DNA of 64,000 nucleotides, taken from an uncultured Actinomycetota bacterium (lineage in GTDB: Bacteria; Actinomycetota; Acidimicrobiia; Spongiisociales; UBA5794). This document shows positions 1 to 64,000 of the stretch, one piece after another. A model generated the notes under the pieces. It had not been told where the DNA came from and did no database searches. It was given only the letters and a program-made list of their open reading frames with translations. How positions within the stretch are numbered: position 1 is the first letter of the stretch; the number at the start of each line of letters is the position of its first letter. The stretch lies in contig CAVOXF010000001.1 of the NCBI GenBank assembly GCA_963700375.1, forward strand, positions 91,817-155,816, given 5' to 3'. The position numbers and the translations under genes were made by a program.

Positions 1-1046
1 GCCGGCCATACCTCGCCCAAACGCTCAGGGCGATCGCTGCGCACGGCCGCGACTCGTTCTACCTCGGGGACGTCGGCGCCGGAATCATCGGCGCAACCGG
101 CGGGGTCGTCGTCCGTGAAGACCTCGAGCGCCTGCAGGCGGTGTGGGTCGAACCCGCGTCGGCGGAGATCTTCGGGGTCACGGCGTGGACCGTACCGCCG
201 AACAGTCAGGGGTGGCTCACCCTCGCCACTCTCCGGATCTTCGAGATGCTCGCCCCGCCTCGAGATCCATCTGATCCGGCGTTCCAGCATGCGCTGATCG
301 AGGCCTATCGATCGGTGGCATGGGAGCGGGACGACACGACATCGGATCCCGACTCGGCGCCGTTCTCTCCGGAGCAACTCCTGGACCCCGAGCGGCTGGC
401 GGGCCGCGCGAGCGAAGTCGACCCTCGTCGGGCCCGAGGGTGGCCGTCGACATCTCCGGCGCCCGGCGGGACGGCGTACCTCACGACCCGAGATCACGAC
501 GGCATGGTCGTGTCGTTCATCCAGTCGAACTTCTGGGGCATCGGCAGCGGGTTCTCCGCCGGAGCCACAGGCGTCTGGCTCCACAACCGGGGCGCGGGCT
601 TCGACCTCCGCCCCGGGCACCCCAACGAACTCGCCCCGGGGCGACGTCCGCTTCACACCCTCGCTCCGACGCTATGGACCAACGGCGGCCAGGTGCGTCT
701 CGTGCTCGGAACCCGTGGCGGCGATCAGCAGCCCCAGTTGCTCGCGCAGGTCGCGGCGAATCAATGGTGGGCCGGGCTCGACCCGGACCTTGCGCAGCGC
801 CAACCACGGTGGAAGATCGAAGCCAACACTTCCAGCGGGTTACCCGTCGTGCACTATGAGCCCCGGTACGCGCAGGAGACGATCGATGGTCTCAGCAGCC
901 TTGGGCACCGCCTCGAGACTGCCTCCGCCTGGGAAGCCGACTGGGGACCCGTGGCGACCATCAACGCCGGCGCCGCCGTCCGAGGGTGTGCCGATCCTCG
1001 TATCTCGACCGCTGCGGCCCTGTCATCCGGATCGTCATCCGGATGA
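1..1046 (+). CDS. ggt: gamma-glutamyltransferase (GGT), 5'-truncated by window edge
   Basis: ORF 141..1046 continues open to the window start. The translation carries GGT small-subunit hallmarks (TAYLTTRDHDGMVVSFIQSNFWGIGSGF, GHPNELAPGRRPLHTLAPT). Confidence 0.8.
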   Translation, partial: RPYLAQTLRAIAAHGRDSFYLGDVGAGIIGATGGVVVREDLERLQAVWVEPASAEIFGVTAWTVPPNSQGWLTLATLRIFEMLAPPRDPSDPAFQHALIEAYRSVAWERDDTTSDPDSAPFSPEQLLDPERLAGRASEVDPRRARGWPSTSPAPGGTAYLTTRDHDGMVVSFIQSNFWGIGSGFSAGATGVWLHNRGAGFDLRPGHPNELAPGRRPLHTLAPTLWTNGGQVRLVLGTRGGDQQPQLLAQVAANQWWAGLDPDLAQRQPRWKIEANTSSGLPVVHYEPRYAQETIDGLSSLGHRLETASAWEADWGPVATINAGAAVRGCADPRISTAAALSSGSSSG

Positions 1047-1054
1047 CGATCCGG
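1027..1054. terminator. 28-bp perfect palindrome CCGGATCGTCATCCGGATGACGATCCGG spanning the ggt stop codon; likely terminator hairpin or regulatory palindrome
   Basis: Read directly from the sequence: the 28-mer equals its own reverse complement (12-bp stem, CCGG loop). The ggt TGA stop lies at 1044-1046, inside it. Confidence 0.45.
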
Positions 1055-1247
1055 AGTCGTCGGCCACAAATCCGGGGCCTCGCATTGCCGGCTGCCAAAT
1101 ACTGGCACGGTCGGGCTTGCCGTATGCCGACCTCGCCGATAGCCTGACCTGACAGAAGACGGGTGAGCGCTGTCCCCGTCCCCGGCTGGGGGGTCCGGTG
1201 ACGATTGATGGTCTCCCCAAGTCAACAAGAGGCGGAGCATCTCCACC

Positions 1248-2375
1248 GTGCGATCTCGCATCCCACTCGTACTCGCGGGACTCCTGATCATCGCACTTAT
1301 TGCGACGATCGGGCTTGCCGCGTTCACCCCGGGAAGTACCGCCTCCGCACCCGAGAGCAGCCCGGTCGAGACGCTCGACATGGACCTGCCGATCTCCGGT
1401 CGTGTCGCCTCCGCAGTCCTCGCACTGGCCGTGGTTCCCGTACGCGACGCAGACCTTGCGACGTCGACCACACTCGCGGTGGCCGAACCAGCGCCTGACA
1501 CCACCGGCTCGGAGGACGCGGCCGAATCGACAACCGTCGCACCTGACCCCACAACCTCGTCGAGCACGACGCAGCCCGAGACCACCACTACGACAGCCGA
1601 AGCGGTCGCAGCGCAGACGGCGCCGACAGACACCACTCCCCCGGCGCTCCAGATCGTCTACCCCAAAGACGGAGCGACCGTGACCAGCCGGGTCGTCGAG
1701 TTCCGCGGCGTGACCGAGCGAGGGGCATCCGTGGCCTCCGGTCCGTACGATGCCGATACCGACGGCGACGGCGACTGGGCGCTCAACCTGGTGCTCGCGT
1801 CGGGAGCGAACGGCGCCGCCTTCACCGCCCGCGATGCCGCCGGGAACGAAACGACAGTCCGCATCGTCGTCAACTACGACCCGCCAGAGTCCACCACGAC
1901 GACCACAAAGGCTGCGTCGACAACTACGAAACCACCGTCCGGGGAGACCACGACGACAAAGGCGCCGTCGACGACAACCACAACCAAGGCGCCGTCGAGC
2001 GGCTACTCGCCCCAATGGCCCGCCGATTCCGGTGGTAGCCGAGACGTTGAATCCTGGCGAGCTGACGTTGCCCGTCACTGGGATGCCAACAAGGTCGACT
2101 GCGTCCTCGGCCTCATCAAGCTCGAGTCCGGAGGAAACCCGGCCGCGTCGAACGGCGGCCGGTACCTCGGACTGCTGCAGCATTCCTCCAACTACTGGGC
2201 GAGCCGCGCGAAGGGCGCCGGTTTCGTCGACAGCGCGGGACTCGTCGCGAGCCCATTCAACGGAGAGGCGAACATCGCCGCGGGCGCGTACCTCGCTGGC
2301 TACTACGAACGGGTCGGCAAGGACTGGCGTACCCCATGGACCGTGTGGCGCGATGTGCCGGCCTGCGGCGGTTGA
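1248..2375 (+). CDS. secreted, membrane-anchored lytic transglycosylase (SLT domain) with Pro/Thr-rich linker
   Basis: GTG start. It has an N-terminal hydrophobic signal anchor (PLVLAGLLIIALIATIGLAAF) and T/P-rich low-complexity linkers. The C-terminus carries the SLT motif ...LESGGNPAASNGGRYLGLLQ...AYLAGYY. Confidence 0.65.
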   Translation: MRSRIPLVLAGLLIIALIATIGLAAFTPGSTASAPESSPVETLDMDLPISGRVASAVLALAVVPVRDADLATSTTLAVAEPAPDTTGSEDAAESTTVAPDPTTSSSTTQPETTTTTAEAVAAQTAPTDTTPPALQIVYPKDGATVTSRVVEFRGVTERGASVASGPYDADTDGDGDWALNLVLASGANGAAFTARDAAGNETTVRIVVNYDPPESTTTTTKAASTTTKPPSGETTTTKAPSTTTTTKAPSSGYSPQWPADSGGSRDVESWRADVARHWDANKVDCVLGLIKLESGGNPAASNGGRYLGLLQHSSNYWASRAKGAGFVDSAGLVASPFNGEANIAAGAYLAGYYERVGKDWRTPWTVWRDVPACGG

Positions 2376-2397
2376 CACTCGCGATAGAATCCTGCAC

Positions 2398-2733
2398 ATG
2401 AACCAGCCACTCAAACAATTCCTCCGAGTCGGAGGTGTCGTCATCGGTCTCGGGGCAGCAGTGTGGGCGCTTCGCGACAAGCTCCTCCCCGCACCTTCGA
2501 TCCCGGATGAGCCGCCTCCGCGATTCCGTACAAACGTACCGAGTCCGGTTGTTGGCGACGACCTCACCGAGGTGAAGGGCATCGGCCCCGTCTACGCAGA
2601 GCGCCTCGTGGATGCGGGGATCACGTCGTTCGCGGAGTTGGCCAACGCCGACGTTGCCGCGGTCGCCGGGGCAGCCGGCGTTTCTGAATCCACAGCCGGA
2701 TCATGGTTGGAGCAAGCCGCCTCTCACACGTGA
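2398..2733 (+). CDS. small membrane-anchored helix-hairpin-helix (HhH) protein
   Basis: ATG at 2398 sits in the frame of ORF 1750..2733. One TM segment (GVVIGLGAAVWAL) precedes an HhH motif (LTEVKGIGPVYAERLVDAGITSFAELA). Its stop overlaps the rlmN start (GTGA). Confidence 0.45.
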   Translation: MNQPLKQFLRVGGVVIGLGAAVWALRDKLLPAPSIPDEPPPRFRTNVPSPVVGDDLTEVKGIGPVYAERLVDAGITSFAELANADVAAVAGAAGVSESTAGSWLEQAASHT

Positions 2734-3770
2734 GCGGCACCTCTCCATATCTGATACCACCGGAGGATCTCGCGTCGCTGCTCGGCGACGAACCCGCGTT
2801 CCGCGCGTCACAACTCCACGACTGGCTCTATCGCCAACCGGTGCTGACGACCGACGACATGACCAATCTGCCGGCGTCGCTCCGGGAGTCGATCGGCGAC
2901 ACGCTTTGGCCGTTCAAGGTAGAGGTCGACCAAAGCGCCGACAACGGACGTACCCGCAAGTGGCTGTTTCGGGCTCCCGACGGCGCCGCGATCGAGGCAG
3001 TCCTCATGGGGTACCCGCGCCGAACGACACTGTGCATCTCCTCGCAGGTCGGCTGCGCGATGGGTTGCACGTTCTGCGCCACCGGGCAGTTCGGATTCGA
3101 CCGGCATCTCGACGCCGGTGAGATGTTCGCACAGGTCGCGTACGCCAATGCGTACCTGCGCCGCTACCCGATTCAGGGATGCCCCGACCATGTCACCAAC
3201 GTCGTCTATATGGGGATGGGCGAGCCGCTCGCCAACTACGATCGGGTGCGGGAATCCCTGCGCCTTCTGATCGACGTGGCCGGCATGTCGGCGCGCTCGA
3301 TTACGGTGTCGACCGTCGGGGTAGTGCCCGGCATGCTGCGACTCGCTGAGGAACCCTGGCCGGTGTACTTGGCGGTCAGCCTTCACGGAGCGGACGACGA
3401 GACCCGTTCCCGCCTCGTTCCCCTCAACGATCGGTACCCGATCGATGCGGTGCTCGGGGCGGCCGAGACCTACTTCGCTGCCAAGGGCCGTCGCCTCTCG
3501 ATCGAGTGGACCCTCATCGACGGGGCCAACGACAGCGACCATCAGGCCCACCTGCTCGCCGACATCGCTCGCCGCCTCCGGGCGCACGTCAACGTCATCC
3601 CGCTGAACCCGACTCCCCTCAGCCCTGACCGACCCGCCGGGGCGGACCGCATCCATGGCTTCGTCGCCACGCTGCTGGCCAGCGGCGCCAACGCGACGCT
3701 GCGAGAAACGCGGGGACGGGAGATCGACGCCGCCTGCGGACAGCTCCGACTGCGGCGGGCCACCGAGTAG
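2730..3770 (+). CDS. rlmN: 23S rRNA (adenine2503-C2)/tRNA methyltransferase RlmN, radical SAM
   Basis: CxxxCxxC radical-SAM motif (CAMGCTFCATGQ) and the RlmN N-terminal region (FRASQLHDWLY) are present. The start is either GTG 2730 or ATG 2703. Confidence 0.88.
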   Translation: MSGTSPYLIPPEDLASLLGDEPAFRASQLHDWLYRQPVLTTDDMTNLPASLRESIGDTLWPFKVEVDQSADNGRTRKWLFRAPDGAAIEAVLMGYPRRTTLCISSQVGCAMGCTFCATGQFGFDRHLDAGEMFAQVAYANAYLRRYPIQGCPDHVTNVVYMGMGEPLANYDRVRESLRLLIDVAGMSARSITVSTVGVVPGMLRLAEEPWPVYLAVSLHGADDETRSRLVPLNDRYPIDAVLGAAETYFAAKGRRLSIEWTLIDGANDSDHQAHLLADIARRLRAHVNVIPLNPTPLSPDRPAGADRIHGFVATLLASGANATLRETRGREIDAACGQLRLRRATE

Positions 3771-3797
3771 CCTCCGCTGTGCAAGGAAGGGACACCA

Positions 3798-4262
3798 ATG
3801 CGACTCGAGACAGGACAACCGGCGCCGCCGTTCAGCGGGGTCGACCACGACGGCAGAGCGCTGACCAGCGACGACTTCGCGGGTCGGCGCCTGGTCGTGT
3901 ACTTCTATCCGAATGCGTTCACACCTGGATGCACGACCGAGTCGTGCGATTTTCGCGACCGCTACCAGACCTTTGCTGATGCCGGATATGAGATCGTCGG
4001 GGTGAGTCCGAACGAACCCGACGAGCTCGCTCGGTTCCGGGCGGAATATGATCTGCCGTTCCCCCTCATCTCGGATCCGGACCATGTGATCGCCGACGCA
4101 TACGGCGCCTGGGGCATCAAGAAGAACTATGGCCGCGAGTACGAGGGCCTCATTCGTTCCACGATCGTCGTCGACGAGCACGGAGCCGTCGAGCATGCGT
4201 GGTACAACATCAAGGCGACGGGTCACGCGCAGCGGGTGGTCGGATCGGTCGTGGGCGCATGA
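3798..4262 (+). CDS. bcp: thioredoxin-dependent thiol peroxidase (peroxiredoxin Bcp)
   Basis: Peroxiredoxin motif VVYFYPNAFTPGCTTE at 154 aa, which is typical Bcp length. Confidence 0.88.
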   Translation: MRLETGQPAPPFSGVDHDGRALTSDDFAGRRLVVYFYPNAFTPGCTTESCDFRDRYQTFADAGYEIVGVSPNEPDELARFRAEYDLPFPLISDPDHVIADAYGAWGIKKNYGREYEGLIRSTIVVDEHGAVEHAWYNIKATGHAQRVVGSVVGA

Positions 4263-5125
4263 GCGTTCGCACGGCCGTCTTCCCGGTCGCCGGACTCGGG
4301 ACGCGATTCCTCCCCGCCACCAAGGCGGTGCCGAAAGAGATGCTCCCGGTCGTCGACAAGCCACTGATTCAATACGCGGTCGAAGAAGCTCGCGATGCCG
4401 GCATCGAGAACTTCGTCTTCATCACGGCCCACGGAAAGGTCGCGATCGAGAACCACTTCGACCGCGACATGGATCTCGAGCACTACCTCGCCGCCCGCGG
4501 TCAAGACGATCTACTGGACCTCGTCCAGATCGACGGCACCGTTCCAGGTCGAATCTCCTACGTCCGGCAGGTCGAGGCACTCGGACTGGGGCACGCGGTC
4601 TGGTGCGCCAGGAACCTGATCGGGAACGAGCCCTTCGCCGTGCTGCTCGCGGACGAACTCCTTCGGGGCGATCGGCCGCCCCTCAAAGACCTCATCGACG
4701 TTCATGAGCGAACCGGCGGGAACGTGATCTCCGTCATGGAGGTCCCCGCCGACGAGACAGGGTCGTACGGCATTGTGGCTCCGGGAGTGATCGACGGAGG
4801 CGTGATCGAAGTCAAGGGCCTCGTCGAGAAGCCGGACCCGGCCGACGCCCCATCGCGATACGCAGCGATCGGCCGCTACATCCTCGAGCCCCGCGTGATG
4901 GACATCCTGTCGCTTGGCTACACGGGCGCGGGAGGAGAGATCCAACTCACCGATGCGTTGGCGCGACTGATCGGAGGGGCGCCGTTCCACGCGGTCGTCC
5001 ACGAAGGCGAGCGCTACGACTGCGGGAACAAGGTCGGCTTCCTCAGAGCGAACGTCGCGCTGGCACTCGAACGTGACGACCTCGGCGGCGACGTGGAAGC
5101 GACTATCCGCGAACTCCTCAGCTAG
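4259..5125 (+). CDS. galU: UTP--glucose-1-phosphate uridylyltransferase
   Basis: GalU N-terminus MSVRTAVFPVAGLGTRFLPATKAVPKEMLPVVDKP. The ATG at 4259 overlaps the bcp stop. Confidence 0.88.
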   Translation: MSVRTAVFPVAGLGTRFLPATKAVPKEMLPVVDKPLIQYAVEEARDAGIENFVFITAHGKVAIENHFDRDMDLEHYLAARGQDDLLDLVQIDGTVPGRISYVRQVEALGLGHAVWCARNLIGNEPFAVLLADELLRGDRPPLKDLIDVHERTGGNVISVMEVPADETGSYGIVAPGVIDGGVIEVKGLVEKPDPADAPSRYAAIGRYILEPRVMDILSLGYTGAGGEIQLTDALARLIGGAPFHAVVHEGERYDCGNKVGFLRANVALALERDDLGGDVEATIRELLS

Positions 5126-5255
5126 CGCTGCGAACCCAGGGTTCTCCGCATCGCATTTGGCGCCGACAGCCCGCGGAATGGCCGCCGACGATTCGCATCA
5201 CCATTCTGTGGGCCCACGGCGCCACATAGAAAGCCGAGAACCCTGGGTTCGCAGC
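5126..5255. mobile_element. MITE-like palindromic intergenic element, copy A: 20-bp perfect terminal inverted repeats GCTGCGAACCCAGGGTTCTC / GAGAACCCTGGGTTCGCAGC around a ~90-nt core
   Basis: Read from the sequence. The element starts at the first base after the galU TAG. Its inverted termini are identical to those of copy B at 29806..29925, and the internal cores are about 70% identical. Confidence 0.6.
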
Positions 5256-5289
5256 ATCGCATTTGGCGCCGACAGCCCGCGGAATGGCC
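5256..5289. repeat. 34-nt exact direct duplication of the copy-A core segment found at 5150..5183
   Basis: ATCGCATTTGGCGCCGACAGCCCGCGGAATGGCC occurs at 5150-5183, inside the element. It occurs again at 5256-5289, immediately after the right inverted repeat. Confidence 0.7.
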
Positions 5290-5354
5290 GGGCGAGCACC
5301 GTGCGTTCGCGGATCTGCGAGAATCGAAGTCAACCCCGTCCCCTGGAGGAGTCG

Positions 5355-6431
5355 ATGTCGAAGCTGAAAGAACTCGGAGCAGCAGGTCAGAGCGTGTGGC
5401 TCGACTTCATTCGTCGTGACATGGTGTCGAACGGCGACCTCGCCGCCCTCATCGACGAGGGTGTGACCGGCGTCACGTCGAACCCGTCCATCTTCGAAGC
5501 GGCCATCGCCGGTTCCGACCTCTACGACGAGACGATCGCCGCCACCGACGGCGATCCCCAGGCCGTTTTCGAGTCGCTGGCCATCGCCGACGTGCAAGGA
5601 GCGGCCGACCTGCTGCGCGGCGTGTACGACGCGACGGACGGCCTCGACGGCTACGTCAGCCTCGAGGTGTCCCCCACCCTCGCCGACGACGCCGAGGGAA
5701 CCATCGCCGACGCCCGCCGCCTCTGGGATCGCGTGAACCGCCCCAACCTCATGATCAAGGTCCCGGCCACACCTGCCGGAATCATCGCCATCGAAGAGAT
5801 CATCGCGGCAGGTATCAACGTCAACGCCACACTGATGTTCAGCCTCGAGGACTACGAGAACGTCGCCATGGCATACGTGCGAGGCGCCGAACGCACCCAC
5901 GTCCCCGAGCGAATCGCTTCGGTCGCCTCATTCTTCGTGAGCCGCGTTGACAACACGATCGATGCCGCGCTCGACGGCATCGGATCCGACGAAGCCCTCG
6001 CCCTCCGAGGGATCGCCGCGGTGGCGAACGCCAAGCTCGCCTATCGCCGCTACGAGGAGATCTTTGAAGGTGAGCCGTTCGCCGTCGCACGCGCACGCGG
6101 CGCCCGCCCGCAGCGCGCACTGTGGGCCTCGACCTCGACCAAGAACCCCGCATACTCGGACGTCCTCTACGTCGATGAACTCATCGGCCCCAACACGGTG
6201 AACACCATCCCGCCCGCGACCATCGACGCATTCCGCGATCACGGAACAATCGACGCGACGGCGCTGACCACCGGCGTCGAAGAGGCCGGGGCACACTTCG
6301 AGCAGCTCGCCGCACTCGGCGTCGACGTCGACGGGATCACGGCACAGCTTCAGGTCGACGGTGTCGCTTCGTTCGCCAAGGCATTCGAGGGGCTTCTCGC
6401 AGCGATCGAAACGCAGCAAGGCCGGTCATGA
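5355..6431 (+). CDS. tal: transaldolase
   Basis: MSKLKELGAAGQSVWLDFIRRD...TGVTSNPSIFEAAIAG is a transaldolase signature. The SD GGAGGA sits upstream of the ATG at 5355. Confidence 0.9.
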   Translation: MSKLKELGAAGQSVWLDFIRRDMVSNGDLAALIDEGVTGVTSNPSIFEAAIAGSDLYDETIAATDGDPQAVFESLAIADVQGAADLLRGVYDATDGLDGYVSLEVSPTLADDAEGTIADARRLWDRVNRPNLMIKVPATPAGIIAIEEIIAAGINVNATLMFSLEDYENVAMAYVRGAERTHVPERIASVASFFVSRVDNTIDAALDGIGSDEALALRGIAAVANAKLAYRRYEEIFEGEPFAVARARGARPQRALWASTSTKNPAYSDVLYVDELIGPNTVNTIPPATIDAFRDHGTIDATALTTGVEEAGAHFEQLAALGVDVDGITAQLQVDGVASFAKAFEGLLAAIETQQGRS

Positions 6432-8032
6432 CCGTCAGCGTCGCGATCGACGCCGGCGAACTCCAGCCTGCGATCGACGCCAGGCTCGAGTCCTGGAACG
6501 AGTCGGGCTTCGGCGCCCGTCTGTGGGACCGCGACCCGACCCTTTGGTTCGACCCGCCTCGAGACGAGATCTCCAACCGTCTCGGCTGGCTGATGCCCGG
6601 CGGCCGAGAAGGCCTCGCGCCGATCGAGTCTTTCGCTGCCGCGGCCGTTGCCGAGGGCGTGACAGATGTCGTGCTGCTCGGCATGGGTGGTTCGAGCCTC
6701 GCTCCCGAGGTCTTCGCATCCGTATTCAGCGACACCGGTGGACCGAACCTGACCGTTCTCGATTCGACCCATCCCGACTCGGTCAAGCGCGTGGCCGACG
6801 CGGTTGACCCGGCAACCACGCTGTACATCGTGGCTTCCAAGTCGGGCGGAACGCTCGAAACGCTCTCGTTCTTCCGGTACATGTGGTCTCGGGTGAGTGA
6901 CGTCGTTGAGGATCCCGGCAGCCGGTTCGTGGCGATCACGGACCCGGACTCGTCCCTCGCCGAACTTGCACAGGAACGCGGCTTCCGGGCGGTCTTCCTT
7001 GCGCCCCCGGACGTGGGCGGCCGGTTCTCGGCACTCATCGAGTTTGGACTGGTCCCGGCCGCGCTCATCGGCGTCGACGTGGCGCGCCTCCTGGCAGCGA
7101 CGGACGTTGCAGCGGTTGCCTGCGGACCGGACGTTCCCGCCGACCAGAATCCCGCGCTGCGCCTCGGTGCAACGCTCGGTGAGTTCGGCCTCGCCGGGCG
7201 CGACAAGGTGGTGTTCGAACCACAGCCACCGTTCGGTGCGTTCCCGGCGTGGATCGAGCAACTCATTGCCGAGTCACTCGGGAAGGATGGCCGAGGGATC
7301 CTGCCCGTCACCGACGGTACCCCGCCACCCGCCAGCGACCGGTTGCCGTTCGTCATCGGACTGGAGGGAGCCGAATCGAGCCAGCAGCCATCGGTCACCA
7401 TGACTCTGGACGATGCCTACGACCTAGGCGCAGCGATGTACATTCTCGAGATGGCGACGGCCGCCGCCGGCGCGGTGATCGAGGTGCATCCGTTCGATCA
7501 GCCTGACGTGCAACTCGCGAAGTCGCTCGCCCACGCCGCTATGACCGATGGCATCGAAGGTTTTGAGGTCGACGAGTGGTCGCTGGACTCGGACGAAACG
7601 GCCGACCGCCTCAAGATCCTCCTTTCGGCCGCCGGGCCCGGCGATTACGTCGCAGTACAGGCGTACCTCCAGCCGAGCAGAGCCACGATTCAAGGACTCG
7701 GCGCACTCGCGGACGCAATCGCCGAGGGTACGGGCGCGATCGTCACGATCGGGATCGGCCCGAGGTTCCTCCACTCGACCGGCCAATTCCACAAGGGCGG
7801 ACCTGACGGGGGCGTGTTTCTCCAGATCGTCGATCACCCGAAGAACGACATCGGTGTGCCTGAAGCGGACTTCACCTTCGGCGAGTTGATCGCGGCACAG
7901 TCATTCGGCGACCAGGCAGCGCTCAAGGACCGCGGACGCCCTGTCGGCAGGGTGTGCCTCGGTGATGCCGGAGCAGCCGATCTCCCCCGCCTCAAGGCAG
8001 TGATCACAGCAGCGCTGGCCGAGCGCACGTAG
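6428..8032 (+). CDS. pgi: glucose-6-phosphate isomerase
   Basis: PGI family motifs (VVLLGMGGSSLAPEV, YIVASKSGGTLETLS). The start overlaps the tal stop (ATGA). Confidence 0.88.
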   Translation: MTVSVAIDAGELQPAIDARLESWNESGFGARLWDRDPTLWFDPPRDEISNRLGWLMPGGREGLAPIESFAAAAVAEGVTDVVLLGMGGSSLAPEVFASVFSDTGGPNLTVLDSTHPDSVKRVADAVDPATTLYIVASKSGGTLETLSFFRYMWSRVSDVVEDPGSRFVAITDPDSSLAELAQERGFRAVFLAPPDVGGRFSALIEFGLVPAALIGVDVARLLAATDVAAVACGPDVPADQNPALRLGATLGEFGLAGRDKVVFEPQPPFGAFPAWIEQLIAESLGKDGRGILPVTDGTPPPASDRLPFVIGLEGAESSQQPSVTMTLDDAYDLGAAMYILEMATAAAGAVIEVHPFDQPDVQLAKSLAHAAMTDGIEGFEVDEWSLDSDETADRLKILLSAAGPGDYVAVQAYLQPSRATIQGLGALADAIAEGTGAIVTIGIGPRFLHSTGQFHKGGPDGGVFLQIVDHPKNDIGVPEADFTFGELIAAQSFGDQAALKDRGRPVGRVCLGDAGAADLPRLKAVITAALAERT

Positions 8033-8067
8033 TCGCTGCGACCCCGGCGTCCGACAGCCCGGTCTGT

Positions 8068-8766
8068 CTAGAACGGCAGGCCGAGCGAGCGCGTCAGGAA
8101 CTCCATGTAACCGGCGGCGTTGCGACACATGCCCGCGTACTGCTCGAGGAAGTCCGGGGCGGTAACCGACTTGCGCGAGACCTTCGCAGAGGCGATGAAG
8201 TCTCTCCGCTTCAGGTCCTCGACATGTGGGTGATCGGGGTCGAAGCCGCGTGGCGGCCGCTTCAGAGATTCCCCCTCCTGCGTGAAGGTCGATACGAAGT
8301 CCGGATCTGTGGTGACGGCCGTCCACACCTTCGGCCGGTCCACGATCGCCTGCCGGATCAGCAGTGCCGACGGAGCATCAGGCCGCCAGAGCCCGATGCC
8401 GACGAAACTGCCGGTCGGGTCCAGGTGAAGGTAGAACCCGGGAGCGTGCGCGTCCTTGGCGGCCTCGTGGCGGAATTGGATCCCCATGTGTGTCTTGTAG
8501 GGCGTCTTGTCCTTCGAGAACCGGGTATCGCGGTGGATCCGGAACAGTGACCCGCCAACGGTGCGATCGTCAGCGACGAAGTGGGGGCTGATCTCGTGGA
8601 GGTAGGGCTCGAAGTCCCGGATGAACTGGAGACCCTCATCCTTGACATACCGGTCGTACCGGTCCCGATGTTCCGCAAACCACTCCCGGTTGTTGTTCTC
8701 ATCGAGATCGGTCAGGTACGTGAACAGGGCGGGGCGGAAGGAACGATCTGTTGGTGGCATGGCCAC
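8068..8766 (-). CDS. DUF2461 (TIGR02453) family protein
   Basis: Characteristic N-terminus FRPALFTYLTDLDENNNREWFAEHRDRY and the conserved SLFRIHRDTRFSKDKTPYK block. Confidence 0.7.
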   Translation of the reverse strand: MAMPPTDRSFRPALFTYLTDLDENNNREWFAEHRDRYDRYVKDEGLQFIRDFEPYLHEISPHFVADDRTVGGSLFRIHRDTRFSKDKTPYKTHMGIQFRHEAAKDAHAPGFYLHLDPTGSFVGIGLWRPDAPSALLIRQAIVDRPKVWTAVTTDPDFVSTFTQEGESLKRPPRGFDPDHPHVEDLKRRDFIASAKVSRKSVTAPDFLEQYAGMCRNAAGYMEFLTRSLGLPF

Positions 8767-8813
8767 AACCTATCAACCCAGGCGACGCCGCGGAAGAGGG
8801 TCGATTCTGCGCC

Positions 8814-9158
8814 TCATCCCGCCGGTGAACGGCGGTGGATCTCAATCGGCTGCGTCGTGATCAACCCATCGCCGGCAATGCCGACGAGGTGCGGCAGCAC
8901 GGCACCGATCTTCTCGGCCGTGTCGACGGCCTCTATGACGAGTGGCAGGTCCTCTGAGAGTCGCAACACGTGACTGGTGTGGAGAACCGCCGACCCGCCG
9001 TATCCGGCGACGCCCCGGATCACGGTCGCTCCCGATATGCCGGCGGACTGGAGGGCGGCAACGATGGCCTCGTCGAGCGGGTGGCCGTCGTAGCGGTCGC
9101 TCTCGCAGAAGTAGACACGGAGCAGGCGGCCGTCGGAGATGGTCTCCATGCGGTCCAT
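8814..9158 (-). CDS. DUF190 (PII-like) protein, crcB-associated
   Basis: LLRVYFCESDRYDGHPLDEAIV...VIRGVAGYGGS matches the DUF190 family. It lies immediately downstream of two crcB genes. The start is ATG 9158 or 9149. Confidence 0.7.
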   Translation of the reverse strand: MDRMETISDGRLLRVYFCESDRYDGHPLDEAIVAALQSAGISGATVIRGVAGYGGSAVLHTSHVLRLSEDLPLVIEAVDTAEKIGAVLPHLVGIAGDGLITTQPIEIHRRSPAG

Positions 9159-9159
9159 G

Positions 9160-9537
9160 CTAGAACCACTGACCGATCGCGAAGCCAATTCCTGCAAGGG
9201 CAACGCCCGCGATCAGCGGAACCGCCAGGTTCTCCGCTGCCCGGCGGAGTCCGATAGGACCACCCGATTCTGCAGCGAGCACGGTCTCGACCATCCACGT
9301 CGAGAACGTCGAGTACCCGCCAAGGAAGCCGACTCCGGCTGCCAACAGAACCGAGTCCGGCACGTCCCTGCCGGTGGCAATGCCCAGCAGCAGGCCGGCT
9401 CCGAACGCACCGGTGAGGTTGACCACGAGGGTACCGATCGGGAACGGAGCCTTCCGAAGCCGCTGCACAACCCCCGACACTCCGTACCGGGTGACGGCTC
9501 CGAGCGCACCGAAGGCACCGACAACCACCCACGTCAT
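9160..9537 (-). CDS. crcB: fluoride ion channel CrcB/Fluc subunit
   Basis: About 126 aa with four TM segments and the CrcB signature GALGAVTRY...GFLGGYSTFSTW. The ATG at 9537 is confirmed (CAT on the plus strand at 9535-9537). Confidence 0.85.
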   Translation of the reverse strand: MTWVVVGAFGALGAVTRYGVSGVVQRLRKAPFPIGTLVVNLTGAFGAGLLLGIATGRDVPDSVLLAAGVGFLGGYSTFSTWMVETVLAAESGGPIGLRRAAENLAVPLIAGVALAGIGFAIGQWF

Positions 9538-9986
9538 CTTGACCCCCCGAAGCGGACTCCGATGAGCGCAGCCAGGAAGCCGGCGGCGATCGAACCAACC
9601 GGATAGCCGATCGCAAGAAGCCAATCCCCCGCCCGCACCAACTCGAACACTTCGGTCGAGAACAGCGAAAACGTGGTGAACGCACCGAGAATCCCCACGC
9701 CGACGAACGGAATCAAGAACGGCGACGAGTGCGACCGTCCCGCATGGAGCGCCACAACATACCCGAGTACCAACGAGCCGATGCCGTTCACGAAGAAGGT
9801 CGCCCAAAGCACGTCGAGGTTCGCCACATCGACAATGTCGATGACGAGGGCACGTCCGATCGCACCAACCGCTCCACCGGCCGCTACCGCGAACCGCCGT
9901 CGGCCGGTGATCGACGTCGAGAGGCTCAGTCGGTCGGTCACGGAGAGCGGTGACGCTACCACTGTATTACCGGGATCCAGTAGCAC
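9534..9986 (-). CDS. crcB: fluoride ion channel CrcB/Fluc subunit (second paralog, heterodimer partner)
   Basis: CrcB signature GILGAFTTFSLFS. It overlaps the downstream crcB start by 4 bp. The true start may be internal. Confidence 0.8.
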   Translation of the reverse strand: MLLDPGNTVVASPLSVTDRLSLSTSITGRRRFAVAAGGAVGAIGRALVIDIVDVANLDVLWATFFVNGIGSLVLGYVVALHAGRSHSSPFLIPFVGVGILGAFTTFSLFSTEVFELVRAGDWLLAIGYPVGSIAAGFLAALIGVRFGGSR

Positions 9987-10033
9987 CCGTCCCTACGATG
10001 ACCGCACCCGCTACCGATCCCTAGGAGGGAACC

Positions 10034-10315
10034 ATGGACGAGAAGGCGAATCTCGGCGACATCTTCGACCTGACATTCACGAAGTTCGTAACACCAATCG
10101 TTGTCAAGATTGCGTTCATCGTGGTCATGGTCATGGCTGGACTCGTCTGGCTCGCGGTCATCGTTGCAGGGTTCAGCAGCAGCTTCTGGGGTGGTATCGG
10201 TGCCATCATCTTCGGCGGCCTGGGATTCCTCATGGCCGTCCTGCTGTACCGCATCATGTTCGAGCTCGTCATGGTGATCTTCGCCATCAAGCGGAACACG
10301 GATCGTCTGCCGTAG
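10034..10315 (+). CDS. DUF4282 small membrane protein
   Basis: 93 aa with the motif FDLTFTKFVTPIVVKI followed by two TM helices, typical of DUF4282. Confidence 0.6.
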   Translation: MDEKANLGDIFDLTFTKFVTPIVVKIAFIVVMVMAGLVWLAVIVAGFSSSFWGGIGAIIFGGLGFLMAVLLYRIMFELVMVIFAIKRNTDRLP

Positions 10316-10339
10316 TCGAACTCTGACGCCCAACGCATA

Positions 10340-10372
10340 TCGCCCCGGTCACACGACCGGGGCGATTCTTCT
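10340..10372. terminator. rho-independent terminator hairpin (TCGCCCCGGTC-ACAC-GACCGGGGCGA) followed by TTCTTCT
   Basis: Perfect 11-bp stem with a 4-nt loop and a T-rich tail, read from the sequence. It lies between the convergent DUF4282 and LCP genes. Confidence 0.6.
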
Positions 10373-12032
10373 ACTCAGACGGCGGGTCACATTCGCTTTC
10401 GCCGGTTGAACTCTGGGCCGCCACTCCTTCGGCGAGAACCTTCTTGACCTTCGCGCGAATCCGGTCGAGATCGGGAATCGGGTGGTATCTGGCGTCTCGC
10501 TCGGGAGCGTAATAGGGCGGATTGAACCCGACCGTAGCAATCTGACCGAAGTCGAGTGTGGCTGCTGCCCGCACCAGATCGGGCAGGAATGCGACCGGTA
10601 CGTCGGTCACCACATACCGCTCGATGGCATCAGCAATCGCCGGGAAGGCACGCAAGAGCGTCCACGGGTCCGCCTCCGCCGCCACGGCCCGCAACAGGCA
10701 CCGCTGCCGCGCCATCCGGGCATAGTCCGACGATCCCTTGCGCGCCCGTGCGTAGGCCAGGGCTTCGGTGCCGGAGAGGTGATTCATGCCAACATCGACG
10801 TCGACCGTCGCCCACCGGCCACCCTCCTCAGGTGGCGACACCTCAGACTGCAGCGGTTCCTTGACGTAGACATCGACGCCCCCGACGGCCTCGACGAGTT
10901 CGACAAACGCCTTCATATCCACAAGCACGTAGTAGTCGATGGTGAGGCCGGTCATGTGCTCCACGACGTCGCGGAGCGCCGCCATCCCCGGGTCAACTTC
11001 ATTCGGATACGACTTCGTCCACTTTCGCGTATACGGATAGAGGGCGTTGATCTGCTCGGGGAAGCAGTGGCAGGTCGAGAATCCCGGCTGGTCGGCGACT
11101 CCATCCCCATCGACGTCCGTCCAGGTCGAGGGGTCGTTCGACGGAGAGATGCGACGTTCGAAGTCGACGAAGGCGTTGCGGAATTGCTTCGGCATCGGTA
11201 TCTGGCCCATGTTGCGCGGAATGCCGAAGAGGGCGGCCTCGCCCGTCTGCAGGTCCATCGTCGCGACCATGATCGTGTCGGTTCGCAGCCCTCCGCGCCC
11301 GGGGCCCGAGTCGCCTCCCGCGAGAAGGAACGTCAGCCGGTCGGTGTCCACCCGCTCTTCGAACGGAAGGAACGGGGCCGCAGACACGCCCGAGTTGATG
11401 TTCGGCCGGGCGGCGATGGCCTCCGGATCGCCGATGCCGGGCCGGAAGATCAAGTTCCGGTTTGGGGATGCTTCAGTCGTCGTAGTGGACGGTGGGACGG
11501 ACGTCGTGGTGGTCGTCGTTTCGACGGTGAGCGGGTCCGGGACGGCGTCGGATTCGGCCGATGGCGGTGCCAGGGTCACCGACGTCGGGTTCTCCGCATT
11601 GGCGGACACGAAGACCCGGTCGATCAACCGCACACTCTGGAACCCGTACATCCCGAACAGGACGTGTGGGAGCGCCACGAGCGCGATGAGCGCGCCGAGG
11701 ACACCGAGGGACAAACGACCCGCCCCGTCCGACGCCAGCCGGTATGCATCGCCGATCGCGAACACACGCCACGCGAGGACGACGACGTTGACGACGAGCA
11801 GCGTCCACAGGACGGCAGGCCGAACGACGGCCCCGAGTACGCCAACCACGCCGCTCCATGCGCCGAACAGTACCGCCGCAAGAAGCAGCAGCAGGGGGGA
11901 CGCCACGATGAGGCCGCGCACCATTCGTCCCGCGTACCACTGCCCCGATCCCGGAATCAGGGCCGAGAGGGCGGCCGCGAGCCCGGGCTTCTTGCGCCCC
12001 GTGTCGCGGTCGGCGGCGTGTTCTGCGTCCAT
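10371..12032 (-). CDS. LytR-CpsA-Psr (LCP) family cell-envelope glycopolymer transferase, paralog 1
   Basis: LCP core (LLAGGDSGPGRGGLRTDTIMVA...LSGTEALAYARARKGSSDY...RQRCLLRAV) with N-terminal TM segments. The ATG at 12032 is confirmed. Confidence 0.8.
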   Translation of the reverse strand: MDAEHAADRDTGRKKPGLAAALSALIPGSGQWYAGRMVRGLIVASPLLLLLAAVLFGAWSGVVGVLGAVVRPAVLWTLLVVNVVVLAWRVFAIGDAYRLASDGAGRLSLGVLGALIALVALPHVLFGMYGFQSVRLIDRVFVSANAENPTSVTLAPPSAESDAVPDPLTVETTTTTTSVPPSTTTTEASPNRNLIFRPGIGDPEAIAARPNINSGVSAAPFLPFEERVDTDRLTFLLAGGDSGPGRGGLRTDTIMVATMDLQTGEAALFGIPRNMGQIPMPKQFRNAFVDFERRISPSNDPSTWTDVDGDGVADQPGFSTCHCFPEQINALYPYTRKWTKSYPNEVDPGMAALRDVVEHMTGLTIDYYVLVDMKAFVELVEAVGGVDVYVKEPLQSEVSPPEEGGRWATVDVDVGMNHLSGTEALAYARARKGSSDYARMARQRCLLRAVAAEADPWTLLRAFPAIADAIERYVVTDVPVAFLPDLVRAAATLDFGQIATVGFNPPYYAPERDARYHPIPDLDRIRAKVKKVLAEGVAAQSSTGESECDPPSE

Positions 12033-12200
12033 CGGGCACAACCTATCCCAGAACACGGAGAAGGGCCATCCGGAGGGGGTCGCCGGTCGCGAGTCGCGAG
12101 TCGCCAGAAGGAGAAACGAGGGACTGCGAGCTGCGAAGTGTCCACCAAACCGGGTCAACTACAACGCAAGCGGAGGAGTGGGTCCGGCGACTTGAGGCTC

Positions 12201-13841
12201 CTAGATCCGGCACTCGGTCTCTTTGCCGGTCTCGGGTTGCGTGGTCGGGTCGGCGGTCAGGATCTCTTGCACTTTTGCCCGGATCGCATCGAGGTCGGGG
12301 ATCGGCTGGTTGCGGTGGTTTGTGGTCGGGGCATAGTCGGGCGGTGTGAACCCGACCGTGACGATGTCGTCGAAGTCGAGGGCGGCGGCCTGAGCAACGA
12401 GCGTCGGAACGTAGTCCAGGGGAATGTCCGTCCTGACCGAGGACTTCACCGCGTTCGACAGCGATGTGAAACGGCGCACGATCGTGACCGGGTCTGCACT
12501 GGCCGCGACGGCCTTGAGCATGCAGCGCTGTCGCTTCATGCGCACGTAGTCGCTGCTGGCCTTGCGTTCCCTGACATAGGCCAGTGCCTGATGGCCGTTC
12601 AGTCGGCGCCACCCGGGACGGATGTCGATCTCAATCCAATCCTCGCCCTCGCGCGCCGGCGAGACTTCTGCCTCAACCGAACTTGTCACGTAGGTACGCA
12701 CACCGCCAAGGGCATCCACCACACGGACGAACCCCGACATGTTGACCAAGGCGTAGAAGTCGATGTTGATGCCGAGGAGCATCTCGACGCTGTCACGCAA
12801 GGCGGCCATCCCCGGATCCACCTCGTTCGGATAGGTATCCGTCCACGTGCGTGTGAAGGGGTAGATCGCGTTGATCTGGTCCGGGAAGCAGTTGCACGGG
12901 ACGAACTGATCGGGCACGTTGTCTCCGTTGTCGTCGGTCCAGGCTCTGCGCTCTTCCCACGGGGTGAGTCGTTGCTCCAGGTCGATGAACGCCAGGCTGT
13001 ACTCGGGGTTCAGCGGAACCCGGATCATGTTGCGCGGGATGCTCATGAGCGCCGCCCTACCCGTCAGTGTGTCGAGCGTCGCGACCATGATGGAATCGGT
13101 GCGCAGTCCGCCTCTGCCGGGCCCGGCGTCGCCACCGGCGAGGAGGATCGTGATCCGGTCGATCCCCTCGGTGTCGGCGGGCGGCATCAAGTCCATCGCC
13201 TCAACCGGAGCGGCGATGATCTCGGGCCAGGAGGCGATCGCCTCGGGATCCCCGAGATCCCGGCGGAAGATCAGGTTCCTGGTCGAACGCGGTGCCACGA
13301 TGACGGGGGGTGCCACGAGCGCCGGGTCCGGGACGGAGACGATCGGGGAGTCACCTGGGGCGAAGGGTGCAGGAAGCGGTGGCACCTCCTCAGCGAAGAT
13401 CGGCGCCGCCACATCCCCGGCGACGAAGACCGACTCCAGGAGGTCGATCGCTTCGAGATCGTATGCGACAAACACCGTGTGCGGTGCGGCAACGGCCACG
13501 ATCGTCAGCGACAGAATCGCCGCGGAACCCCAACCCGGCTTCCGTGCGCCGCGCGAGACTCGGAAGGCGTCGACGACCGCCACCTCTCGCCAGGCCAGCA
13601 CCACGAGGTTCGCCGCGAGCAGCGCCCACAGCACCGCCGGCTGAACGGCGAGTTCGAGGATCCGGACGGCTCCGCGCGACCAGAAGGCAACGGCGACCGC
13701 AACCAGAACGACCGACGGCAGGAACATCAAGATCGCACGCCTGACCCGGCCGCCGTACCACTGCCCTGCGCCTGGAATCAAGCCGGAGAGCACCGCGGCA
13801 AGACCCGGACGTTTCCATCTCTGGGCGCTCGTGTCGGTCAT
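12201..13841 (-). CDS. LCP family glycopolymer transferase, paralog 2 (tandem duplicate)
   Basis: Collinear homology with paralog 1 throughout (ILLAGGDAGPGRGGLRTDSIMVA...RQRCMLKAV). It shares the N-terminal motif PGLAAxLSxLIPGxGQWYxGR. Confidence 0.8.
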   Translation of the reverse strand: MTDTSAQRWKRPGLAAVLSGLIPGAGQWYGGRVRRAILMFLPSVVLVAVAVAFWSRGAVRILELAVQPAVLWALLAANLVVLAWREVAVVDAFRVSRGARKPGWGSAAILSLTIVAVAAPHTVFVAYDLEAIDLLESVFVAGDVAAPIFAEEVPPLPAPFAPGDSPIVSVPDPALVAPPVIVAPRSTRNLIFRRDLGDPEAIASWPEIIAAPVEAMDLMPPADTEGIDRITILLAGGDAGPGRGGLRTDSIMVATLDTLTGRAALMSIPRNMIRVPLNPEYSLAFIDLEQRLTPWEERRAWTDDNGDNVPDQFVPCNCFPDQINAIYPFTRTWTDTYPNEVDPGMAALRDSVEMLLGINIDFYALVNMSGFVRVVDALGGVRTYVTSSVEAEVSPAREGEDWIEIDIRPGWRRLNGHQALAYVRERKASSDYVRMKRQRCMLKAVAASADPVTIVRRFTSLSNAVKSSVRTDIPLDYVPTLVAQAAALDFDDIVTVGFTPPDYAPTTNHRNQPIPDLDAIRAKVQEILTADPTTQPETGKETECRI

Positions 13842-14162
13842 GACTGTTCGTCCCGTCTCCCATCGGCGGTACGCGGCGTAGAACCGCCCCCGCCTTCCCC
13901 ACGCGGCGTCAACGTTCCGCGACCCACTTCGGGTTCCCGATCAAACGGATTGCCGCCCGTTCGTGGCGGTCCTGATCCCGGGTACCTCCATGTTGTCACC
14001 GGCCGGCATCCACGATTTCAACACCCAGGTCAGCGGGCCACGATCATCGCGTGGTGAGCGTAGCGAACCACTCCGAAGGTTGATTCGTTCGATGCTGACG
14101 GTGTCGGCATCCACGCGTCGATTCTGGGCAGTAGCCTCGTTTCCACAACCCAGGGAGGCCTT

Positions 14163-15821
14163 GTGAAACTCGTCGAATGCGTCCCCAACTTCTCGGAAGG
14201 CCGAGACCTTTCAGTGATTGATGCAATCTCCTCCGCGATCGCCGGCGTGGACGGGGTGGAATTGCTCGATGTCGACCCGGGAGCGGCCACCAACCGCACG
14301 GTTGTGACGTTCGTCGGCTCGCCGGAAGCGGCTGAAGAGGCGGCATTTCTCGCCATTGCGAGAGCGGCCGAACTCATCGACATGACGAGGCACACAGGTG
14401 AACACCCGCGGATGGGCGCAACCGATGTGTGCCCGTTCGTACCGGTCGAGGGCGCGACCATCGACGACTGCATCGACATCGCCCGTCGGCTCGGAAGCAG
14501 GGTCGGAACCGACCTCGGGATTCCCGTCTACCTCTACGAGTACGCAGCGCCCGATGGTCGCCGCTCGCTCGCCGACGCCCGAAGCGGCGAGTACGAGGGC
14601 CTGGCGGCGCGCGCTGACGCACCGGACTTCGGCCCGCCGCTCAATCCCACGGCGGGAGCGACGGCGATCGGAGCCCGACAGTTCCTTGTCGCCTACAACG
14701 TCAACCTCAACACAACCGACCGCAAACTGGCCCATCAGGTCGCGTCTGCGGTTCGGACGCTCGGTACGGCGACGCGCGACGCCGATGGGAAGATCATCAA
14801 GAACGAAGCCGGAACGACGGTGTTCGCCCCTGGCCGGTTTGAAGAGGTGAAAGGGGTCGGCTGGTACATCGACGAGTACGACCGAGCTCAGGTGTCCCTG
14901 AACCTCACCGACACGTCCGTGGCCCCGATGCACGAGGTGTTCGAGGCCTGCCGAGAGGAGGCCGCGAGCCGTGGCATGCGGGTCACCGGATCGGAGATCG
15001 TGGGGTTGGTTCCGTTGGGAGCGATGCTCGCGGCAGGCGACTACTACCTCACTGCCCAGGGCCGCTCAACGGCCGTCCCGGAGCGGGCCCGGGTGAACGC
15101 CGCCGTCATGTCGCTCGGCCTCGACGAACTCACCCCGTTTGATCCCGCTGCGAAGATCATCGAGTACCGGTTCCGCATGGCACCGGACGGGCTGGTCGAC
15201 CAGACCGTTGCCGCATTCGCCGACGAACTCTCGACGGAATCACCCGCCCCGGGGGGTGGGTCGGTATCGGCGCTCGCCGGTGCGCTATCCGCCTCCCTCT
15301 CGTCGATGGTCGCGGCGCTCACCTTCTCGAAGGCGGGGATGGAGGCGGTCCGTCCTGAGATGGAGTCGACCGGACGCAAGGCCCAATCGCTGAAGGACTG
15401 GTTCCTCTCCGCCGTCGATCGGGACACCGATGCGTTCAACGGTGTGCTTGCCGCAATCAGGATGGCCCGGAACACCGACGATGAACGCGCGGCTCGGGAT
15501 GTCGCGATGTCCACGGCGAATCTCGAAGCGACGATGGTTCCCCTTGGAGTATTGGAGTGCTCGGTCGAGGCCCTCGAACTCGCGCTCGCCGTAGCCCTCG
15601 ACGGGAACCCGAATTCGCTGTCGGACGCCGGCGTGGCTGCGGCATGTGCCATCGCCGCGGCCGAGGGTGCGTCCCTGAACGTTCGGATCAATCTGGATGG
15701 CCTGGAGGGTGACGTGTCTGAGATCGTCGAGCGTCACGACGTTGCGCTCACGAAGGCGCGTGATCTCTCGACATGGGCGGCGAACACGGTTGCAACACGC
15801 ATGGCCGAATCATCCGGCTGA
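14163..15821 (+). CDS. ftcD: bifunctional glutamate formimidoyltransferase / formimidoyltetrahydrofolate cyclodeaminase (FTCD)
   Basis: The N-terminus MKLVECVPNFSEGR...HPRMGATDVCPFVP is the formiminotransferase domain. The C-terminal half matches the cyclodeaminase domain (TDAFNGVLAAIRMA). Confidence 0.8.
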   Translation: MKLVECVPNFSEGRDLSVIDAISSAIAGVDGVELLDVDPGAATNRTVVTFVGSPEAAEEAAFLAIARAAELIDMTRHTGEHPRMGATDVCPFVPVEGATIDDCIDIARRLGSRVGTDLGIPVYLYEYAAPDGRRSLADARSGEYEGLAARADAPDFGPPLNPTAGATAIGARQFLVAYNVNLNTTDRKLAHQVASAVRTLGTATRDADGKIIKNEAGTTVFAPGRFEEVKGVGWYIDEYDRAQVSLNLTDTSVAPMHEVFEACREEAASRGMRVTGSEIVGLVPLGAMLAAGDYYLTAQGRSTAVPERARVNAAVMSLGLDELTPFDPAAKIIEYRFRMAPDGLVDQTVAAFADELSTESPAPGGGSVSALAGALSASLSSMVAALTFSKAGMEAVRPEMESTGRKAQSLKDWFLSAVDRDTDAFNGVLAAIRMARNTDDERAARDVAMSTANLEATMVPLGVLECSVEALELALAVALDGNPNSLSDAGVAAACAIAAAEGASLNVRINLDGLEGDVSEIVERHDVALTKARDLSTWAANTVATRMAESSG

Positions 15822-15857
15822 GGGCCGTGCCGGCCGACCGCCGCCGCGTTCGTGCAG

Positions 15858-16790
15858 CTACCAGCCCAGGTGCACGCCGGTGGCCGTAATCAGCACAACC
15901 ATGAGGCCGACCGCCATCTGGGTCCAACCGATGACGCGAGCCTCCACGGGTGGTCGAGTGAGCGATATGACCGCCACGACGCCGACGAGTCCGATCGCTG
16001 CGACGCTGAGCCGGGGAACGGCGCCGACTGCTGCTGCTACCGCGACCACCGCCGTGCACGCCGCCTCTACGGCGTAGATCTTCGAGGCTCCCGTCGGCTT
16101 GCCCTTCAGTCGGCGGATCTGGCCGCGTACCAGGACGATCGCGGCAACGTCGCGTGCGGCCAACACCAGCCAGAGCCCGAATGCGGGTGCGAGATCCCAC
16201 CCGCTGCCGAGGGCGATCGCCGAAACCGTTGCACCCATGGCAATCGATCCCGAAAGCTCAGGAAGGAGGGCCCGGTTCTTGCTGTGGGCGTCGGCCCGCA
16301 ATGCATAGAGGGCGAACGGGGCGGCGACCAGCACGGGGATCCAAAATGGACCGTCCGCTGTGAAGAACGCCCCGATCGTGCCGGCGAGGGCCAGGCCGCC
16401 GTAGAGCAGAGCGAAGGCCAGAGCGATGCGGGATCGCGGGAGCCATCGCTTCCGCACGAGGTCGGTCGACACGATCTTGACCGGTCGTCGAGCGAGAAAG
16501 ATCCCGAGCGCGGCAGCAGAAAGTTCCCATGCGGTTGCCGACGCCGCCACCAGCAGCCCGAGCACGATCGGTTCGAGCGTGAACCCCCACCCCCCGTGCT
16601 CCGTCGGAAGCGCGATCGACCGTATGCGTGGACGCACGCCGCGAGCCGACGACTCGGCCTCGGTTTCGTACGATTCGCTGCTGTCCGTCACGGCAGTGAT
16701 GATATGTAGGGCGTCACCAGCCGCCAGCCTGATTCCTCCCCATTCGGGGGAGGTGGCCCGAGCGAAGCGAGGGACGGAGGGGGTCACCAT
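15858..16790 (-). CDS. polytopic membrane protein, YwiC-like family
   Basis: Multiple hydrophobic helices throughout and no enzymatic motif. The family assignment comes from overall resemblance only. Confidence 0.45.
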   Translation of the reverse strand: MVTPSVPRFARATSPEWGGIRLAAGDALHIITAVTDSSESYETEAESSARGVRPRIRSIALPTEHGGWGFTLEPIVLGLLVAASATAWELSAAALGIFLARRPVKIVSTDLVRKRWLPRSRIALAFALLYGGLALAGTIGAFFTADGPFWIPVLVAAPFALYALRADAHSKNRALLPELSGSIAMGATVSAIALGSGWDLAPAFGLWLVLAARDVAAIVLVRGQIRRLKGKPTGASKIYAVEAACTAVVAVAAAVGAVPRLSVAAIGLVGVVAVISLTRPPVEARVIGWTQMAVGLMVVLITATGVHLGW

Positions 16791-16957
16791 CTTGCTTCGA
16801 GACCGGGAGACCCCTTCCGTCAGCGCCCGGCGGCCCTGCCACCGTCCCCTGAGGTGAAGGAATCGACACGAGCGCCGCAGCCGAGCGCGCCCGTTCCCCC
16901 GCGCAGACGCACCGGTGCAGTGGTGACACAGCAGGACCGGGGTACCGTTACGTCCGT

Positions 16958-19003
16958 ATGGCCAACGTCATCTCCCGCATTCGCTCGGCGCTTCGCGCGC
17001 GCGGTCACACGGCGTTCCTTGCTGCATCGCTCCTCCTCGGGGTCCTCGTAGGCATCGGAGCGGCGCTGCTCGTGCGGGCCATGGAGCTCGTCGCCGACGG
17101 TGTCACCGAGATCGACCTGTTCTTCGGTCTCGGCAAGTACATCTTCCTGGTCTCGATCCCGCTCGGCCTGCTGGCCGCGTGGTCGCTCAATCGTTGGCTC
17201 GGACCGGATGTCTCCGGCGGCGGTGTTGCGGAGACCATGGTGGGACTCAACCTCGAGGGTGGCTACCTCCAGACCAAGCTCGTTCCCGCGAAGATCGTGG
17301 CCACCGCCGCCACGCTCGGCACCGGCGGATCGGGCGGTCGAGAGGGACCGATCGTCCTCATCGGCGGTGCGATCGGGTCTTCTCTCGCCAGGTACACCCG
17401 CTTCGGGATCGATCAGGTGAAGAGCCTCGTGGCTGCCGGTGCCGCTGCCGGCATCGGTGCAAGCTTCAACGCTCCGATCGCCGGGATGATGTTCGCACTC
17501 GAAGTCATCCTGGGTTCGTTCGCGATCCGCCATGTGAGTGCGATCGTCGTCACGTCGGTGGCGGCCGCGGTCACGACCCACGCGCTCGTCGGCGAAGAAA
17601 CGTTCCTCCGTTCTCCTGCCTACGAGCTGAGCGACCCGCTCCAGCTGATTCTCTATGCGCTGCTTGCTGTTCTCGCCGTCTTGTTCGCCACGTTCTTCCT
17701 CAGGGTCCTCGACCGGACGAGCGTCGTCCGCCTCGCCTCCCGGATCCCATCGTGGATGCTCCCGGTGCTGATGGGCGTCGCTGTTGCGCTTATCGGCCTC
17801 ATCTACCCGGAGACGCTTGGGACCGGTCAGCAGTTCCTCACCAGACTCCTCGCCCTGCGCAATCCCGGGGATTTCGTGTGGTGGGCTCTGTTCCTCATCG
17901 CGGCGCTGAAGGCCGTGACGGCCGCGCTCACCCGCAAGGGCGGTGGATCAGCCGGGACCTTCATGCCGGCTCTGGTGATCGGTGGCGCGGTCGGCGCCGG
18001 GTTCGCGATCCTGATCGATCCGATTTGGTCATTCTCCCGTATCGACCCCGGGGCATTCGCTCTCGTCGGGATGGCGGCAGCGCTTGCGGCCACCGCACGG
18101 GCACCGCTCACGGCGGTGATTCTCGTCTTCGAGCTGACCGGGAGCTACGGACTCGTGCTGCCGCTGATGCTCGCGGCCGCCCTCGCCACGCTGATCGCCG
18201 ATCGAATACACCCCGAGTCCGCCTACACGATGAGCCTTGCCAGGAAGGGCATCCGCCTGCCAAAGGCGGAGGACATCGACCTGCTCGATACCGTCGACGT
18301 GGGCGAGGTCATGTCGGACATCGATGCGATCGCCACCCCCTCGATGTCGATGTCGGAGTTCGAGACCATGCTCGACCGCACGCGACACCACGGCATGCCG
18401 GTGGTCCTGGATCGCGACCTCGTCGGTGTCATCAGCGTGACCGACCTCGAACGGGTCTCCGGACGAGAGGCGGAGACGACCGTCGGCGACGAGATGTCGC
18501 CGCATCCGATCACCGTCACCCCCGATCTCCCCGTCTCGGTGGCCCTGGCACGGATGGCATCGCTGGGCCTCGGCCGCCTACCCGTCGTAGCTGACGAAGA
18601 CCCGACGCGCCTCGTCGGGATGTTCCGACGCGAATCAGTCGTTCGGGCCTACCACCACGCGCTCGGCCTGGCGACTGGTCGGGAGCTCTACCGCGACCGC
18701 GTCAAGGTCCGGACGCAGCCCGGCGCGGCGTTCTTCGAAGCCCTGGTGAGGCGTGGCACGCCGATCGTGGGCTGGCGAGTGAAGGACGTGCAGTGGCCGA
18801 ACGGCGCAATCCTCGTCTCGATCCGGAGGGGATCGTCGGTCTTGATCCCTCACGGCGAGACGGTGATCAAGGTCGGTGACACGATCACCGTGTTCGGCAC
18901 CGGGGAGTCACGAGAAGACCTCGGCTTTCTCCTGGAGCCGACCCGCGACGCAACCGGCGAATTCCTACGACCGCCCGTCGGTGGCTCCGAGGCCACCAAG
19001 TAG
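16958..19003 (+). CDS. ClC family Cl-/H+ antiporter with C-terminal CBS pair and TrkA-C domain
   Basis: ClC selectivity motifs GTGGSGGREGP and GASFNAP. The C-terminus has CBS-like repeats and a TrkA_C-like segment (AILVSIRRGSSVLIPHGETVIKVGDTITVFG). Confidence 0.85.
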   Translation: MANVISRIRSALRARGHTAFLAASLLLGVLVGIGAALLVRAMELVADGVTEIDLFFGLGKYIFLVSIPLGLLAAWSLNRWLGPDVSGGGVAETMVGLNLEGGYLQTKLVPAKIVATAATLGTGGSGGREGPIVLIGGAIGSSLARYTRFGIDQVKSLVAAGAAAGIGASFNAPIAGMMFALEVILGSFAIRHVSAIVVTSVAAAVTTHALVGEETFLRSPAYELSDPLQLILYALLAVLAVLFATFFLRVLDRTSVVRLASRIPSWMLPVLMGVAVALIGLIYPETLGTGQQFLTRLLALRNPGDFVWWALFLIAALKAVTAALTRKGGGSAGTFMPALVIGGAVGAGFAILIDPIWSFSRIDPGAFALVGMAAALAATARAPLTAVILVFELTGSYGLVLPLMLAAALATLIADRIHPESAYTMSLARKGIRLPKAEDIDLLDTVDVGEVMSDIDAIATPSMSMSEFETMLDRTRHHGMPVVLDRDLVGVISVTDLERVSGREAETTVGDEMSPHPITVTPDLPVSVALARMASLGLGRLPVVADEDPTRLVGMFRRESVVRAYHHALGLATGRELYRDRVKVRTQPGAAFFEALVRRGTPIVGWRVKDVQWPNGAILVSIRRGSSVLIPHGETVIKVGDTITVFGTGESREDLGFLLEPTRDATGEFLRPPVGGSEATK

Positions 19004-19015
19004 GCGACCGAGCGA

Positions 19016-19660
19016 TCAGATCGCGTCGGTGACGAGAACCGCCCGTTCCTGCGAGATCAAGCCGGCAGGGATCGTGGTGTCTCCCGCCATCAGCCGTCTG
19101 ACCATCCCGGCCTTGTCGGCACCCTTGACGATCCAGACGATCAATCCTGCACGGTCGAGCGTTGGGCGGGTCAGTGTCATCCGGCGGTATCCCCGATACG
19201 AGTCCGTGACGACTACCGATCGATCCTCGACCAGCAGCCCCGCGTCGAACGGCACGAGCGACGCCGTGTGTCCGTCATCACCGAGACCGAGGTGGACCAC
19301 GTCGAGAGACGGCGGAAGCTCAGCTGCGTACCAGTCGGCGGCGGCCGCGAGATCCGGGGCGTCGACCGGCATCGGATGCGCCGTCGCCGGCACACGGTCG
19401 AGCAGCGTCGCCAAGAGGCCTGTCAGGTTTCGGTCGGCACTCCCCCGCGGGGCCACCCGCTCATCAACCTGGAATACGTCCACCGCCGACCACGGAATCG
19501 CCGCTTCGCTCAGGCGATCGAAAACCGGCCACGGCGTGCTCCCACCGGAGACGGCGAACGTCGCTCCCCCGTTGATCGCGATCCTGGCCAGAAGCTCCTC
19601 GCCGATCACGTCCGCGGCCACAGCCGCCAGATCCGGACCTGCGTCGATAACACGCAACAT
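19016..19660 (-). CDS. pgl: 6-phosphogluconolactonase
   Basis: Pgl motifs FAVSGGSTP, VFQVDERV and LGLGDDGHTASL. The ATG at 19660 is confirmed. The longer upstream ORF is an antisense extension. Confidence 0.8.
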   Translation of the reverse strand: MLRVIDAGPDLAAVAADVIGEELLARIAINGGATFAVSGGSTPWPVFDRLSEAAIPWSAVDVFQVDERVAPRGSADRNLTGLLATLLDRVPATAHPMPVDAPDLAAAADWYAAELPPSLDVVHLGLGDDGHTASLVPFDAGLLVEDRSVVVTDSYRGYRRMTLTRPTLDRAGLIVWIVKGADKAGMVRRLMAGDTTIPAGLISQERAVLVTDAI

Positions 19661-19783
19661 GATTCTGTGGCCCTTCCTGTCGCCGACACCGTAGAGCCCG
19701 GCATCGCTTCCGTCAGAGTACTGATGCAGTCGATGAGACAATGGACCGAGTCGAACACCGTGAGGCGCGACGTGAATCCGATC

Positions 19784-21238
19784 ATGAAGTCCGAAGACCG
19801 CCCCCATCTCTTCGTCATCTTCGGCGGTACCGGGGACCTTGCCCGACGGAAGCTGCTCCCCTCGATACACGACCTGATCGCTGAAACCGACATCGCGGAC
19901 GACTGCGTGATCCTCGGCGTCGGGTCCGGCGCGTTCGATGACGAAACGTATCGGGCCTGGGCTCGGGAGGCACTCCGCGATGCGGGGGGGCCCGATGCCG
20001 GACTGGATGCGTGGATCGACGACAGCGTTCACTTCGAGCGACTCGACCGTGACACGAGTTCGTTCGGCTCGCTTCGCAGGCGCATCGAGGCGATCGAGAA
20101 GGAACACGCACTGCCGGGGAACCGGGCGTTCTACCTCGCGGTGCCTCCGTCGTCGTTCCCGTCGACGATCGATCGGCTCGGGGAATCCGGTCTGAGCGAG
20201 AGCCCCGGGTGGACGCGCCTGGTGATCGAGAAACCGTTCGGGACGGATTCGGCGTCGGCCCGAGAACTGAACACCCTCGTTCATCGCTGGTTCGACGAGT
20301 CACAGGTGTATCGCATCGACCACTATCTGGGCAAGGAGACGGTCCAGAATCTGCTCACCTTCCGGTTCTCGAACCCGATGTTCGAGAGCGTGTGGAACCG
20401 GGACCGGGTCGAGTCGATCGAGATCACCGTCGCCGAGGACCTCGGGATCGGTACCAGAGCCGGCTACTACGAAACAGCCGGAGTGCTTCGCGACATGGTG
20501 CAGAACCATCTCACTCAAGTACTGGCCCTCGTTGCGATGGAACCGCCGATCTCGTTCGACGCCGAACAGATCCGAAACGAGAAGGTCAAGGTCATCAAGG
20601 CGATCGCGCCGATCCAACCCCAGGACGTCGTCTTCGGGCAATACGAGGCCGGCGCCATCGATGGGGAACCGGTCGCGGCGTATCGCGGCGAGGTCGGAGT
20701 CGACCCGACGTCCGAGACTCCGACCTTCGTGGACATCCGGCTCGAGGTCGATACCTGGCGGTGGCAGGGCGTCCCGTTCTACCTGCGGTCCGGCAAACGT
20801 CTCCCGCAGCGAATCACGCAGATCGCCGTGGCCTTCCGACGGCCACCGTTGTGCATCTTCCATGGGCACCGTGACGGGTGTGACATCGACCCGAACGTGC
20901 TCCTGATCACCCTGCAACCAGACGAAGGATTCACACTCCGCTTCAACGTGAAGGCGCCCGGTGAGCCAATGATGATCGAGTCGCAGGCGCTGCGGTTCAG
21001 CCATGACGATGTCTACGGCCAGCTCCCGGAGGCGTACCGGGCACTGATCCAGGACGTCATCGAAGGCGACCAGACCCTGTTCGTCCGTTCCGACGAGGCG
21101 GAGGCGTCCTGGCATGTCTACGACCCGATCCTCGACCTCAATGCCGAGGTTCACCCGTATGAAGCCGGCACCTGGGGTCCCGCCGTCCGTGATGCGTCCC
21201 TCGCCCTCGGAGCCACCTCCTGGATCGCTGACGACTGA
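19784..21238 (+). CDS. zwf: glucose-6-phosphate 1-dehydrogenase
   Basis: N-terminus LFVIFGGTGDLARRKLLPS plus the G6PD signature RIDHYLGKE. ATG at 19784. Confidence 0.9.
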   Translation: MKSEDRPHLFVIFGGTGDLARRKLLPSIHDLIAETDIADDCVILGVGSGAFDDETYRAWAREALRDAGGPDAGLDAWIDDSVHFERLDRDTSSFGSLRRRIEAIEKEHALPGNRAFYLAVPPSSFPSTIDRLGESGLSESPGWTRLVIEKPFGTDSASARELNTLVHRWFDESQVYRIDHYLGKETVQNLLTFRFSNPMFESVWNRDRVESIEITVAEDLGIGTRAGYYETAGVLRDMVQNHLTQVLALVAMEPPISFDAEQIRNEKVKVIKAIAPIQPQDVVFGQYEAGAIDGEPVAAYRGEVGVDPTSETPTFVDIRLEVDTWRWQGVPFYLRSGKRLPQRITQIAVAFRRPPLCIFHGHRDGCDIDPNVLLITLQPDEGFTLRFNVKAPGEPMMIESQALRFSHDDVYGQLPEAYRALIQDVIEGDQTLFVRSDEAEASWHVYDPILDLNAEVHPYEAGTWGPAVRDASLALGATSWIADD

Positions 21239-21242
21239 AGGC

Positions 21243-21980
21243 TCACATCACCTGGACGATGTCGGCTTCTGCGAACAGGGGCCCGACGGCCAGGCCGAGG
21301 TAGGTCGCGTACAACTCCGGAGGCACGCTGATATCGGCGAGGTAGAGGTCGCCGACGTTGTACTCGACACCGGGCGCTCGCAGCCCCGCTTTGGGGAGCG
21401 CAAGCGTCATGGTGGCGGTCGCGCGAATTGCGGGGTCGAAGACCACGCCGGTCGTAGTGTCGACGCCTGACGGGGCGTCAAGCGACAGCACGGGGGCGAT
21501 CGATTCGTTGGCCCACCGGATCAGGCTCGCGGCAACGCCGCCGGGGGCACCGTTCAGGCTGTAGCCGATCAAGCCGTCGAGGATGAGATCGCGGGGTCCG
21601 AGCACGTCCACGGCTTCTGCGGAGCCAACACGAATACCCATCCGTCGAACGATCGAGAGTTGGGATCGAGGCACCGGAGCGAAGGCATCATCGGGTCCGG
21701 TGGCGAGCACCGTGACGTCGGCTCCGTAGTTGTGAAGCCGCCGTGCCGCGACGAGCACGCCGCCGCCGTTGCCTCCCGTCCCCGCGAGTACCACCACACG
21801 ACGCTCTCGCGCGTCGCCACCCAGGAAGCGTTCGCGAGCGAGATTCGCCAGACCTCGACCCGCATTCTCCATCATCCGAACGAGATCGATTCCATAGTCC
21901 TCGATCATGGCGCGATCGACCTCGACCATCTGATCGGTCGTGAGGTGTGGTGCCTTGGAGCTACCAATGGAGGGGATCAT
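21243..21980 (-). CDS. nnrE: NAD(P)H-hydrate epimerase (YjeF N-terminal domain)
   Basis: YjeF_N motifs LAGTGGNGGGV and DGLIGYSL. The SD AAGGAG lies 5 nt upstream of the ATG. Confidence 0.75.
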   Translation of the reverse strand: MIPSIGSSKAPHLTTDQMVEVDRAMIEDYGIDLVRMMENAGRGLANLARERFLGGDARERRVVVLAGTGGNGGGVLVAARRLHNYGADVTVLATGPDDAFAPVPRSQLSIVRRMGIRVGSAEAVDVLGPRDLILDGLIGYSLNGAPGGVAASLIRWANESIAPVLSLDAPSGVDTTTGVVFDPAIRATATMTLALPKAGLRAPGVEYNVGDLYLADISVPPELYATYLGLAVGPLFAEADIVQVM

Positions 21981-22237
21981 GCGACTCCTTCAGCAGGGAA
22001 ACGCCGCAATCGTAGGCGGGCGCCAAGACGCGGGTGAGCGTTGCTGTCATGATCTTCTCCTCTCAGCTTCCCACTCCCGCCAACCTCACGCGAAACCAGA
22101 TCAAGACGAGAATGTCGCCTGGAAGACTGTTGGTGTCGGGCGTCTGGACTCATCTTCCGGTCCAGGCTCCCAGAGGCCCCCCTGCTTCTTCGCCGGCGCT
22201 CCTCCGTGTCCTCCGGGCCTTTCGGCCGGGGGGACAT

Positions 22238-22948
22238 TCAGATCTTCAGTGTTGCCTCAAGGGCAACGACCACCATCTCGTCGAGGGTCTGCTCGCGCTC
22301 GGTGGAGCTCAGGCCATCGTCACCCTCGACCATGTCGGTCACGGCAAGGATGGCGGCGGCAGCGACATCGTGTTCAGCCGCGACGGCGAAGAGCCCGGCG
22401 GCCTCCATCTCAACCGCGAGGATGCCCATCTTGCGTGCAAGAGCGAGGAACTCAGGTTGCGGGTGGTAGAACTGGTCGGAACTGATGATGCCGCCCACTC
22501 GAACCGCCGTCTCCCGATGCTCGGCGGTCTCGACCAGCAGCCGAGTGAGACCGAAGTCTGCGATCGCTGCGAAGTCGAAGCCACCGAACCGCACCCGGTT
22601 GGCGCTTGAATCGGTTGAGGCACCGACAGCGACCACAAGGTCACGAATGTCGAGATCTGCGGCGACTGCACCCGCCGTACCGACACGGATCAGCGACGTG
22701 ACTCCGTAGGTGCGGATCAACTCGGTTGCATAGATCAAGGTCGATGGGATCCCCATGCCGGTGCCCATCACGGAGACCCGCCGCCCGCGGTAGATCCCGG
22801 TGTAGCCCTCCATGTTCCGCACGGCCGTGACCATCTCGGCGCCCTCGAGATACCGCTCGGCGATGGAGCGGGCACGGAGCGGATCCCCGGGGAGGAGGCA
22901 CACGTCGGAGAAGTCGTCGGGCGCTGCGGAGATATGGGGAGTTGGCAT
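22238..22948 (-). CDS. deoD: purine nucleoside phosphorylase, DeoD-type
   Basis: PNP-1 family motifs (GDPLRA, VMGTGMGIPS, EMEAAGLF). Confidence 0.85.
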   Translation of the reverse strand: MPTPHISAAPDDFSDVCLLPGDPLRARSIAERYLEGAEMVTAVRNMEGYTGIYRGRRVSVMGTGMGIPSTLIYATELIRTYGVTSLIRVGTAGAVAADLDIRDLVVAVGASTDSSANRVRFGGFDFAAIADFGLTRLLVETAEHRETAVRVGGIISSDQFYHPQPEFLALARKMGILAVEMEAAGLFAVAAEHDVAAAAILAVTDMVEGDDGLSSTEREQTLDEMVVVALEATLKI

Positions 22949-23029
22949 GCCCCGAGCCTATACGCGGACACCCCGCGGCCGCGGAGCCTCGACGGCGTAT
23001 GATCGAAGGGCCGGACCAACGCGCGAACC

Positions 23030-24154
23030 ATGCCATCGAACTCGACACCGCCACAACGCGAGGACCTGGGGCCACCCGGTTCGGTTGTCTCAACGCGATT
23101 CTGGCATCGGCTGGACGACGGCCGTATCCAGTGTGATCTTTGTCCCCGGGAGTGCAAGCTGCGCGAGGGTCAGCGAGGCCTCTGCTACGTGAGGGCACGG
23201 ATCGACGATGAAGTCGTGCTCACCACCTACGGGCGATCGAGTGGGTTCTGCGTCGACCCGATCGAGAAGAAGCCGCTGAATCACTTCCTGCCGGGGAGCG
23301 CCGTGCTCTCGTTCGGCACCGCAGGGTGCAACCTTGCCTGCCGGTTCTGCCAGAACTGGGACATCTCCAAAGCCAGGGAGTACGACGTTCTTGCCGACGA
23401 GGCGACACCGGAGAAGGTTGCCCGTGTCGCGGGCGATCTCGGTTGTCGCAGTGTGGCGTTCACGTACAACGACCCGGTGATCTTCCACGAATACGCCATC
23501 GACGTAGCCACGGCCGCCCGGGCCCAGGGCATTCGGACCGTTGCCGTGACGGCCGGATACGTGAACCCTGAGCCGATGCGTGAGTTCTACGCCAGCATGG
23601 ACGCGGCGAACATCGACCTGAAGGCGTTCACCGAAGACTTCTATCACCGCGCCTGTGCCGGTGCGCTCGCCCCGGTGCTCGACACCCTCGAATACGTCAG
23701 ACACGAGACTGACGTGTGGCTCGAGATCACCACGCTGCTCATCCCCGGCCTCAACGACTCACCGCCGGAGATTGACGCGATGACGAAGTGGGTCGTCGAA
23801 CACCTCGGCCCGGATGTCCCCCACCACTTCACGGCGTTCCATCCAGATTTCAAGATGCGGGACCGACCGCCCACGCCGCCGGCCACGCTCACCCGGGCTC
23901 GCACGATCGGCTTGGAGAACGGCGAGCGCTACGTCTACACCGGCAACGTGAGCGACGCTGCCGGCCAGACAACGTACTGCAGCGCATGCGGTGCCGTCCT
24001 GATCGAACGGAACTGGTACCGGCTCGGCACGTGGGGACTCGAGGACGGGGGCCGATGCGCGCACTGCGGCACCGTCTGCGCAGGCGTGTTCGATTCCGTG
24101 CCCGACGGTTGGGGCGCAAGGCGCCGGCCGGTGCGCCTCGCCGACTGGTCCTAG
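23030..24154 (+). CDS. AmmeMemoRadiSam system radical SAM enzyme
   Basis: N-terminal CDLCPRECKL followed by radical SAM GCNLACRFCQNWDIS. The C-terminal tail is Cys-rich (CSACG...CAHCGTVC). Confidence 0.85.
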   Translation: MPSNSTPPQREDLGPPGSVVSTRFWHRLDDGRIQCDLCPRECKLREGQRGLCYVRARIDDEVVLTTYGRSSGFCVDPIEKKPLNHFLPGSAVLSFGTAGCNLACRFCQNWDISKAREYDVLADEATPEKVARVAGDLGCRSVAFTYNDPVIFHEYAIDVATAARAQGIRTVAVTAGYVNPEPMREFYASMDAANIDLKAFTEDFYHRACAGALAPVLDTLEYVRHETDVWLEITTLLIPGLNDSPPEIDAMTKWVVEHLGPDVPHHFTAFHPDFKMRDRPPTPPATLTRARTIGLENGERYVYTGNVSDAAGQTTYCSACGAVLIERNWYRLGTWGLEDGGRCAHCGTVCAGVFDSVPDGWGARRRPVRLADWS

Positions 24155-24942
24155 CTGCCGAACGCGAACGTTCCGTATCCGACGACCCGGTCGCGCGTTC
24201 CGGCAGTGTCCGACGAGTTCCGAAGGTCCAAGACCTCGCATCGGTACGCGTTGCGCCGTGCGAGGTGCACAGCTGCCTGAACACCGGTGCGTCCACATGC
24301 CGACTCCCGGACCAACCCGTGTTCATCAAGCCGTTCGATGGCCGCGGCGGTCTCACCATCGAGCCTCCGGGCAGTGTCGGCGTCGTGGTAGTGCGACAGG
24401 TCTGATGACACCACCAGCAGGGTGCTGTCATCGAAGAACGGCTGCACCACATGGGCGGCGTCCACCGGGTCGATGTTCCCGGTCAGCAACGGCACTACGG
24501 GAACACCGGGAGCAACGATCTGAAGGAACGGCAACTGGACCTCGAGGGAATGCTCCCGCTCGTGCGCGGCGACCGAATCGACGACCAGTGAGCCCACCGC
24601 CATCTCGGCGGCCGCAGCCCTGTCAACGGTCACGACGCCCAAGGGCGTCTCGAGCAGATCGACGCCGGGCAGCGCCAATCCCGAGAACCAGACATGGTGC
24701 GACGGCCCGAGCATGATGATCCGCTCCACGCCGTCCATCTGCTCGACGAGGCGATATCCGGTTGCGGCAACGGGACCGGAGTAGACATAGCCGGCGTGGG
24801 GTACGATCAGAATCCGGATCTGAAAACCGGTCTCGACGGGCCGGGCCTCCCCGAGATAGCGCCTCACCTCGGATTCGAGTTCGAGCGGATTCGCCGGATA
24901 GAACGCTCCGGCGACTGCCGGCGGTCGAATGGTCGCTGGCAC
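24151..24942 (-). CDS. MEMO1 family protein (AmmeMemoRadiSam system protein B)
   Basis: Memo hallmarks AGAFYP, LIVPHAGYVYSG and DLSHYH. Confidence 0.85.
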   Translation of the reverse strand: MPATIRPPAVAGAFYPANPLELESEVRRYLGEARPVETGFQIRILIVPHAGYVYSGPVAATGYRLVEQMDGVERIIMLGPSHHVWFSGLALPGVDLLETPLGVVTVDRAAAAEMAVGSLVVDSVAAHEREHSLEVQLPFLQIVAPGVPVVPLLTGNIDPVDAAHVVQPFFDDSTLLVVSSDLSHYHDADTARRLDGETAAAIERLDEHGLVRESACGRTGVQAAVHLARRNAYRCEVLDLRNSSDTAGTRDRVVGYGTFAFGS

Positions 24943-24996
24943 GGCTCACCTCCTCGAGGTTCGTGTCCACGGTATGCCGGTGCCGCGTCGACGTCC

Positions 24997-25581
24997 ATGG
25001 ACTTCCGGCCCTTCACGGTCTGTCCGTTCGTCGTCTACGTTCATGGGGTGACCGCCAGCGAACACCCGTACATCACGGTGGCGAAGTCGGCGATCGCGCA
25101 CTACCTCGCCACGGATGAGATTCCCTGCCCGCCGTCGCTTTCCGGCGACCCCCCACCGACCGGCGTCTTCGTCTCGCTGCACGAACCCGCCGGTCCCGGC
25201 CAAGTGGAGGGTCAACTGCGCGGCTGTATCGGCTCGATCCGACCCCGTGAGCCATCGGTGCGACGCGAGATTGCTCGTTCGGCGGTGGCCGCAGCAGTCT
25301 CCGATCCGCGGTTCCCTCCCCTGCAGCCGGGTGAGGTCGACGACCTCGAGGTGACCGTGTACCTGCTCGGCGACCCCGAGCCGATCGCCGGCCCCGATGA
25401 CCTCGATCCGTCGAGGTTCGGCGTGATCGTCGAAGGTCGGGGCCGCACCGGCCTCCTTCTCCCGGGCATCCCGAGCATCACCACGGTCGCACAGCAGATC
25501 GACATCGCCAGGAGAAAGGCAGGCCTCTCTCCGAAAGATCCCGTCCGTCTTTCTCGATTCACGGCGGAGATCATTCACTGA
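24997..25581 (+). CDS. AMMECR1 domain protein (AmmeMemoRadiSam system protein A)
   Basis: AMMECR1 core GVFVSLHEPAG...LRGCIGS...VDDLEVTVYLL. ATG at 24997. Confidence 0.8.
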   Translation: MDFRPFTVCPFVVYVHGVTASEHPYITVAKSAIAHYLATDEIPCPPSLSGDPPPTGVFVSLHEPAGPGQVEGQLRGCIGSIRPREPSVRREIARSAVAAAVSDPRFPPLQPGEVDDLEVTVYLLGDPEPIAGPDDLDPSRFGVIVEGRGRTGLLLPGIPSITTVAQQIDIARRKAGLSPKDPVRLSRFTAEIIH

Positions 25582-25680
25582 CGCCCTCGCCGGACGGAGC
25601 CAGTACGATCTCGCATCGGCGAAAGCACGAGCTCGCGAGGCGATGGTGACCACGAACAGCCGGCAGGGACGACGCACATC

Positions 25681-26667
25681 GTGATGAAGCACGCCTGGTC
25701 GCGTCGTCTCCTCACGATCCCGGTTGTCTACCTCGCGTTCATACTGATGACGCTCTTCGCCCCGGTGATCCTGATCGCCGGCATGGCGATTGACGGTTTC
25801 CGCTGGATCGCATCCAGAACTCCGGCGATGACGCTTCGGATTTCGGCATTTGGCTGGGTGTACCTGCTCGGCGAAGTCTGGGCGATCCCGCTGCTCGCTG
25901 CAATCGTTCTACTGCCGAAGGCTCGGTCAATTGCGGTCACGTACCGCCTCCAACAGGTGTGGCTGAACTGGAACCTCAACACGGTCCGCTTCTTGTTCGG
26001 CCTCACTCTCACTATCGAGGGCACCTCCGAAATCCCGCCGCCGCCGATGCTCGTCCTCTCGCGTCACGCGTCGATCATCGACACACTGCTACCCGGGCGG
26101 TACATCACCGAACCGCTCGGAGTTCGTCTTCGCTACGTGCTGAAGAAGGAACTCCTCGTCGATCCGGCGCTCGACATCGCAGGAAACCGACTGCCCAACG
26201 TGTTTGTCGATCGCGGAGGCGACACCGCCCGCGAACTCGAGGCCATCAAGGATCTGGTGGTGTCGATGCCGGACGACGAAGGGATCTTGATCTACCCGGA
26301 GGGCACGAGGTACTCAGAAGCCAAGCGCGTCAAGTTCAGCAATCGCGTGGCAGAGCGAGGAGGTTCGGTCGGCGAGATCGCTGCGGGATTCCGGATGGTG
26401 CTGCCTCCACGGCCTGCCGGCACACTCGCGATCCTCGAGTCGCGTCCGCTTGACGTCGTCGTGCTCTCGCATCACGGGTTCGAGGGATTCGCCGAGGTGC
26501 GCGATCTCTGGTCAGGCGGTCTGGTCGGATCCGTGATCGCCCTTCGATTCCATCGGATCCCGAGCGCCACCATCCCCGGTGATGCGCCAGACCGATTGAC
26601 GTGGCTCTTCGAAACGTGGGCGGGGGTCGACCAGTGGGTCGTCGCCAAGGACGGAGAGCACCGGTAG
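25681..26667 (+). CDS. lysophospholipid acyltransferase (PlsC/LPLAT family)
   Basis: HxxxxD motif (SRHASIIDT) and YPEGTR motif. It has an N-terminal TM. Confidence 0.75.
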   Translation: MMKHAWSRRLLTIPVVYLAFILMTLFAPVILIAGMAIDGFRWIASRTPAMTLRISAFGWVYLLGEVWAIPLLAAIVLLPKARSIAVTYRLQQVWLNWNLNTVRFLFGLTLTIEGTSEIPPPPMLVLSRHASIIDTLLPGRYITEPLGVRLRYVLKKELLVDPALDIAGNRLPNVFVDRGGDTARELEAIKDLVVSMPDDEGILIYPEGTRYSEAKRVKFSNRVAERGGSVGEIAAGFRMVLPPRPAGTLAILESRPLDVVVLSHHGFEGFAEVRDLWSGGLVGSVIALRFHRIPSATIPGDAPDRLTWLFETWAGVDQWVVAKDGEHR

Positions 26668-26763
26668 AACCCTCGTCGAAGCCGCCAAAGCGGCTGCTGA
26701 CCTGAAGCACTCGGCCTCGGGGCCGTAGTATCGACCGCGCACGTCCCACAGAACGGAGCGCCG

Positions 26764-28005
26764 ATGAGAGGTCCCAACTCGCTCACCGTTCGATCGGCCA
26801 GGCGCCGATCCGGTGCCGGACTGGTCGATGTGGTCGTCCGCAACGGCGTCATCACCGACATCGCTAGCGCCGGCGCCGCCGATCGTGACGCAGTCGAAGT
26901 TGAAGCTGCCGGCAATCTCGTCACCGAATCGTTCGTGAACACGCACCTGCACCTCGACAAGGTCTTCACCCTGCGCCAACTCGGAGATGCAGCGCTCGCC
27001 GACTACCAAAGCGGCGACATGGGCAAGGCAATGTCCGCGATCGAGACGGCGGCCGCAGTGAAGCGGGATCAGGATCCGGCGGCCATGCTCGACGCGGGCA
27101 GGCGGGCCGTTGCAATGGCGGCCTACTACGGCAACACCCATATCCGGGCTCTAGCCGACGTCGACTCCAAGGCCGGAACCCGCGGCGTCGAGGTGCTGAT
27201 TGCGCTGCGAGAGGAATTCGCCGGCGTCGTCGATCTCCAGGTTGTCGCTTTCGCTCAGGACGGAATCGTTCGCGAGCCGGGGACCGAAGCGCTGCTCCGG
27301 GAGTCGATGGCGCTCGGTGCCGACGTCGTCGGCGGCATCCCGTGGATTGAATACACCGAGGCCGACATGGCCGAGCACGTTCGTGTTGTGTTCGATATCG
27401 CCGTCGAGCACGACGCCCCCGTATCGATGCTGCTCGACGACGCCGGTGATCCCGGCCTCCGTACGCTCGAGATGATGGCTACCGAGGCCCTGCGACGCGA
27501 CTGGATCGGGCGTGCGCTCGCTCATCACGCTCGGGCGATGGAGTTGTACCCGGACCCGTACTTCGAGCGGCTGGTGGCGCTGCTCAAGGCCGCGGAGGTC
27601 GCGGTCGTGTCGGACCCCCACACCGGCCCGCTCCATGCCAGGGTGAGGGAACTGATCGCGGCCGGAGTCAACGTCAGCCTGGGACAGGACGACATCTCGG
27701 ACGCCTACTACGCATTCGGCAGAAACAACATGCTCGAGGTCGCCTTCCTCGGAGCCCACCTGCTGTGGATGATGTCGGGACCCGACATGGACTTGCTCTA
27801 CGACGCCATCACCGTCAACCCGGCGGCGGCGATCGGCGTAGCCGACCACGCCCTCGCGGTCGGCAACGAGGCCAACCTGGTGGTGGTCGAAGGTGAGACG
27901 GTCGCCGACGCCCTGCGTTTCCACACCGCCCCACGGGCGGTCGTCAGCCACGGACACCTGATCGACCGGGACGCAGCACGAGCGGCGGCGGCCGTACCGG
28001 TCTAG
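26764..28005 (+). CDS. cytosine deaminase (CodA) family amidohydrolase
   Basis: VNTHLHLDK metal site. Blocks DLQVVAFAQDGIVREPGTEALLRESMALGADVVGGIP and VNVSLGQDDISDAYYAFGRNNMLEVAF align with E. coli CodA. Confidence 0.8.
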   Translation: MRGPNSLTVRSARRRSGAGLVDVVVRNGVITDIASAGAADRDAVEVEAAGNLVTESFVNTHLHLDKVFTLRQLGDAALADYQSGDMGKAMSAIETAAAVKRDQDPAAMLDAGRRAVAMAAYYGNTHIRALADVDSKAGTRGVEVLIALREEFAGVVDLQVVAFAQDGIVREPGTEALLRESMALGADVVGGIPWIEYTEADMAEHVRVVFDIAVEHDAPVSMLLDDAGDPGLRTLEMMATEALRRDWIGRALAHHARAMELYPDPYFERLVALLKAAEVAVVSDPHTGPLHARVRELIAAGVNVSLGQDDISDAYYAFGRNNMLEVAFLGAHLLWMMSGPDMDLLYDAITVNPAAAIGVADHALAVGNEANLVVVEGETVADALRFHTAPRAVVSHGHLIDRDAARAAAAVPV

Positions 28006-28281
28006 GGAGGCGCAGAGGAACCCGCCGACTTCCCGACGAGCCCCGATGGCGGAGCCTCCAGCGAGCGAATCCGCCGGTACCAGTCAGGTTCGGCTATGGT
28101 TCGTGGGCCGCACCGGGTGGAGGTCAGCGCTTCGTCGCTTCCCCGGTGGTCTACGGCAGAGTTTCTCACCCGGTTGGACCGCCTCTTCGGCCGACGCTCG
28201 ATCACACAGGCATTGGTGCCCGTCGTTCGAGTCGGAGATCGGCCAATACATCAACGTTCCCAACCGGGATCAGGAGTCATC

Positions 28282-29805
28282 ATGACCACTACCTTTGCTC
28301 AACTCGGGCTGCCCAAGTCACTCGTCGGCGCCCTCGAGCAGCGCGGCATCCTCGAACCGTTCCCCGTGCAGGAGGCAACCATTCCGGATGCCCTCTCCGG
28401 CAAGGATGTGTCGGGCAAGGCCCCAACCGGATCTGGCAAGACCATCGCGTTCGGCCTTCCGCTTCTCGCCCGCGTCGATCGCGCCAAGCCGAATCGCCCC
28501 CGGGCCCTCATCCTGGCTCCCACGCGCGAGCTCGCGGATCAGATCAAGGACGAGCTGGCACCCCTCGCTCAGGCAGTCGGTCGCAACGTGTTCGCCATCT
28601 ACGGTGGCGTCGGATACGGACCGCAGCGCAACGCCATGCGCCGGGGTGTCGACGTTCTCGTCGCAACCCCGGGTCGACTCGAGGACCTGATGGAGCAGCG
28701 GACCGTTGACCTGAGCCAGGCCGATATCGTCGTCGTCGACGAAGCCGATCGGATGGCCGACATGGGGTTCCTTCCCGCCGTCAAGCGCATTCTCGACCAC
28801 ACCGCGAAGAAGCGTCAGACACTGTTGTTCTCGGCAACGCTCGACGGTGATATCGCCGTCCTGAGCCGCTCCTACCAGCACGACCCTGTTCGCCACGACG
28901 CCGGCACGGTGGATGCTGAGGCCATCGACGCCAAGCACCACTTCTGGCTGGTCGAGCATCACGACCGGGTCGACCACACCGCCGACCTGATCAAGGCTGC
29001 CGACCGCTCGATCGTCTTCACGAGAACCCGCCACGGGGCGGACCGCCTCGCCAAACAGCTGACGAAACTCGGCGTGACCGCCGTCGCCATGCACGGAGGT
29101 CGCTCACAGAATCAGCGCAACCGTGCGCTCAAGGCGTTCTCCTCATACCGGGCTCAAGCGCTGATCGCCACGGACGTCGCCGCCCGTGGGATCCACATCG
29201 ATGCCGTTGCGTCGGTCATCCACTTCGACCCACCGGCGGATCACAAGGACTACCTCCACCGTTCCGGTCGCACGGCTCGCGCTGGAGCGACTGGGACCGT
29301 GGTGAGCCTTGTCACCGGCGAGCAGAAGCGAGCCGTTCGTAGGATGCAAATGGATCTCGATCTCGACGCTCCGATTGAAGCCCCGGCCCTCGATGCTCTC
29401 GACTTCGGGGGCTACCGGATCGGTACGCCGTCGACGAATGGGTCGAGGCCGTCGTCGAAGAACACCCGGAGCGAAAGGCAACAGAGCCGGCCGGCGAAGC
29501 CGTCCAAGCCGGAGCGCACGCCGTCGAACGGCGGAGGTCCCACGAAGGGCGGCGAGAGCGTATACGTCGCGAACCTGCCCTGGGGCACCACCGAGTCCGA
29601 CGTGGTCCGGATGTTCTCCCCATACGGCGACGTCCACCAGGCCACACTGATCACCGATCGACGAACGGGACGGTCGAAGGGATTCGGCTTCGTCGACATG
29701 CCTCGTCCGGCCGCACGCAGCGCCGTCGACGGGCTGCACGGGACGAAGATGGGCGGTCGCGACCTGACGGTTCGTCTGGCCAAGCCCAGAGCCCACGCCC
29801 GCTGA
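28282..29805 (+). CDS. DEAD-box ATP-dependent RNA helicase with C-terminal RRM (RNP-1/RNP-2) domain
   Basis: Q-motif FPVQEA, Walla A APTGSGKT, DEAD, SAT and HGG motifs. A basic S/R/K linker is followed by VYVANL (RNP2) and KGFGFVDM (RNP1). Confidence 0.9.
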   Translation: MTTTFAQLGLPKSLVGALEQRGILEPFPVQEATIPDALSGKDVSGKAPTGSGKTIAFGLPLLARVDRAKPNRPRALILAPTRELADQIKDELAPLAQAVGRNVFAIYGGVGYGPQRNAMRRGVDVLVATPGRLEDLMEQRTVDLSQADIVVVDEADRMADMGFLPAVKRILDHTAKKRQTLLFSATLDGDIAVLSRSYQHDPVRHDAGTVDAEAIDAKHHFWLVEHHDRVDHTADLIKAADRSIVFTRTRHGADRLAKQLTKLGVTAVAMHGGRSQNQRNRALKAFSSYRAQALIATDVAARGIHIDAVASVIHFDPPADHKDYLHRSGRTARAGATGTVVSLVTGEQKRAVRRMQMDLDLDAPIEAPALDALDFGGYRIGTPSTNGSRPSSKNTRSERQQSRPAKPSKPERTPSNGGGPTKGGESVYVANLPWGTTESDVVRMFSPYGDVHQATLITDRRTGRSKGFGFVDMPRPAARSAVDGLHGTKMGGRDLTVRLAKPRAHAR

Positions 29806-29925
29806 CGCTGCGAACCCAGGGTTCTCCGCGTTCTATTTGGCGCCCCGGGCCCGCGGAACAGAACGCTCCACGAACCGTGGGCTGACGGCGTCATATACAA
29901 GGCTGAGAACCCTGGGTTCGCAGCG
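29806..29925. mobile_element. MITE-like palindromic intergenic element, copy B (same terminal inverted repeats as copy A)
   Basis: It starts at the first base after the helicase TGA. It has the 20-bp termini GCTGCGAACCCAGGGTTCTC / GAGAACCCTGGGTTCGCAGC (the right repeat matches for 21 nt), and the core is related to copy A. Confidence 0.6.
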
Positions 29926-29981
29926 TCACCTCACATATTCAACGACCTCGGGTCACACGGACCCGTTTGAAAGGAGTGCCG

Positions 29982-30206
29982 ATGAAGAAGGCACAACACA
30001 ACTCGCGCAACTGCGCACCGATGACCATCAATCAGATGCGACGGGGCGGCACCTACCGCGCTACCACGCGCATCGGCAGCGCCGCCGGCCAGTTCCTCGG
30101 ACTCGAGACACCGCACGGCGATCGGTCGATCCTGCTTCGCGGCCGGACGGGGACCGCCTCGATCTCGCTCAGCGACATCACCTCGATCTGCCCAACGGCC
30201 GCCTGA
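29982..30206 (+). CDS. hypothetical small protein (74 aa)
   Basis: Strong SD GAAAGGAG sits 8 nt upstream of ATG 29982. No recognisable domain. Confidence 0.4.
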   Translation: MKKAQHNSRNCAPMTINQMRRGGTYRATTRIGSAAGQFLGLETPHGDRSILLRGRTGTASISLSDITSICPTAA

Positions 30207-30530
30207 CGGCGTCGACGGCGTCCTCAGCCACCCTGCACCCTCCGTGCAGACCTCCGTCTTCGACAATACGGCGATCACCCTCTCGGTCAGCTACTGGTAC
30301 CCATCGTCTGAATCATCCGGGGCATCCATGACGGATCGAGCGTTCCGAGCCGTCAAGAAGGCACGTGTTGATGCGAAGGTGGAACTCCCACATCCGACGC
30401 TCGATACAAACCAGGAGGCAGAACCGCCTGCGAGCCCCTCACCCGACGGATCAGCCAACCCACCGGTAGCAACCGCGAAGGACGCCGATACCACCTGAGA
30501 CGCTCGAGCGAAGCGGCCGACGATCCGGTC

Positions 30531-31013
30531 TCACTCGGCAGCGGACGGACCCGCTTCACGCGGTGGATCCACGGGGACCTCGGCCAGCAGTGGAACACTC
30601 TCGATGGGTGCAACTGCACCCGAATCGAGCGCCTTCCTCTGCGCCCTCTTGCCGATGCGATGCTTCGTGCGCACCTGGATCCACGATGCGACGATGGCGA
30701 TGCCGCTGAAGATGTAGAACACCGTGAAGACCTTCGAGAAATCCGACGACGGCTTGAGATCCCCAAAACCGACGGCAGTCAATGCGACCGAACTGAAGTA
30801 GAACGAGTCGACGAGGCTCCAACCCTCGATCACCGAGTAGGCCACCGTCCCTCCCAACAGGACGAAGACCGCCGCACCCCCGAGGATTCGGTTGCTGTGC
30901 CGATCCCACAAGCTCGCGGCTTCAGCATCTCGCGCTGCGGGATCGATTGGCGCGTTCAATGCGTTCCCTCCTCGAGGCGGCAGTCCGAGCGAAGACTCAC
31001 CGGGCTCCCACAT
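30531..31013 (-). CDS. two-TM potassium channel (ion_trans_2 family)
   Basis: Pore helix plus selectivity filter TAVGFGD flanked by two TM helices. Confidence 0.75.
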   Translation of the reverse strand: MWEPGESSLGLPPRGGNALNAPIDPAARDAEAASLWDRHSNRILGGAAVFVLLGGTVAYSVIEGWSLVDSFYFSSVALTAVGFGDLKPSSDFSKVFTVFYIFSGIAIVASWIQVRTKHRIGKRAQRKALDSGAVAPIESVPLLAEVPVDPPREAGPSAAE

Positions 31014-31035
31014 CGCCAGCTCGAGTCGACCTGAC

Positions 31036-32430
31036 TCAGCCGTCTTCAGCTTCGATCCGGCCCGACGCGATTGCAGCGGTGAAGGCTTCGAAGTCCCGCT
31101 GTGCCTGGTCGGCGTAGGCGGAAGCGAATTCCGTCAGCGCGTCGGCAAACACGGTTCCCGAACCGATGTATCCGGAAATCTGAAATGGATCTCCGGAGCG
31201 TGCATGGGATCGTGCAAGGGTCCACCCGCAAACACCGGCGTAGATCTTCAGCCTGCGCGGACTCATGGTCGCGATGTCAACCGAGCCCTTCATGTCGTAG
31301 AGCTGACGCCAATAGAACGCGCGACCCGCCGCACCGACCGACCAACCGAGGAAGATGTCACTCTCGGCCTGCATGAGGCGCTGGCCGCGCACCACTCGCT
31401 CGCCATGTTCGGAATACCTGCTCTTCGGCAGGTGAGCCTCGAGAACCGAATCGGTCGCTTCCTTGACCTGGAGGAAGAGCGGGTCCGTGGCGTCGCTCGC
31501 CTGGAGCAACACAATCAGGCAGCGCGTGCCCACGCTTCCGACGCCAACGACCTTCACGCCAATATCAACGATGTGATACTTGTCGATCAGGACTCTGCGG
31601 TTGTCGCTGAGCGTGCCCTTGTACTGTGCAAAGCTGCGCTCGGCGCCTTCTCTCAACTGACCGGGATCGTACTCGGCCGGTAGATCCCTGAGGGGTACGA
31701 GCAGCGGCGGGTCACTCTTGATGCGGAACTTGCCATCAACGTTCTCTGCGAGTCGGCTCAGCGCCCTCAGACTGTCTTTCGAACGAGCTTTCGCTGTGGA
31801 CTTCTCGACCCGCGCTCGGTCCTTCTTCTTTGGCAGGGCGTCGGTGATTTGCTGCAGCGTGAGATGCGCGTACCAGACGTCCAGCGTGGTCATCATGGTG
31901 AACCCGGCCATGGCCTGCTGGTAGGCGAGGACCGACGTTGTTGCCAACTCGCGGATATCGGCATCGTCGAACTGGCTGTCACGCCCTGCGAGGACGAAGC
32001 TGGCCGCCAGTCGCTTCAGATCCCACTCCCAAGGCCCGGGGAGCGTCTCATCGAAGTCATTGATATCGAAGATCTGCTGGCGCGTCGGCGTGCCGAACGA
32101 ACCGAAGTTCGAGAGATGTGCATCGCCGCAGATCTGGCTGGTCAACCCGGATGCCGGCGTACCGGCCAGGTCCGCCGCCATAATCGCGGCCGCACCGCGA
32201 TAGAACGTGAATGCCGACTCAGCCATGCGGTAGTGGCGGATCGGGACCAGCCATGGGATCCGGTCGGCGTTCTGGTCGGTGATCAGCGTCACGGGATCGG
32301 CGCGGTCCGCCGGCGGAGTCCAGACCGCATGGCTCGACCTCGGGACGGTCCTACGTATCTCCTTGCCGCGCGCCGTGCGGTCCGCGGGTGTGGCCGACTC
32401 AGTCATCTCTTCATCCTCCAAGCCGGCCAC
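31036..32430 (-). CDS. DUF2252 family protein
   Basis: Full-length match to the DUF2252 architecture (FYRGAA...GDAHLSNFG...DINDFDET). Confidence 0.7.
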   Translation of the reverse strand: MAGLEDEEMTESATPADRTARGKEIRRTVPRSSHAVWTPPADRADPVTLITDQNADRIPWLVPIRHYRMAESAFTFYRGAAAIMAADLAGTPASGLTSQICGDAHLSNFGSFGTPTRQQIFDINDFDETLPGPWEWDLKRLAASFVLAGRDSQFDDADIRELATTSVLAYQQAMAGFTMMTTLDVWYAHLTLQQITDALPKKKDRARVEKSTAKARSKDSLRALSRLAENVDGKFRIKSDPPLLVPLRDLPAEYDPGQLREGAERSFAQYKGTLSDNRRVLIDKYHIVDIGVKVVGVGSVGTRCLIVLLQASDATDPLFLQVKEATDSVLEAHLPKSRYSEHGERVVRGQRLMQAESDIFLGWSVGAAGRAFYWRQLYDMKGSVDIATMSPRRLKIYAGVCGWTLARSHARSGDPFQISGYIGSGTVFADALTEFASAYADQAQRDFEAFTAAIASGRIEAEDG

Positions 32431-32484
32431 ACCGCTGCGGCCTCGTTTCGCGTTTCCGGTACCAGTTGTCGGTGGTGCTCGGCG

Positions 32485-32892
32485 TTATGCCTCGGCGATA
32501 TCGCGTCCGTGCACGGTCAGTGCCCAGATGATGAAGATCGACACGGCGAGGAACGCAATGGCCCACACCGGATACCACGGCATCCATGCGAAGGCCACCA
32601 ACGCCCACAACACCGCGACAAGCACACCAACCGTCCGCGCCCACACCGCGCCACTGAACAGATAGAACCCCGCCAACAGAACCACAATACCCAAGATCAG
32701 ATGAATCCAGCCCCACGTCGTCACATCGAACTTGAAGATGTAGTCCGGTGTGACCACAAAGAACGCGTCATTCGCAATCGCCACGATGCCCGCGATGATC
32801 CACCAGACACCACCCATCACCATCATGATCCCAGCAAACGCCGTCCAACCAATCGCCCAACCACTCGGATCCTTGTCCACGACGCCTCCCAT
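32485..32892 (-). CDS. small 4-TM membrane protein
   Basis: Trp-rich hydrophobic helices. Probable start MGGVVDKD. Confidence 0.5.
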   Translation of the reverse strand: MGGVVDKDPSGWAIGWTAFAGIMMVMGGVWWIIAGIVAIANDAFFVVTPDYIFKFDVTTWGWIHLILGIVVLLAGFYLFSGAVWARTVGVLVAVLWALVAFAWMPWYPVWAIAFLAVSIFIIWALTVHGRDIAEA

Positions 32893-32988
32893 CCCTCTGG
32901 ACCTGCGAGTGCAGGTCATCCAGCGTTCCCAGAATCCATTCTTGCACCAGGAAGTGGCCCGCGCTCGAATTCGAAAGGTTCGCTTCGC

Positions 32989-35013
32989 CTACTGGAAGTC
33001 TGAGGGAGCGTCGCCCGCTGTGATCTTGACGGCGGGCTCTCCGGCGTCCATCGGCGTCCGGTCTCGGAGGTAGACACCGGGCCTCGCGCGCTTCGGACGT
33101 TTCGTCCGCTTCGGTACGCCTCCGTCCTCTTTCGCCACCGCCTTGGCGTTCTTGATCCGCTCGCCTCGCTCGAGTTCGAGCTGACGCAGCGTGTCGACCA
33201 CCTTCTCCATCTGCTCATCGGTCACATCGTCGAGCTGGTAGGCCGCGTGTACGAAGTGTGCCGTGTCGCCCCGATAGTCATGACCGAAGCTCTTGAACTG
33301 ACCGGGCACGGTCCGCATGGCGTTCATCGCATCGACCATGATCTGAACGAACGTAATCAGCGGAACCCACTGCATCCCCTCGGGAACGTTGCGGCCCCGT
33401 TCGGTGCCATCGAGCCACGGCGGACGCTTCACCGCCCACCTGAACGACATCTGGGCGATCGGGTCGTTGTCGTGGTCCACGATCACGGCACGAAGCTTCT
33501 TGCGCTCCTCCGTGGAGAGCTTCTCGTACTCACCGAAGTTGTCGAAGGCCTCCACGGTTCCCGGTGGGACGAGATCGCTCGATCCCTGCCGCATCCCGGT
33601 CTTCGACCATTTGGCGAGGCCGACGAGACCGAACCAGAGTGCATGGTCGATGCCGTAGTGATCGAATCCGGCGATGCCCTGATGCATCACGACATCCGAC
33701 GAAGACCACGAACCAAGGCTCTCTCCGAACACCAGCACCTTCGGACGTTCGGCCTCGGGCATCGAGCGAAGCCGCTGCCTGACCCCCCACAGCAGGCCCC
33801 GGAACTGCGACCGCCCGAGGTGGACCTTCTGGACCTCGAGGAAGGACGGGCCGCGCCCGTACTGGATGCAGGCCGTCGCGATATCGCCGCGGGCGAGGAT
33901 CTCGGCCGATTCGATCATCGTCTGGTCGACCCAACCCGTCCCGGTCGGAGATACGAGCAGCAGGTACTTCCGATCGAACGCTCCGAGGCGCTCCAACTCG
34001 TCGAGCATCATCTCGGAGCGCCCAGACGGATAGAGCGGATCGCTGTTGACACCGACGAAGGCGCGGATCGGGTGGGCGACGGCCTTCTCCCCCAACGTCG
34101 ACTCGATGAGGTCCGGTGTCACCACGTCGGTGAGGAACCGGCGACCCTGCAGACCAACCTCGAGGAACGGCGAAATGCTCTTCGGTCCGCCGGACACGAA
34201 TTCGCTTGTTGGGGGCCTCGAGTAGGCCGGTTCGACCTTTTCGTTCGACCGTGCAATCAATCCCACGACCGTTGAGTAGAGCGCTATGCCGCCGGCGGCC
34301 CACACGGCGTTGTTGATCGTCCTTCCGACCTGGGCTCGCGCCGGGTCATCTCCGAAGTAGGCGACCATGCCGCGTCGTGAGGCCAGGTAGCCGCGTCCGA
34401 TGCCGCGGCCCGCGGAACCGACCGCGAACCCGATCGCAAGAGAGGAGCCGAGGGACGCCGGCTTGTCGTCGTCGGTCCATTGCATGATGACGCTCTGCCT
34501 TTGTGCAAGGAGATCCTTGGAATAGACAAGTGCTGCGCCGAACCCGGCGGCGCTCGCGATGACGGGTCGCATCGGCGACCTGGCCGGGTACCGCTGACGC
34601 AGTGCCACGCTCGCTTCATAGATCATTGCCCCTTCGGCCGCGACCGTCGCCAGGCGCCCCATGCTCCTGAGGGATGCTTTCGCCGTCGCCTCATCGTCGG
34701 TCTCGGGGATCTTGCTGACCGCGAGGCCCACAGCCGCAATTGCCGCACGGGTGCCGAGCCGCATTGGAAGCGGAGCCGTCGCGGGTACAAATCGCCGGAC
34801 GGACGCGTCGAGCGCGCTCACAACGAGATCGGCGGCTAGGATCGACAGTCCGGCGGCCATCCCCTGATGCATGGAGGCGCGGGGCATCAGGGAGGGCCCG
34901 AACGACGCGAAGACTGCCCGCGTCTTCAACGGCGCCGACGGGCTGTTCGTTATCGGATTGAATCGATTGGCCGCCCAGACGGCGATCTTCCCGATGGCTG
35001 CACCGGATTTCAT
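32989..35013 (-). CDS. membrane-anchored alpha/beta-hydrolase family protein (PF10081/PF15420-like)
   Basis: N-terminal TM region, GxSxG nucleophile (GESLGSW) and a long C-terminal domain. ATG at 35013, with AGGAGG 8 nt upstream. Confidence 0.6.
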   Translation of the reverse strand: MKSGAAIGKIAVWAANRFNPITNSPSAPLKTRAVFASFGPSLMPRASMHQGMAAGLSILAADLVVSALDASVRRFVPATAPLPMRLGTRAAIAAVGLAVSKIPETDDEATAKASLRSMGRLATVAAEGAMIYEASVALRQRYPARSPMRPVIASAAGFGAALVYSKDLLAQRQSVIMQWTDDDKPASLGSSLAIGFAVGSAGRGIGRGYLASRRGMVAYFGDDPARAQVGRTINNAVWAAGGIALYSTVVGLIARSNEKVEPAYSRPPTSEFVSGGPKSISPFLEVGLQGRRFLTDVVTPDLIESTLGEKAVAHPIRAFVGVNSDPLYPSGRSEMMLDELERLGAFDRKYLLLVSPTGTGWVDQTMIESAEILARGDIATACIQYGRGPSFLEVQKVHLGRSQFRGLLWGVRQRLRSMPEAERPKVLVFGESLGSWSSSDVVMHQGIAGFDHYGIDHALWFGLVGLAKWSKTGMRQGSSDLVPPGTVEAFDNFGEYEKLSTEERKKLRAVIVDHDNDPIAQMSFRWAVKRPPWLDGTERGRNVPEGMQWVPLITFVQIMVDAMNAMRTVPGQFKSFGHDYRGDTAHFVHAAYQLDDVTDEQMEKVVDTLRQLELERGERIKNAKAVAKEDGGVPKRTKRPKRARPGVYLRDRTPMDAGEPAVKITAGDAPSDFQ

Positions 35014-35120
35014 GAATCGGTCCTCCTCATGCTGATCTGCTCCATCGTGACCGTCGTCACCGGGTTCTCCTTCTGAGACCGTGCACTGCGTGCGGATGCG
35101 TGCGCAATTGACCACCGATT

Positions 35121-36009
35121 CTAGGCGTCGGGGCTTTCGACGCCGTTCCTCGAGATCCACCTGCCCAACTCCGCGCCGATCGGCATGAGCAAGACGAGTC
35201 CGATCAGTGCACCGACGACGACGGTGACGAGGACATTCGGTTTGTCGGAGAAGTTCTGCGCACCGCCCACCATCGCCGCTGAAACGTTGCGCTGGGCTGT
35301 TCCGAGACCCAACATGGACCGGGTCGCCGCATCGGATCCACCTGCGACATACCCGAGAACGAGGGAGATCAATAGGAAGACCACGATGGCGATCAGGCCG
35401 CCCGTTCCGATCAACGAGACGATGGCGCTCCACTGCAGGATGATCGCTCCGACCAGCAGCAGGAGGATGGCAAGCGAAGACGCATGCGACATGAGACCCT
35501 GCAGCCCTCCGGCAATGGCCGACCAACGCGCCTTCATCAACAGCCTGATCCCGAGTGGCAGCAGCATTGCGACGATCAGAGATTTGGCGATATCCCATGC
35601 ATTGATGTCGACACCGGACAGGAACACCGGCAGCACGAGCGGCACATAGACGACCGGCACAACCATCAGCAGAACCATGAGTCCCACCGAGAACGTAGCG
35701 TTCCCATTCGCCACCTGGCCAGCTTGGGGAGGAACGGCGCGCCGGCAGCGGTCGCGAGGAGGAGACCTGTGTAGACGTCCTGGTCGAGATCCACTACCGC
35801 CTGGATACCCCAGGCGATCAAGGGCAGGGCAATGAAGTTGATCGCGAGCGCCAGAATCACCAGATGCAGGTTCTTCAGCGGCCCGATGATCGCGGGGATC
35901 GTGAGGCTCAGGCCCATCGCGAGCATGGACGACACGACAGAACCAACGCCGACAGTTGGACGATCACGCCAAGCATGTCGCTCGCATCGCTCTGGGCAAA
36001 CACGACCAT
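35121..36009 (-). pseudogene. bile acid:sodium symporter (BASS) family transporter, disrupted by at least two frameshifts
   Basis: Three consecutive BASS-like segments sit in three different frames: N-terminal 36009..~35940, middle 35935..35666 (MLAMGLSLT...) and C-terminal 35714..35121. Confidence 0.6.
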
Positions 36010-36218
36010 CGCAACAACTCCTTCACAGGCGATCCGTTTGATCCTACCGAGTCGAACCTGGGCACCCCACGGGATGGCGGCATCCCCGGAATCGGGTAGT
36101 CACATCGGCGCGACTCGCAACGGCTATCGGCTGCTCGTACCCGAATCGGGTGTCGGAGCTCGGCCCGAGTTCCGGCATGCTTGAATGACGAGACGATCCG
36201 CAACCGGAGGCGATAGAC

Positions 36219-37472
36219 ATGGCCGACAAGAACGATTCCGTTCGGGAGGACGGCTGGGCAAGAGCTCAGGTCTCGGTTCCGGATGACGTCGCGGCCGCAG
36301 TGCAGGATTTGGCCGATCAGCCAGCGGAGTCGAAGACCGGACGGCCGCCATGGGCCGACAAGTTCGTGTGGCAGTCGTTGTGGAAGGTGGTCGCCGTCGT
36401 CCTGATAACGCTGCTGTCCCTGGCGATCGCATACCGCACGCAGACACTGCTACGCCAGCTCGCGGTTGCGTTCTTCTTTGCCCTGGCGATGATTCCTGCG
36501 GTTAAGTACATGCATGAGCGCTGGGGATGGAAGCGCGGTGTGGCCGTCGGGGCGATCTACGCCGGTCTCCTGCTGTTCGTGGTGCTGATGGTCATGGTGC
36601 TGATCCCGGCGATCAGCAACTTCGCGGACCAGGTCTCGTCGAGTGGCGGCCAGTATGCGGATCAGATCAACGAGTACTCGCAGAATCTGATCGGCGAGGA
36701 CATCATCCCGCAGGATTCGGGGACCGACGCGGGGGAGTCGGCGGGTTCCGCGATGTCAGGGTGGGCGGACAACATCCTCGGTGCGGTGACATCGGGGATC
36801 GCGCTGATCTTCCAGATGGCGACGATCCTGCTCTTCACGTTCTACTTCGCGGCCGATGCGCCGCGTATCGAACGGGCCTTGTTGTCGCGGATGCCACCGG
36901 ATCGTCAGCGAGTCACGGGGTGGGTATGGGACACCGCGATCGAGCAGACCGGGGGCTACTTCTATTCCCGCATGATTCTCGTGATCATCAACGGCGGCCT
37001 GTTCTTCGTGGTGATGGTGCTCGTCGGCATGCCACTGACGTATGCGATACCGTTGTCGGTCTTTGAAGGCTTCGTCGCCGAATTCATCCCGGCCGTGGGA
37101 ACCTACATCGCAGCAGCTGTTCCGATCGCTCTCACGTTGGTGGTTCAGGGCTTGGTGCCGGCGTTGATCCTGCTCGTGTGGGTTTTGATCTACCAGCAGG
37201 TCGAGAACTACTACCTATCGCCGAAGATCTCGGCGAACACAATGGAGATCAACGGCGGGGTCGCATTCGGTTCGGCGCTCGCCGGCGGCGCCATTGCCGG
37301 TCCGATGGGGGCGTTCGCCGCCCTCCCCGTTGCCGCGCTGATCACGTCCATCATCAAGAACACGGGCAAGACCTACGACGTCGTCTACCAGTCCAGCTAC
37401 GACTCGACCGATGACCACGTAGATGCGGCGCCTGCGAGCAGCATTGGGGATCCGGACCCGGCAACCGCCTGA
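36219..37472 (+). CDS. AI-2E family transporter (PerM/UPF0118)
   Basis: Eight-TM topology with the conserved AI-2E C-terminal block (YQQVENYYLSPKI). Confidence 0.8.
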   Translation: MADKNDSVREDGWARAQVSVPDDVAAAVQDLADQPAESKTGRPPWADKFVWQSLWKVVAVVLITLLSLAIAYRTQTLLRQLAVAFFFALAMIPAVKYMHERWGWKRGVAVGAIYAGLLLFVVLMVMVLIPAISNFADQVSSSGGQYADQINEYSQNLIGEDIIPQDSGTDAGESAGSAMSGWADNILGAVTSGIALIFQMATILLFTFYFAADAPRIERALLSRMPPDRQRVTGWVWDTAIEQTGGYFYSRMILVIINGGLFFVVMVLVGMPLTYAIPLSVFEGFVAEFIPAVGTYIAAAVPIALTLVVQGLVPALILLVWVLIYQQVENYYLSPKISANTMEINGGVAFGSALAGGAIAGPMGAFAALPVAALITSIIKNTGKTYDVVYQSSYDSTDDHVDAAPASSIGDPDPATA

Positions 37473-37810
37473 CCGACACGAGCCGATGGCCGATCCAGGC
37501 CATAGAGAGACTGGGAAAGTCCGGGGCTGGCGCAAGCCGCTCCGGACCTTCGTCTCGTAGGTCAGAAGCGACGATCTCCTCACCGGTCTTGCGCGGGAGG
37601 AGCCGAGCGCTCATGAGAATCGCGCGTTCGCCGTCGTCATCGTGTTCGTGGTCGCGTTCTTCGGGTGCAGAATCGGTGAACTGGACGGTCGCTTCCGTCA
37701 GCTGCGATGAGTTCAGTGTGCGTGGGAACGACTTCCCAGCCGACTGCTACGACGGCAGGTAGCACGATCGAAGGTGCTGCGGGGTGCTCGCCGGAAAGGC
37801 GACGTGCGTA

Positions 37811-38560
37811 TCAGGCCTCGTCGAGCCAGACGCCGACGGGATCCTGTTCGGAAACAACGACCCCACCGAGCACTTCTTCGCTGACCGCGAGGCCGGCAAG
37901 TTGGCCTTCGACGCGGAATGCGGTGATGTCGGGACGGTTCCCCATGAGACCGACAGAGATCACGCGTTCACCGACGATCGCCCAGAGCTGGTAGGTGCGA
38001 TTCTCGGCGAGCGTTGGGAGAGCGCTGCCGTCGATGAAGCCCTCTCCGTCCGTCGTGACGACGACGTCTGCGACGACAGTTCCGCCAGCCGGATCGACCA
38101 GGTCGACGGTCAACGATCCGGGGAGTTCCGCCGACGCGAGCGCAAGCGCTTCGAGGCCTTTGGGCTCCGACTGATTCTGATTCACCAGCAGACCGGCGGT
38201 CAGGGAGACGGCAACCGCGACGGCGGCGACACTTCCGATGATCGGGGCGAGACGGCGCCACGGCGATCGACGAGGAGCATCGACATCGGGAGCATCGGCG
38301 TCGGGAGCATCGGCGGGAGGCAGGCCCGGGGAGGATTCCAGACCTGCCGCCAGCGCGATGCGATCCCACAACTGAGGCGAGGCTGCGGGCACAACGTCGG
38401 AGAATCCCTCGACGAGATCGGCGGCAACCTCTCGGTAGGCCTCGTACTCGTCGCTCAGTTCGTCATCGAAATCGATTGCGACCGATACGAGGGCGCTCTC
38501 GTCCTCTGGGAGGGCGTTGAGGGCGTGCGCCGCGACTGCGTCGTCGAGGTTCTGGCTCAT
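37811..38560 (-). CDS. membrane-spanning anti-sigma factor (RskA-like)
   Basis: Acidic N-terminal sigma-binding region, a single TM (IIGSVAAVAVAVSLTAGLLV) and an extracytoplasmic C-terminal domain. It is translationally coupled to the upstream ECF sigma. Confidence 0.6.
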   Translation of the reverse strand: MSQNLDDAVAAHALNALPEDESALVSVAIDFDDELSDEYEAYREVAADLVEGFSDVVPAASPQLWDRIALAAGLESSPGLPPADAPDADAPDVDAPRRSPWRRLAPIIGSVAAVAVAVSLTAGLLVNQNQSEPKGLEALALASAELPGSLTVDLVDPAGGTVVADVVVTTDGEGFIDGSALPTLAENRTYQLWAIVGERVISVGLMGNRPDITAFRVEGQLAGLAVSEEVLGGVVVSEQDPVGVWLDEA

Positions 38561-39219
38561 GCGAGGACAAGGGCTTCCTCACCGAGTAGCTCCTTCAGGC
38601 GGCTCATGCCCCTGCGGATGCGGCTCTTGACGGTGCCTTCCGGCAGGTCGAGGGCTTCGGCCACTCGGCGATACGAGTGTCCCTGGAAGAACGCAAGGGC
38701 AATGGGCAGACGCTCGTCTGGCTCCAGCGTTTCGAGGGCATGTCGGATTCGTTCCGATGAGATTCTCTTCATGACTTCTTCTTCGAGACTCATCGGGGAG
38801 TTGGATGACGCCGAAAGCTGCTGCTCACGGATTTCTCGATCGGCCCGTGCCCGCTCGGAGCGGAGCAGATCGACCGACCGGCCGTGCGCATCGAGCTGGA
38901 GGAAGCCACTCAGGCTCCCCCGGCTGGGGTCGAAGCGCTCGGGGCGTTGCCAGATGCGGACGAACACTTCTTGGACCACGTCCTCGGCCAATTCCGAACG
39001 ACGGAGCACGCCGAATGCCGTGCGGTACACCTTCTGGCCGAACCGCCGGTATGCCTCGCTGAGCGCCTCTTCACGCTGGTCGAGGAGCGCCTCCCAGAGA
39101 TGACGGTCCTCTGAGGACTCGGAGATTCGGTGCGGAGCGGTCGGGGCAAGAACCGGTGCCGTGGCTCCGATCTCCCGTGCGGCGGTGAGTGTCATGTGTG
39201 GTCTCCAGTCAGTGGTCAT
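38557..39219 (-). CDS. ECF-type RNA polymerase sigma factor
   Basis: Sigma-70 region 2 (AEDVVQEVFVRIWQ) and region 4 (SYRRVAEALDLPEGTVKSRIRRG). The start is probably ATG 39195. Confidence 0.8.
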   Translation of the reverse strand: MTTDWRPHMTLTAAREIGATAPVLAPTAPHRISESSEDRHLWEALLDQREEALSEAYRRFGQKVYRTAFGVLRRSELAEDVVQEVFVRIWQRPERFDPSRGSLSGFLQLDAHGRSVDLLRSERARADREIREQQLSASSNSPMSLEEEVMKRISSERIRHALETLEPDERLPIALAFFQGHSYRRVAEALDLPEGTVKSRIRRGMSRLKELLGEEALVLA

Positions 39220-39464
39220 TGTTTAGTGCTAAATGACTTAGTTAGTAAATATACACACGAATTCGGATACCGCAAATGGTTTTCGGAGATTTCTTCGCGA
39301 GAGGCTGAAGAGCGAACGCGAAAGCCTTGTGGGGTAAGGGTCGCGAGGTAGGCTCATCCGTCCGACCATTGCCGCCAAGGACGGCGTTGGCGCCCCCCAC
39401 ACCGTTCTTGCGCAACTATGGGAAGCCCGCTTCCACTATCTACGCAAGAACGGTGGAGGGTGGC

Positions 39465-39899
39465 CTAGGAGGACAGGGTCTGAGCGAACCGCCTCAGGTT
39501 TCGCTGCCAGATCCACCTCAGCACCGGGGCGGCGAAGAGCGCGGTCGCTCCTCCGCCGAGGTACCAGGGGAACGCCAGGTCTTCGAGCCAGACGAAGCGG
39601 GTCCCGCCTTCGGTCGGCACCAACACGAATACACCAATGCCGGTGACCAGGCCGCGGTGGGTGACGCCGATGCTCTCCCCCTCGATCCAGGACCGTACCG
39701 AGATGACATCATTGGTCACGAACGGACCGACGCGCGTCCTCACAATCATCTCGGTTCCAATGCCGCGGCGCTGATCGTCGGCGAAGTCGATCCGCTCGGC
39801 ATCGGTCATCCATTCAGAATGCTGCTCGAGCTTGGAGAGCTCTGCCCACACCTCGGATGTCGGCAGGGGCAGGTCGACGGACGCCACGATCAGCGTCAT
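39465..39899 (-). CDS. SRPBCC (START/Bet v1-like, polyketide_cyc2) family protein
   Basis: About 145 aa with an SRPBCC fold signature (SEVWAELS...W). Confidence 0.6.
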   Translation of the reverse strand: MTLIVASVDLPLPTSEVWAELSKLEQHSEWMTDAERIDFADDQRRGIGTEMIVRTRVGPFVTNDVISVRSWIEGESIGVTHRGLVTGIGVFVLVPTEGGTRFVWLEDLAFPWYLGGGATALFAAPVLRWIWQRNLRRFAQTLSS

Positions 39900-40879
39900 G
39901 GCCGTTCGACCGGATCCGGCCATCCCACCGGTGGTGTCCACCCGGTGGCCTCGCACAGAAACTGCCACAGCGCATCGTTTCCGGCATCACCGACGGCGGT
40001 TCGCTTCAGGCGGTGCTTCGACCGCGGGCGACGGTCCATCCAGAACTCCCCCGAAGAGCCGAGAGCGTCCGAATCAGACGCCAACCAGACGATCGTGTCG
40101 GCGCCCTGATCGGCGTTGCGCAAGAGCGGCCCCATGACCCGGCGGAACGTTGGGAGGGATGCGGCAACACCAGGGGTACTCACCCAGCCCGGATGCATCG
40201 AATGGGCCACCACTCCCGTACCGGCGAGCCGATCGGCCCAGATATCGGTCAGCACCACCTGCGCACGCTTCGTCCGCGCGTACGCGGCGGAACCGCCGTA
40301 TTCCTCGGGGCTCATTTCGATGCCCGAGACATCGAGCGCTTCGGTATACATGCCGCCGGACGACACGGTAATGATCCTCGCCGGTGCACTTTCCACCATG
40401 CGCGGGATCAGGAGATTCGTGAGCAGGAAGGTGCTCAGGAGATTCGTGGCGAGTGTGAGTTCGAAGCCGTCGGCGCTCGTCGACCGTTCAGGGGCGAGCA
40501 CCGAGGCGTTGTTGACGAGCACGTCGATCCGCCGTTCGCCGGCGAGCAGCTCATCGGCCAGGCGGTGAACCTGCTCGAGAGACGAGAGATCGGCACGATA
40601 CGCGGTAGCCCCGTCGACAGTTGACACCTCCGAAACCCCTGCCACAGCCTCGTCGAGCTTCTCCTGGTTCCGCCCAACGAGAACCACACGAGCCCCGAGA
40701 GCCGCCATCTGACGCGCCGCCGCGAGGCCGATCCCGGAAGTGGCACCGGTGATGACCGCGGTGGCTCCATCCATGCCGTCCATGCCCGCATCCCAGTCTC
40801 CGGATCGCAGGCGATACCCGATGTTCGTGAAGCTGCCGACAATCGACCCTTCGAGGATTCCGTCAGTCGTAAGTGCCAT
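39896..40879 (-). CDS. SDR family oxidoreductase
   Basis: TGATSGIGLAAA Rossmann motif, NNAS, and a YxxxK-type catalytic region. Confidence 0.8.
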   Translation of the reverse strand: MALTTDGILEGSIVGSFTNIGYRLRSGDWDAGMDGMDGATAVITGATSGIGLAAARQMAALGARVVLVGRNQEKLDEAVAGVSEVSTVDGATAYRADLSSLEQVHRLADELLAGERRIDVLVNNASVLAPERSTSADGFELTLATNLLSTFLLTNLLIPRMVESAPARIITVSSGGMYTEALDVSGIEMSPEEYGGSAAYARTKRAQVVLTDIWADRLAGTGVVAHSMHPGWVSTPGVAASLPTFRRVMGPLLRNADQGADTIVWLASDSDALGSSGEFWMDRRPRSKHRLKRTAVGDAGNDALWQFLCEATGWTPPVGWPDPVERP

Positions 40880-41331
40880 CAGCCGCCCTCTTTGGTCGAG
40901 AGTTCGCGCAGTCTCCGGTCGAGGCCTTCGACTGCGCCATCCCCGATCTTGCGGAGGAGCTTCCCGAGAAACGGTTCGGCGACGCGATAGATGCCCTTCA
41001 TCCGGATATCGGCGTGATACTCGACCGAAGTTCCCCGAGCAGACGGGAGGAAGGAGATACGGTCCACCGCAAAGGTGCGTTCGCCGTCACCTTCGAGGAC
41101 AACGCGACGCGGCGGATCCCACTCGGTGATGCGGTAGGTCATCGTGATCGGCGAGCTGCCGTAGCTCAGGTCGAGATCGTACGCGGTCCCAACGGACGGT
41201 GGGCCGTCCGTCATCTTCCGCACGGCAGTCACGCCGGGGTCCCATTCAGCGATGTTCTCAAAGTCGGCGACATAGTCGAACGCCGCCTCGACATGGAGGT
41301 CGGTCTCGACGGTCTCTGTGATAACTGGCAT
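40879..41331 (-). CDS. SRPBCC family protein
   Basis: 150 aa polyketide_cyc2-like protein (FDYVADFENIAEWDPGV). Confidence 0.6.
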   Translation of the reverse strand: MPVITETVETDLHVEAAFDYVADFENIAEWDPGVTAVRKMTDGPPSVGTAYDLDLSYGSSPITMTYRITEWDPPRRVVLEGDGERTFAVDRISFLPSARGTSVEYHADIRMKGIYRVAEPFLGKLLRKIGDGAVEGLDRRLRELSTKEGG

Positions 41332-41415
41332 GGTGGCCTCTCAGGATGGGCTCGGTATTGGTAGTGCTTCGAGACACGCTGCCGTCTTGGATGACGGGAC
41401 ATCCACGAACCGGCT

Positions 41416-43533
41416 GTGCTTCGAAGTACCGCCGACATGAGCACTGCACAGAAGAACATCGCCGTCATCGGCTCAGGGGTCTCGGGTCTGGGCGCTGCGT
41501 GGTCGTTGAGCCAGAGACACAACGTCACGCTCCTTGAGCGTGACCGACGCATCGGCGGTCACGCCAGAACCATCGACGTATCGATGGGAGACCGAATGGT
41601 TCCAGTCGACACCGGCTTCATCGTCTTCAACCATCGCAACTACCCGAACCTGACCAACCTCCTCGAGACGCTGGACGTGGCGACCGAAGCGACCGACATG
41701 TCGTTCTCGGTGAAGAGCGGCCGATATGAGTTTGCTGCAACCCCTAGTGCTCTGATCTCGAATCCCCGCCACCTGACCTCTCGCCGTACCTGGGCGATCC
41801 TGCGCGGCATCAACCGGTTCCGCAAGGACGTCGCCAACCATGCGGCGGTGGCCACCTCAGACTCGACCCTCATCGACTACCTCAGAGACGCCAACTACCC
41901 AGAGCCGTTCATCACCGACTACCTCCTGCCCCTGGCTGCAGCGGTGTGGTCGGGAGCCGGATCCGATGCTGCCTCCATGCCGGTGGGAACGTTCCTGCAT
42001 TTCCTCGCCAACCACGGTCTCTTCGAATTGGAGCGGCCCAGGTGGCGCACGATTTCCGGAGGCAGCCGCGAGTACGTCGATCGAATCTCCAAAGAGATCA
42101 CATCGGTGCGCACCGGAGTCGATGTCACCTCGGTCAAGCGAGTGACCGGCGGCGTCGAGGTCGAGACACCAGACGGCCTCCTGCGCTTCGACGATGTCGT
42201 CATTGCAGCGCATGCGCCGCAGACCGTCGAGCTCCTGGCCAACGACCTCGCTGCCGACGAGCGCGACATCCTCGGCACGTTCAACTACGCACCCAACCGT
42301 GCGGTTGTCCATCGCGACCCGTCGTTCATGCCCCGGCGCAAGGCGGCATGGTCGGCGTGGAACGCCGCCGGCACCGCCCCGGGATCCGATCAACCCGTCT
42401 CGGTCACGTACTGGATGAACCGACTCCAGAATCTCGACGAACGCCACGACGTCTTCATCACACTCAATCCGGAAACGGAACCTCTCGAGATCATCGACGA
42501 CATCTGGTACGCACACCCCCAGTTCAGCCCGGACACCGATCGGGCCCAGCAACGCCTCCCCGAGATCCAGGGACGCGGCGGCGTCTGGTACGCCGGAGCG
42601 TGGACCGGGTACGGCTTCCACGAAGACGGACTTCAGTCCGGCCTGACGGTGGCCGCCGCGCTCGGATCACCCGCTCCCTGGCACGACGACATCGTGCCGG
42701 CCACGCCGGCGGCGATCCATAGCGCTCCCGCCAATGGCCGGGGCTGCGGTATGACCTCCATCGCGAACTCGGCCATCTACGAGGGCACCACGACGCACGT
42801 CCGGCGGAAGCCGTTCGAGCATCGCCTGCAGTACGGTCTGTTCTCGCTGCTCGTCGATCTGGACGAACTCGATGATCTCGCCGAACTCCGATTCTTCTCG
42901 CACAATCGGAAGAACCTGATCAGCTTCTACGACGAGGACCATGGCGGTCGCGACGGCAGTCGAATCTCCGCGTGTGGATTACGGACGAACTGGCGAGGGC
43001 CGGTTTTGACGGAATCGCCCGGCAGGATTCGCCTGCTCTGCCTTCCCCGCATTGCCGGATACGAGTTCAATCCGTTGACCGTCTGGTTCATCGACGACGC
43101 CGAAGGAAACCCTCGCTGGATCATGTACGAGATCCACAACACATTCGGCGAGGCCCACTCGCATCTCGTCGAGGTCGACGGCGCCAACCACCACCGGCAC
43201 GGGTTCCGCAAGGAGTTCTTCGTCTCGCCGTTCTTCGACGTGGAGGGCGGATACCGGGTCCGGATCACCCAGCCGGGAGACCGGATGTCCGTCGCCATCA
43301 CCTACGTGGTCGACGATGAGACCGTCTTCACGGCGACCCTCACGGGCAGGAGGCTTCCACTCACTTCGAGGACCTTGCTTGGAGCCACCATTCGCTACCC
43401 GCTCATAACGTTCAAGATCATGGGCGCCATCCATTGGGAGGCGGCCAAGTTGTGGCTCAAGGGTGCCCGCTACCGCAAGCGTCCCACGGCACCAGTTGAC
43501 GCCGTCTCCGTTTCGACGAAGATGGCCGCATGA
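41416..43533 (+). CDS. COG2907 NAD/FAD-dependent oxidoreductase fused in-frame to a DUF1365 domain
   Basis: The N-terminal ~440 aa carry IAVIGSGVSGLGAAW...GGHARTIDV (COG2907). From MTSIANSAIYEGTTTHVRRKPFEHRLQY onward the sequence is a full DUF1365. There is no stop between the two parts. Confidence 0.75.
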   Translation: MLRSTADMSTAQKNIAVIGSGVSGLGAAWSLSQRHNVTLLERDRRIGGHARTIDVSMGDRMVPVDTGFIVFNHRNYPNLTNLLETLDVATEATDMSFSVKSGRYEFAATPSALISNPRHLTSRRTWAILRGINRFRKDVANHAAVATSDSTLIDYLRDANYPEPFITDYLLPLAAAVWSGAGSDAASMPVGTFLHFLANHGLFELERPRWRTISGGSREYVDRISKEITSVRTGVDVTSVKRVTGGVEVETPDGLLRFDDVVIAAHAPQTVELLANDLAADERDILGTFNYAPNRAVVHRDPSFMPRRKAAWSAWNAAGTAPGSDQPVSVTYWMNRLQNLDERHDVFITLNPETEPLEIIDDIWYAHPQFSPDTDRAQQRLPEIQGRGGVWYAGAWTGYGFHEDGLQSGLTVAAALGSPAPWHDDIVPATPAAIHSAPANGRGCGMTSIANSAIYEGTTTHVRRKPFEHRLQYGLFSLLVDLDELDDLAELRFFSHNRKNLISFYDEDHGGRDGSRISACGLRTNWRGPVLTESPGRIRLLCLPRIAGYEFNPLTVWFIDDAEGNPRWIMYEIHNTFGEAHSHLVEVDGANHHRHGFRKEFFVSPFFDVEGGYRVRITQPGDRMSVAITYVVDDETVFTATLTGRRLPLTSRTLLGATIRYPLITFKIMGAIHWEAAKLWLKGARYRKRPTAPVDAVSVSTKMAA

Positions 43534-44755
43534 CGAAGCCGACGACGCCCCGAACAGCACGCGCCATCCCAACGGTTCTCCGCCGCCTCGTGCGCGCAGG
43601 CACACTCCACGCCGACATTGAAGGCTCCATCGTCGACATCTCGGGCTCGGAAGCAGGCATCGAGGCGTGGATCACGATCAGCGACGCCGACGCGGTCGCC
43701 TCCCGCGTCCTGCGGACGGGTGGTGTGGGATTCGCCGAGGCCTATATCGATGGCCTGTGGGACACGACGGATCTGGCGACGCTACTCGAGTTCGCTGCCG
43801 AGAATCACGACCTCCGACGCCACACCGCTGTGTGGGAGACCGCCATGCGAACGTCACGGTCGGCGTGGGACCGCCTGCGCGGGGCCACCGGCACGTCCGC
43901 CGTCCAAACCATGGTCGAGCACTACGACCTCGGCAACGAGTTCTACGCCGCATGGCTCGATCCCTCGATGAGCTACTCGTCCGGCATCTTCACGAACGGC
44001 GCCGACCTCAATGCCGCCATGCGTACGAAGTACGAACGGATCGCGGCGCGTGCCGGCATCCAAGCCGGCGACCGCGTGCTCGAGATCGGGTGCGGGTGGG
44101 GAGCCATGGCCGAGTACGCGGCCGGGGAACTGGGATGCACGGTCACCGCGGTGACGATCTCGAAGGAACAGCACGACTACGTCGTCCGCCGCATGAAGAA
44201 CGCCGGGCTGGACGACCGAGTGAGGTGCTCCTCTCTGACTTCCGCGACATCGAAGGCGAGTACGAGCGGGTCATCTCGATCGAGATGATCGAGTCGATCG
44301 ACGAGGGATCTTGGGTCGACCTCTACGACGTGATCAGCCGATCACTCGTTCCCGGCGGCTCCGCCGCCCTGCAGGCGATCACCATCGATCACGACCTCCA
44401 CACGCAGATGATCGGTCGCGATGAGTTCATCCGTGCCTACATCTTCCCTGGTGGCGCACTCCCATCGACGAAGATCCTCCGCCAACTCGGCGAAGGCGCC
44501 GGTCTCGAGTGGATCGGCCTCTCGACCCACGGAACCAGCTATGCGAGGACCCTCCAGGCGTGGGATGAACGATTCGTCGCGGCGTGGCCCGTGATCGCCG
44601 AACAGTCAGATCGCTTCGACGAGCGGTTCTACCGGATGTGGCGCTACTACCTGGCCTACTGCATCGCAGGGTTCAGGAGTGGTCGCATCGACGGCGTCCA
44701 GGCGGTGTACCGCAAGCCGGGCACCGTTCTTGGCGATCCGTCGGTCACCTCCTGA
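43530..44755 (+). pseudogene. cfa: cyclopropane-fatty-acyl-phospholipid synthase with a -1 frameshift near 44222
   Basis: N-terminal part lies in frame of 43530 (SAM MTase motif VLEIGCGWG). The C-terminal part (VLLSDFRDIEGEYERVISIEMIESI) lies in frame of 43667. Restoring one G in GTG(G)AGGTGC reconstitutes DDRVEVLLSDFRD. Confidence 0.7.
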
Positions 44756-44776
44756 CGGCGCGCCCAGGGGAGGCTT

Positions 44777-45607
44777 TCAACTCTTGGCGGCGTCGAGCAG
44801 CGTCTCAACGAGTTCGACCGCTCCGTCCCCGGTGGCTGCCCATCCGTCGGCACCGAGGCGAAGCGCAGTCTCTTCGTCTACGCCTCCCCCGCCCACGACG
44901 ATCGGCACCGAAGTCACCGCACGGATTGCGGACAGCGTCTCGCCGAGCGCCTCTTCTTGACCCGGCGTCGTGACGCCGACACCGACAGCAACCAGGTCAT
45001 CGGTCTTCTCGACGAACGACGCGAACGAATCCGGGGGAAGGTAGGCGCCGAGATCGATCACTTCGAACTGCGATGCCCGGAAGAGGTCGGTTGCCATGGC
45101 GAGCGGCAGGGAGTGCAACTCGGTTGCGGTCGAGCCGAGGACGACGGTCCCGCGCCGCACGCCGCGCCTGGCAAGGCGCGGGCCGAGACGAGCGACGATC
45201 CGGGCCGCCACCTCGGAGGCAGAATGCTCGGTGGCGACGTCGATCTCCCCCATCGACCAGGCCTCACCGACGCGCTTCATCGATGGGGAGAGCACGGACG
45301 GGTACGCCTCGGGGATCGTCATACCGGAGCTGAAAGCCGCTTCGAGCACGCCCCATGCCCCGGCCTCGTCCGCGGCCAGAAGGCGGTTGAAGAAGCGATC
45401 GGCCCAGTCGGCCTCACCCCGCTGCGTGCGCGGCTCGTCCTTCGCCAGGTACACGTTCAGATCGGAGCGATGGATGCGCCAGGTCCGGCCTTCCCGGCGT
45501 GCCGGGAGGATTCCGAGGCGTACGTATCGATAGGCGGTCATGTAGTGCACGCCGAGGATCTCGGCGACCTCGTGCAAGCTCAGCTCGTCGGGTTCGGTGT
45601 TCTCCAT
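44777..45607 (-). CDS. CarH/LitR-like regulator: MerR/excisionase-type HTH plus cobalamin (B12)-binding domain
   Basis: N-terminal HTH (LSLHEVAEILGVHYMTAYRYV), then a B12-binding_2 helical bundle (GEAWSMGEIDVATEHSAS), then a B12-binding Rossmann domain (LGSTATELHSLP...VVGGGGV). Confidence 0.7.
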   Translation of the reverse strand: MENTEPDELSLHEVAEILGVHYMTAYRYVRLGILPARREGRTWRIHRSDLNVYLAKDEPRTQRGEADWADRFFNRLLAADEAGAWGVLEAAFSSGMTIPEAYPSVLSPSMKRVGEAWSMGEIDVATEHSASEVAARIVARLGPRLARRGVRRGTVVLGSTATELHSLPLAMATDLFRASQFEVIDLGAYLPPDSFASFVEKTDDLVAVGVGVTTPGQEEALGETLSAIRAVTSVPIVVGGGGVDEETALRLGADGWAATGDGAVELVETLLDAAKS

Positions 45608-45786
45608 TTAGTAGGAAGATACCATGACCGCTTCGTTTCTGGAAGCTTCGAGGCATACGTTCACCCGTATCTCGCAGCCACTCGCAGAAGAGACTTGCTT
45701 CCCCTCATCCACCCATCACACCTGCTTCGTATAGAGAGTGTCCGCATGGTGCGGATTTAGTAATAAGTCTGAAAGGACATCCTCAC

Positions 45787-46851
45787 ATGAAGAAGCGATT
45801 CTCGATCCTTGCTCTCCTGTTGGCGTTCGCCATGATCGTGGCGGCCTGCAGCAGTGACAGCGAAGACACCACGACGACGGAACCCGTCATGGAAGAACAG
45901 TCGGTGCTCGACCTCGCGATCGAGGCGGGTCAGTTCTCAACGCTGATCGCGGCCATCGATGCTGCCGGTCTCTCCGAGACCCTCGAAGGCGAAGGGCCGT
46001 TCACGGTTCTCGCACCCACCGACGCAGCATTCGACGCCGCGTTCGAAGCCCTCGGCATCACTGCAGCGGATCTGCTCGCCGATACGGAGACCTTGACCGC
46101 CATCCTGACCTATCACGTACTGCCGCAGGCAGCAGACTCGCAATTGGTCGCGACCCTCGACGGCAGCTCAGTACCGACCGTCAACGGTCAGTCGGTCGAC
46201 ATCAGCGTCGTCGCTGGTCAGATCATGATCAACGAAGCGACCGTGGTCTCAGCCGACCTCATCGCCGACAATGGCATCGTGCATGTCATCGACGCCGTGC
46301 TCCTTCCGCCGGACATTGCCGAAGCCCTCGGCGTCGCGATGGCCGATGACATGGAAGAAGAGACCACCACAACGACCGAAGCCACGACCACCACAACCAC
46401 GGAAGCCATGGCTCCAACGATCGCTGAGATCGTTGCCGAGGCGGCCGCAGGCGACCCGGCCGAGTTCACGGTGCTCCTCGCAGCGCTCGAGACGGCCGAC
46501 CTGGTCGACGCCCTCAGCGGCGAAGGCCCGTTCACCGTATTCGCCCCGACCGATGCAGCCTTCGCTGCGCTTCTCGACGACCTCGGCATCACCGCTGAGG
46601 AACTCCTGGCAAACCCTGACCTGGCGAACATCCTGCTGTACCACGTGGTCAGCGGTGAGTTCCTGGCCGCGGACGTCATCGACCTCGCACCGGTCGACGT
46701 TCCGACGCTCTACGAAGAGAACACGATCTCGATCGCGGTTGTCGACGGAAGCGTCGTGATCAACGATGTGGCGACCGTCGTCAGCCCTGACGTGATGGCC
46801 GGCAACGGCGTCATCCACGTCATCGACGCGGTGCTCGTCCCGGCGAGCTGA
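45787..46851 (+). CDS. secreted lipoprotein with two fasciclin (FAS1) domains
   Basis: Lipobox LAFAMIVAAC. The FAS1 module is duplicated (GPFTVLAPTDAAF...IVHVIDAVLLP occurs twice). Confidence 0.85.
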   Translation: MKKRFSILALLLAFAMIVAACSSDSEDTTTTEPVMEEQSVLDLAIEAGQFSTLIAAIDAAGLSETLEGEGPFTVLAPTDAAFDAAFEALGITAADLLADTETLTAILTYHVLPQAADSQLVATLDGSSVPTVNGQSVDISVVAGQIMINEATVVSADLIADNGIVHVIDAVLLPPDIAEALGVAMADDMEEETTTTTEATTTTTTEAMAPTIAEIVAEAAAGDPAEFTVLLAALETADLVDALSGEGPFTVFAPTDAAFAALLDDLGITAEELLANPDLANILLYHVVSGEFLAADVIDLAPVDVPTLYEENTISIAVVDGSVVINDVATVVSPDVMAGNGVIHVIDAVLVPAS

Positions 46852-46857
46852 CGGTCT

Positions 46858-46888
46858 CCGATGCGGGGCGCCCTTTCTCCCGCATCGG
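46858..46888. terminator. terminator hairpin (10-bp stem CCGATGCGGG/CCCGCATCGG)
   Basis: Read from the sequence, 7 nt after the fasciclin stop. Confidence 0.5.
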
Positions 46889-46896
46889 CTACAGAA

Positions 46897-46932
46897 GAGA
46901 AGGGGCCGGCACCAGTCAGCCGGCCCCTTCTC
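46897..46932. terminator. terminator hairpin (14-bp stem GAGAAGGGGCCGGC/GCCGGCCCCTTCTC), with a T-rich tail on the minus strand
   Basis: Read from the sequence. It is positioned to terminate the minus-strand heliorhodopsin transcript. Confidence 0.55.
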
Positions 46933-46968
46933 CGCGTCTTGAACCACTCCGCGCCCGAGTTCAGGTCC

Positions 46969-47730
46969 CTACGGAGCGAGCGTGCCGGCGAACACCTGCC
47001 ACGCCAGGGCGCTCTTGGCCAGCAGGCTCAGCAGGATGTACGTACGCTCGCCGGTGAGATAGTTGCTCCACCGCCCGACCTGCTTGTACTGCAGCAACTG
47101 GATGATTGCGAACGCGTTGAAGAACAGGAAGAGCGACACGAAGATCCCGTAGACGAATCCCGGGGGCTGAGCTTCGCTGCCGGGCGACACGAGATAGATG
47201 CCGATGGCGATCCATGGCACGATGCCCAGAACGACGCCGAGCCAGAACGGCCACAGCGAACCGCCGGGGGTTTCGTAGCGCTCTTGGACCGATCCGAAGA
47301 AGATCATCCCGGCGTTGACGCCGAAGAGCGCGATCAACGCGACGATGTCGGAGATCCCGGGCAGCATCGCGATGAGAACGATCATCACCGACGATGAGAT
47401 GGAGTACTCGATCCACCGGAATTGGTTCTGTCCGCGAGACAGCTGATCCCGGTACCGGCCGGATCCGACACTCGCGACGATGAAGTGGAAAAGCGCCGAG
47501 AGGAACAGGAATGTCGCTACTCCCCAGCCGATCGACACTTCGAACAGTGTCGTTGTCGGCGATGGCGTTCCGGGGGGCCCCTCGAGGAACGCCGCTGTCA
47601 CCGGCAGGGCGAAATCGGTCGCCAGAAACAGGATCAGGATGGCTTGGAGCAGGTGCAAGCCGCCCATCCCCCAGTTGTACATCTTGAGGCGACTGAATTC
47701 AGCGTCAGTCACCTGAACGTTCGAGACCAT
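46969..47730 (-). CDS. heR: heliorhodopsin
   Basis: Collinear identity blocks with heliorhodopsin 48C12: TDFALPVTA, LSALFHFIVAS, FRWIEYSISSSVMIVLIA (counterion Glu) and DIVALIALFGVNAGM. The C-terminal WSNYLTGERTYILLSLLAKSALAWQ carries the retinal Lys. ATG at 47730, with GAGGAGGG upstream. Confidence 0.85.
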   Translation of the reverse strand: MVSNVQVTDAEFSRLKMYNWGMGGLHLLQAILILFLATDFALPVTAAFLEGPPGTPSPTTTLFEVSIGWGVATFLFLSALFHFIVASVGSGRYRDQLSRGQNQFRWIEYSISSSVMIVLIAMLPGISDIVALIALFGVNAGMIFFGSVQERYETPGGSLWPFWLGVVLGIVPWIAIGIYLVSPGSEAQPPGFVYGIFVSLFLFFNAFAIIQLLQYKQVGRWSNYLTGERTYILLSLLAKSALAWQVFAGTLAP

Positions 47731-47840
47731 GGAGGCCCTCCTCGGATACGCGTCATGGTTGCGAAGATGCGCCCCAGTCAATGCGCCGACTCCGCGTGGC
47801 CGCACTGTATACGAGTCGAGGCCCGACGCAACCACAGCAC

Positions 47841-48293
47841 TCAGACCCGCGGCGCGTACCGGGCGTTCGCGAACGGCCAGATATCGCGGAGCCAGTCGGT
47901 GAGTGCCCGATGGACGACGGCGTCCATCTCGGATCGGCTCTCCCGAACCCAGGAGCTCACGTCGGCATCATGGCCCGGCGCCGCCGACGGGTAGATGTAG
48001 ACACAGCCGATGACCGCATCTCCGTCGAGGATCGAATACGTGAAACCCTCGCGGTTCTCGAAATCCTCGTAGTGGCCGGCGAGATCCGCACGATTCGCCT
48101 CCAGGCTCATCGGGGTCGGCCAACCCCGCTCCTCACCGAAGCCGGGAGTCGAGCGGATGTGCTCGATGCTCGACATCCAGGCGTCATAGTCGCGTTCGTT
48201 GTGCTGTTCCCCAAGCGGCTCCAGGCGGAAGCCGGGTCCGTCGAACGCAACCGGCACCTCGAACGAGGGCGGGACGAAGGAACCGTCCGTCAT
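47841..48293 (-). CDS. GNAT-like N-acetyltransferase family protein
   Basis: FRLEPL...YDAW...VIGCVYIYP pattern. Start assumed at MTDGSF. Confidence 0.5.
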   Translation of the reverse strand: MTDGSFVPPSFEVPVAFDGPGFRLEPLGEQHNERDYDAWMSSIEHIRSTPGFGEERGWPTPMSLEANRADLAGHYEDFENREGFTYSILDGDAVIGCVYIYPSAAPGHDADVSSWVRESRSEMDAVVHRALTDWLRDIWPFANARYAPRV

Positions 48294-48321
48294 CGCGGCG
48301 TCCCCGGCGAACAAGCCATCA

Positions 48322-48567
48322 TCAGGTTGGCAGCGGTTCACCGGATTCGGGTAGCGCAGCCCGCCGGCGACCCAAGACCAGATACGCCGCCGCACCGGGT
48401 GGCGTTCCCGCGACCACTCGCCAGAGGAAGACCGGACCGCGAACCGCTTCTGGTTGCCTTCGCCGCAGATCTCGCTGCGCCAGGAAGATCAACAACGCAG
48501 CGACCACCCATCCGATGACCATCCCAACAGGCGACGGACGCCGGTGCAGGTCTTCTGTCTCGTTCAT
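48322..48567 (-). CDS. small membrane protein with PLD-nuclease N-terminal (PLDc_N)-like domain
   Basis: Strong SD GAGGAGAAG upstream of ATG 48567. A TM helix is followed by RRR...LVLGRRR, as in PLDc_N. Confidence 0.4.
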   Translation of the reverse strand: MNETEDLHRRPSPVGMVIGWVVAALLIFLAQRDLRRRQPEAVRGPVFLWRVVAGTPPGAAAYLVLGRRRAALPESGEPLPT

Positions 48568-48683
48568 AACTTCTCCTCGGTCGACTCGACCACCATGACC
48601 GACGATCGGCCGGTCGGCAAGTGCCGCCCCGACCCCCGTCGGAGGTGAGGGACACAACGGTTCAGGTCGAAACAAAGAGGCAG

Positions 48684-49082
48684 CTAGGAGGAGGCGTCGT
48701 CGTCGGCGCCGGCCTCGATGATCACGGTCTCTTCGATCGCTTCGCCGTCCACGGTGACCACGACGTCATCGCCGATGATCTCTTCGATCACATTGCCGCC
48801 TTCGTCGACCACCACCTCGTCGATGATCGTCTCTTCGGTCACGACCTCGTCACCCGACGACCGACCACCGAGGATCTTCTTGACCGCCATAACAACGGCT
48901 GCGATGAGCGCCACCAGCAACAGCAATCGGAAGAGACGACGGAGGCAGCGTCCGGCCCTTTTCCCCTCGACAGCAACGTGCTCCATCTGCTCGAGGAACG
49001 TTTCGACGTTTCCGAGTTGATCCTGCAATTCGCCCACGTGGGCCTCAGCGAGCTTGATGTTGTCCAGAACAGCCATTCCCAT
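48684..49082 (-). CDS. hypothetical membrane-anchored protein with acidic V/E/D-rich C-terminus
   Basis: Single TM (LLLLVALIAAVVMAV), then repetitive acidic segments. The start is uncertain. Confidence 0.4.
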   Translation of the reverse strand: MGMAVLDNIKLAEAHVGELQDQLGNVETFLEQMEHVAVEGKRAGRCLRRLFRLLLLVALIAAVVMAVKKILGGRSSGDEVVTEETIIDEVVVDEGGNVIEEIIGDDVVVTVDGEAIEETVIIEAGADDDASS

Positions 49083-49187
49083 CACCTTCGTTCGACAAGT
49101 CTGCACTCCCAACCGTAGCGCCTACCACGTCGCCCCGATCCACGATCTAGCATCGTCTCGCCAGGCGCCGAGGGAAGGAACCCCGCA

Positions 49188-49667
49188 GTGAGCGACCCGT
49201 TGATTGATCAGCTCGATTCGCTTGGCATCGCGTACGAGATCATCCCCTGTGATCCTGAACTCGCCGACACCGCTCAATTCTGCGAGGCGTACGGGTACTC
49301 CCTGGACGACTCAGCCAACACCATCGTCGTCGCCGGCAAGTCCGACCCGACGATCCATGTCGCGTGTGTCGTCCTTGCGTCGACACGGCTCGACGTGAAT
49401 CAGGTCGTCAAGAAGCGGATGGGCGTGCGCAAGGCTTCATTCGCCGGCGGTGCCGCCACTGAGGAACTCACCGGCATGGCCATCGGCGGCGTGACGCCGT
49501 TCGGTCTCCCGGACGATCTTCCGCTCTGGGTGGATGGCGCCGTGATGCTCCGGGACCGGATCATCCTCGGCGGCGGCAGCCGCGACCGCAAGGTTCTCGC
49601 GCCCCCAACGATCCTCACTACGCTCGGCGCAGAGGTCGTGGAAGGACTGGCCAGACCGGCCTCATGA
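49188..49667 (+). CDS. ybaK: YbaK/ProX-type aminoacyl-tRNA deacylase (Cys-tRNA(Pro) editing)
   Basis: YbaK family length (159 aa) and motifs (GMAIGGVTPFG). Confidence 0.75.
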   Translation: MSDPLIDQLDSLGIAYEIIPCDPELADTAQFCEAYGYSLDDSANTIVVAGKSDPTIHVACVVLASTRLDVNQVVKKRMGVRKASFAGGAATEELTGMAIGGVTPFGLPDDLPLWVDGAVMLRDRIILGGGSRDRKVLAPPTILTTLGAEVVEGLARPAS

Positions 49668-50372
49668 GGTCGGACTCTGTTCGTTGCCGAAGAGCCGCTC
49701 GGTATCGAGACCGACGACTTCTTGGGACGCCACCCGAGCGTTGAGCCTTCGCCGCACGGAGGAGCCGAGGGACCCGACCGCCAGGACCCGCCGTGCGGCG
49801 TCCACATCGTTCCGATCGGCTCCGGCGACGCGCCCGGCTTCGGCCACCGTCACCCCCCCGGGTTCCCGGTCGACCAGTCGGATCGTGTCGCCCGCCTCGA
49901 CATCGCCTTCGCCGAGCACGCGGAGGAGATAGCCGTTGAATCCGGTGGCCTGCGCCTCGACCGCCATCTCCTTGCGCCCGTACCGAGCAGCAATCTTGTA
50001 GCAGGGCAGGCGAGGCTGAGTCACCTGAACGACGCTGGTTCCGAGTTCGAAGATGTCTCCGATGTGGACATCGGTCTCGACCACGCCTGTGACGGTGAGG
50101 TTCTCGGCGAGCGCACCGGCTTCGGGGAGATCGATTCCGAGTCCCCTCCAGTAGGCGTAGTGCTCGTGGGGATAGACCAGCACCGCCATGTCGGGACCGC
50201 CGTGGTCCTCATAGACGTGCGCATCCCCTGAGAAACCGAGGACGCTGAGTCGAACGGGGCCTTCGACCGGATTCTTGACGAAGGCGCTCTCCTCGGTGCG
50301 GCTTCCCACAGCAAGCGTTCCGACATCGCCGACACACACCGCGCGAACTTGACCGACGAGTTCGATAGCCAT
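49662..50372 (-). CDS. MOSC domain protein (YiiM-like)
   Basis: MOSC core (GDAHVYEDHGGPDMAVLVY...QPRLPCYK). Confidence 0.75.
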   Translation of the reverse strand: MAIELVGQVRAVCVGDVGTLAVGSRTEESAFVKNPVEGPVRLSVLGFSGDAHVYEDHGGPDMAVLVYPHEHYAYWRGLGIDLPEAGALAENLTVTGVVETDVHIGDIFELGTSVVQVTQPRLPCYKIAARYGRKEMAVEAQATGFNGYLLRVLGEGDVEAGDTIRLVDREPGGVTVAEAGRVAGADRNDVDAARRVLAVGSLGSSVRRRLNARVASQEVVGLDTERLFGNEQSPTS

Positions 50373-50430
50373 GCCGCCGACAGTAGCAGCGGACGCCGTG
50401 TGGAACCGAACCCGGGCGGCCCGCGGCCCC

Positions 50431-51327
50431 TCAGCCGATCAGGGACTGCAGGGCACCTTCGAGCGAGGGCGAGTCGAACGCGAAACCGTCTTCGGTCAAC
50501 CCGGCGGGGATCACGCGTTGCGACTGGAAGAGCAGTGCCTCCGCGAGCTCAGATCCGAGTATCGCCTTGAGAGCGAACGAAGGTGTTGGGAGGAGGGCTG
50601 GGCGCCGCAGAACAGCCCCAAGAGCATCGACGAACTCGCGGTTGGTGACCGGGTTCGGGGCGGTCAGATTGACCGGACCGGCCATCTCGGATGAAAAGGC
50701 GAGGTGAGAGAGGCCACGCACTTCGTCGTCGAGGGTGATCCAACTCCACCACTGGGTCCCGGGTCCCGTCCTTCCTCCGGCACCCAGCTTGAACGGCAGC
50801 AGCAGGCGCTGGAGCGCTCCCCCATCCTTCGAGAGCACGATCCCGGTTCGGGGATGCACGACTCGAATGCCGGCCGATGCAGCCGGGGCAGCTGCCTCCT
50901 CCCAAGCGGCCGTGACGTCGGCAAGGAAGCCGCTTCCCTGAGCGGCGGTCTCGTCGAGAATCTCGTCCCCGCGATCGCCGTACCACCCGATGGCTGACGC
51001 CGATACCAGGACTGCCGGTTTGCGCTCCAGCCCGGCGAGTGTGGAAGCCAGGAGGCTGGTTCCGAGCACGCGACTATCGAGGATCTCTTGCTTGTAGGAC
51101 TCGGTCCAGCGGTGGTCACCGATCCCGGCCCCTGCGAGGTGGACCACGGTATCTGCACCTTCGAGGCCTGCGGAATCAATCGTGCCGCCTGCCGGGTCCC
51201 ACTGGATCTCGTTCGGCTCTCGTGGCTCGCGTCGCACGAGTCGCACGATGTCGTGACCGCCGGCTCCGAGCCTCTCGACGAGCGAGCGGCCGATGAGGCC
51301 GCTGGCCCCGCTGATGATGACCCTCAT
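50431..51327 (-). CDS. TIGR01777 (YfcH) family NAD-dependent epimerase/dehydratase with DUF1731
   Basis: MRVIISGASGLIGRSL Rossmann motif. The C-terminus is DUF1731-like (PSFALKAILGSELAEALLFQSQRVIP). ATG at 51327 is confirmed. Confidence 0.8.
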   Translation of the reverse strand: MRVIISGASGLIGRSLVERLGAGGHDIVRLVRREPREPNEIQWDPAGGTIDSAGLEGADTVVHLAGAGIGDHRWTESYKQEILDSRVLGTSLLASTLAGLERKPAVLVSASAIGWYGDRGDEILDETAAQGSGFLADVTAAWEEAAAPAASAGIRVVHPRTGIVLSKDGGALQRLLLPFKLGAGGRTGPGTQWWSWITLDDEVRGLSHLAFSSEMAGPVNLTAPNPVTNREFVDALGAVLRRPALLPTPSFALKAILGSELAEALLFQSQRVIPAGLTEDGFAFDSPSLEGALQSLIG

Positions 51328-51443
51328 GGCCCGGTTCTCCGTTCTTCCGGCGCCTGTGCGCCTGGTGATGTTTGCTGGCCCCGTTCTTCGGAGCGTAGCG
51401 AAACGGTGTATGCGTTTGCCGGGCCGATCCTTCACCGCAGCGC

Positions 51444-52127
51444 CTACGCGCGGATCGGGACCGCGTACGCGACGACGTTGTCTTCGTAGCTGCGCAGAGA
51501 ACGGTTGAAGTCGCCACCACAGGTGATCAGAGTCAGCACGGGGTCGCCGGTCTTGGCGAAAACCCGCTCGGTTGGCAATTCCTGCTTGTCGTACTGGACG
51601 AGCTCGACGATCTCGAAAACGCTCGTCGTACCGTCGTCGAACTGGATCACAACGCGATCGCCGGCGCTTGCCTCGTCGAGATACCGGAACACTCCGGGCT
51701 GTCCGTCGAACGAGATGTGCGCGGCAAGCACGGCAGAGCCCGGCTCGCCTGGAGTGGCGTTGAATCGATACCACCCGACTTCGTCGGCTCCCGGAATCTC
51801 CATGTCACCGTTCTCTTCGACACCGACATCGAGCACAGCAGCGTCGGCAACGCCGATGCCGTCGATCGTGATCGATACTGGAACGGGGCGATCGTCGATG
51901 TGGTCCGCGGGGTCGTACTGAGCCGATCCGACGGGAGTCACCAGTTCTGCCAGCGGGGATCGGGCCGGCGTCGAGGTTGTCGCGGGTGCGACTGTTGTAG
52001 TCGTCGTCACGGGCGCGGTGGTAGCTGGCGTCGATACCGCAGCGTCTTCCGGCGCCGGCGAAGCCGACGAGCACGCAGCGAGAAGAAGTCCGGTGGCGAG
52101 TCCGAGGATGGCGATGCGGTGTCTCAT
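51444..52127 (-). CDS. class F-like sortase
   Basis: Lipoprotein-like signal and a T/P linker. The catalytic TLITC motif and the sortase His region (VLAAHISFDG) are present. Confidence 0.7.
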   Translation of the reverse strand: MRHRIAILGLATGLLLAACSSASPAPEDAAVSTPATTAPVTTTTTVAPATTSTPARSPLAELVTPVGSAQYDPADHIDDRPVPVSITIDGIGVADAAVLDVGVEENGDMEIPGADEVGWYRFNATPGEPGSAVLAAHISFDGQPGVFRYLDEASAGDRVVIQFDDGTTSVFEIVELVQYDKQELPTERVFAKTGDPVLTLITCGGDFNRSLRSYEDNVVAYAVPIRA

Positions 52128-52197
52128 GGTGTGAAATCGGAATCGGGGGCGAGGCTTGCGGCCCCACCCCCGATCTCCTTCATAGGTTGATACTGCT

Positions 52198-52989
52198 TCA
52201 GTTGCCGCGTCGTGCGAGGGTGAGACCTCCGCCGACCGCAATCGTGGCGATGACCAGCATGCCGGCGACCACCCCGAGCGGCATGCCGCTCTCGACTGGG
52301 CTGTTGCCCGTAGGCACGGCCTCGGGGGCAGCGCCAAGGCCGGTGATCGACTCGGTGAGGACGGTTAGTGAACCAGCCTCGAGCGATCCCACGGCGTAGA
52401 CGATCAGCGACTCGCCATCCTTGACCGCGATATCCGCCGGGCCAATGACGACAGGCTCATCGGCACCGGTCGGGACGACCTCGACGCTGTAGGTAGCGGC
52501 GGGCAGGTCGGCCTTCGCTTCGTTCGGGTTGCTCAGGTTGCTGAACGCCACGGCGCCATCAGCCTTCACATCGACGGCCGGAGCGGCGGCAGTGTGACGG
52601 ACCTGAAGACGACCGTTGCCGGCATCGATTGCCGCGGTGTCGTTGGCGAACACGGTAATCGTCGGCGTACCGGCGGCATCGAGATTCGCGATGATCGAGT
52701 AGTTGCCCGAGCCCGGGAGGTCGACATCACCGGCGTCGATCGCGACGGTGTCGGTACCGGCAAGGACGACCTGGAGGCCGACCAGCGTGGCGCCGGCGAG
52801 CGACGACAGATCCTGCGTGTCACCGAAGTTGAAGTCGGCGAAGACGATTTCGCCGTCAACGACAACGTCAACGGGGGTATCCGGGATTCCGTGAATCAGG
52901 TGGATACGTGCTTCGCTCTGAGCCATTGCGGGTGCTGCAATTGCCAGAGTCATCAGGGTTGCGGCGAATACCGCAATGAGCTTCTTCAT
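52198..52989 (-). CDS. secreted DUF4397 protein with C-terminal hydrophobic anchor and basic tail
   Basis: Signal peptide MKKLIAVFAATLMTLAIAAPAMA. The C-terminus ...EAVPTGNSPVESGMPLGVVAGMLVIATIAVGGGLTLARRGN resembles a sortase sorting signal. Confidence 0.55.
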   Translation of the reverse strand: MKKLIAVFAATLMTLAIAAPAMAQSEARIHLIHGIPDTPVDVVVDGEIVFADFNFGDTQDLSSLAGATLVGLQVVLAGTDTVAIDAGDVDLPGSGNYSIIANLDAAGTPTITVFANDTAAIDAGNGRLQVRHTAAAPAVDVKADGAVAFSNLSNPNEAKADLPAATYSVEVVPTGADEPVVIGPADIAVKDGESLIVYAVGSLEAGSLTVLTESITGLGAAPEAVPTGNSPVESGMPLGVVAGMLVIATIAVGGGLTLARRGN

Positions 52990-53198
52990 CGTGCCCCTCC
53001 TTTAAGGGTTGCTTGCCCCTTCTACGGGGCCGCCACGACGGATGGATGAGATTTGGTGGCAACTTTCCTGCGTGGTGAGCCCCCCTCTCCTCCGGCGGGA
53101 ACGACCGGCACTTGCTACCCCGGGGATCGCACCTCGCTCCCACCAACGCCATCCGGCGTTCTTGACAGACACGAAGTAGGGTCGGAAGAGAGGTCGCA

Positions 53199-54683
53199 AT
53201 GAAGATCGCCGTCACCGGCGCAACCGGATACATCGGGGGACGGCTCGTCCCTCTACTCATCGCCGAGGGCCACGAGGTGGTCTGCCTGGCCAGGAACCCT
53301 GCGAAGCTCGCAGGCCGATCCTGGACGAAACAGGTCGAGGCGGTCACCGCCGACGTGCTCCAGCCCGACTCGCTCGAGGGCGCCCTGCGCGGCTGCGACG
53401 TCGCTTTCTACCTGGTCCATTCCATGGGGAGCTCCGACAGCTTCCGGGACGTGGACAAGGCGGCGGCCACCAATTTCGCGCAAGCGGCCGAGGACGCAGG
53501 TGTGACCCGCATCATCTACCTCGGCGGGCTGGGCGACGAAGACGACCACCTCTCGAACCATCTCGGCAGCCGGCACGAGGTCGGACGAGCGCTCGCCGCA
53601 GGACCGGTTCCGGTCACTGAGGTGCGTGCCGCGGTGATCATCGGATCGGGGTCTGTGTCGTTCGAGATGCTCCGCTACCTCACCGAAGTCCTGCCGGCGA
53701 TGGTCACACCTTCGTGGGTGCAGACCCGCTGCCAGCCGATCGCTATTCGCGATGTTCTTCTCTATCTCGTCGCGTGTCTCGACGAAGACCAGGGCGGTCA
53801 CACCGTCTACGAGATCGGCGGACCCGAGGCACTCTCCTACCTGGAGATGATGCATGCGTATGCCAAGGTGGCAGGACTCCCCCGCCGCTTCGTGGTACCG
53901 GTTCCGGTGTTGAGCCCGCGACTCTCCTCCCTGTGGATCGGACTCGTGACACCACTCCCGGTGGGAGTCGCCCGACCCCTCGTCGACTCGCTCAAGAACG
54001 AGGTGATCGTTCATGACGACACCGCGCGTCGTCGCTTCGACATAGCACCGACACCCCTCACCCGGGCGATCGAGAGGGCTCTGGAGCACAGCCAGGACCT
54101 CAGCGTCGACACCCGATGGTCGGATGCGACGACAGGACCGGCCCAACCGTTCGAAGGTGATCCTGCGTGGAGCGGCGGAACGCTCTTCGTCGACCACCAG
54201 ACGGTGACCACCGTCGCGGACCCGGCCGATGTGTATTGGTCGTTTGCCCGGATCGGAGGTGACGTCGGCTACCACGGGTACAACTGGGCTTGGAGGCTCC
54301 GGGGAATTCTCGACATCGTGTTCGGCGGCGTCGGGCTGCGGCGCGGACGCCGCCACCCGGAGGACCTCCGACTGGAAGACACCGTGGACTTCTGGCGGGT
54401 CACCGGCGTTGAACCCGGGCACCGACTCCAATTGTCCGCCGAGATGCGCTTGCCGGGCGATGCCTGGCTCGAATGGAGCACGGAACGCGAGAACGGTCGG
54501 ACGCTGCTCCACCAGAGTGCATACTTCCGGCCGCGCGGGCTAAGTGGTCGCCTCTACTGGTACGCGCTCCTCCCCTTCCACGGATTCATCTTCGGAAACA
54601 TGGCTCGACAGATCGCCGCGACCGCCGAGCGTCGAGACCGCATCGCCCCGACAGCGCCCCCACCGTCGGACGGCCTCGAGTGA
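53199..54683 (+). CDS. NmrA-like NAD(P)-binding (atypical SDR) domain fused to DUF2867
   Basis: N-terminus KIAVTGATGYIGGRLVPLL. The C-terminal half matches the DUF2867 pattern. It is translationally coupled to the photolyase gene (GTGA overlap). Confidence 0.7.
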   Translation: MKIAVTGATGYIGGRLVPLLIAEGHEVVCLARNPAKLAGRSWTKQVEAVTADVLQPDSLEGALRGCDVAFYLVHSMGSSDSFRDVDKAAATNFAQAAEDAGVTRIIYLGGLGDEDDHLSNHLGSRHEVGRALAAGPVPVTEVRAAVIIGSGSVSFEMLRYLTEVLPAMVTPSWVQTRCQPIAIRDVLLYLVACLDEDQGGHTVYEIGGPEALSYLEMMHAYAKVAGLPRRFVVPVPVLSPRLSSLWIGLVTPLPVGVARPLVDSLKNEVIVHDDTARRRFDIAPTPLTRAIERALEHSQDLSVDTRWSDATTGPAQPFEGDPAWSGGTLFVDHQTVTTVADPADVYWSFARIGGDVGYHGYNWAWRLRGILDIVFGGVGLRRGRRHPEDLRLEDTVDFWRVTGVEPGHRLQLSAEMRLPGDAWLEWSTERENGRTLLHQSAYFRPRGLSGRLYWYALLPFHGFIFGNMARQIAATAERRDRIAPTAPPPSDGLE

Positions 54684-56017
54684 GCTCGCTGGTCTGGTTC
54701 CGACGGGATCTTCGCCTCTCAGAGAATCCGGCGTGGGCGGCAGCGACCACAGAACACGATGCTGTGGAAGCCCTATTCGTCCTCGACCAGCGACTGCTTT
54801 CGCTCGCGGGCAGCCTTCGACGCAATCTCCTGTTTGCCCATCTCGGTGCACTCGATGCCGAGCTGCGCAGACGTGGTGGCTGCCTCAGAGTGGAGACCGG
54901 GAGCCCGGGGGCCATCGTTCCCGCCATCGCGGCCGAGCACGACGCCGTCTACTGGAATCGCTCGTATACGCCGTTCTCGAGCCGGCGGGACGCCGAAGTA
55001 GCAGCGGCAATTGCACGGCCGATCGAAGCCTTCGACGGAGATGTGGTGCACCCCCCTGAGGCAGTGTTGACCGGGGGTGGTACGCCCTACCGAGTCTTCA
55101 CGCCGTACTACCGCAGGTGGAGCCAGACGCCGATCGAGCGGTCGCCGCGTGCGGGTGCAGCCGCCGTTCTCGGGCGGACCACCACCGGGACCCCGGTCGC
55201 CGAAGCACCCATCATGCTTGCCGGCGAGGCGGGCGCCCGCGAACGGTTGGAGCGGTTCATCGAGATCGTGGATCGCTACGAAGAGGACCGCGACCGACCC
55301 GACTTCGATCGGACATCCCATCTCTCAGCCGATCTGAAGTTCGGCACGATCTCGGCCCGCGCCGTGGCCGAGCGAGTCGGCGGGTCGACGGGCGGACGTC
55401 GCGCATTCGTCCGCCAACTTGCGTGGAGGGATTTCTACGCGCAGGTTCTCTTTCATTCCCCCTGGACGATCGACCATGCATACCGCGAGGATCTCGATTC
55501 GATCGCGTGGGCCAACGACGACACGGCTGTTCAGGCGTGGCAGGAAGCCAAGACCGGCTACCCGATCGTCGATGCCGGCATGCGTCAACTCCGGCTCGAG
55601 GGCTGGATGCACGGGCGAGTGCGCATGATTGCTGCTTCGTTCCTCGTCAAGGATCTTGGCATCGACTGGCGGGTCGGCGAGCGCCACTTCCGCCGGCTCC
55701 TCATCGATGCCGATCCGGCACAGAATGTCGGCAACTGGCAGTGGGTTGCAGGGACCGGCGCCGACGCGGCTCCGTACTTTCGCATCATGAACCCGGTTGC
55801 GCAGAGTCGGCGCTTCGACCCTGACGGTGCCTACATCCGCCGGTACGTTCCGGAACTGGCAGCGCTGGACGGTTCCAGTATCCACGCACCGTGGGAACGC
55901 CCGCTCGAGACGTCGGCAGCCGGCATCGTCCTCGGTACGGACTACCCCTATCCGATGGTCGACCACGGCGAAGCGCGTGAGATCACCTTGCGGCGCTTCG
56001 GAGCCGCCCGGGCCTGA
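54680..56017 (+). CDS. phr: deoxyribodipyrimidine photo-lyase (CPD photolyase)
   Basis: N-terminus LVWFRRDLRLSEN. The FAD-binding region (WRDFY, NWQWVAG, TGYPIVDAGMRQL) is present. Confidence 0.88.
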   Translation: MSSLVWFRRDLRLSENPAWAAATTEHDAVEALFVLDQRLLSLAGSLRRNLLFAHLGALDAELRRRGGCLRVETGSPGAIVPAIAAEHDAVYWNRSYTPFSSRRDAEVAAAIARPIEAFDGDVVHPPEAVLTGGGTPYRVFTPYYRRWSQTPIERSPRAGAAAVLGRTTTGTPVAEAPIMLAGEAGARERLERFIEIVDRYEEDRDRPDFDRTSHLSADLKFGTISARAVAERVGGSTGGRRAFVRQLAWRDFYAQVLFHSPWTIDHAYREDLDSIAWANDDTAVQAWQEAKTGYPIVDAGMRQLRLEGWMHGRVRMIAASFLVKDLGIDWRVGERHFRRLLIDADPAQNVGNWQWVAGTGADAAPYFRIMNPVAQSRRFDPDGAYIRRYVPELAALDGSSIHAPWERPLETSAAGIVLGTDYPYPMVDHGEAREITLRRFGAARA

Positions 56018-56079
56018 CCACGAGAAGCATCGGACCCGTCGGGCATGGGCCAGAATGCACCGCAACCGAACCGCACATC

Positions 56080-56844
56080 ATGGAGGACCGCACAATGCGA
56101 CGAGTACTGATGATCGCCGGAGCTGTCCTCAGCGTGATCGTTGCACTCCTCATCGCCGCCGCCCTGATCCTCCCCAGGATTCTGATGCAGGGCCCGATGC
56201 CCGAGGCGCTCGTCGCCATGGAATCGACCGCCACCGTGGTCGTGGTCGACGGCAAGCCGATCACGTTCACTCCGACGGAGCCAACCTCGATCGGCGTGAT
56301 CGTCTACCCGGGTGCCTTCGTGGAGCCACGATCATACGCCCCGGCAGCGCACGCCCTCGCAGAAGATGGGGCGTTCGTCGCGATCGTCCCCATGCCGTTT
56401 GGCGTCGCGATCCTCGGTGGCGATCGGGCCGATGACATCATCAAGGATCACCCGGAGGTGACCGACTGGGTCATCGCCGGCCACAGCCTCGGCGGAGTGA
56501 TGGCAGCCCGCTACGCCGCCGAACACCCCGACGCCGTTGGCGGCCTTGTGTTGTGGGCCTCCTACCCGGAGGACTCGGTGGACCTCTCGGCGTGGACCGG
56601 CGCAACGGCATCGGTCTTCGGCACGCTCGACGGACTCACCACGGTCCAGGACATCGAGGATTCCCGGGCACTCCTGCCTGGAGATACGACGTTCGCCGGA
56701 ATCGACGGCGGCAACCACGCCTACTTCGGCTGGTACGGCGACCAGAGCGGCGACAACCCGGCAACGATCACCCGCGAGGAGCAGCAGCGCGCAGTCATCG
56801 ACGGGACGGCGGCGGTCGTGCGGCGCGTCACCGAGGTCGAATAG
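56080..56844 (+). CDS. alpha/beta hydrolase
   Basis: N-terminal TM and the nucleophile elbow IAGHSLGG. Confidence 0.65.
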   Translation: MEDRTMRRVLMIAGAVLSVIVALLIAAALILPRILMQGPMPEALVAMESTATVVVVDGKPITFTPTEPTSIGVIVYPGAFVEPRSYAPAAHALAEDGAFVAIVPMPFGVAILGGDRADDIIKDHPEVTDWVIAGHSLGGVMAARYAAEHPDAVGGLVLWASYPEDSVDLSAWTGATASVFGTLDGLTTVQDIEDSRALLPGDTTFAGIDGGNHAYFGWYGDQSGDNPATITREEQQRAVIDGTAAVVRRVTEVE

Positions 56845-56866
56845 GACCCTGCATGAAAGAGGAGTC

Positions 56867-56896
56867 TTGACAGACGCGCGACGACACCACTACCTT
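56867..56896 (+). promoter_or_regulatory. candidate sigma-70-type promoter TTGACA-N18-TACCTT for the metYX leader
   Basis: Read from the sequence. It sits about 190 nt upstream of the metY ATG, which leaves a long leader. Confidence 0.35.
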
Positions 56897-56974
56897 CCCT
56901 CGGCAATGACCGCTGCACGCACCACCATGATGATGCCCATGGCACATATGAAGCCGTGTGGAGTCGTCGCGTAG

Positions 56975-59448
<2,474 letters not shown>

Positions 59449-59474
59449 GGCCGTCCCGGAATCCGCGAGGCGGT

Positions 59475-59972
59475 CTACGCGCCGGCGCTGGACCGTGCCA
59501 CGGATAGGTCGTTGCATGCCTCGCAGACCGACTGCGGCACCAGACCCACCGCCATGAGCACGGCGAAGACCCGACAGCCGACACAGAACGCGAAGACCGA
59601 TTCGAGCGTCGCCGCTACGCCGATCGCCGCGACGAGGACGAACGCCAGCGTGTCGAAGCCCCCCAGGTAGGCGGCGAGACCACTCACCGACAAGACCGCC
59701 CCCATCCCCTGAGCGAACCGCTTTGGCGGCCCGGGTACCGGCTTGACCGGCACATGGAACTGCGGAACAACCACCCGATTCACGAGCTGCGCCAACGGGG
59801 ACAGCGTCGGCCCCGTCAGGACGCGGGCCACGAATCCGTAGGCGAGCGCAGCGAGCACGGGTCCGCTCCCGGTCACGAGGTAGACGGCGACCATCATGGC
59901 CACGCCACCCGCGATCAACCGGGCCGCGTTCTCGTTGACAGGATCCGGATAGCGAAAGAGCCCTGGCTTCAT
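59475..59972 (-). CDS. DUF4395 membrane protein
   Basis: N-terminus LFRYPDPVNENAARLIAGGVA with the C-terminal CVGC motif, as in DUF4395. Confidence 0.6.
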   Translation of the reverse strand: MKPGLFRYPDPVNENAARLIAGGVAMMVAVYLVTGSGPVLAALAYGFVARVLTGPTLSPLAQLVNRVVVPQFHVPVKPVPGPPKRFAQGMGAVLSVSGLAAYLGGFDTLAFVLVAAIGVAATLESVFAFCVGCRVFAVLMAVGLVPQSVCEACNDLSVARSSAGA

Positions 59973-60247
59973 TGCGGCCCCAACATAGAGCGCGCCGGTT
60001 CTATTCCTCCTCTCATTCCTTCCCCTCGGGAGGTGGCGGCGGCAATGCAGATTCGTTGCCGGTGACGGCAGGGGTCACTCGCGTGCGAGAGCCCCGAGAC
60101 ACCCCCTCCGTCGTCGCTGAGTCGCGTCACCCGTCCCTCGGCCGAGGGGGAGGATCGGACTGGCGACCGGCGACTCAGCCGATATCCGTCGCTCAAGAAT
60201 CCACATCTCGGTACGCTCACGAGCCTCCACACAAACGAGTCATAGGT

Positions 60248-62953
60248 ATGAGCGAACCACCCACCTTCATTGACGGATACACCGGACCGCGCCCAGACAC
60301 CGATCCCACCGAAACGGCGGAGTGGCTCGACGCCTTCGACTCGGTTATTGCAACTGACGGGCCGAATCGCGCGCAGTATCTGGTCGCACGCCTCCTCCAG
60401 GAAGCGACGCGGAACCACATCGCGGTGCCGGGAGCGGTTTCGACGCCCTATGTCAACACGATTCCGCCCGAAGAAGAGGCACCGTTCCCCGGTGACGCGC
60501 AGCTCGAGAAGCGGATCCGTCGGTTCATCCGCTGGAACGCCGCGGTCATGGTCATTCGCGCCAACCGCGCCGCCCCCGGCATCGGCGGGCACCTCTCGAC
60601 CTTTGCCTCGTCTGCAACCCTCTACGAGGTTGGCTACAACCACTTCTTCCGCGGCACCGCTGACGGACATCCGGGGGACCACATCTACTTCCAGGGCCAT
60701 GCCGCCCCCGGTGTGTACGCCCGTGCCTTCCTCGAAGGCCGTCTCGACGAGGATGATCTCGATCGGTTCCGTCGCGAGATCGGCGAACCCGGTCTGTCGA
60801 GCTACCCCCACCCCCGTCTCATGCCCGACTTCTGGGAGTACCCAACGGTCTCGATGGGGCTCGGACCGATCAACTCGATCTATCACGCCCAGTTCCTCAA
60901 GTACCTCGAGAACCGTGGCCTCGACGACACGGCGGGTTCGCGCGTGTGGTCCTTCCTCGGCGACGGCGAGACCGACGAGCCCGAGACGCTCGGTTCGATC
61001 TCCCTCGCCGGTCGCGAGAAGCTCGACAACCTGACCTGGGTCATCAACTGCAACCTGCAACGCCTCGACGGCCCGGTACGCGGGAACGGGAAGATCATCC
61101 AAGAGCTCGAAGCGATGTTCCGCGGTGCCGGATGGAACGTCATCAAGGTCATCTGGGGCTCCGGTTGGGACCCGTTGCTCGCTCGCGATACCGAGGGCAT
61201 CCTCATCGACAAGATGAATACCACGGTCGACGGTGAGTTCCAGCGCTACAAGGCCGAATCCGGCGCGTATGTCCGCGAGCACTTCTTCGGACCCGATCCG
61301 CGGCTCCGCGAGCTCGTTCGTGACATGACCGACGACGATCTGTGGGCCCTGCGCCGCGGGGGTCTCGACTACCGCAAGATCTACTCGGCCTACAAGCGGG
61401 CGACCGAGTCGAAGGGCGCGCCGACCGTGATCCTCGCCAAGACGATCAAGGGCTGGACGCTCGGCCCCCAGGTGCAAGGCAGGAACGCGACCCACTCCGT
61501 CAAGAACCTCACGGGCGACCAACTCGTCGGCCTGCGCGACTTGCTGTCGCTGAACGAGGAGATCCCGGACGAGGCACTCGAACTCGACCATCCTCCGTAC
61601 TACCGGCCCCCGGTCGACTCGCCGGAGTATCGCTACCTGACCGAACGGCGCGCGGCGCTCAACGGACCGGTTCCGAGCCGAACGCTCGAGATCCGTACGC
61701 CAATCGAGATGCCGAGCCACGATGTCTTCGCCGACTTCGATGGCGGATCGGGCGACGCCGAAGCATCAACAACCAGCGTGTTCACCCGCCTCCTGCGGAG
61801 CCTGGCCCGCGATGAGAAGTTCGGTCGCCGCGTCGTCCCGATCATCCCCGACGAGGGACGCACCTTCGGGATGGACGCCTTGTTCAAGGAACTGAAGATC
61901 TACGCCTCACAGGGTCAGCTGTACGAACCGGTCGACCACAGCCTGATCCTTTCGTACAAGGAGTCGCAGTCCGGGCAGATCCTCGAGCAAGGCATCACCG
62001 AAGCAGGGTCGACGGCGAGTTGGATCGCCGCGGGAACGTCGTATGCCACGCGCGGCGTGCCGATGGTCCCGTTCTACACCTACTACTCCATGTTCGGGTT
62101 CCAGCGGGTCGGTGACCTGTTGTGGGCCGCATCGGACTCTCGCGCACGCGGATTCCTGCTCGGCGCGACATCGGGCCGCACGACGCTCCTTGGCGAGGGC
62201 CTCCAGCATCAGGACGGCCACAGCCACGTGCTCGCCTCGGTCATCCCCGCATGCGAGGCGTACGACCCGGCGTTCGCCTACGAGATCGCAACGATCATCG
62301 AACACGGCCTGAAGCGCATGTACGTCGACAACGAAGACGTCTACTACTACCTCACGTTGTACAACGAAAACTACGCGCAACCTCCGAAACCGGAGGGTTC
62401 GGATCAGGGGATCATCGACGGACTCTACAAGTGGTCATCGGCGCCGACCGGCACGAAGTACCGGGCGACGATCCTGTTCTCCGGGCCGGCGCACTCAGCG
62501 GCTCGCGAGGCGCAGACGATCCTCGCCGAGGAATACGGCGTCGGCGCAGAACTGTGGAGCGTCACCTCGTACAAGCGGCTGCGCGAAGAGGCGATGTCCG
62601 TTGATCGGTGGAACTACCTGCACCCCGGTGAGGGACCCCGGGTCCCGTTGGTCACGCGCCAGCTCGAAGGCACACTCGGTCCGGTGATCGCCGTCACCGA
62701 CTACATGCGGACCGTCCCGGATCAGATTTCCCGCTGGGTGCCCCGGTCGTACGCATCGCTGGGGACCGATGGCTACGGGCGCAGCGACACGCGTGAGTCC
62801 CTCCGCGAGTTCTTCGAGACCGACGCCAACCATGTTGTGGTTGCGACGCTGTCTGCGCTCGCCCGCGACCAGCGGATCGATCCGAGCGTCGTGCGCGAGG
62901 CAATCGAGCGTACGGGCATCGACCCCCACGTCGGCGACCCCTGGACCCGCTGA
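60248..62953 (+). CDS. aceE: pyruvate dehydrogenase E1 component, homodimeric type
   Basis: Full-length (901 aa) AceE-type E1. The ThDP motif region GDGETDEPE is present. Confidence 0.9.
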   Translation: MSEPPTFIDGYTGPRPDTDPTETAEWLDAFDSVIATDGPNRAQYLVARLLQEATRNHIAVPGAVSTPYVNTIPPEEEAPFPGDAQLEKRIRRFIRWNAAVMVIRANRAAPGIGGHLSTFASSATLYEVGYNHFFRGTADGHPGDHIYFQGHAAPGVYARAFLEGRLDEDDLDRFRREIGEPGLSSYPHPRLMPDFWEYPTVSMGLGPINSIYHAQFLKYLENRGLDDTAGSRVWSFLGDGETDEPETLGSISLAGREKLDNLTWVINCNLQRLDGPVRGNGKIIQELEAMFRGAGWNVIKVIWGSGWDPLLARDTEGILIDKMNTTVDGEFQRYKAESGAYVREHFFGPDPRLRELVRDMTDDDLWALRRGGLDYRKIYSAYKRATESKGAPTVILAKTIKGWTLGPQVQGRNATHSVKNLTGDQLVGLRDLLSLNEEIPDEALELDHPPYYRPPVDSPEYRYLTERRAALNGPVPSRTLEIRTPIEMPSHDVFADFDGGSGDAEASTTSVFTRLLRSLARDEKFGRRVVPIIPDEGRTFGMDALFKELKIYASQGQLYEPVDHSLILSYKESQSGQILEQGITEAGSTASWIAAGTSYATRGVPMVPFYTYYSMFGFQRVGDLLWAASDSRARGFLLGATSGRTTLLGEGLQHQDGHSHVLASVIPACEAYDPAFAYEIATIIEHGLKRMYVDNEDVYYYLTLYNENYAQPPKPEGSDQGIIDGLYKWSSAPTGTKYRATILFSGPAHSAAREAQTILAEEYGVGAELWSVTSYKRLREEAMSVDRWNYLHPGEGPRVPLVTRQLEGTLGPVIAVTDYMRTVPDQISRWVPRSYASLGTDGYGRSDTRESLREFFETDANHVVVATLSALARDQRIDPSVVREAIERTGIDPHVGDPWTR

Positions 62954-63004
62954 CCCGCCGCCGCCTGAGGGGCCAGTCGGCGGCCCGACGGTCCGGTTGG
63001 TGTG

Positions 63005-63018
63005 AGTGAGTACTCACT
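63005..63018. promoter_or_regulatory. 14-bp perfect palindrome AGTGAGTACTCACT, probable TetR operator abutting the tetR start codon
   Basis: Read from the sequence. It ends 1 nt before ATG 63020. Confidence 0.5.
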
Positions 63019-63019
63019 C

Positions 63020-63649
63020 ATGTATACTGCGCTCGTGACCGAGAAGCACGAACGCGCAGAACCGCTGCCGGCCGACGACCGTCGCCGGGCGATCGTCGAG
63101 GCTGTCATCCCTCTCCTGTTGGAGATGGGGCCGACGATCACGACACGCGAAATGGCGGAAGCGGCCGGTATCGCAGAGGGAACGATCTTCCGCGTGTTCC
63201 CCGACAAGACATCGGTGATTCACGAAGCCGTCAAAGCCAGCATGGATCCGCAGCAGATCAAACTGGCTATCGGAGCGATTCCTGCGACCGATCCCCTCCC
63301 CGACCAACTCGAAGCAGCAGCAGCCGTCCTCGTGGAACGCTCCGAGCGGGTTGCCGCACTCGTCGGGATGCTGCGCGCCGCCGGTTCTCCGGGCGGCGAC
63401 CCCCCTTCGGGTGCACGGCAGTACGTGATGGACGCGAACACCGCGATCCTCCGCGTCCTCACCGAACTGTTCGAGCGCAACCGTGACGCTATCCGCATCG
63501 ACCCGCGCCAGGCTGCAATCGCATTCCGGGGCTTCGTGTTCGCAAGCGCCCACCCGTTGGTTGCCGCAGCCGAAAGGCCGGTCGCTCGAGAGATCGTCGA
63601 CGTGCTGATGCACGGCATCGCGGCCTCACCCGAGAGTGCCGTGACCTGA
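63020..63649 (+). CDS. TetR family transcriptional regulator
   Basis: N-terminal TetR HTH (TTREMAEAAGIAEGTIFRVFPDK). Confidence 0.8.
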   Translation: MYTALVTEKHERAEPLPADDRRRAIVEAVIPLLLEMGPTITTREMAEAAGIAEGTIFRVFPDKTSVIHEAVKASMDPQQIKLAIGAIPATDPLPDQLEAAAAVLVERSERVAALVGMLRAAGSPGGDPPSGARQYVMDANTAILRVLTELFERNRDAIRIDPRQAAIAFRGFVFASAHPLVAAAERPVAREIVDVLMHGIAASPESAVT

Positions 63650-64000
63650 TGCTGTACCGTCTTCTCCGCCGGTACGTCAGGCCGTACACCCGCGAGATCG
63701 TGATCGTGGTCGTGCTTCAGACCGTCGGTACGATCGCGGCCCTCTACCTGCCAACGCTCAACGCCGACATCATCGACAACGGCGTCGTTCGCGGCGACAC
63801 CGACTACATCATTCGGATCGGCTCGTGGATGCTGGTCGTGTCGCTCATCCAGGCGGCGACCACGATCACCGCCGTCTACTTCGGCGCGCGGACCGCAATG
63901 GCGTTCGGCCGTGACGTACGATCGGGCATCTTCCACCGCGTGATCGAGTTCTCCAATCGTGAGATGGCTCGCTTCGGTGCACCGTCGCTGTTGACCCGCA
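63649..64000 (+). CDS. ABC exporter fused permease/ATPase (MsbA-like), 3'-truncated by window edge
   Basis: N-terminal TMD of ABC exporters (YTREIVIVVVLQTVGTIAALYLPTLNADIIDNGV). The ATG overlaps the tetR stop. Confidence 0.75.
   Translation, partial: MLYRLLRRYVRPYTREIVIVVVLQTVGTIAALYLPTLNADIIDNGVVRGDTDYIIRIGSWMLVVSLIQAATTITAVYFGARTAMAFGRDVRSGIFHRVIEFSNREMARFGAPSLLTR

Follow-up and report, generated by a model that had tools for sequence, protein, structure and literature searches.

High-copy extragenic palindromic repeats of the REP/BIME kind are known from Enterobacteria and Pseudomonas, where they form the GTAG and CGTC superfamilies. A REP is an imperfect palindrome of 20-40 bp, and REPs occur as a mosaic of singles, inverted dimers and tandem clusters; BIMEs pair Y and Z REPs in opposite orientation. 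The repeats lie mostly in co-directional and convergent gaps, with a terminus that often overlaps the stop codon. A survey of GTAG and CGTC REPs found them mostly downstream of ORFs, their termini often supplying a TAG stop (Di Nocera et al. 2013, PMC3733652), and the word 'Actinobacteria' is absent from its main text. REPINs are inverted REP doublets of fixed length that form hairpins and are apparently propagated as one entity, and the RAYT genes are single-copy and vertically inherited (PMC3116915, PMC5581495). Such systems persist vertically within a lineage over long periods (bioRxiv 10.1101/2021.07.10.451892).

Elements of about 120-130 nt with perfect terminal inverted repeats (TIRs) of 20-25 bp, which fold as a whole into a hairpin and are dispersed in intergenic DNA, are also found among the TIR-type MITEs (Correia/CREE, ERIC/IRU, MITEAba12). 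Within the Actinobacteria, the MIRUs reported by Supply and co-workers in 1997 are said to be intergenic direct tandem repeats of about 50-100 bp, with a frame-keeping period and with ends that overlap the stop codons of the flanking genes; they are reportedly not palindromic and form no inverted dimers. Canonical U-tract terminators are rare in high-GC Actinobacteria. To our knowledge, the mycobacterial TRIT is so far the one conserved gene-end motif known there, and it has no demonstrated activity. TRIT is the closest actinobacterial analogue of the family described below. Its 147 palindromic copies hold a narrow position relative to stop codons, and a binding factor was proposed on the strength of their sequence conservation (Gardner et al. 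2011, PMC3152330). Predicted TRITs minimally overlap the 3' ends mapped by Term-seq in M. tuberculosis (bioRxiv 10.1101/2022.06.01.494293).

The window analysed here, a stretch of 64,000 nt from a member of the Acidimicrobiia, carries two copies of a palindromic element (Table 1). Copy A follows a galU-like ORF (4199-5125, Pfam NTP_transferase) and copy B follows an ORF for a DEAD-box/RRM helicase (28006-29805). The 20-mer GCTGCGAACCCAGGGTTCTC was found exactly at 5127-5146 (+), 5236-5255 (-), 29807-29826 (+) and 29905-29924 (-), and 100 shuffles gave a chance expectation of none. These positions bear out the perfect 20-bp inverted termini of copy A and the second copy behind the helicase stop, both of which had been claimed in the initial annotation. 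Within the 20-mer lies a perfectly palindromic 13-mer, GAACCCWGGGTTC, at 5132, 5238, 29812 and 29907. At copy A the perfect inverted repeat begins one base past the galU-like stop, the intervening C being position 5126, and at copy B the complementarity takes in the stop codon and comprises 25 bp (TGACGCTGC...GCAGCGTCA).

The 'TIR' belongs to a repeat unit of 57-60 nt, of which it forms the head. In order, the unit consists of the head motif CGCTGC, the 13-bp palindrome GAACCCAGGGTTC and an arm of about 37 nt that is conserved, is not palindromic and ends in GCCCGCGGAATGG. Copy B is made of two such units placed tail to tail, and its left unit shares 78% identity over 58 nt with the left unit of copy A; pairwise alignment of the two loci with their flanks gave a mean column identity of 80%. 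Copy A is a tail-to-tail dimer with a third unit that re-uses the second palindrome. The 34-nt repeat that had been annotated in copy A is present as an exact copy, 5150-5183 recurring at 5256-5289 and the match running one base further to 35 nt. It is not a fresh internal duplication but part of the third unit, which is 91% identical to A1 and is conserved in L044, a locus orthologous to that of copy A at about 81% identity which contains the same trimer. The arm of unit A2 is 95% identical to its L044 orthologue. A conserved promoter-like block was seen after copy A, upstream of tal.

Table 1. Coordinates of the gene ends, repeat units and dimer centres at the two copies (window positions)
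Feature	Position	Strand	Remarks
galU-like TAG stop	5123-5125	+	directly against A1 head; 6 nt before palindrome
Unit A1, alpha-type, forward	5126-5183	+	head CGCTGC 5126-5131; palindrome GAACCCAGGGTTC 5132-5144; conserved arm 5145-5183; nhmmer 5125-5181, 62 bits
Copy A dimer, variable centre	5184-5200		loop of hairpin; centres differ between elements
Unit A2, beta-type, reverse	5201-5256	-	arm 5201-5237; palindrome 5238-5250; head 5251-5256; nhmmer 5201-5257 (-), 58 bits
Unit A3, forward	5238-5290	+	head is the shared palindrome 5238-5250; arm 5251-5290, includes the '34-nt duplication' 5256-5289; nhmmer 5231-5287 (+), 42 bits
Helicase TGA stop	29803-29805	+	6 nt before palindrome; pairs with TCA 29926-29928 in the hairpin
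Unit B1, forward	29806-29860	+	head CGCTGC; palindrome 29812-29824; then arm; nhmmer 29805-29860, 53 bits
Copy B dimer, variable centre	29861-29874		palindrome-to-palindrome spacing 95 nt, short class
Unit B2, reverse	29875-29925	-	arm; palindrome 29907-29919; head 29920-29925; nhmmer 29871-29926 (-), 60 bits

The two copies are members of a large family. The exact 20-mer was detected in 45 stretches from 6 MAGs, five of them Actinomycetota/Acidimicrobiia and the sixth probably represented by a mis-binned contig, and a metagenome scan matched at least 120 loci. A profile of the unit, run over 1.3 Mb of related DNA, yielded 411 units in 203 clusters, and the units all came from Acidimicrobiia MAGs of a narrow group and from metagenomes of coastal sediment. 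Copies A and B have hundreds of relatives and are not the only two, a case that the initial annotation had named as counting against it. The 13-bp palindrome was exact in 310 of 374 units. The clusters comprised 71 inverted dimers, 57 tandem pairs, 54 singles and 21 larger or mixed arrays, the kind of mosaic that is characteristic of REPs. Tandem units were spaced by 60 nt in 74 of 88 cases. Inverted units, measured from palindrome start to palindrome start, were spaced by 106 nt in 64 of 82 cases and by 95-96 nt in 16. A dimer span of 119 nt was observed in 47 of the 63 unique dimers, and all unique dimers of this span that were scored (43/43) were alpha/beta heterodimers, a likeness to the two-subtype dimers of BIMEs. 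Arm identity was 0.69 within one element vs 0.77 across elements, and the alpha/beta composite appears to be propagated as a whole, as REPINs apparently are.

There are also clear differences from these systems. The palindrome of the present unit spans only 13 bp of its 57-60 nt, which sets it apart from the REP palindrome; the head CGCTGC takes the place of an unpaired GTAG or CGTC tag; the host belongs to the Acidimicrobiia; and, unlike in REPIN-RAYT systems, direct tandem arrays with the 60-nt period reach about the frequency of doublets. Same-strand matches every 60 nt had prompted us to consider a CRISPR-like array. This was ruled out because the entire 60-nt period, 'spacer' included, is repeated (L008, 3823-4052).

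The elements lie mostly at gene 3' ends, with the head abutting the stop codon. Among 154 gene-facing heads, 84 had a stop codon exactly 6 nt before the palindrome, so the association with stop codons that had been noticed at copies A and B is real and very sharp. In this register a C preceded the stop in 76 of the 84 cases (background 39%), TAA accounted for 46% of the stops (background 5%), and the base after the stop was C in 61. The sequence before the head was C-TRR at gene ends and ...CACA or CCCA elsewhere, and the filler between stop and head was always a 3' suffix of CCCCCACA. At its tail side the unit showed no stop-codon register. Heads in single and tandem clusters pointed towards gene 3' ends at a ratio of about 2:1. 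The genes flanking 134 classified clusters were convergent in 49 cases, co-directional in 63 and divergent in 22 (16%), and the genes between and beside the units were housekeeping genes. The placement is that of REPs, but the 6-nt register is far sharper than has been described for them. With TRIT the family shares its actinobacterial host, conservation, a palindromic and bidirectional make-up, roughly 10^2 copies per genome and the narrow position relative to the stop. The likeness is one of description: reports of TRIT are confined to Mycobacterium, most copies lie within the coding sequence at about -8 whereas here the stop precedes the element, and no tandem or single-unit forms have been described for it.

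The position of the units behind stop codons could also mean that they are translated, by read-through of the stop or in in-frame tandem arrays, and would append a repeated 20-residue peptide to the upstream protein. The tandem period equals 20 codons, arrays with a stop at the first unit have an in-frame TGG at the internal junctions (CTGG, GTGG, ATGG), and the unit is open in all three forward frames (L008 sequence, ORF translations). A C after the stop is a weak termination context in E. coli. DNA this GC-rich gives open frames by chance, however; no coding-type substitution pattern was seen, dimers and the reverse orientation are equally conserved, and the enrichment of the efficient stop TAA is the opposite of what read-through predicts. 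We consider translation of the units most improbable. Translational coupling through a small ORF has reportedly been proposed for MIRUs, and we found no support for such coupling here.

The elements are inherited vertically at orthologous sites, the same sites being occupied in genomes whose flanks share 67-94% identity. A unit was present at the galU site in 5 loci, and a dimer at the DEAD-box site in 9 loci; the 9 include the window itself and L080, its 99.7% identical counterpart. For the DEAD-box site, codon third positions gave an identity of 0.70, the two arms 0.82 and 0.87, and the centre 0.70. The arms thus change more slowly than third positions and the centre at about the third-position rate. 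Gene conversion between copies could alternatively account for the slow evolution of the arms, instead of selection for a host function. The signal of concerted evolution was weak (arm identity 0.764 within a MAG vs 0.709 between MAGs), and close orthologues were more alike than paralogues.

The initial annotation had led with a non-autonomous transposable element of the MITE type. Mobility could still underlie the family if a MITE- or REPIN-type element were being copied by a trans-acting transposase from another locus, such as a RAYT-like Y1 enzyme with a single-copy gene or an enzyme of some other type, and inserted preferentially and harmlessly next to TAR/TGA stops. Dispersal over more than 200 sites would fit such a process, as would the fixed 119-nt alpha/beta dimer at at least 43 distinct sites, as if copied whole, the heads set against stops with TAA/TAG strongly enriched and an invariable type of filler, and the inverted doublets and single-copy RAYTs of REPIN systems; some sites also vary in occupancy between genomes. 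We searched for target-site duplications in the 63 unique dimers at all boundaries 5-12 nt outside the palindrome and found none, the 2-nt and 4-nt matches being near the shuffled expectation (at most 4/63). A TA duplication of the IS630/mariner type, considered for the TAA/TAG enrichment, was rejected because the distal flank of the elements is typically TGTGG or similar and not TA. There was no clean empty site among the candidates examined: each proved to be an element that had decayed or lost internal sequence, or a region that aligned poorly. Occupancy of orthologous sites between flanks as diverged as those above and the housekeeping character of the neighbouring genes also speak against continuing mobility, as does the lack of a match to the 17-mer in the viral contigs searched.

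A cognate enzyme was not found either. No transposase was detected in or near the 203 clusters (1.3 Mb), and no RAYT/Y1 transposase beside any of them, an apparent difference from REPIN-RAYT systems. A motif search combined with phmmer returned no Y1/HUH-like ORF among 7,940 six-frame ORFs from the 1.3 Mb, the phmmer half, run with an E. coli YafM query, being a weak test. Nor was a parent element or IS that has the same ends and encodes a transposase found in this DNA. A DUF559/REase_MTES_1575-like gene flanked by units was considered as the cognate gene and proved to be one single orthologous locus; the largest multi-locus protein cluster was that of ABC-transporter ATPases. Copying in trans is in our judgement possible but not probable. 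As for the MITE reading itself, the supposed TIRs also occur singly and in 60-nt direct tandem arrays, unlike the ends of TIR-type MITEs. The family is undescribed, yet of an ordinary REP/BIME-like kind and not a classical TIR/TSD transposon. The REP-like option, which the initial annotation had placed last, fits best.

Folding predictions gave long imperfect hairpins for both copies, with -103.6 kcal/mol and z = -7.4 for copy A and -89 kcal/mol and z = -10.8 for copy B, and no shuffle folded as well as either. The fold of copy B was kept in 8 orthologues, in which most one-sided changes keep the pair and the sense strand has 20 G-U vs 4 C-A cells. In the same orthologues changes on both sides affected only 3 of 37 pairs, and the covariation term was only -1.5 kcal/mol. 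The larger family showed no compensatory evolution, pairing being 0.761 within elements and 0.773 between alpha and beta arms of different elements. Selection on a sense-strand RNA was likewise dropped: the G-U vs C-A asymmetry stood at 73:83 in a first data set and at 144:144 in the larger, family-wide one, where G-U pairs fell equally on the sense and antisense strands and showed no strand bias. A single unit had no conserved fold beyond the 13-mer (RNAalifold). In Rfam the whole window gave nothing at gathering thresholds and only chance-level microRNA matches (E about 2), so a known RNA family, which the initial annotation had kept in view, was not recovered.

Very stable hairpins that begin at the stop codon raise the question of termination. 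If the long hairpin were the functional entity, the inverted dimer would be a factor-independent 'I-shaped' intrinsic terminator. The preference of the clusters for convergent and co-directional over divergent gaps is consistent with such a role, and so are the promoter-like block behind copy A and the largely preserved pairs, with their excess of G-U over C-A, in the copy B orthologues. Among the features of a canonical intrinsic terminator, however, the hairpin is present and the U-tract absent: no U-tract or T-run follows copies A and B, and no terminator-like site was called on either. Element-specific covariation and a family-wide strand bias were lacking, and TRIT, the mycobacterial analogue, hardly coincides with mapped transcript ends. 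In addition, where one lineage has a dimer, another may have at the orthologous site a tandem pair or only one unit, neither of which can form the long hairpin; given such exchanges, what is conserved and functional cannot be the long hairpin. We regard an intrinsic terminator as unlikely.

We therefore favour, with a probability of about 0.55, the view that copies A and B belong to a lineage-restricted REP/BIME-like (and also TRIT-like) family that probably acts as a sequence-specific gene-end element, a function that we infer from position and conservation. Each unit would be a sequence-specific recognition module: in the most likely case a factor working as a dimer would recognise palindrome and arm, either on the transcript or on the DNA, and thereby mark the gene end. 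In the mRNA a dimer of units would form an imperfect hairpin, its arms about 55 nt long, that starts one base past the stop codon. Such a hairpin might serve as a 3'-end barrier in either direction, by protection against 3' exonucleases or by insulation of neighbouring transcription units, and ribosomes that terminate at the adjacent stop codon would have to open its base. In this view the family was probably dispersed by copying in the distant past and would now be maintained in place.

A purely DNA-level role must be weighed against this gene-end function. The unit could be the site of a dimeric DNA-binding protein, for instance a nucleoid-associated protein, a gyrase- or IHF-like partner (as proposed for the E. 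coli BIMEs) or a transcription roadblock, with the hairpin as a by-product. The perfect and rarely altered palindrome would suit such a protein. Constraint acts on the primary sequence, with neither compensatory pairing nor strand asymmetry; inverted units keep a fixed distance of 106 or 95-96 bp, close to 10 and 9 helical turns, despite a drifting centre; and single units and tandem arrays are found at sites that elsewhere carry dimers. The exact 6-nt stop-codon register has no obvious reason in this scheme, which also leaves unexplained that heads and not tails face gene ends, and the tandem period of 60 bp, about 5.7 helical turns, would put the sites out of phase. No candidate partner protein was identified for a DNA-binding role or for the gene-end function that we favour. 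We find a role confined to DNA rather unlikely.

A narrower version of the gene-end function would tie it to translation termination. A dedicated, non-RAYT factor would read the palindrome and arm in the mRNA and, working with the terminating ribosome, determine where mRNAs end, how stable transcripts are or how ribosomes are released. With the stop 6 nt away, the ribosome footprint would cover the head and half of the palindrome. We put this forward tentatively and with more doubt than belief. If true, the family would be the Acidimicrobiia counterpart of the unexplained TRIT, and would point to a more general actinobacterial mechanism that replaces U-tract terminators. If the units are only a decaying selfish repeat, the result is one more REP-like family, of modest interest.

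The family provides a second, independent case, from a different class, in which a conserved palindromic repeat is tied to stop codons, and its modular unit (single, tandem, inverted dimer) allows the role of the sequence to be separated from that of the hairpin. A LexA/SOS box was also considered, GAAC...GTTC half-sites being present, and set aside: they are separated by 5 nt, where the box has 4. The unit profile is also of practical use, as a label for a specific clade of uncultured Acidimicrobiia from sediment, as a warning of contigs that are probably mis-binned and as a pointer to places prone to breaks in assembly and synteny.

The 20-mer GCTGCGAACCCAGGGTTCTC occurred four times in the window and formed two inverted pairs; none was expected in shuffled sequence. 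The 20-bp inverted termini that the initial annotation had reported after the galU and DEAD-box helicase genes were thus present at both sites; internally they contain a perfect 13-bp palindrome, GAACCCWGGGTTC. By aligning all copies in register we derived the consensus of a 57-60-nt unit consisting of a head (CGCTGC), the palindrome (GAACCCAGGGTTC) and an arm (TCCACCYCGTATRYGGCGCCGNCAGCCCGCGGAATGG). What had been described as a terminal inverted repeat is the head of such a unit. The palindrome reads GAAC-CCWGG-GTTC in all copies, and includes a Dcm/Vsr-type CCWGG site; its GAAC/GTTC half-sites presumably recall the actinobacterial SOS box, but are separated by 5 nt instead of 4. GGCGCC and CCGCGG occur in the arm. 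A profile search of the window detected five units, all at these two sites: three at the galU site (copy A), in the order forward-reverse-forward, the third using the second palindrome of the site in common with the second unit, and two at the helicase site (copy B), forward then reverse. The exact 34-nt repeat noticed in copy A was confirmed as sequence, but it is a conserved third unit and not a duplication: the orthologous galU-tal spacer of another genome (L044, MAG CAWAUO01; about 81% identical to the window) carries the identical trimer layout, with locus-specific sequence variants common to units 1 and 3. In a third genome (L011) the galU site carries a plain tandem pair.

Features of the repeat sites and of other repeats in the window
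Feature	Position	Detail
NTP_transferase (GalU-like) ORF, 5' of copy A	5123-5125	TAG stop
Copy A	5126-5290	
20-mer inverted pair, copy A	5127-5146 / 5236-5255	
First palindrome, copy A	5132-5144	
Exact 34-nt repeat	5150-5183 / 5256-5289	
Almost invariant block	5296-5327	GTGCGTTCGCGGATCTGCGAGAATCG
Transaldolase (tal), 3' of copy A	5355	start
Adjacent paralogous genes	10371-12158 and 12201-13940	- strand
DEAD-box helicase ORF with C-terminal RRM, 5' of copy B	29803-29805	TGA stop
Copy B	29806-29925	
20-mer inverted pair, copy B	29807-29826 / 29905-29924	
Small hairpin	29937-29966	CGGGTC-ACACG-GACCCG
Short ORF	29982	ATG; RBS GAAAGGAG
Intergenic inverted repeat	39395-39460	32-nt arms, 2-nt gap, 78% complementarity

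When one genome of each species was scanned, the exact 20-mer was found in 45 stretches of six MAGs, five of them from uncultured Actinomycetota/Acidimicrobiia. The remaining MAG bears the title Gammaproteobacteria; the flanks of its contig (L034, CAVYHX010000031.1) match those of an Actinomycetota contig (L009) with the same repeats at 95% identity, and the contig was probably mis-binned. A metagenome scan gave at least 120 loci with the repeat. Most of the metagenome matches listed come from one series of sediment samples, and one locus (L080) is 99.7% identical to window positions 29701-31209. The pooled 1.3 Mb of MAG stretches and listed metagenome matches contained 411 units, far more than the two copies first described, in 203 clusters: 71 tail-to-tail inverted dimers, 57 tandem pairs, 54 singles and 21 larger or mixed arrays. 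Not one of the 203 was a bare head-to-head pair. Unit spacing was quantised, at 60 nt in 74 of 88 tandem cases and, from palindrome start to palindrome start, at 106 nt in 64 and 95-96 nt in 16 of 82 inverted cases. Same-strand 20-mer matches recurred at 60-nt intervals in several stretches; a candidate CRISPR array at locus L008 was rejected, since on reading the sequence it is a true 60-nt tandem repeat, starting directly after a TAA stop codon. The elements make up a REP/BIME-like, TRIT-like family of repeats that belongs to a narrow clade of Acidimicrobiia. Repeats of this kind are already well known. The initial annotation recognised no described family, and Rfam likewise gave no match at gathering thresholds in the whole window, with only chance-level matches for copy A (E about 2); a full-text literature search found no paper on palindromic intergenic repeats in Acidimicrobiia.

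The units are placed at gene ends. Among 282 unit heads without another unit before them, 154 lay close to the stop codon of a long ORF with high GC3, and in 84 of these gene-facing heads the stop ended exactly 6 nt before the palindrome, which bears out the stop-codon adjacency claimed for the original copies. At this offset the base before the stop was C in 76 of 84 cases (39% background), and TAA made up 46% of the stops (5% background). Where the offset differed, the sequence separating the stop from CGCTGC was in every case a 3' suffix of CCCCCACA. Within tandem arrays the four bases at the corresponding position were CTGG, GTGG or ATGG, so that a TGG codon stands, in frame, where the first unit has its stop; translation of the repeats is nevertheless very unlikely. 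The tail side showed no register with genes. Genes flanking the clusters were convergent in 49, co-directional in 63 and divergent in 22 cases, and single and tandem clusters turned their heads toward gene 3' ends at about 2:1. REP families similarly have termini that supply a TAG stop codon and prefer sites downstream of ORFs (PMC3733652), and the mycobacterial TRIT motif likewise keeps a narrow offset to the stop codon (PMC3152330).

The elements are inherited vertically. For nearly every one the orthologous site was occupied elsewhere too, including in genomes whose flanks were only 67-94% identical, and a unit head adjoined the galU stop in five genomes, where the stops are TAG, TAG, TGA, TAG+1 and TAA. 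Architecture at orthologous sites often differed, with a dimer in one lineage and a tandem pair or single unit in another; because dimers swap for tandem pairs, what is conserved is the unit and not the long hairpin. The helicase-site dimer was present in nine loci, including the window and the near-identical L080. Pairwise identity at this site was 0.96 at codon positions 1 and 2, 0.70 at position 3, 0.82 in the left arm, 0.87 in the right arm and 0.70 in the dimer centre, so constraint acts on the arms but not on the centre, whose sequence drifts while its length is kept. Dimers are heterodimers of two unit subtypes, alpha and beta, and their arms are less alike within one element (identity 0.69) than across elements (0.77), which means that propagation acted on the whole dimer, as it does on the inverted doublet of REPINs (PMC3116915). 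Homogenisation within genomes was weak (arm identity 0.764 within and 0.709 between MAGs).

The family is not a classical MITE, which had been one of the candidate explanations given initially. No target-site duplication was found for boundaries placed anywhere from 5 to 12 nt beyond the palindrome, no transposase was found near the clusters, and units are interspersed with and flanked by housekeeping genes. None of the apparent empty sites examined was clean; they were decayed elements, internally deleted elements or poorly alignable regions. Neither a motif search nor phmmer with an approximate query sequence, a weak test, detected an HUH/Y1-like ORF among 7,940 six-frame ORFs, and the viral contigs searched held no copy of the repeat. 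A rival explanation is that the element is still mobile and copied by an unseen transposase, the search for which covered the pooled 1.3 Mb. In L041 (818-1747), L042 (3952-4950) and, at the same locus, L086, L069, L085, L133 and L165, a forward and a reverse unit 965-969 nt apart enclose a gene of about 310 aa. Its AbiEi_4 and REase_MTES_1575/DUF559-like matches are both under Pfam cut-offs; the ORF sequences of L041 and L042 show that there its last four codons and the stop (HSAG-TGA) come from the unit tail. As a recurrent unit-flanked gene it was rejected, being a single orthologous locus. At the galU site, window synteny breaks off within the repeat in two metagenome contigs (L136, about 5930-5973; L163, about 60-182), and a dimer at L006 1224-1282 has a 74-nt internal deletion; the repeats thus mark points of rearrangement and decay.

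Both copies folded, as anticipated, into long imperfect hairpins much stabler than shuffles (z = -7.4 and -10.8). A single unit had no conserved fold beyond the palindrome. Dimer pairing was 0.761 within an element, no better than the 0.773 obtained for an alpha arm with another element's beta arm, and G-U pairs on the sense and antisense strands stood at 144:144. The hairpin was kept in eight orthologues of copy B, where both sides had changed in only 3 of 37 pairs (covariation term -1.5 kcal/mol); most one-sided changes were wobble-compatible on the sense strand (20 G-U vs 4 C-A cells, from few independent events). No U-tract followed either element. These results indicate that constraint is mainly on the primary sequence. 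The explanation that the elements are terminators acting by the hairpin alone is weakened by the missing U-tract and covariation and by Term-seq results for TRIT (bioRxiv 10.1101/2022.06.01.494293). The mechanism that we favour is sequence-specific recognition at gene ends: each unit would be a putative module marking the gene end, and the dimer form would add a transcript hairpin with arms of about 55 nt, beginning one base 3' of the stop codon, which is predicted to be a 3'-end barrier working in either direction. A protein-binding site acting on DNA only is a rival to this recognition module.

The block between copy A and tal, which hardly varies among three genomes, is a possible tal promoter (TGn then GAGAAT); a sigma-70 consensus scan made no call on it. 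Downstream of copy B, the small hairpin just 5' of the RBS of a 74-aa ORF without Pfam match occupies the same place in nine loci, with one T:A to C:G double change. The intergenic inverted repeat is unrelated to the REP-like family, and the paralogous gene pair accounts for direct-repeat families about 1.8 kb apart.

What the first reader, a model, noticed from the sequence alone, without database searches (positions are those of the whole stretch)
29806..29925. Second copy of the palindromic TIR element, immediately after the DEAD-box helicase stop codon (copy B)
Copy B has the same 20-bp terminal inverted repeats as copy A at 5126, and its core is recognisably related (TTTGGCGCC...CCCGCGGAA...GTGGGC...GGCG...CATA.A.AAGGC.GAGAACCC). 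Both copies start at base +1 after a stop codon, with the shared junction CGC-stop-CGCTGCGAACCC. That suggests either a site preference or a function as a 3'-end structure.
Basis: seen in the sequence. Interest (0 to 1): 0.55.

Follow-up and report, generated by a model that had tools for sequence, protein, structure and literature searches.

The report
Stop-codon-hugging repeat doublet, REP-like
The 120-base palindrome after the helicase gene is a doublet of a ~55-base repeat that uncultured Acidimicrobiia place a few bases after stop codons, and the same repeats always bracket one nuclease gene, much as REP elements bracket their transposase.

Summary
Copy B (29806-29925) and copy A (5126-5255) share a 21-nt terminus, related arms, and a start directly after a stop codon.

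It is not a simple TIR-plus-core MITE. The building block is a ~55-nt unit:
- an almost invariant dyad-symmetric head, GCGAACCCAGGGTTCTC;
- a variable middle;
- a conserved tail, AGCCCGCGGAATG.

Units occur singly, in exact 60-nt tandem arrays, or as tail-to-tail doublets of fixed length. Copy B is a doublet. About 185 units were found in related Acidimicrobiia contigs; the window holds five.

Heads sit 4 nt after a gene's stop codon in about half of the cases where they face a gene's 3' end. The junction reads C|TA(A/G) far more often than at other genes. Positions are conserved between genomes, while the middle is homogenised within each genome.

The most interesting result concerns a single-copy gene encoding an AbiEi-like DNA-binding domain fused to a Vsr/I-Bth0305I-like nuclease. 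In four different genomic contexts it is bracketed by inverted units. This resembles REP/RAYT organisation but uses a different enzyme. That the nuclease acts on the units is inferred, not shown.

There was no hit in Rfam, plasmids, phages or the literature. Verdict: a new variant of a known kind.

The parts
28096..29805 (+). Upstream gene: DEAD-box RNA helicase with a C-terminal RRM domain. Its stop codon TGA is at 29803-29805.
   Evidence: Pfam DEAD 2.9e-47, Helicase_C 3.7e-26, RRM_1 2.1e-17. ORF listing.
29806..29862 (+). Left unit of copy B: linker CGCT 29806-29809, head GCGAACCCAGGGTTCTC 29810-29826, then middle and tail (…GCCCGCGGAAC).
   Evidence: nhmmer unit profile hit 29807-29862, E = 4.9e-13. 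Sequence.
29863..29870 (.). Short central spacer between the two tails. Copy B belongs to the shorter class, with 111 nt between outer head positions instead of 122.
29871..29925 (-). Right unit of copy B in inverted orientation. Its head is at 29905-29921, read on the minus strand.
   Evidence: nhmmer hit 29925-29871, E = 6.3e-16. Inverted repeat I2.
29982..30206 (+). Downstream neighbour: a conserved 74-aa ORF with a Shine-Dalgarno sequence, 56 nt after the element. Copy B therefore lies between two co-directional genes.
   Evidence: Same length in the orthologous locus L026. Differences by codon position are 10/12/34. Alignment.
5126..5182 (+). Copy A, unit 1. It starts directly after the TAG stop (5123-5125) of an NTP_transferase gene (4199-5125).
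   Evidence: nhmmer hit 5127-5182, E = 1.8e-17. Pfam.
5201..5255 (-). Copy A, unit 2 (inverted). Together with unit 1 it forms the palindrome.
   Evidence: nhmmer hit 5255-5201, E = 8.3e-15. Inverted repeat I3.
5238..5289 (+). Copy A, unit 3. It is a forward unit that shares the nearly palindromic head with unit 2, giving a '><>' architecture. The transaldolase gene starts at 5355.
   Evidence: nhmmer hit E = 2.5e-11. Direct repeat D3. The same '><>' is present in orthologue L051, and '>>' in L013.

Best explanation
Copy B is a doublet of two ~55-nt units joined tail to tail. It belongs to a REP/REPIN-like dispersed repeat family found in a clade of uncultured Acidimicrobiia.

Shown:
- Each unit has an almost invariant dyad-symmetric head (GCG-AACCC-A-GGGTT-CTC), a variable middle and a conserved tail.
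- Units occur singly, as 60-nt tandem arrays and as fixed-length doublets.
- Heads lie 4 nt (range 1-14) after stop codons, in a C|TA(A/G)/TGA context.
- Positions are kept between genomes, while the unit middle is homogenised within each genome.
- A single-copy gene for an AbiEi-like wHTH domain fused to a Vsr/I-Bth0305I-like PD-(D/E)XK nuclease is bracketed by inverted units in every genome context examined.

Inferred:
- This nuclease recognises the head palindrome through its AbiEi-like domain and nicks or cuts nearby.
- Repair by copying from other units (gene conversion, slippage) spreads, homogenises, and expands or contracts the units. This parallels how RAYT maintains REP/REPINs.
- A doublet is what remains if the gene is removed from the unit-gene-unit arrangement.
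- Units persist just after stop codons because the junction sequence C-TA-R is preferred by the mechanism, and because that position harms neither the gene nor the next promoter.
- In the helicase mRNA the doublet would form a ~55-bp imperfect hairpin without a U-tract. This would more probably protect the 3' end or impede read-through than act as a canonical terminator.
For: Family and anatomy:
- 52 genome loci carry the exact 18-mer, nearly all from Acidimicrobiia/Actinomycetota MAGs.
- A profile search finds 185 units in 0.56 Mb.
- The conservation profile shows the head at 1.3-2.0 bits, the tail at 1-1.9 bits, and the middle and centre low.
- Tandem spacing is exactly 60 nt in 23 of 27 adjacent same-strand pairs. 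The outer head-to-head distance of doublets is 122 nt in 19 of 24.

Stop-codon placement:
- In 31 outer heads the stop codon of an ORF of at least 80 codons starts 7 nt before the head, leaving a 4-nt linker, and 17 more have it starting 4-13 nt before.
- With GC3-based gene calls, 83 outward heads face a 3' end. Of these, 65 lie within 1-14 nt and 40 at exactly 4 nt. Tails show no such peak.

Junction bias:
- The base before the stop is C in 37/42 unit-adjacent genes, versus 115/281 others (p = 7e-9).
- The stop is TAA in 11/42, versus 11/281 (p = 1e-5).

The stop codon is native. Orthologues with and without units end at the same codon: window versus L033, and L005 versus L009.

Positional conservation with architectural turnover:
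- Copy A in the window and L051 is '><>', while L013 has '>>'.
- Copy B in the window and L026 is '><'.
- At the CBS/HerA locus all orthologues carry units, with genome-specific middles.

Nuclease association:
- In 13 representative loci the gene is bracketed by inverted arms of 45-123 nt (one alignment runs to 222 nt) at about 70-92% identity.
- Four different syntenies are involved: CBS|gene|HerA-like, the thioredoxin context of L049, sigma70|gene|OpuAC, and P5CR|gene|Macro.
- In loci chosen through the protein only, head cores are about 100 times denser within 200 nt of the gene than elsewhere: 12 in 3.1 kb versus 2 in 54.8 kb.

The protein:
- AbiEi models match at 1e-23 to 1e-27.
- Pfam gives MTES_1575, DUF559 and AbiEi_4, all below Pfam's own score cut-offs.
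- The AlphaFold model has pLDDT 90.7.
- Foldseek aligns the N-terminal part to AbiEi 6y8q, and the C-terminal part to I-Bth0305I 3r3p and NGO0050 3hrl, TM-score 0.8.
- The D/E-x-D/H motif residues are invariant in 29 homologues.
- The Vsr/DUF559 clade includes a homing endonuclease (PMC3424549).
- RAYT genes are likewise flanked by inverted REPs (PMC2817692).
Against: - No experiment or sequence footprint shows that the nuclease acts on units. The flanking units could simply be operators for autoregulation by the AbiEi-like domain.
- The gene is syntenic and single-copy, so it is not itself mobile.
- The 64-kb window does not contain the gene, so its presence in this genome is unknown.
- At the CBS/HerA locus both flanking units also abut the stop codons of convergent neighbours, so that locus alone could be coincidence.
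- No target-site duplication and no recent (>95% identical) filled/empty pair were found. The three empty sites are too diverged to read a footprint.
- Gene calls were a crude GC3 heuristic.
- Loci were selected for an exact head match, and several loci are orthologous. Counts are therefore not independent.
- Covariation in the long hairpin is almost nil (term -0.25, 3 of 29 pairs) and modest within units. An RNA-structure role is therefore unproven.
Confidence: 0.5

Rival explanations
1. A host-functional 3'-end element, with no mobility needed today. The unit is a sequence-specific signal in DNA or RNA, recognised by a host factor that acts at gene ends. Possible roles are factor-assisted termination, mRNA 3'-end protection, or modulation of translation termination by a hairpin at the ribosome's mRNA entrance. 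This would be like the conserved TRIT motif of mycobacteria.
For: - Head-specific spacing to the stop codon: mode 4 nt, with no such peak for tails.
- Units are retained at orthologous gene ends across 58-90% protein identity, while the stop codon and the linker drift.
- Doublets are very stable hairpins on both strands.
- Some covariation supports a short body hairpin. Pair 34/49 shows CG 30, UG 28, UA 20 and only 7 unpaired.
- TRIT precedent: 147 conserved palindromic copies narrowly positioned around stop codons (PMC3152330).
Against: - Single units are no more stable than shuffles (z = -0.5 and +0.8).
- There is no U-tract and no terminator-like site at either copy.
- The two arms of doublets are systematically non-complementary at several positions, and compensatory changes are rare.
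- Presence/absence and copy-number differences at orthologous sites show that the units are dispensable at any given gene.
- Some units do not follow a stop codon (L026 1140, L071 3904).
- This reading does not explain why units bracket the nuclease gene.
Confidence: 0.22
2. A classical MITE family. The doublets would be internal-deletion derivatives of an insertion sequence with a DDE or other known transposase that lies elsewhere in these genomes. Single units and arrays would be decay or slippage products.
For: - Fixed-length doublets with conserved termini and a partly conserved centre (AAGGGGG…CCCTCGT), which suggests they are copied as a whole.
- Presence/absence polymorphism.
- Restriction to one clade.
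Against: - No target-site duplication. The two outer flanks differ (C-TA-R on one side, usually ACA/CCA on the other).
- No transposase gene is flanked by units in 0.56 Mb of unit-containing loci, and no HUH/Y1 signature was found.
- No similarity in plasmid, phage or viral collections.
- Arrays with an exact 60-nt period and within-genome homogenisation at conserved positions are not typical of MITEs.
Confidence: 0.15
3. A regulon of operator sites. The head palindrome is only the binding site of the AbiEi-like protein, acting as a transcription factor or nucleoid-organising protein. The dispersed units would be a set of binding sites, not substrates of its nuclease domain.
For: - The N-terminal part of the protein matches AbiEi by sequence and by fold. 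From my own knowledge, not checked here, AbiEi antitoxins bind inverted repeats in their own promoter.
- The head is an invariant dyad-symmetric sequence.
- In L069 and L081 the units lie directly upstream of, and overlap, the gene's start codon.
Against: - Units sit at the 3' ends of genes rather than in promoters.
- About 40 nt beyond the head are also conserved and repeated.
- Tandem arrays and doublets are hard to explain as operators.
- The nuclease-motif residues are invariant, which argues for an active enzyme.
Confidence: 0.08

Closest known systems
REP/BIME elements and REPINs with their RAYT (REP-associated tyrosine transposase) genes, in Proteobacteria
   Same: - Short extragenic repeats in high copy.
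- They occur singly, in clusters, and as inverted doublets that form long hairpins.
- A single-copy, syntenic enzyme gene is always flanked by two repeats in inverted orientation (PMC2817692).
- My own recollection, not checked here: repeat sequence is genome-specific at partly conserved positions in enterobacteria, and many E. coli REPs lie within about 15 nt of a stop codon.
   Different: - The unit is ~55 nt, with only a 13-17-nt palindromic head, and has no GT(A/G)G head.
- The flanked gene encodes an AbiEi-like wHTH plus a Vsr/DUF559-type PD-(D/E)XK nuclease, not an HUH Y1 transposase. No HUH signature was found in the loci.
- The phylum is Actinomycetota.
- There are head-to-tail arrays with an exact 60-nt period.
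- The distance to the stop codon is much tighter.
TRIT (Tuberculosis Rho-independent terminator) motif of Mycobacterium (RNIE paper, PMC3152330)
   Same: An actinobacterial, sequence-conserved, palindromic and bidirectional motif in about 150 copies. Its distribution relative to the nearest stop codon is very narrow. The authors suspected a dedicated factor.
   Different: - TRIT is reported only in Mycobacterium and starts within the coding sequence (about -8).
- The units described here also occur as non-palindromic singles and tandem arrays.
- No sequence comparison was possible, because no TRIT sequence was available. Rfam gave no hit.
MITEs such as ERIC/IRU and Correia elements
   Same: A 100-150-nt imperfect palindrome with conserved termini, intergenic, co-transcribed with neighbouring genes, and polymorphic in presence.
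   Different: - No TA or other target duplication.
- The element is built from a unit that is itself repeated head to tail.
- No parent IS is known.
MIRU (mycobacterial interspersed repetitive units)
   Same: Tandem direct repeats of 40-100 bp between genes of Actinobacteria, with copy number varying between strains. The 60-nt period found here is a multiple of three.
   Different: From my own knowledge, MIRUs carry small ORFs that overlap the stop and start codons of the flanking genes. Here the first unit begins after the stop, and no overlap with the next start is seen at either window locus. MIRUs are not reported as inverted doublets.
Homing endonuclease I-Bth0305I and Vsr/DUF559 nucleases
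   Same: The C-terminal domain of the unit-flanked protein superposes on 3r3p and 3hrl with TM-score 0.8. This clade includes a homing endonuclease that spreads its own locus by cleavage and repair (PMC3424549).
   Different: There is no intron or intein context. The gene is single-copy and syntenic, and what is dispersed is the flanking repeat, not the gene.

Membership tests
REP/REPIN-RAYT system | The repeat is a 20-40-nt imperfect palindrome with a conserved GT(A/G)G head. | tested here: not met
   The unit is ~55 nt, and only the 13-17-nt head is palindromic. The bases before the head are C-T-R-R plus CGCT, not GTAG.
REP/REPIN-RAYT system | Many extragenic copies, clustered, in direct and alternating orientation, with inverted doublets forming hairpins. 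| tested here: met
   185 units in the fetched loci. Architectures: 30 single, 28 tandem x2, 22 doublets, and mixed forms. Doublet hairpin z-scores are -9 to -11.
REP/REPIN-RAYT system | A single-copy IS200/IS605-like Y1 (HUH) transposase gene flanked by two inverted repeats. | tested here: not met
   A flanked single-copy gene exists, but it encodes an AbiEi-like plus Vsr/DUF559-like nuclease. A regex for HUH…Y..NP found nothing in 0.56 Mb. That search is crude and covers only the fetched loci.
MITE (non-autonomous derivative of an IS) | Terminal inverted repeats and a size below about 500 bp. | tested here: met
   21-nt identical termini, arms of 54-55 nt, and element length of 120-131 nt.
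MITE (non-autonomous derivative of an IS) | A target-site duplication flanking the element. | tested here: not met
   The outer flanks of doublets differ: a stop codon on one side and mostly ACA, CCA or CAA on the other. No direct repeat is present.
MITE (non-autonomous derivative of an IS) | A parent element with the same ends that encodes a transposase. | tested here: inconclusive
   A unit-gene-unit arrangement exists. However, the gene is syntenic and its product is not a known transposase. Whole genomes could not be scanned.
TRIT (Mycobacterium) | Match to the TRIT sequence/structure model. | not testable with these tools
   No TRIT model or sequence was available. Rfam cmscan gave no hit at gathering score, and only chance-level miRNA hits by E-value.
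TRIT (Mycobacterium) | A conserved palindromic motif narrowly positioned at stop codons. | tested here: met
   The stop-to-head distance has a mode of 4 nt, found in 40 of the 83 heads that face a 3' end. This is a resemblance in behaviour, not in sequence.
Canonical intrinsic (Rho-independent) terminator | A GC-rich hairpin followed immediately by a U-tract. | tested here: not met
   The hairpin is present, but no T-run follows. The terminator scan finds no site at either copy.
MIRU | Tandem repeats whose internal ORFs overlap the stop and start codons of the flanking genes. | tested here: not met
   Arrays start after the stop codon (L010, L046). At the two window loci the next start codon is 56-65 nt beyond the element.
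CRISPR array (considered because of the 60-nt period) | Identical repeats separated by unique spacers. | tested here: not met
   The whole 60-nt period is repeated, and the 'spacers' are identical or nearly so.
LexA (Cheo) box of Gram-positive bacteria | GAAC-N4-GTTC. | tested here: not met
   The head is GAAC-CCAGG-GTTC, a spacing of N5. The consensus is recalled from my own knowledge.

The most novel reading that the evidence does not exclude
The units and the unit-flanked gene form a second, independently evolved REPIN/RAYT-type partnership. In it, a domesticated AbiEi-wHTH plus Vsr-like PD-(D/E)XK nuclease, rather than an HUH transposase, recognises the AACCC-W-GGGTT head. By nick-induced copying it disperses and homogenises the repeats, with a preference for the C|TA-R junction. 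This would place the repeats exactly at stop codons throughout the genome.
Probability: 0.35. Interest if true: 0.8.

Novelty: new variant of a known kind. Interest (0 to 1): 0.6.

Why it matters
REP-type repeats and their domesticated transposases are known almost only from Proteobacteria, and how they spread is still debated. Three things would follow if this case holds.

- It offers a second case, in Actinomycetota, built on a different enzyme fold. That would show the repeat-plus-caretaker-gene arrangement is a recurrent evolutionary solution, and would give a new protein to test biochemically.
- The 4-nt spacing to stop codons and the C|TA(A/G) bias are unusually sharp. They make the question of how a DNA repeat finds gene ends directly testable.
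- For annotation, these units mark true gene ends in uncultured Acidimicrobiia. They also explain some C-terminal or N-terminal codons that are encoded by repeat sequence.

Tried and rejected
- Rfam at gathering and E-value thresholds gave nothing meaningful.
- The plasmid, phage and viral-contig collections gave no match.
- Literature searches for the motif, for Acidimicrobiia REPs, and for AbiEi/DUF559/MTES_1575 gave nothing.
- Exact-protein look-ups for two window proteins found nothing on record. The window's own genome could therefore not be extended.
- I first rejected the DUF559-like gene as a partner because 14 of 16 metagenome loci were the same syntenic locus. I reversed this after reading that RAYTs are also syntenic and repeat-flanked, and after finding three further contexts.
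- The idea that the element supplies the stop codon or the C-terminal codons was rejected. Orthologues with and without units end at the same codon, and the C-termini of unit-adjacent genes are unrelated.
- The idea that deletion bias alone explains the abutment was rejected, because only heads pile up at stop codons, not tails.
- CRISPR was rejected because the spacers are identical.
- attC was rejected because there is no GTTRRRY core and no cassette array.
- A LexA box was rejected because the spacing is N5, not N4.
- A canonical terminator was rejected because there is no U-tract.
- An HUH/Y1 motif regex found nothing.
- A profile search of PDB sequences found nothing. Only the fold search was informative.
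- A synteny comparison of the window with L007/L031 failed because of a synteny break.

Full report
**1. The observation**

The sequence at 29806-29925 reads CGCTGCGAACCCAGGGTTCTC … GAGAACCCTGGGTTCGCAGCG. It begins immediately after the TGA stop (29803-29805) of an ORF at 28096-29805. Pfam identifies that ORF as a DEAD-box helicase with a C-terminal RRM domain.

Copy A (5126-5255) has the same 21-nt terminus. It follows the TAG stop of an NTP_transferase gene and lies upstream of a transaldolase gene.

The 17-mer head, allowing up to 3 mismatches, occurs 10 times in the window, against 0.23 expected. The inverted repeat is not 20 bp. Its arms are 54-55 nt long and 80-85% complementary, both within and between copies.

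As RNA, copy B folds at -88 kcal/mol (z = -11). The opposite strand folds nearly as well.

- Only copy B has CGC before the stop.
- Copy A carries a third half-unit (5238-5289).

**2. What the element is made of**

A scan of one genome per species with the 18-mer TGCGAACCCAGGGTTCTC returned 52 loci. Almost all come from a handful of uncultured Acidimicrobiia/Actinomycetota MAGs. Reading them changed the picture.

The same head is followed by the same ~35 nt in three arrangements:
- as a single copy;
- as head-to-tail arrays with an exact 60-nt period (23 of 27 adjacent same-strand pairs);
- as tail-to-tail inverted pairs of nearly fixed length (outer head-to-head distance 122 nt in 19 of 24).

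The arrays are not CRISPR, because the whole period is repeated.

A profile built from the units finds 185 copies in the 0.56 Mb fetched. It finds exactly five in the window: three at locus A and two at locus B.

Per-position information shows the following:
- an almost invariant head (GCGAACCCAGGGTTCTC, 1.3-2.0 bits);
- a variable middle;
- a conserved tail (AGCCCGCGGAATG);
- no conservation beyond position +50.

The centre of doublets keeps its length (21 nt in the long class), but only its edges are conserved.

**3. Structure or sequence?**

Single units fold no better than shuffled sequence.

In 26 aligned doublets, RNAalifold finds a covariation term of only -0.25. Only 3 of 29 pairs show compensatory change, and the two arms differ systematically at several positions.

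Within units a short body hairpin gets modest support. For example, pair 34/49 shows CG 30, UG 28, UA 20 and 7 unpaired.

The pattern of invariant dyad-symmetric termini with little covariation points to sequence-specific recognition by a protein, not to a structured RNA. Neither copy is followed by a U-tract, and the terminator scan finds nothing there.

**4. Position relative to genes**

This is the sharpest property of the family.
- In 31 outer heads the stop codon of an ORF of at least 80 codons starts 7 nt before the head, leaving a 4-nt linker, and 17 more have it starting 4-13 nt before.
- Using GC3-based gene calls, 83 outward-facing heads face a gene's 3' end. Of these, 65 lie within 1-14 nt of the stop and 40 at exactly 4 nt.
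- Tails facing 3' ends are spread from -15 to about 100 nt, with no peak.

Because only heads pile up, plain deletion bias in compact genomes is not enough to explain the placement.

The stop codon is native. This was checked in two filled/empty comparisons, where the protein ends at the same codon in both members:
- window 47.8 kb versus L033;
- L005 versus L009.

The C-terminal residues of unit-adjacent genes are unrelated to each other.

The junction is nevertheless strongly biased:
- The base before the stop is C in 37/42 unit-adjacent genes, versus 115/281 other genes (p = 7e-9).
- TAA is used in 11/42, versus 11/281 (p = 1e-5).
- TA-type stops make up 31/42, versus 103/281.
- An A at position -5 is also found in most outer heads that do not follow a stop.

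There is thus a DNA-level preference for C|T-R-R(A) next to the head. In a 65% GC genome that sequence is met mostly at stop codons.

**5. Evolutionary behaviour**

Orthologous loci keep the position but not the architecture.
- Copy A is '><>' in the window and L051, but '>>' in L013.
- Copy B is '><' in the window and L026.
- Other orthologous pairs show '>>>' against '><', or one unit against four.

At one locus (a CBS-domain gene, a 309-aa gene and a HerA-like gene) all 16 orthologues from metagenomes carry units after both neighbouring stops, down to about 58% protein identity. The stop codon and the 3-4-nt linker drift. The middle of the unit is the same at both sites within a genome and differs between genomes.

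This is concerted evolution at conserved positions. Presence/absence differences also exist.

**6. The associated gene**

The 309-aa gene lying between inverted units in L047 and L048 was first set aside because it is syntenic. RAYT genes, however, are also always flanked by two inverted REPs and show no IS-like mobility (PMC2817692), so synteny is not an argument against a partner role.

I therefore fetched contexts of homologues at 49-58% identity. They lie in different neighbourhoods:
- sigma70 | gene | OpuAC;
- P5CR (divergent) | gene | Macro;
- a thioredoxin context for a pseudogene copy in L049.

In every case the gene is bracketed by inverted units of the local variant, with tails towards the gene:
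- Arms are 45-123 nt (one alignment runs to 222 nt) at about 70-92% identity in 13 representative loci.
- In L069 and L081 the gene's ATG is the ATG of the unit tail GGAATG.
- In several loci its last codons and stop lie in the other unit's tail.
- In loci chosen through the protein alone, head cores are about 100 times denser within 200 nt of the gene (12 in 3.1 kb) than elsewhere (2 in 54.8 kb).

The protein has two parts:
- An N-terminal AbiEi-like module. PADLOC AbiEi models match at 1e-23 to 1e-27, and Foldseek aligns it to 6y8q.
- A C-terminal Vsr/DUF559-type nuclease domain. Pfam gives MTES_1575 and DUF559, both below Pfam's own score cut-offs. It superposes at TM-score 0.8 on the homing endonuclease I-Bth0305I (3r3p) and on NGO0050 (3hrl).
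- Its motif residues are invariant in 29 homologues.

The Vsr/DUF559 clade is known to contain a homing endonuclease (PMC3424549).

**7. Interpretation**

Shown: the anatomy, the arrangements, the stop-codon placement and junction bias, the positional conservation with within-genome homogenisation, and the physical association with the nuclease gene.

Inferred: the nuclease binds the head and, by nicking followed by copy-repair, spreads and homogenises the units, in analogy with RAYT and REPINs. A doublet then has exactly the geometry of unit-gene-unit with the gene removed.

For the helicase transcript, the doublet would form a long imperfect hairpin between the helicase stop and a conserved 74-aa ORF 56 nt downstream. 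Protection of the 3' end, or partial insulation of the downstream ORF, is plausible but untested.

Rivals:
- a purely host-functional gene-end signal, like the mycobacterial TRIT, which is also conserved, palindromic and narrowly placed at stop codons (PMC3152330);
- a classical MITE with an undiscovered IS;
- a set of operator sites.

**8. Comparison and novelty**

The element behaves like REP/BIME/REPIN but fails two defining features: the GT(A/G)G-headed 20-40-nt palindrome, and the HUH transposase.

It behaves like TRIT in its placement but could not be compared by sequence.

It is not a canonical terminator, MIRU, CRISPR array, attC site or LexA box.

Nothing similar was found in Rfam, plasmids, phages, viral contigs or the searchable literature.

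I classify it as a new variant of a known kind. The repeat family itself is an ordinary type of object. The exact stop-codon abutment with a C|TA-R bias, and the PD-(D/E)XK partner gene, are the unusual parts.

**9. Caveats**

- Loci were selected by an exact head match.
- Several loci are orthologous, so counts are not independent.
- Gene calls are heuristic.
- The window's own genome could not be retrieved, so whether it carries the nuclease gene is unknown.
- No biochemical or transcript evidence exists.

Noticed in passing
window 29982-30206 (+): A 74-aa ORF with a Shine-Dalgarno sequence lies 56 nt after copy B. It has no Pfam hit. It has the same length in L026, and differences by codon position are 10/12/34, so it is a real conserved small gene of unknown function.
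   Followed up: partly
window 30209-30404, compared with L026 264-1256: The window matches only the 3' part of a membrane (MscS-like by eye) gene that is complete in L026. About 800 nt are missing from the window, including a 2-unit array. This looks like a deletion remnant.
   Followed up: partly
window 47794-47846, compared with L033 4410-4698: The window is an empty site where the related MAG has a 5-unit cluster ('><<<<'). The adjacent minus-strand gene ends at the same codon in both.
   Followed up: yes
window 39395-39460: A separate palindrome with 32-nt arms (78% complementary, 2-nt gap), unrelated to the unit family.
   Followed up: no
window about 10400-14100: Direct repeats spaced about 1820 nt apart (74% identical over 151 nt, and others) indicate two tandem paralogous genes.
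   Followed up: no
L071-L073 5025-5045: The last 7 codons of a Macro-domain gene are encoded by a unit head, and the stop lies just past the head. Units can therefore overlap coding ends, as reported for TRIT.
   Followed up: partly
L069 about 4001; L081 4001; L047 818-832; L048 3952-3966: The start codon of the nuclease gene coincides with the ATG of the unit tail GGAATG in some lineages. In others its last 4-5 codons (…HSAG*) and stop lie in the opposite unit's tail.
   Followed up: partly
L039 compared with L011: A contig binned as 'Gammaproteobacteria' (MFD03551.bin.2.57) carries the same array and flanks as an Actinomycetota bin. It is probably mis-binned.
   Followed up: no
L040 5623-5816: An array with a 59-nt period, made of a variant unit whose head is nearly symmetric (GAGAACCCAGGGTTCAC). 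The head motif matches on both strands at three of its four heads.
   Followed up: no
head motif, e.g. window 29812-29824: The head centre is CCWGG, the Dcm/Vsr-type site. The associated nuclease has a Vsr-like fold. The coincidence was noted but not tested.
   Followed up: no

What the first reader, a model, noticed from the sequence alone, without database searches (positions are those of the whole stretch)
37811..56017. Putative light and photo-oxidative-stress island: ECF sigma/anti-sigma, SRPBCC-SDR-SRPBCC, COG2907::DUF1365, CFA synthase, B12 photoregulator, heliorhodopsin, then DUF2867-photolyase
Within about 18 kb the window places together the following genes:
- an ECF sigma / transmembrane anti-sigma pair;
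- an SRPBCC-SDR-SRPBCC trio;
- a COG2907 FAD oxidoreductase-DUF1365-cyclopropane fatty acid synthase module;
- a CarH/LitR-like B12-binding MerR regulator;
- a heliorhodopsin;
- an NmrA/DUF2867-photolyase operon.

The COG2907-DUF1365-cfa module plus an SDR and a photolyase form the conserved core of the Rhodobacter sigmaE-ChrR singlet-oxygen regulon. Here the anti-sigma is a membrane RskA type rather than ChrR. The cluster is also physically joined to two photoreceptor-type genes (B12/CarH and heliorhodopsin). Together this suggests an actinobacterial light-responsive envelope/DNA-protection regulon, which to my knowledge has not been described.
Basis: partly seen in the sequence, partly recalled or inferred. 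Interest (0 to 1): 0.75.

Follow-up and report, generated by a model that had tools for sequence, protein, structure and literature searches.

The report
Light-gated SigK-type photo-oxidative stress regulon
This stretch of an Acidimicrobiia-like actinobacterial genome holds a sigma-factor regulon (furan fatty acid genes, photolyase, envelope proteins) that looks to be switched on by a vitamin-B12 light sensor; it links the unexplained mycobacterial SigK regulon and heliorhodopsin to light stress.

Summary
In detail: every listed gene is present at 37811-56017.

- **Promoter motif.** CATCC-N17-CG[AT]A occurs six times in the 64-kb window (1.36 expected), and all six lie inside the finding. Five sit just upstream of:
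  - ufaD::ufaO-ufaM
  - SRPBCC-SDR-SRPBCC
  - a fasciclin lipoprotein gene
  - DUF4397-sortase
  - NmrA/DUF2867-photolyase

  The motif is conserved upstream of the orthologues in relatives.
- **Heliorhodopsin.** In 16 of 71 related heliorhodopsin loci the motif lies directly upstream of heliorhodopsin. It does not in this window.
- **B12 regulator.** It is not a MerR protein. It is an HTH_17 domain fused to a CarH-like B12 module. A palindrome, ATTTAGYRCTAAAT, is found only in loci that carry this regulator. It lies between a housekeeping-type promoter and the sigma gene, which suggests a light-relieved repressor placed above the sigma factor.
- **What is already known.** The core is not undescribed. 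It is homologous to the mycobacterial sigK-rskA locus (amine oxidase-DUF1365-CMAS-SigK-RskA, with fasciclin targets). Its content matches the Rhodobacter sigmaE-ChrR regulon, whose UfaD/UfaO/UfaM enzymes make furan fatty acids.

Verdict: a new variant of a known kind. Light control is inferred, not shown. The ufaM gene carries a 1-nt frameshift.

The parts
37811..38560 (-). Single-pass membrane anti-sigma factor, RskA type. It has no cysteines and overlaps the sigma gene stop by 4 nt.
   Evidence: Pfam RskA_C scores 43.7 bits against a cut-off of 29.4. NCBIfam anti-sigma model scores 87.6 against a cut-off of 100. No sequence match in the PDB.
38557..39219 (-). ECF sigma factor, SigK-like, with no cysteines.
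   Evidence: Pfam Sigma70_r2 and r4_2. The best solved relative is Mtb SigK 4NQW (5e-18), followed by R. sphaeroides RpoE 2Q1Z (1e-16). The NCBIfam SigK model scores 137 bits, below its cut-off of 226. Identity to Mtb-type SigK is 29%.
38782..38807 (-). Internal ECF-type promoter motif in the sigma linker. An in-frame Met150 (38772-38770) follows 9 nt later. The predicted leaderless transcript would encode a 71-aa sigma-4 fragment plus the anti-sigma.
   Evidence: Position weight matrix score 25.6; this site was not used to build the matrix. The motif and the Met are conserved in L002, L004 and L018, and partly in L019, although the linker residues vary. Both are absent from the autoregulated sigma group L036/L041.
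39221..39234 (.). Palindromic operator candidate GTTTAGTGCTAAAT, 1 nt upstream of the sigma ATG and downstream of the -10 element.
   Evidence: The palindrome ATTTAGYRCTAAAT (at most 1 mismatch) occurs 10 times in 2.19 Mb. Every copy is in a locus that carries the HTH_17-B12 regulator, and 9 of the 10 lie directly upstream of the ECF sigma gene.
39248..39275 (-). Housekeeping-type promoter candidate for sigma-antisigma: TTGCGG, 16-nt spacer, TATATT.
   Evidence: Read from the sequence and conserved in L001 and L002. The consensus scanner did not report it, because only 3 of 6 bases match in the -35 hexamer. Inferred.
39385..39470 (-). Long stem-loop between the SRPBCC operon and the sigma promoter. 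Probably a terminator or insulator.
   Evidence: Minimum free energy -49.9 kcal/mol, z = -5.9, 0 of 200 shuffles fold as well.
39465..39899 (-). SRPBCC protein. Its start at 39899 overlaps the SDR stop (ATGA).
   Evidence: Pfam Polyketide_cyc2, 1e-9.
39896..40879 (-). Short-chain dehydrogenase/reductase.
   Evidence: Pfam adh_short, 7.5e-34. Co-conserved next to ufaDO in 13 or more actinobacterial loci.
40879..41331 (-). SRPBCC protein, first gene of the minus-strand operon.
   Evidence: Pfam Polyketide_cyc2, 8.6e-19.
41368..41393 (-). ECF-type promoter of the SRPBCC-SDR-SRPBCC operon (CATCCAAGACGGCAGCGTGTCTCGAA), 36 nt before the ATG.
   Evidence: Conserved in L001, L002, L004, L088, L091 and others.
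41400..41425 (+). ECF-type promoter of ufaD::ufaO-ufaM, 11 nt before ATG 41437, so the transcript is nearly leaderless.
   Evidence: Conserved upstream of ufaDO in 9 genome loci. The related motif TGATCC-N16-CGTA occupies the same place in alphaproteobacteria. In the Mtb-type locus, CCGAATAC lies 6 nt (7 nt in M. marinum L083) before the annotated start codon of the Rv0449c homologue.
41437..43533 (+). UfaD::UfaO fusion: an FAD amine-oxidase-type desaturase fused to the DUF1365 oxygenase.
   Evidence: Pfam Amino_oxidase (73 bits) and DUF1365 (238 bits). 38% and 31% identical to the Mtb-type Rv0449c and Rv0448c homologues. Function taken from PMC7380195. The fusion is found in at least 585 genome contigs.
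43530..44755 (+). UfaM-like SAM-dependent fatty-acid methylase (CMAS family), frameshifted by a 1-nt deletion at 44221/2.
   Evidence: CMAS model positions 5-116 and 110-272 fall in two different frames. Alignment to relatives locates the deletion. Adding one C restores a 408-aa ORF that is 38% identical to the Rv0447c homologue.
44777..45607 (-). HTH_17 domain fused to a B12-binding (CarH-like) photoreceptor-type regulator.
   Evidence: Pfam HTH_17, B12-binding_2 and B12-binding. The best solved relatives are photocobilins 8J2Y/8J2W, CtMerR 8JBS and CarH. Signature elements: GEAW, Wx9EH and GAYLP are present; GxxH reads TELH (sequence against PMC11796333).
45606..45613 (.). Operator half-site ATTTAGTA overlapping the regulator's own start codon.
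   Evidence: ATTTAGYA occurs only 3 times in 64 kb against 0.12 expected. Conserved in L001 and L002.
45706..45731 (+). ECF-type promoter of the fasciclin gene.
   Evidence: Conserved in L001, L002, L041, L052 and group-1 metagenome loci.
45755..45768 (.). Operator-like ATTTAGTAATAAGT in the fasciclin leader, preceded by a conserved stem (45740-45756).
45787..46851 (+). Lipoprotein with two FAS1 (fasciclin) domains, similar to MPT83/MPT70 and RSP1409.
   Evidence: Pfam Fasciclin matched twice, 1.4e-64. A lipobox is visible in the sequence.
46969..47730 (-). Heliorhodopsin. It has no ECF motif in this window.
   Evidence: Pfam 327 bits. Match to 48C12 heliorhodopsin 6SU3 at 2.4e-87, with the retinal Lys and counter-ion Glu conserved. 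It is an ECF target in relatives.
50431..51333 (-). Epimerase/DUF1731 (YfcH-like) protein. A degenerate motif (CATAC-N17-CGAA) lies at 51387-51412.
   Evidence: Pfam. The motif scores only 8.9, below the shuffle maximum. The orthologues in L042, L091, L097 and L098 have a perfect motif.
51444..52127 (-). Sortase.
   Evidence: Pfam Sortase, 2.3e-21.
52198..52989 (-). Secreted DUF4397 protein with a C-terminal tail that resembles a sortase sorting signal.
   Evidence: Pfam DUF4397, 1.2e-22; sequence.
53023..53048 (-). ECF-type promoter of DUF4397-sortase.
   Evidence: Conserved in L091, L092, L094, L097 and L098.
53150..53175 (+). ECF-type promoter of the NmrA/DUF2867-photolyase operon.
   Evidence: In L092, L094, L097 and L098 the same site reads GATCC-N17-CG[AT]AGTA.
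53199..54683 (+). NmrA-like NAD(P)-binding protein with a DUF2867 domain.
   Evidence: Pfam. Clusters with ufaDO and photolyase in L041, L048 and L058.
54680..56017 (+). CPD photolyase. Its GTG start overlaps the upstream stop codon (GTGA).
   Evidence: Pfam DNA_photolyase and FAD_binding_7. NCBIfam PRK10674 scores 335 bits against a cut-off of 506. Sequence.

Best explanation
The interval encodes a two-tier regulatory unit for protection against light and photo-oxidative stress.

**Tier 1 (inferred).** A CarH-like, B12-dependent regulator with an HTH_17 DNA-binding domain binds the palindrome ATTTAGYRCTAAAT. This site lies between a housekeeping-type promoter and the start codon of the sigma-antisigma operon. 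The regulator also appears to bind sites at its own start codon and in the fasciclin leader. Photolysis of its adenosylcobalamin in light would release it, as in LitR-LitS of Streptomyces.

**Tier 2 (sites shown, sigma dependence inferred).** A SigK-like ECF sigma factor, held by a membrane RskA-type anti-sigma, transcribes at least five units from promoters CATCC-N17-CG[AT]A:
- ufaD::ufaO-ufaM, predicted to make furan fatty acids, which scavenge singlet oxygen in the membrane
- SRPBCC-SDR-SRPBCC
- a fasciclin lipoprotein gene
- DUF4397-sortase
- NmrA/DUF2867-photolyase

A sixth site, inside the sigma gene, would give extra anti-sigma (and a sigma-4 fragment) as feedback.

**Heliorhodopsin.** It sits inside the island. 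In many relatives it is itself transcribed from the same promoter type, or from the B12-regulator operator.

In content and promoter type the unit is the actinobacterial counterpart of both the Rhodobacter sigmaE-ChrR singlet-oxygen regulon and the mycobacterial SigK-RskA regulon.
For: **Motif statistics and placement**
- Six motif hits against 1.36 expected, all inside the island. Five lie 11-55 nt upstream of start codons in the correct orientation.

**Conservation in relatives**
- The motif is conserved upstream of the orthologues in 9 or more genome loci and in the syntenic metagenome loci.
- 16 of 71 heliorhodopsin-centred loci carry the motif within 130 nt upstream of heliorhodopsin, against about 0.45 expected.

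**Related promoters at orthologous genes**
- TGATCC-N16-CGTA lies upstream of alphaproteobacterial ufaDO.
- A -10-like CCGAATAC lies 6 nt (7 nt in M. marinum L083) before the annotated start codon of the Mtb-type Rv0449c homologue.

**Sigma factor and locus homology**
- The sigma's best solved relatives are SigK and then RpoE.
- The Mtb-type locus has the same module.

**Palindrome and regulator**
- The palindrome occurs 10 times in 2.19 Mb, always together with the HTH_17-B12 regulator. Nine copies lie at the sigma gene and one lies upstream of a fasciclin-heliorhodopsin operon in L146.
- The B12 domain carries the light-responsive signature. Its nearest solved relatives are proven photoreceptors.

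**Independent support from other actinobacteria**
- A second group places a true MerR-B12 LitR-like gene in a cluster: photolyase-LitR-SRPBCC-SDR-ufaDO-ufaM-NmrA/DUF2867.

**Literature**
- UfaD/UfaO/UfaM pathway (PMC7380195).
- RpoE regulon content, including fasciclin (PMC7074977).
- SigK control of rv0445c-0449c and mpt70/83 (PMC4854729).
- Light induction of mpt70/83 homologues in M. kansasii (PMC9861118).
- RskA and an SRPBCC protein respond to UV in Nesterenkonia (PMC8965627).
- LitR with its partner ECF sigma LitS (abstract of PMC11519972).
Against: - There are no expression data. Sigma dependence of the motif and binding of the regulator to the palindrome are inferred from comparative genomics only.
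- The palindrome was noticed first and tested afterwards, although its exclusive co-occurrence with the regulator across 2.19 Mb was measured after that.
- In this window heliorhodopsin has no ECF motif and no palindrome.
- The regulator lacks a MerR domain, and its GxxH signature reads TELH.
- The NCBIfam SigK and CarH models score below their cut-offs.
- The sigma lacks the SigK cysteine pair.
- ufaM is frameshifted, so the lipid pathway may be inactive in this strain, unless the deletion is an assembly error.
- The anti-sigma's input signal is unknown.
- The product of the Ufa-like enzymes has not been shown to be a furan fatty acid outside alphaproteobacteria.
Confidence: 0.6

Rival explanations
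1. The ECF regulon is real but answers envelope, redox or nutrient stress rather than light, as is usually assumed for mycobacterial SigK-RskA. Under this reading the B12-binding regulator senses cobalamin status, or regulates only itself and fasciclin. Photolyase and heliorhodopsin are then neighbours by shared ecology, not by a shared signal.
For: - The signal for mycobacterial SigK-RskA is described as obscure, and its regulon responds to starvation, drugs and the intracellular environment (PMC4854729, PMC9861118).
- The regulon here includes envelope proteins (fasciclin, DUF4397-sortase).
- Heliorhodopsin has no ECF motif in this window.
- The GxxH signature is imperfect.
Against: - Photolyase sits behind an ECF promoter here.
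- Heliorhodopsin sits behind one in 16 related loci.
- Two unrelated kinds of B12 photoreceptor-type regulator are linked to the same gene set in different actinobacteria.
- Homologous regulons in Rhodobacter are induced by singlet oxygen (PMC7074977).
- The mpt70/83 homologues are induced by light in M. kansasii (PMC9861118).
Confidence: 0.22
2. The conserved bipartite motif is the binding site of another DNA-binding protein (an activator or repressor), not the -35/-10 of the ECF sigma.
For: No transcription start sites are known. The motif was defined by sequence alone.
Against: - The motif has two short blocks at a fixed 17-nt spacing, is strand-specific, and lies 7-55 nt upstream of start codons.
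- It resembles the promoter type found at orthologous genes next to sigmaE-type loci, and the -10 of the SigK-dependent Rv0449c promoter region.
- It occurs upstream of the sigma gene itself in the autoregulated group (L041).
Confidence: 0.06
3. The island is a chance juxtaposition of unrelated genes, and the annotations merely suggest a common theme.
For: Several genes in the interval (GNAT, tRNA_edit, MOSC, DUF5326-like) have no link to the theme and are variable in relatives.
Against: - The motif is enriched in the island: 0 of 100 shuffles reach 6 hits.
- The genes recur in shuffled order in at least five distinct arrangements.
- The promoter is conserved across loci whose proteins are only 40-60% identical.
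Confidence: 0.02

Closest known systems
Mycobacterial SigK-RskA regulon (ECF19): sigK locus Rv0449c-Rv0444c plus mpt70/mpt83
   Same: - The module is the same: amine oxidase, DUF1365 and CMAS next to an ECF sigma and a membrane anti-sigma with an RskA_C domain. Identities are 38%, 31%, 38% and 29%.
- Fasciclin-domain proteins are targets in both.
- A CGAA(T)-type -10 lies close to the start codon of the first gene.
   Different: - Here UfaD and UfaO are fused and transcribed divergently from the sigma.
- There is no DUF1295 gene.
- The sigma has no cysteines, so the redox disulfide is absent.
- The sigma operon has a housekeeping-type promoter with a palindromic operator and an adjacent B12 regulator, instead of autoregulation from the Rv0449c promoter.
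- Photolyase, SRPBCC-SDR and DUF4397-sortase are additional targets.
- The NCBIfam SigK model scores below its cut-off.
Rhodobacter sphaeroides sigmaE-ChrR (ECF11) singlet-oxygen regulon
   Same: - The regulon content overlaps: the sigma/anti-sigma pair, UfaD (RSP1091), UfaO (RSP1090), UfaM (RSP2144), photolyase phrA, an SDR (RSP1087) and a fasciclin protein (RSP1409) (PMC7074977, PMC7380195).
- The promoter is related: TGATCC-N16-CGTA in alphaproteobacterial loci against CATCC-N17-CG[AT]A here.
- RpoE is the sigma's second-best solved relative.
   Different: - The anti-sigma here is a membrane RskA type, not the soluble zinc/cupin ChrR.
- An upstream B12 regulator is present.
- The organism is monoderm.
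- Heliorhodopsin is linked to the unit.
LitR-LitS (Streptomyces) and CarH/CarA with CarQ-CarR (Myxococcus): B12 photoreceptor plus ECF sigma cascades
   Same: - An AdoB12-type light-sensing regulator gene lies next to an ECF sigma gene.
- The predicted logic is the same: light relieves repression and the sigma then drives protective genes (abstracts of PMC11519972 and PMC8156234).
- The B12 module carries the Wx9EH signature.
   Different: - The DNA-binding domain is HTH_17 (excisionase type), not MerR.
- The outputs are furan fatty acid, photolyase and envelope genes, rather than carotenoid genes.
- The operator is a 14-bp palindrome, not the direct repeats I recall for CarH (from my own knowledge; not checked here).
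Heliorhodopsin gene-neighbourhood groups (photolyase, MerR regulator, SDR) and the heliorhodopsin-photolyase partnership
   Same: Heliorhodopsin lies near photolyase, an SDR and a B12 regulator, as in published neighbourhood groups (PMC11109279, PMC9769723). This agrees with the proposal that heliorhodopsins act in photo-oxidative stress (PMC8612252).
   Different: - In this window heliorhodopsin is not in an operon with photolyase.
- The new element is transcriptional: an ECF (SigK-like) promoter or the B12-regulator operator lies directly upstream of heliorhodopsin in relatives.
- The held papers I searched do not mention sigma factors or furan fatty acid genes in this context.

Membership tests
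SigK-RskA (ECF19) sigma/anti-sigma system | ECF sigma (regions 2 and 4) most similar to SigK | tested here: inconclusive
   The best PDB match is SigK 4NQW (5e-18), but RpoE 2Q1Z is close behind (1e-16). The NCBIfam SigK subfamily model scores 137 bits against a cut-off of 226, and PRK12519 scores slightly higher. The ECF-group HMMs were not available.
SigK-RskA (ECF19) sigma/anti-sigma system | Co-transcribed single-pass anti-sigma with an extracytoplasmic RskA_C domain | tested here: met
   Pfam RskA_C scores 43.7 bits against a cut-off of 29.4. The genes overlap by 4 nt, and a transmembrane segment is visible in the sequence.
SigK-RskA (ECF19) sigma/anti-sigma system | Linked amine oxidase-DUF1365-CMAS genes, and fasciclin-domain targets | tested here: met
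   The same Pfam module is present in the Mtb-type and M. marinum sigK loci. In the window the fasciclin gene lies behind the ECF motif.
SigK-RskA (ECF19) sigma/anti-sigma system | Conserved cysteine pair forming the redox-sensitive disulfide in SigK | tested here: not met
   The sigma contains no cysteine. The aligned positions are Ser, Leu and Ile. Natural cysteine-less SigK proteins exist in Nocardia (PMC7509140).
sigmaE-ChrR (ECF11) system | ChrR-type anti-sigma (zinc-binding anti-sigma domain plus cupin domain) | tested here: not met
   The anti-sigma matches only RskA_C, has no cysteines and is membrane-anchored.
sigmaE-ChrR (ECF11) system | Core regulon content (FuFA genes, photolyase, SDR, fasciclin) behind the sigma's promoter | tested here: met
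   compared with PMC7074977 Table 1.
Furan fatty acid pathway (UfaM, UfaD, UfaO) | UfaD-type FAD desaturase, a DUF1365 UfaO and a CMAS-family methylase in one operon | tested here: met
   Pfam Amino_oxidase, DUF1365 (238 bits) and CMAS. The order ufaD-ufaO-ufaM is as in R. palustris RPA2571-2569 (PMC7380195). Caveat: ufaM is frameshifted.
Furan fatty acid pathway (UfaM, UfaD, UfaO) | Production of a methylated furan fatty acid | not testable with these tools
   Needs lipid analysis (GC-MS of fatty acid methyl esters).
CarH/LitR B12 photoreceptor regulators | N-terminal MerR-type winged helix | tested here: not met
   HTH_17 matches at 1e-13, while MerR matches at only 0.007, below its cut-off. 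The NCBIfam CarH equivalog scores 54.7 against a cut-off of 400 and covers only the B12 module.
CarH/LitR B12 photoreceptor regulators | Light-responsive cobalamin-binding module with the signature GxxW, EH, GxxH, GxxxP | tested here: inconclusive
   B12-binding_2 and B12-binding are present. GEAW, Wx9EH and GAYLP are present, but GxxH reads TELH: the His is kept and the Gly is replaced by Thr (against PMC11796333). The nearest solved relatives are photocobilins, CtMerR and CarH.
CarH/LitR B12 photoreceptor regulators | AdoCbl-dependent DNA binding that is released by light | not testable with these tools
   Needs a gel-shift (EMSA) or spectroscopy experiment.
Heliorhodopsin | Full-length match with the retinal Schiff-base Lys and counter-ion Glu | tested here: met
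   Pfam 327 bits. In the alignment to 48C12 (6SU3/9LJJ), LAKSALAW and RWIEYS are conserved.

The most novel reading that the evidence does not exclude
The SigK-RskA system of Actinomycetota, including the mycobacterial one whose signal is unknown, is ancestrally a response to light and singlet oxygen. Its logic would be: light (through a B12 photoreceptor) and oxidation of membrane lipids (through furan fatty acids acting on the RskA-type anti-sigma) switch on furan fatty acid synthesis, photolyase, fasciclin-type envelope proteins and heliorhodopsin. Heliorhodopsin would then be a light-induced member of a defined stress regulon. MPT70 and MPT83 would be remnants of a photo-oxidative envelope response.
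Probability: 0.3. Interest if true: 0.8.

Novelty: new variant of a known kind. Interest (0 to 1): 0.66.

Why it matters
Three open questions become testable from one locus.

1. **What activates SigK-RskA, and what are fasciclin antigens such as MPT70/83 for?** The regulon content here (photolyase, furan fatty acid genes) and the B12 regulator placed upstream point to light and singlet oxygen.
2. **What does heliorhodopsin do?** In relatives it is transcribed from the same ECF promoter type or from the B12-regulator operator. This gives a concrete regulon and concrete conditions in which to study it.
3. **Do Actinomycetota make furan fatty acids?** I found no held paper that connects Rv0447c-0449c with the Ufa pathway.

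The work also yields two defined sequence elements: a promoter (CATCC-N17-CG[AT]A) and a candidate operator (ATTTAGYRCTAAAT) for a B12 regulator with an HTH_17 domain. Both could be useful as light-switch parts.

Tried and rejected
- **Class-B palindrome.** I searched the window for GAACCTATGCA, the palindrome found upstream of ufaDO in a second group of actinobacteria. Only chance-level hits appeared, none at relevant promoters.
- **Sigma-70 and terminator scan.** The generic scan gave no promoter hits and chance-level terminators. The sigma promoter I propose falls below that tool's threshold.
- **Rfam.** No RNA family match anywhere in the window, so no cobalamin riboswitch.
- **ECF motif near heliorhodopsin, GNAT or the B12 regulator in the window.** A relaxed position weight matrix search found nothing above the shuffle maximum.
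- **Published SigK promoter consensus.** Veyrier 2008 (PMC2258859) is not held. I derived the comparison from an Mtb-type contig instead.
- **Flanks of the island.** Both sides are housekeeping genes (PDH E1, Cys/Met enzymes, hydrolases, pentose-phosphate enzymes). No carotenoid or retinal genes are present.
- **Anti-sigma against solved structures.** No match.
- **A correction to my own recollection.** I had recalled RSP1089 as a CFA synthase. The paper's table lists it as a sugar/cation symporter.
- **Not run.** I did not use structure prediction or the large protein-representative search, because the family assignments were already clear.

Full report
**1. Observation**

| Coordinates | Strand | Gene |
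|---|---|---|
| 37811-38560 | - | RskA_C anti-sigma |
| 38557-39219 | - | ECF sigma |
| 39465-41331 | - | SRPBCC, SDR, SRPBCC (translationally coupled) |
| 41437-43533 | + | Amino_oxidase::DUF1365 fusion |
| 43530-44755 | + | CMAS-family methylase |
| 44777-45607 | - | B12-binding regulator |
| 46969-47730 | - | heliorhodopsin |
| 53199-54683 | + | NmrA+DUF2867 |
| 54680-56017 | + | photolyase (GTGA overlap with the upstream gene) |

- The methylase is split over two frames by a single missing base at 44221/2. Eight relatives have an intact 408-aa ORF, and adding one C restores it.
- A lipoprotein with two fasciclin domains (45787-46851) lies between the regulator and heliorhodopsin.
- The regulator's DNA-binding domain is HTH_17, not MerR.
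- A DUF4397-sortase pair (51444-52989, -) also belongs to the unit.
- GNAT, a DUF5326-like gene, tRNA_edit and MOSC are passengers that some syntenic relatives lack.

Both flanks of the island are housekeeping genes. Rfam finds nothing.

**2. A shared promoter**

Reading the intergenic regions revealed an identical spaced motif upstream of ufaDO and of the fasciclin gene.

Generalised to CATCC-N17-CG[AT]A, it has six hits in 64 kb against 1.36 expected. None of 100 shuffles reaches six, and all six hits are inside the finding. A position weight matrix built from orthologous sites scores these six at 23.9-30.7. The next hit scores 9.2 and the shuffle maximum is 17.8.

Five sites lie 11-55 nt upstream of start codons in the right orientation:

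| Site start | Strand | Unit served |
|---|---|---|
| 41400 | + | ufaDO-ufaM |
| 41393 | - | SRPBCC-SDR-SRPBCC |
| 45706 | + | fasciclin |
| 53048 | - | DUF4397-sortase |
| 53150 | + | NmrA/DUF2867-photolyase |

The sixth site (38807, -) lies inside the sigma gene.

**3. Conservation**

A genome scan with the UfaD::UfaO fusion returned at least 585 contigs.

In alphaproteobacteria the fusion is followed by the methylase. It is often preceded by photolyase and by a divergent ECF sigma. The promoter there reads TGATCC-N16-CGTA.

In Acidimicrobiia and other Actinomycetota the fusion is accompanied, in shuffled order, by:
- SDR and SRPBCC
- the ECF sigma and anti-sigma
- the B12 regulator
- fasciclin
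- heliorhodopsin
- photolyase
- NmrA/DUF2867

.

The CATCC-N17-CGWA motif is conserved upstream of ufaDO (9 loci), fasciclin, the SRPBCC operon, the sigma gene itself (L041), Epimerase/DUF1731 (L042) and heliorhodopsin (L041, L052).

A heliorhodopsin-centred metagenome scan gave three results:
- Syntenic copies of the whole island were recovered. L091, on a 70.9-kb contig, runs from photolyase to anti-sigma.
- 16 of 71 loci carry the strict motif within 130 nt upstream of heliorhodopsin, against about 0.45 expected.
- In the window's own lineage heliorhodopsin has no such motif.

**4. The B12 regulator and its probable operator**

The B12 module's nearest solved relatives are experimentally light-responsive proteins: photocobilins 8J2Y and 8J2W, CtMerR 8JBS, and CarH.

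It carries GEAW, Wx9EH and GAYLP of the published light-responsive signature. The GxxH element reads TELH.

ATTTAGYA occurs only three times in the window against 0.12 expected: at the sigma start, at the regulator's own start, and in the fasciclin leader.

The full palindrome ATTTAGYRCTAAAT (at most 1 mismatch) occurs ten times in 2.19 Mb of window plus fetched loci. Every copy is in a locus that carries this regulator. Nine lie immediately upstream of the ECF sigma gene. One (L146) lies upstream of a fasciclin-heliorhodopsin operon.

In the window the palindrome sits between a conserved TTGCGG-16-TATATT promoter and the sigma ATG. A strong hairpin (-49.9 kcal/mol, z = -5.9) separates this promoter from the upstream SRPBCC operon.

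I infer a repressor that blocks sigma-antisigma transcription in the dark. This is analogous to LitR with its partner ECF sigma LitS.

A second group of actinobacteria supports the link to light. It lacks the ECF sigma but has a true MerR-B12 LitR-like gene in a cluster: photolyase-LitR-SRPBCC-SDR-ufaDO-ufaM-NmrA/DUF2867. A different palindrome lies upstream of ufaDO there.

**5. Comparison with known systems**

- **Sigma factor.** The best solved relatives are Mtb SigK (4NQW) and then R. sphaeroides RpoE.
- **Mycobacterial sigK locus.** I searched with the SigK sequence and fetched its contigs. The Mtb-type and M. marinum loci read Amino_oxidase-DUF1365-CMAS-DUF1295-SigK-RskA. This is the same module as here, at 29-38% identity. 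A CCGAATAC element lies 6 nt (7 nt in M. marinum L083) before the annotated start codon of the first gene.
- **SigK regulon in the literature.**
  - SigK controls rv0445c-0449c and the fasciclin antigens mpt70/83 (PMC4854729, PMC7509140).
  - Its signal is 'obscure', and the mpt70/83 homologues are induced by light in M. kansasii (PMC9861118).
  - RskA and an SRPBCC protein respond to UV in Nesterenkonia (PMC8965627).
- **Furan fatty acid pathway.** RSP1091 and RSP1090 are UfaD and UfaO of the furan fatty acid pathway (PMC7380195). They are needed for full sigmaE activation by singlet oxygen (PMC3546557, PMC6852236).
- **RpoE regulon.** The R. sphaeroides RpoE regulon also includes phrA, an SDR and the fasciclin protein RSP1409. 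R. capsulatus uses a SigK/RskA-like pair that is induced by singlet oxygen (PMC7074977).
- **Heliorhodopsin neighbourhoods.** Published neighbourhood groups include photolyase, MerR regulators and SDRs. A photo-oxidative role has been proposed (PMC11109279, PMC8612252, PMC9769723).

In the held library, searches combining heliorhodopsin or Rv0447c-0449c with ECF or furan fatty acid terms returned nothing relevant.

**6. Mechanism and its status**

Shown by sequence analysis:
- gene content
- promoter-like and operator-like sites, with their statistics and conservation
- homology to the SigK and sigmaE regulons

Inferred:
- that the sigma reads the motif
- that the B12 protein binds the palindrome and is released by light
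- that the Ufa-like enzymes make furan fatty acids
- that the RskA-type anti-sigma adds a second, membrane-derived input

An internal ECF-type promoter in the sigma linker is followed 9 nt later by a conserved in-frame Met. Both are conserved only in the lineages where the sigma is driven by the operator-controlled promoter. It may provide negative feedback through extra anti-sigma. This is speculative.

**7. Verdict**

It is not an undescribed kind of system. It is a variant of the SigK-RskA and sigmaE-ChrR photo-oxidative stress regulons, gated by B12 and linked to heliorhodopsin.

Its value lies in three things:
- it connects those two literatures;
- it provides a defined promoter and a candidate operator;
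- it places heliorhodopsin in a concrete regulon in relatives.

Main caveats: there are no expression data, the palindrome was found post hoc, ufaM is frameshifted, and the curated family cut-offs for SigK and CarH are not reached.

Noticed in passing
window 44221-44222 (within 43530-44755, +): The ufaM/CMAS gene has a single-base deletion, outside any homopolymer run. Eight relatives have an intact 408-aa ORF, and inserting one C restores it. It is either a recent pseudogene or an assembly error.
   Followed up: yes
window 38770-38807 (-), inside the sigma gene: An ECF-type promoter motif lies in the sigma-2/sigma-4 linker, followed 9 nt later by in-frame Met150. This predicts a leaderless transcript for a 71-aa sigma-4-only protein plus the anti-sigma. 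The motif and Met are conserved in L002, L004 and L018 although the linker residues differ. Both are absent where the sigma is autoregulated (L036, L041).
   Followed up: partly
L025 5324, L028 9885, L048 3399, L058 3842 (also L031, L079): A second group of actinobacterial ufaDO loci has a different palindrome, TGCATAGGTTC-N8-GAACCTATGCA, upstream of ufaDO. A MerR-B12 (LitR/CarH-like) gene lies beside photolyase, and there is no ECF sigma. The lipid genes there appear to be controlled directly by a LitR-type regulator.
   Followed up: partly
L092, L094, L097, L098: intergenic region between NmrA/DUF2867 and DUF4397: In these relatives the NmrA-photolyase promoter has GATCC, the alphaproteobacterial sigmaE-type -35, instead of CATCC. 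In L091 and L092 an operator-like TTACTACTAAAT or TTAGCACTCAAT abuts the -35 of the DUF4397 promoter.
   Followed up: no
window 45740-45756 (+), fasciclin leader: A short stem, TCCGCA-TGG-TGCGGA, lies just after the ECF -10 and abuts the operator-like ATTTAGTA. L002 keeps the stem through a compensatory change (TCTGCA..TGCAGA). It could be part of the operator or an RNA structure.
   Followed up: no
window 39385-39470 (-): A very stable hairpin with 32-nt arms (-49.9 kcal/mol, z = -5.9) lies between the SRPBCC operon and the sigma promoter. It has no U-tract.
   Followed up: partly
L001-L080 (genome scan): The UfaD::UfaO fusion is widespread: at least 585 contigs, mostly Alphaproteobacteria and Acidimicrobiia. 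In many alphaproteobacteria photolyase lies directly upstream on the same strand. The held furan fatty acid paper does not mention the fusion.
   Followed up: partly
L001 (CAXMQO010000035.1): This contig is labelled as a Saprospiraceae MAG, yet it is 87-91% identical in protein to this actinobacterial-type locus. It is probably mis-binned.
   Followed up: no
window 52198-52989 (-) and 51444-52127 (-): The DUF4397 protein ends in ..VPTGN, then a hydrophobic helix, then RRGN. This resembles a sortase sorting signal, and the next gene is a sortase. The pair lies behind an ECF promoter.
   Followed up: no
window 48350-48566 (-): A small membrane-protein ORF (MNETEDLHRRPSPVGMVIGWVVAALLIFLAQRDL...) lies upstream of the GNAT-heliorhodopsin genes. 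It has not been annotated.
   Followed up: no
L002, at the position aligned to window ~44600: The closest genome relative has its own 2-nt gap in the CMAS gene. This suggests indel errors in some of these assemblies.
   Followed up: no
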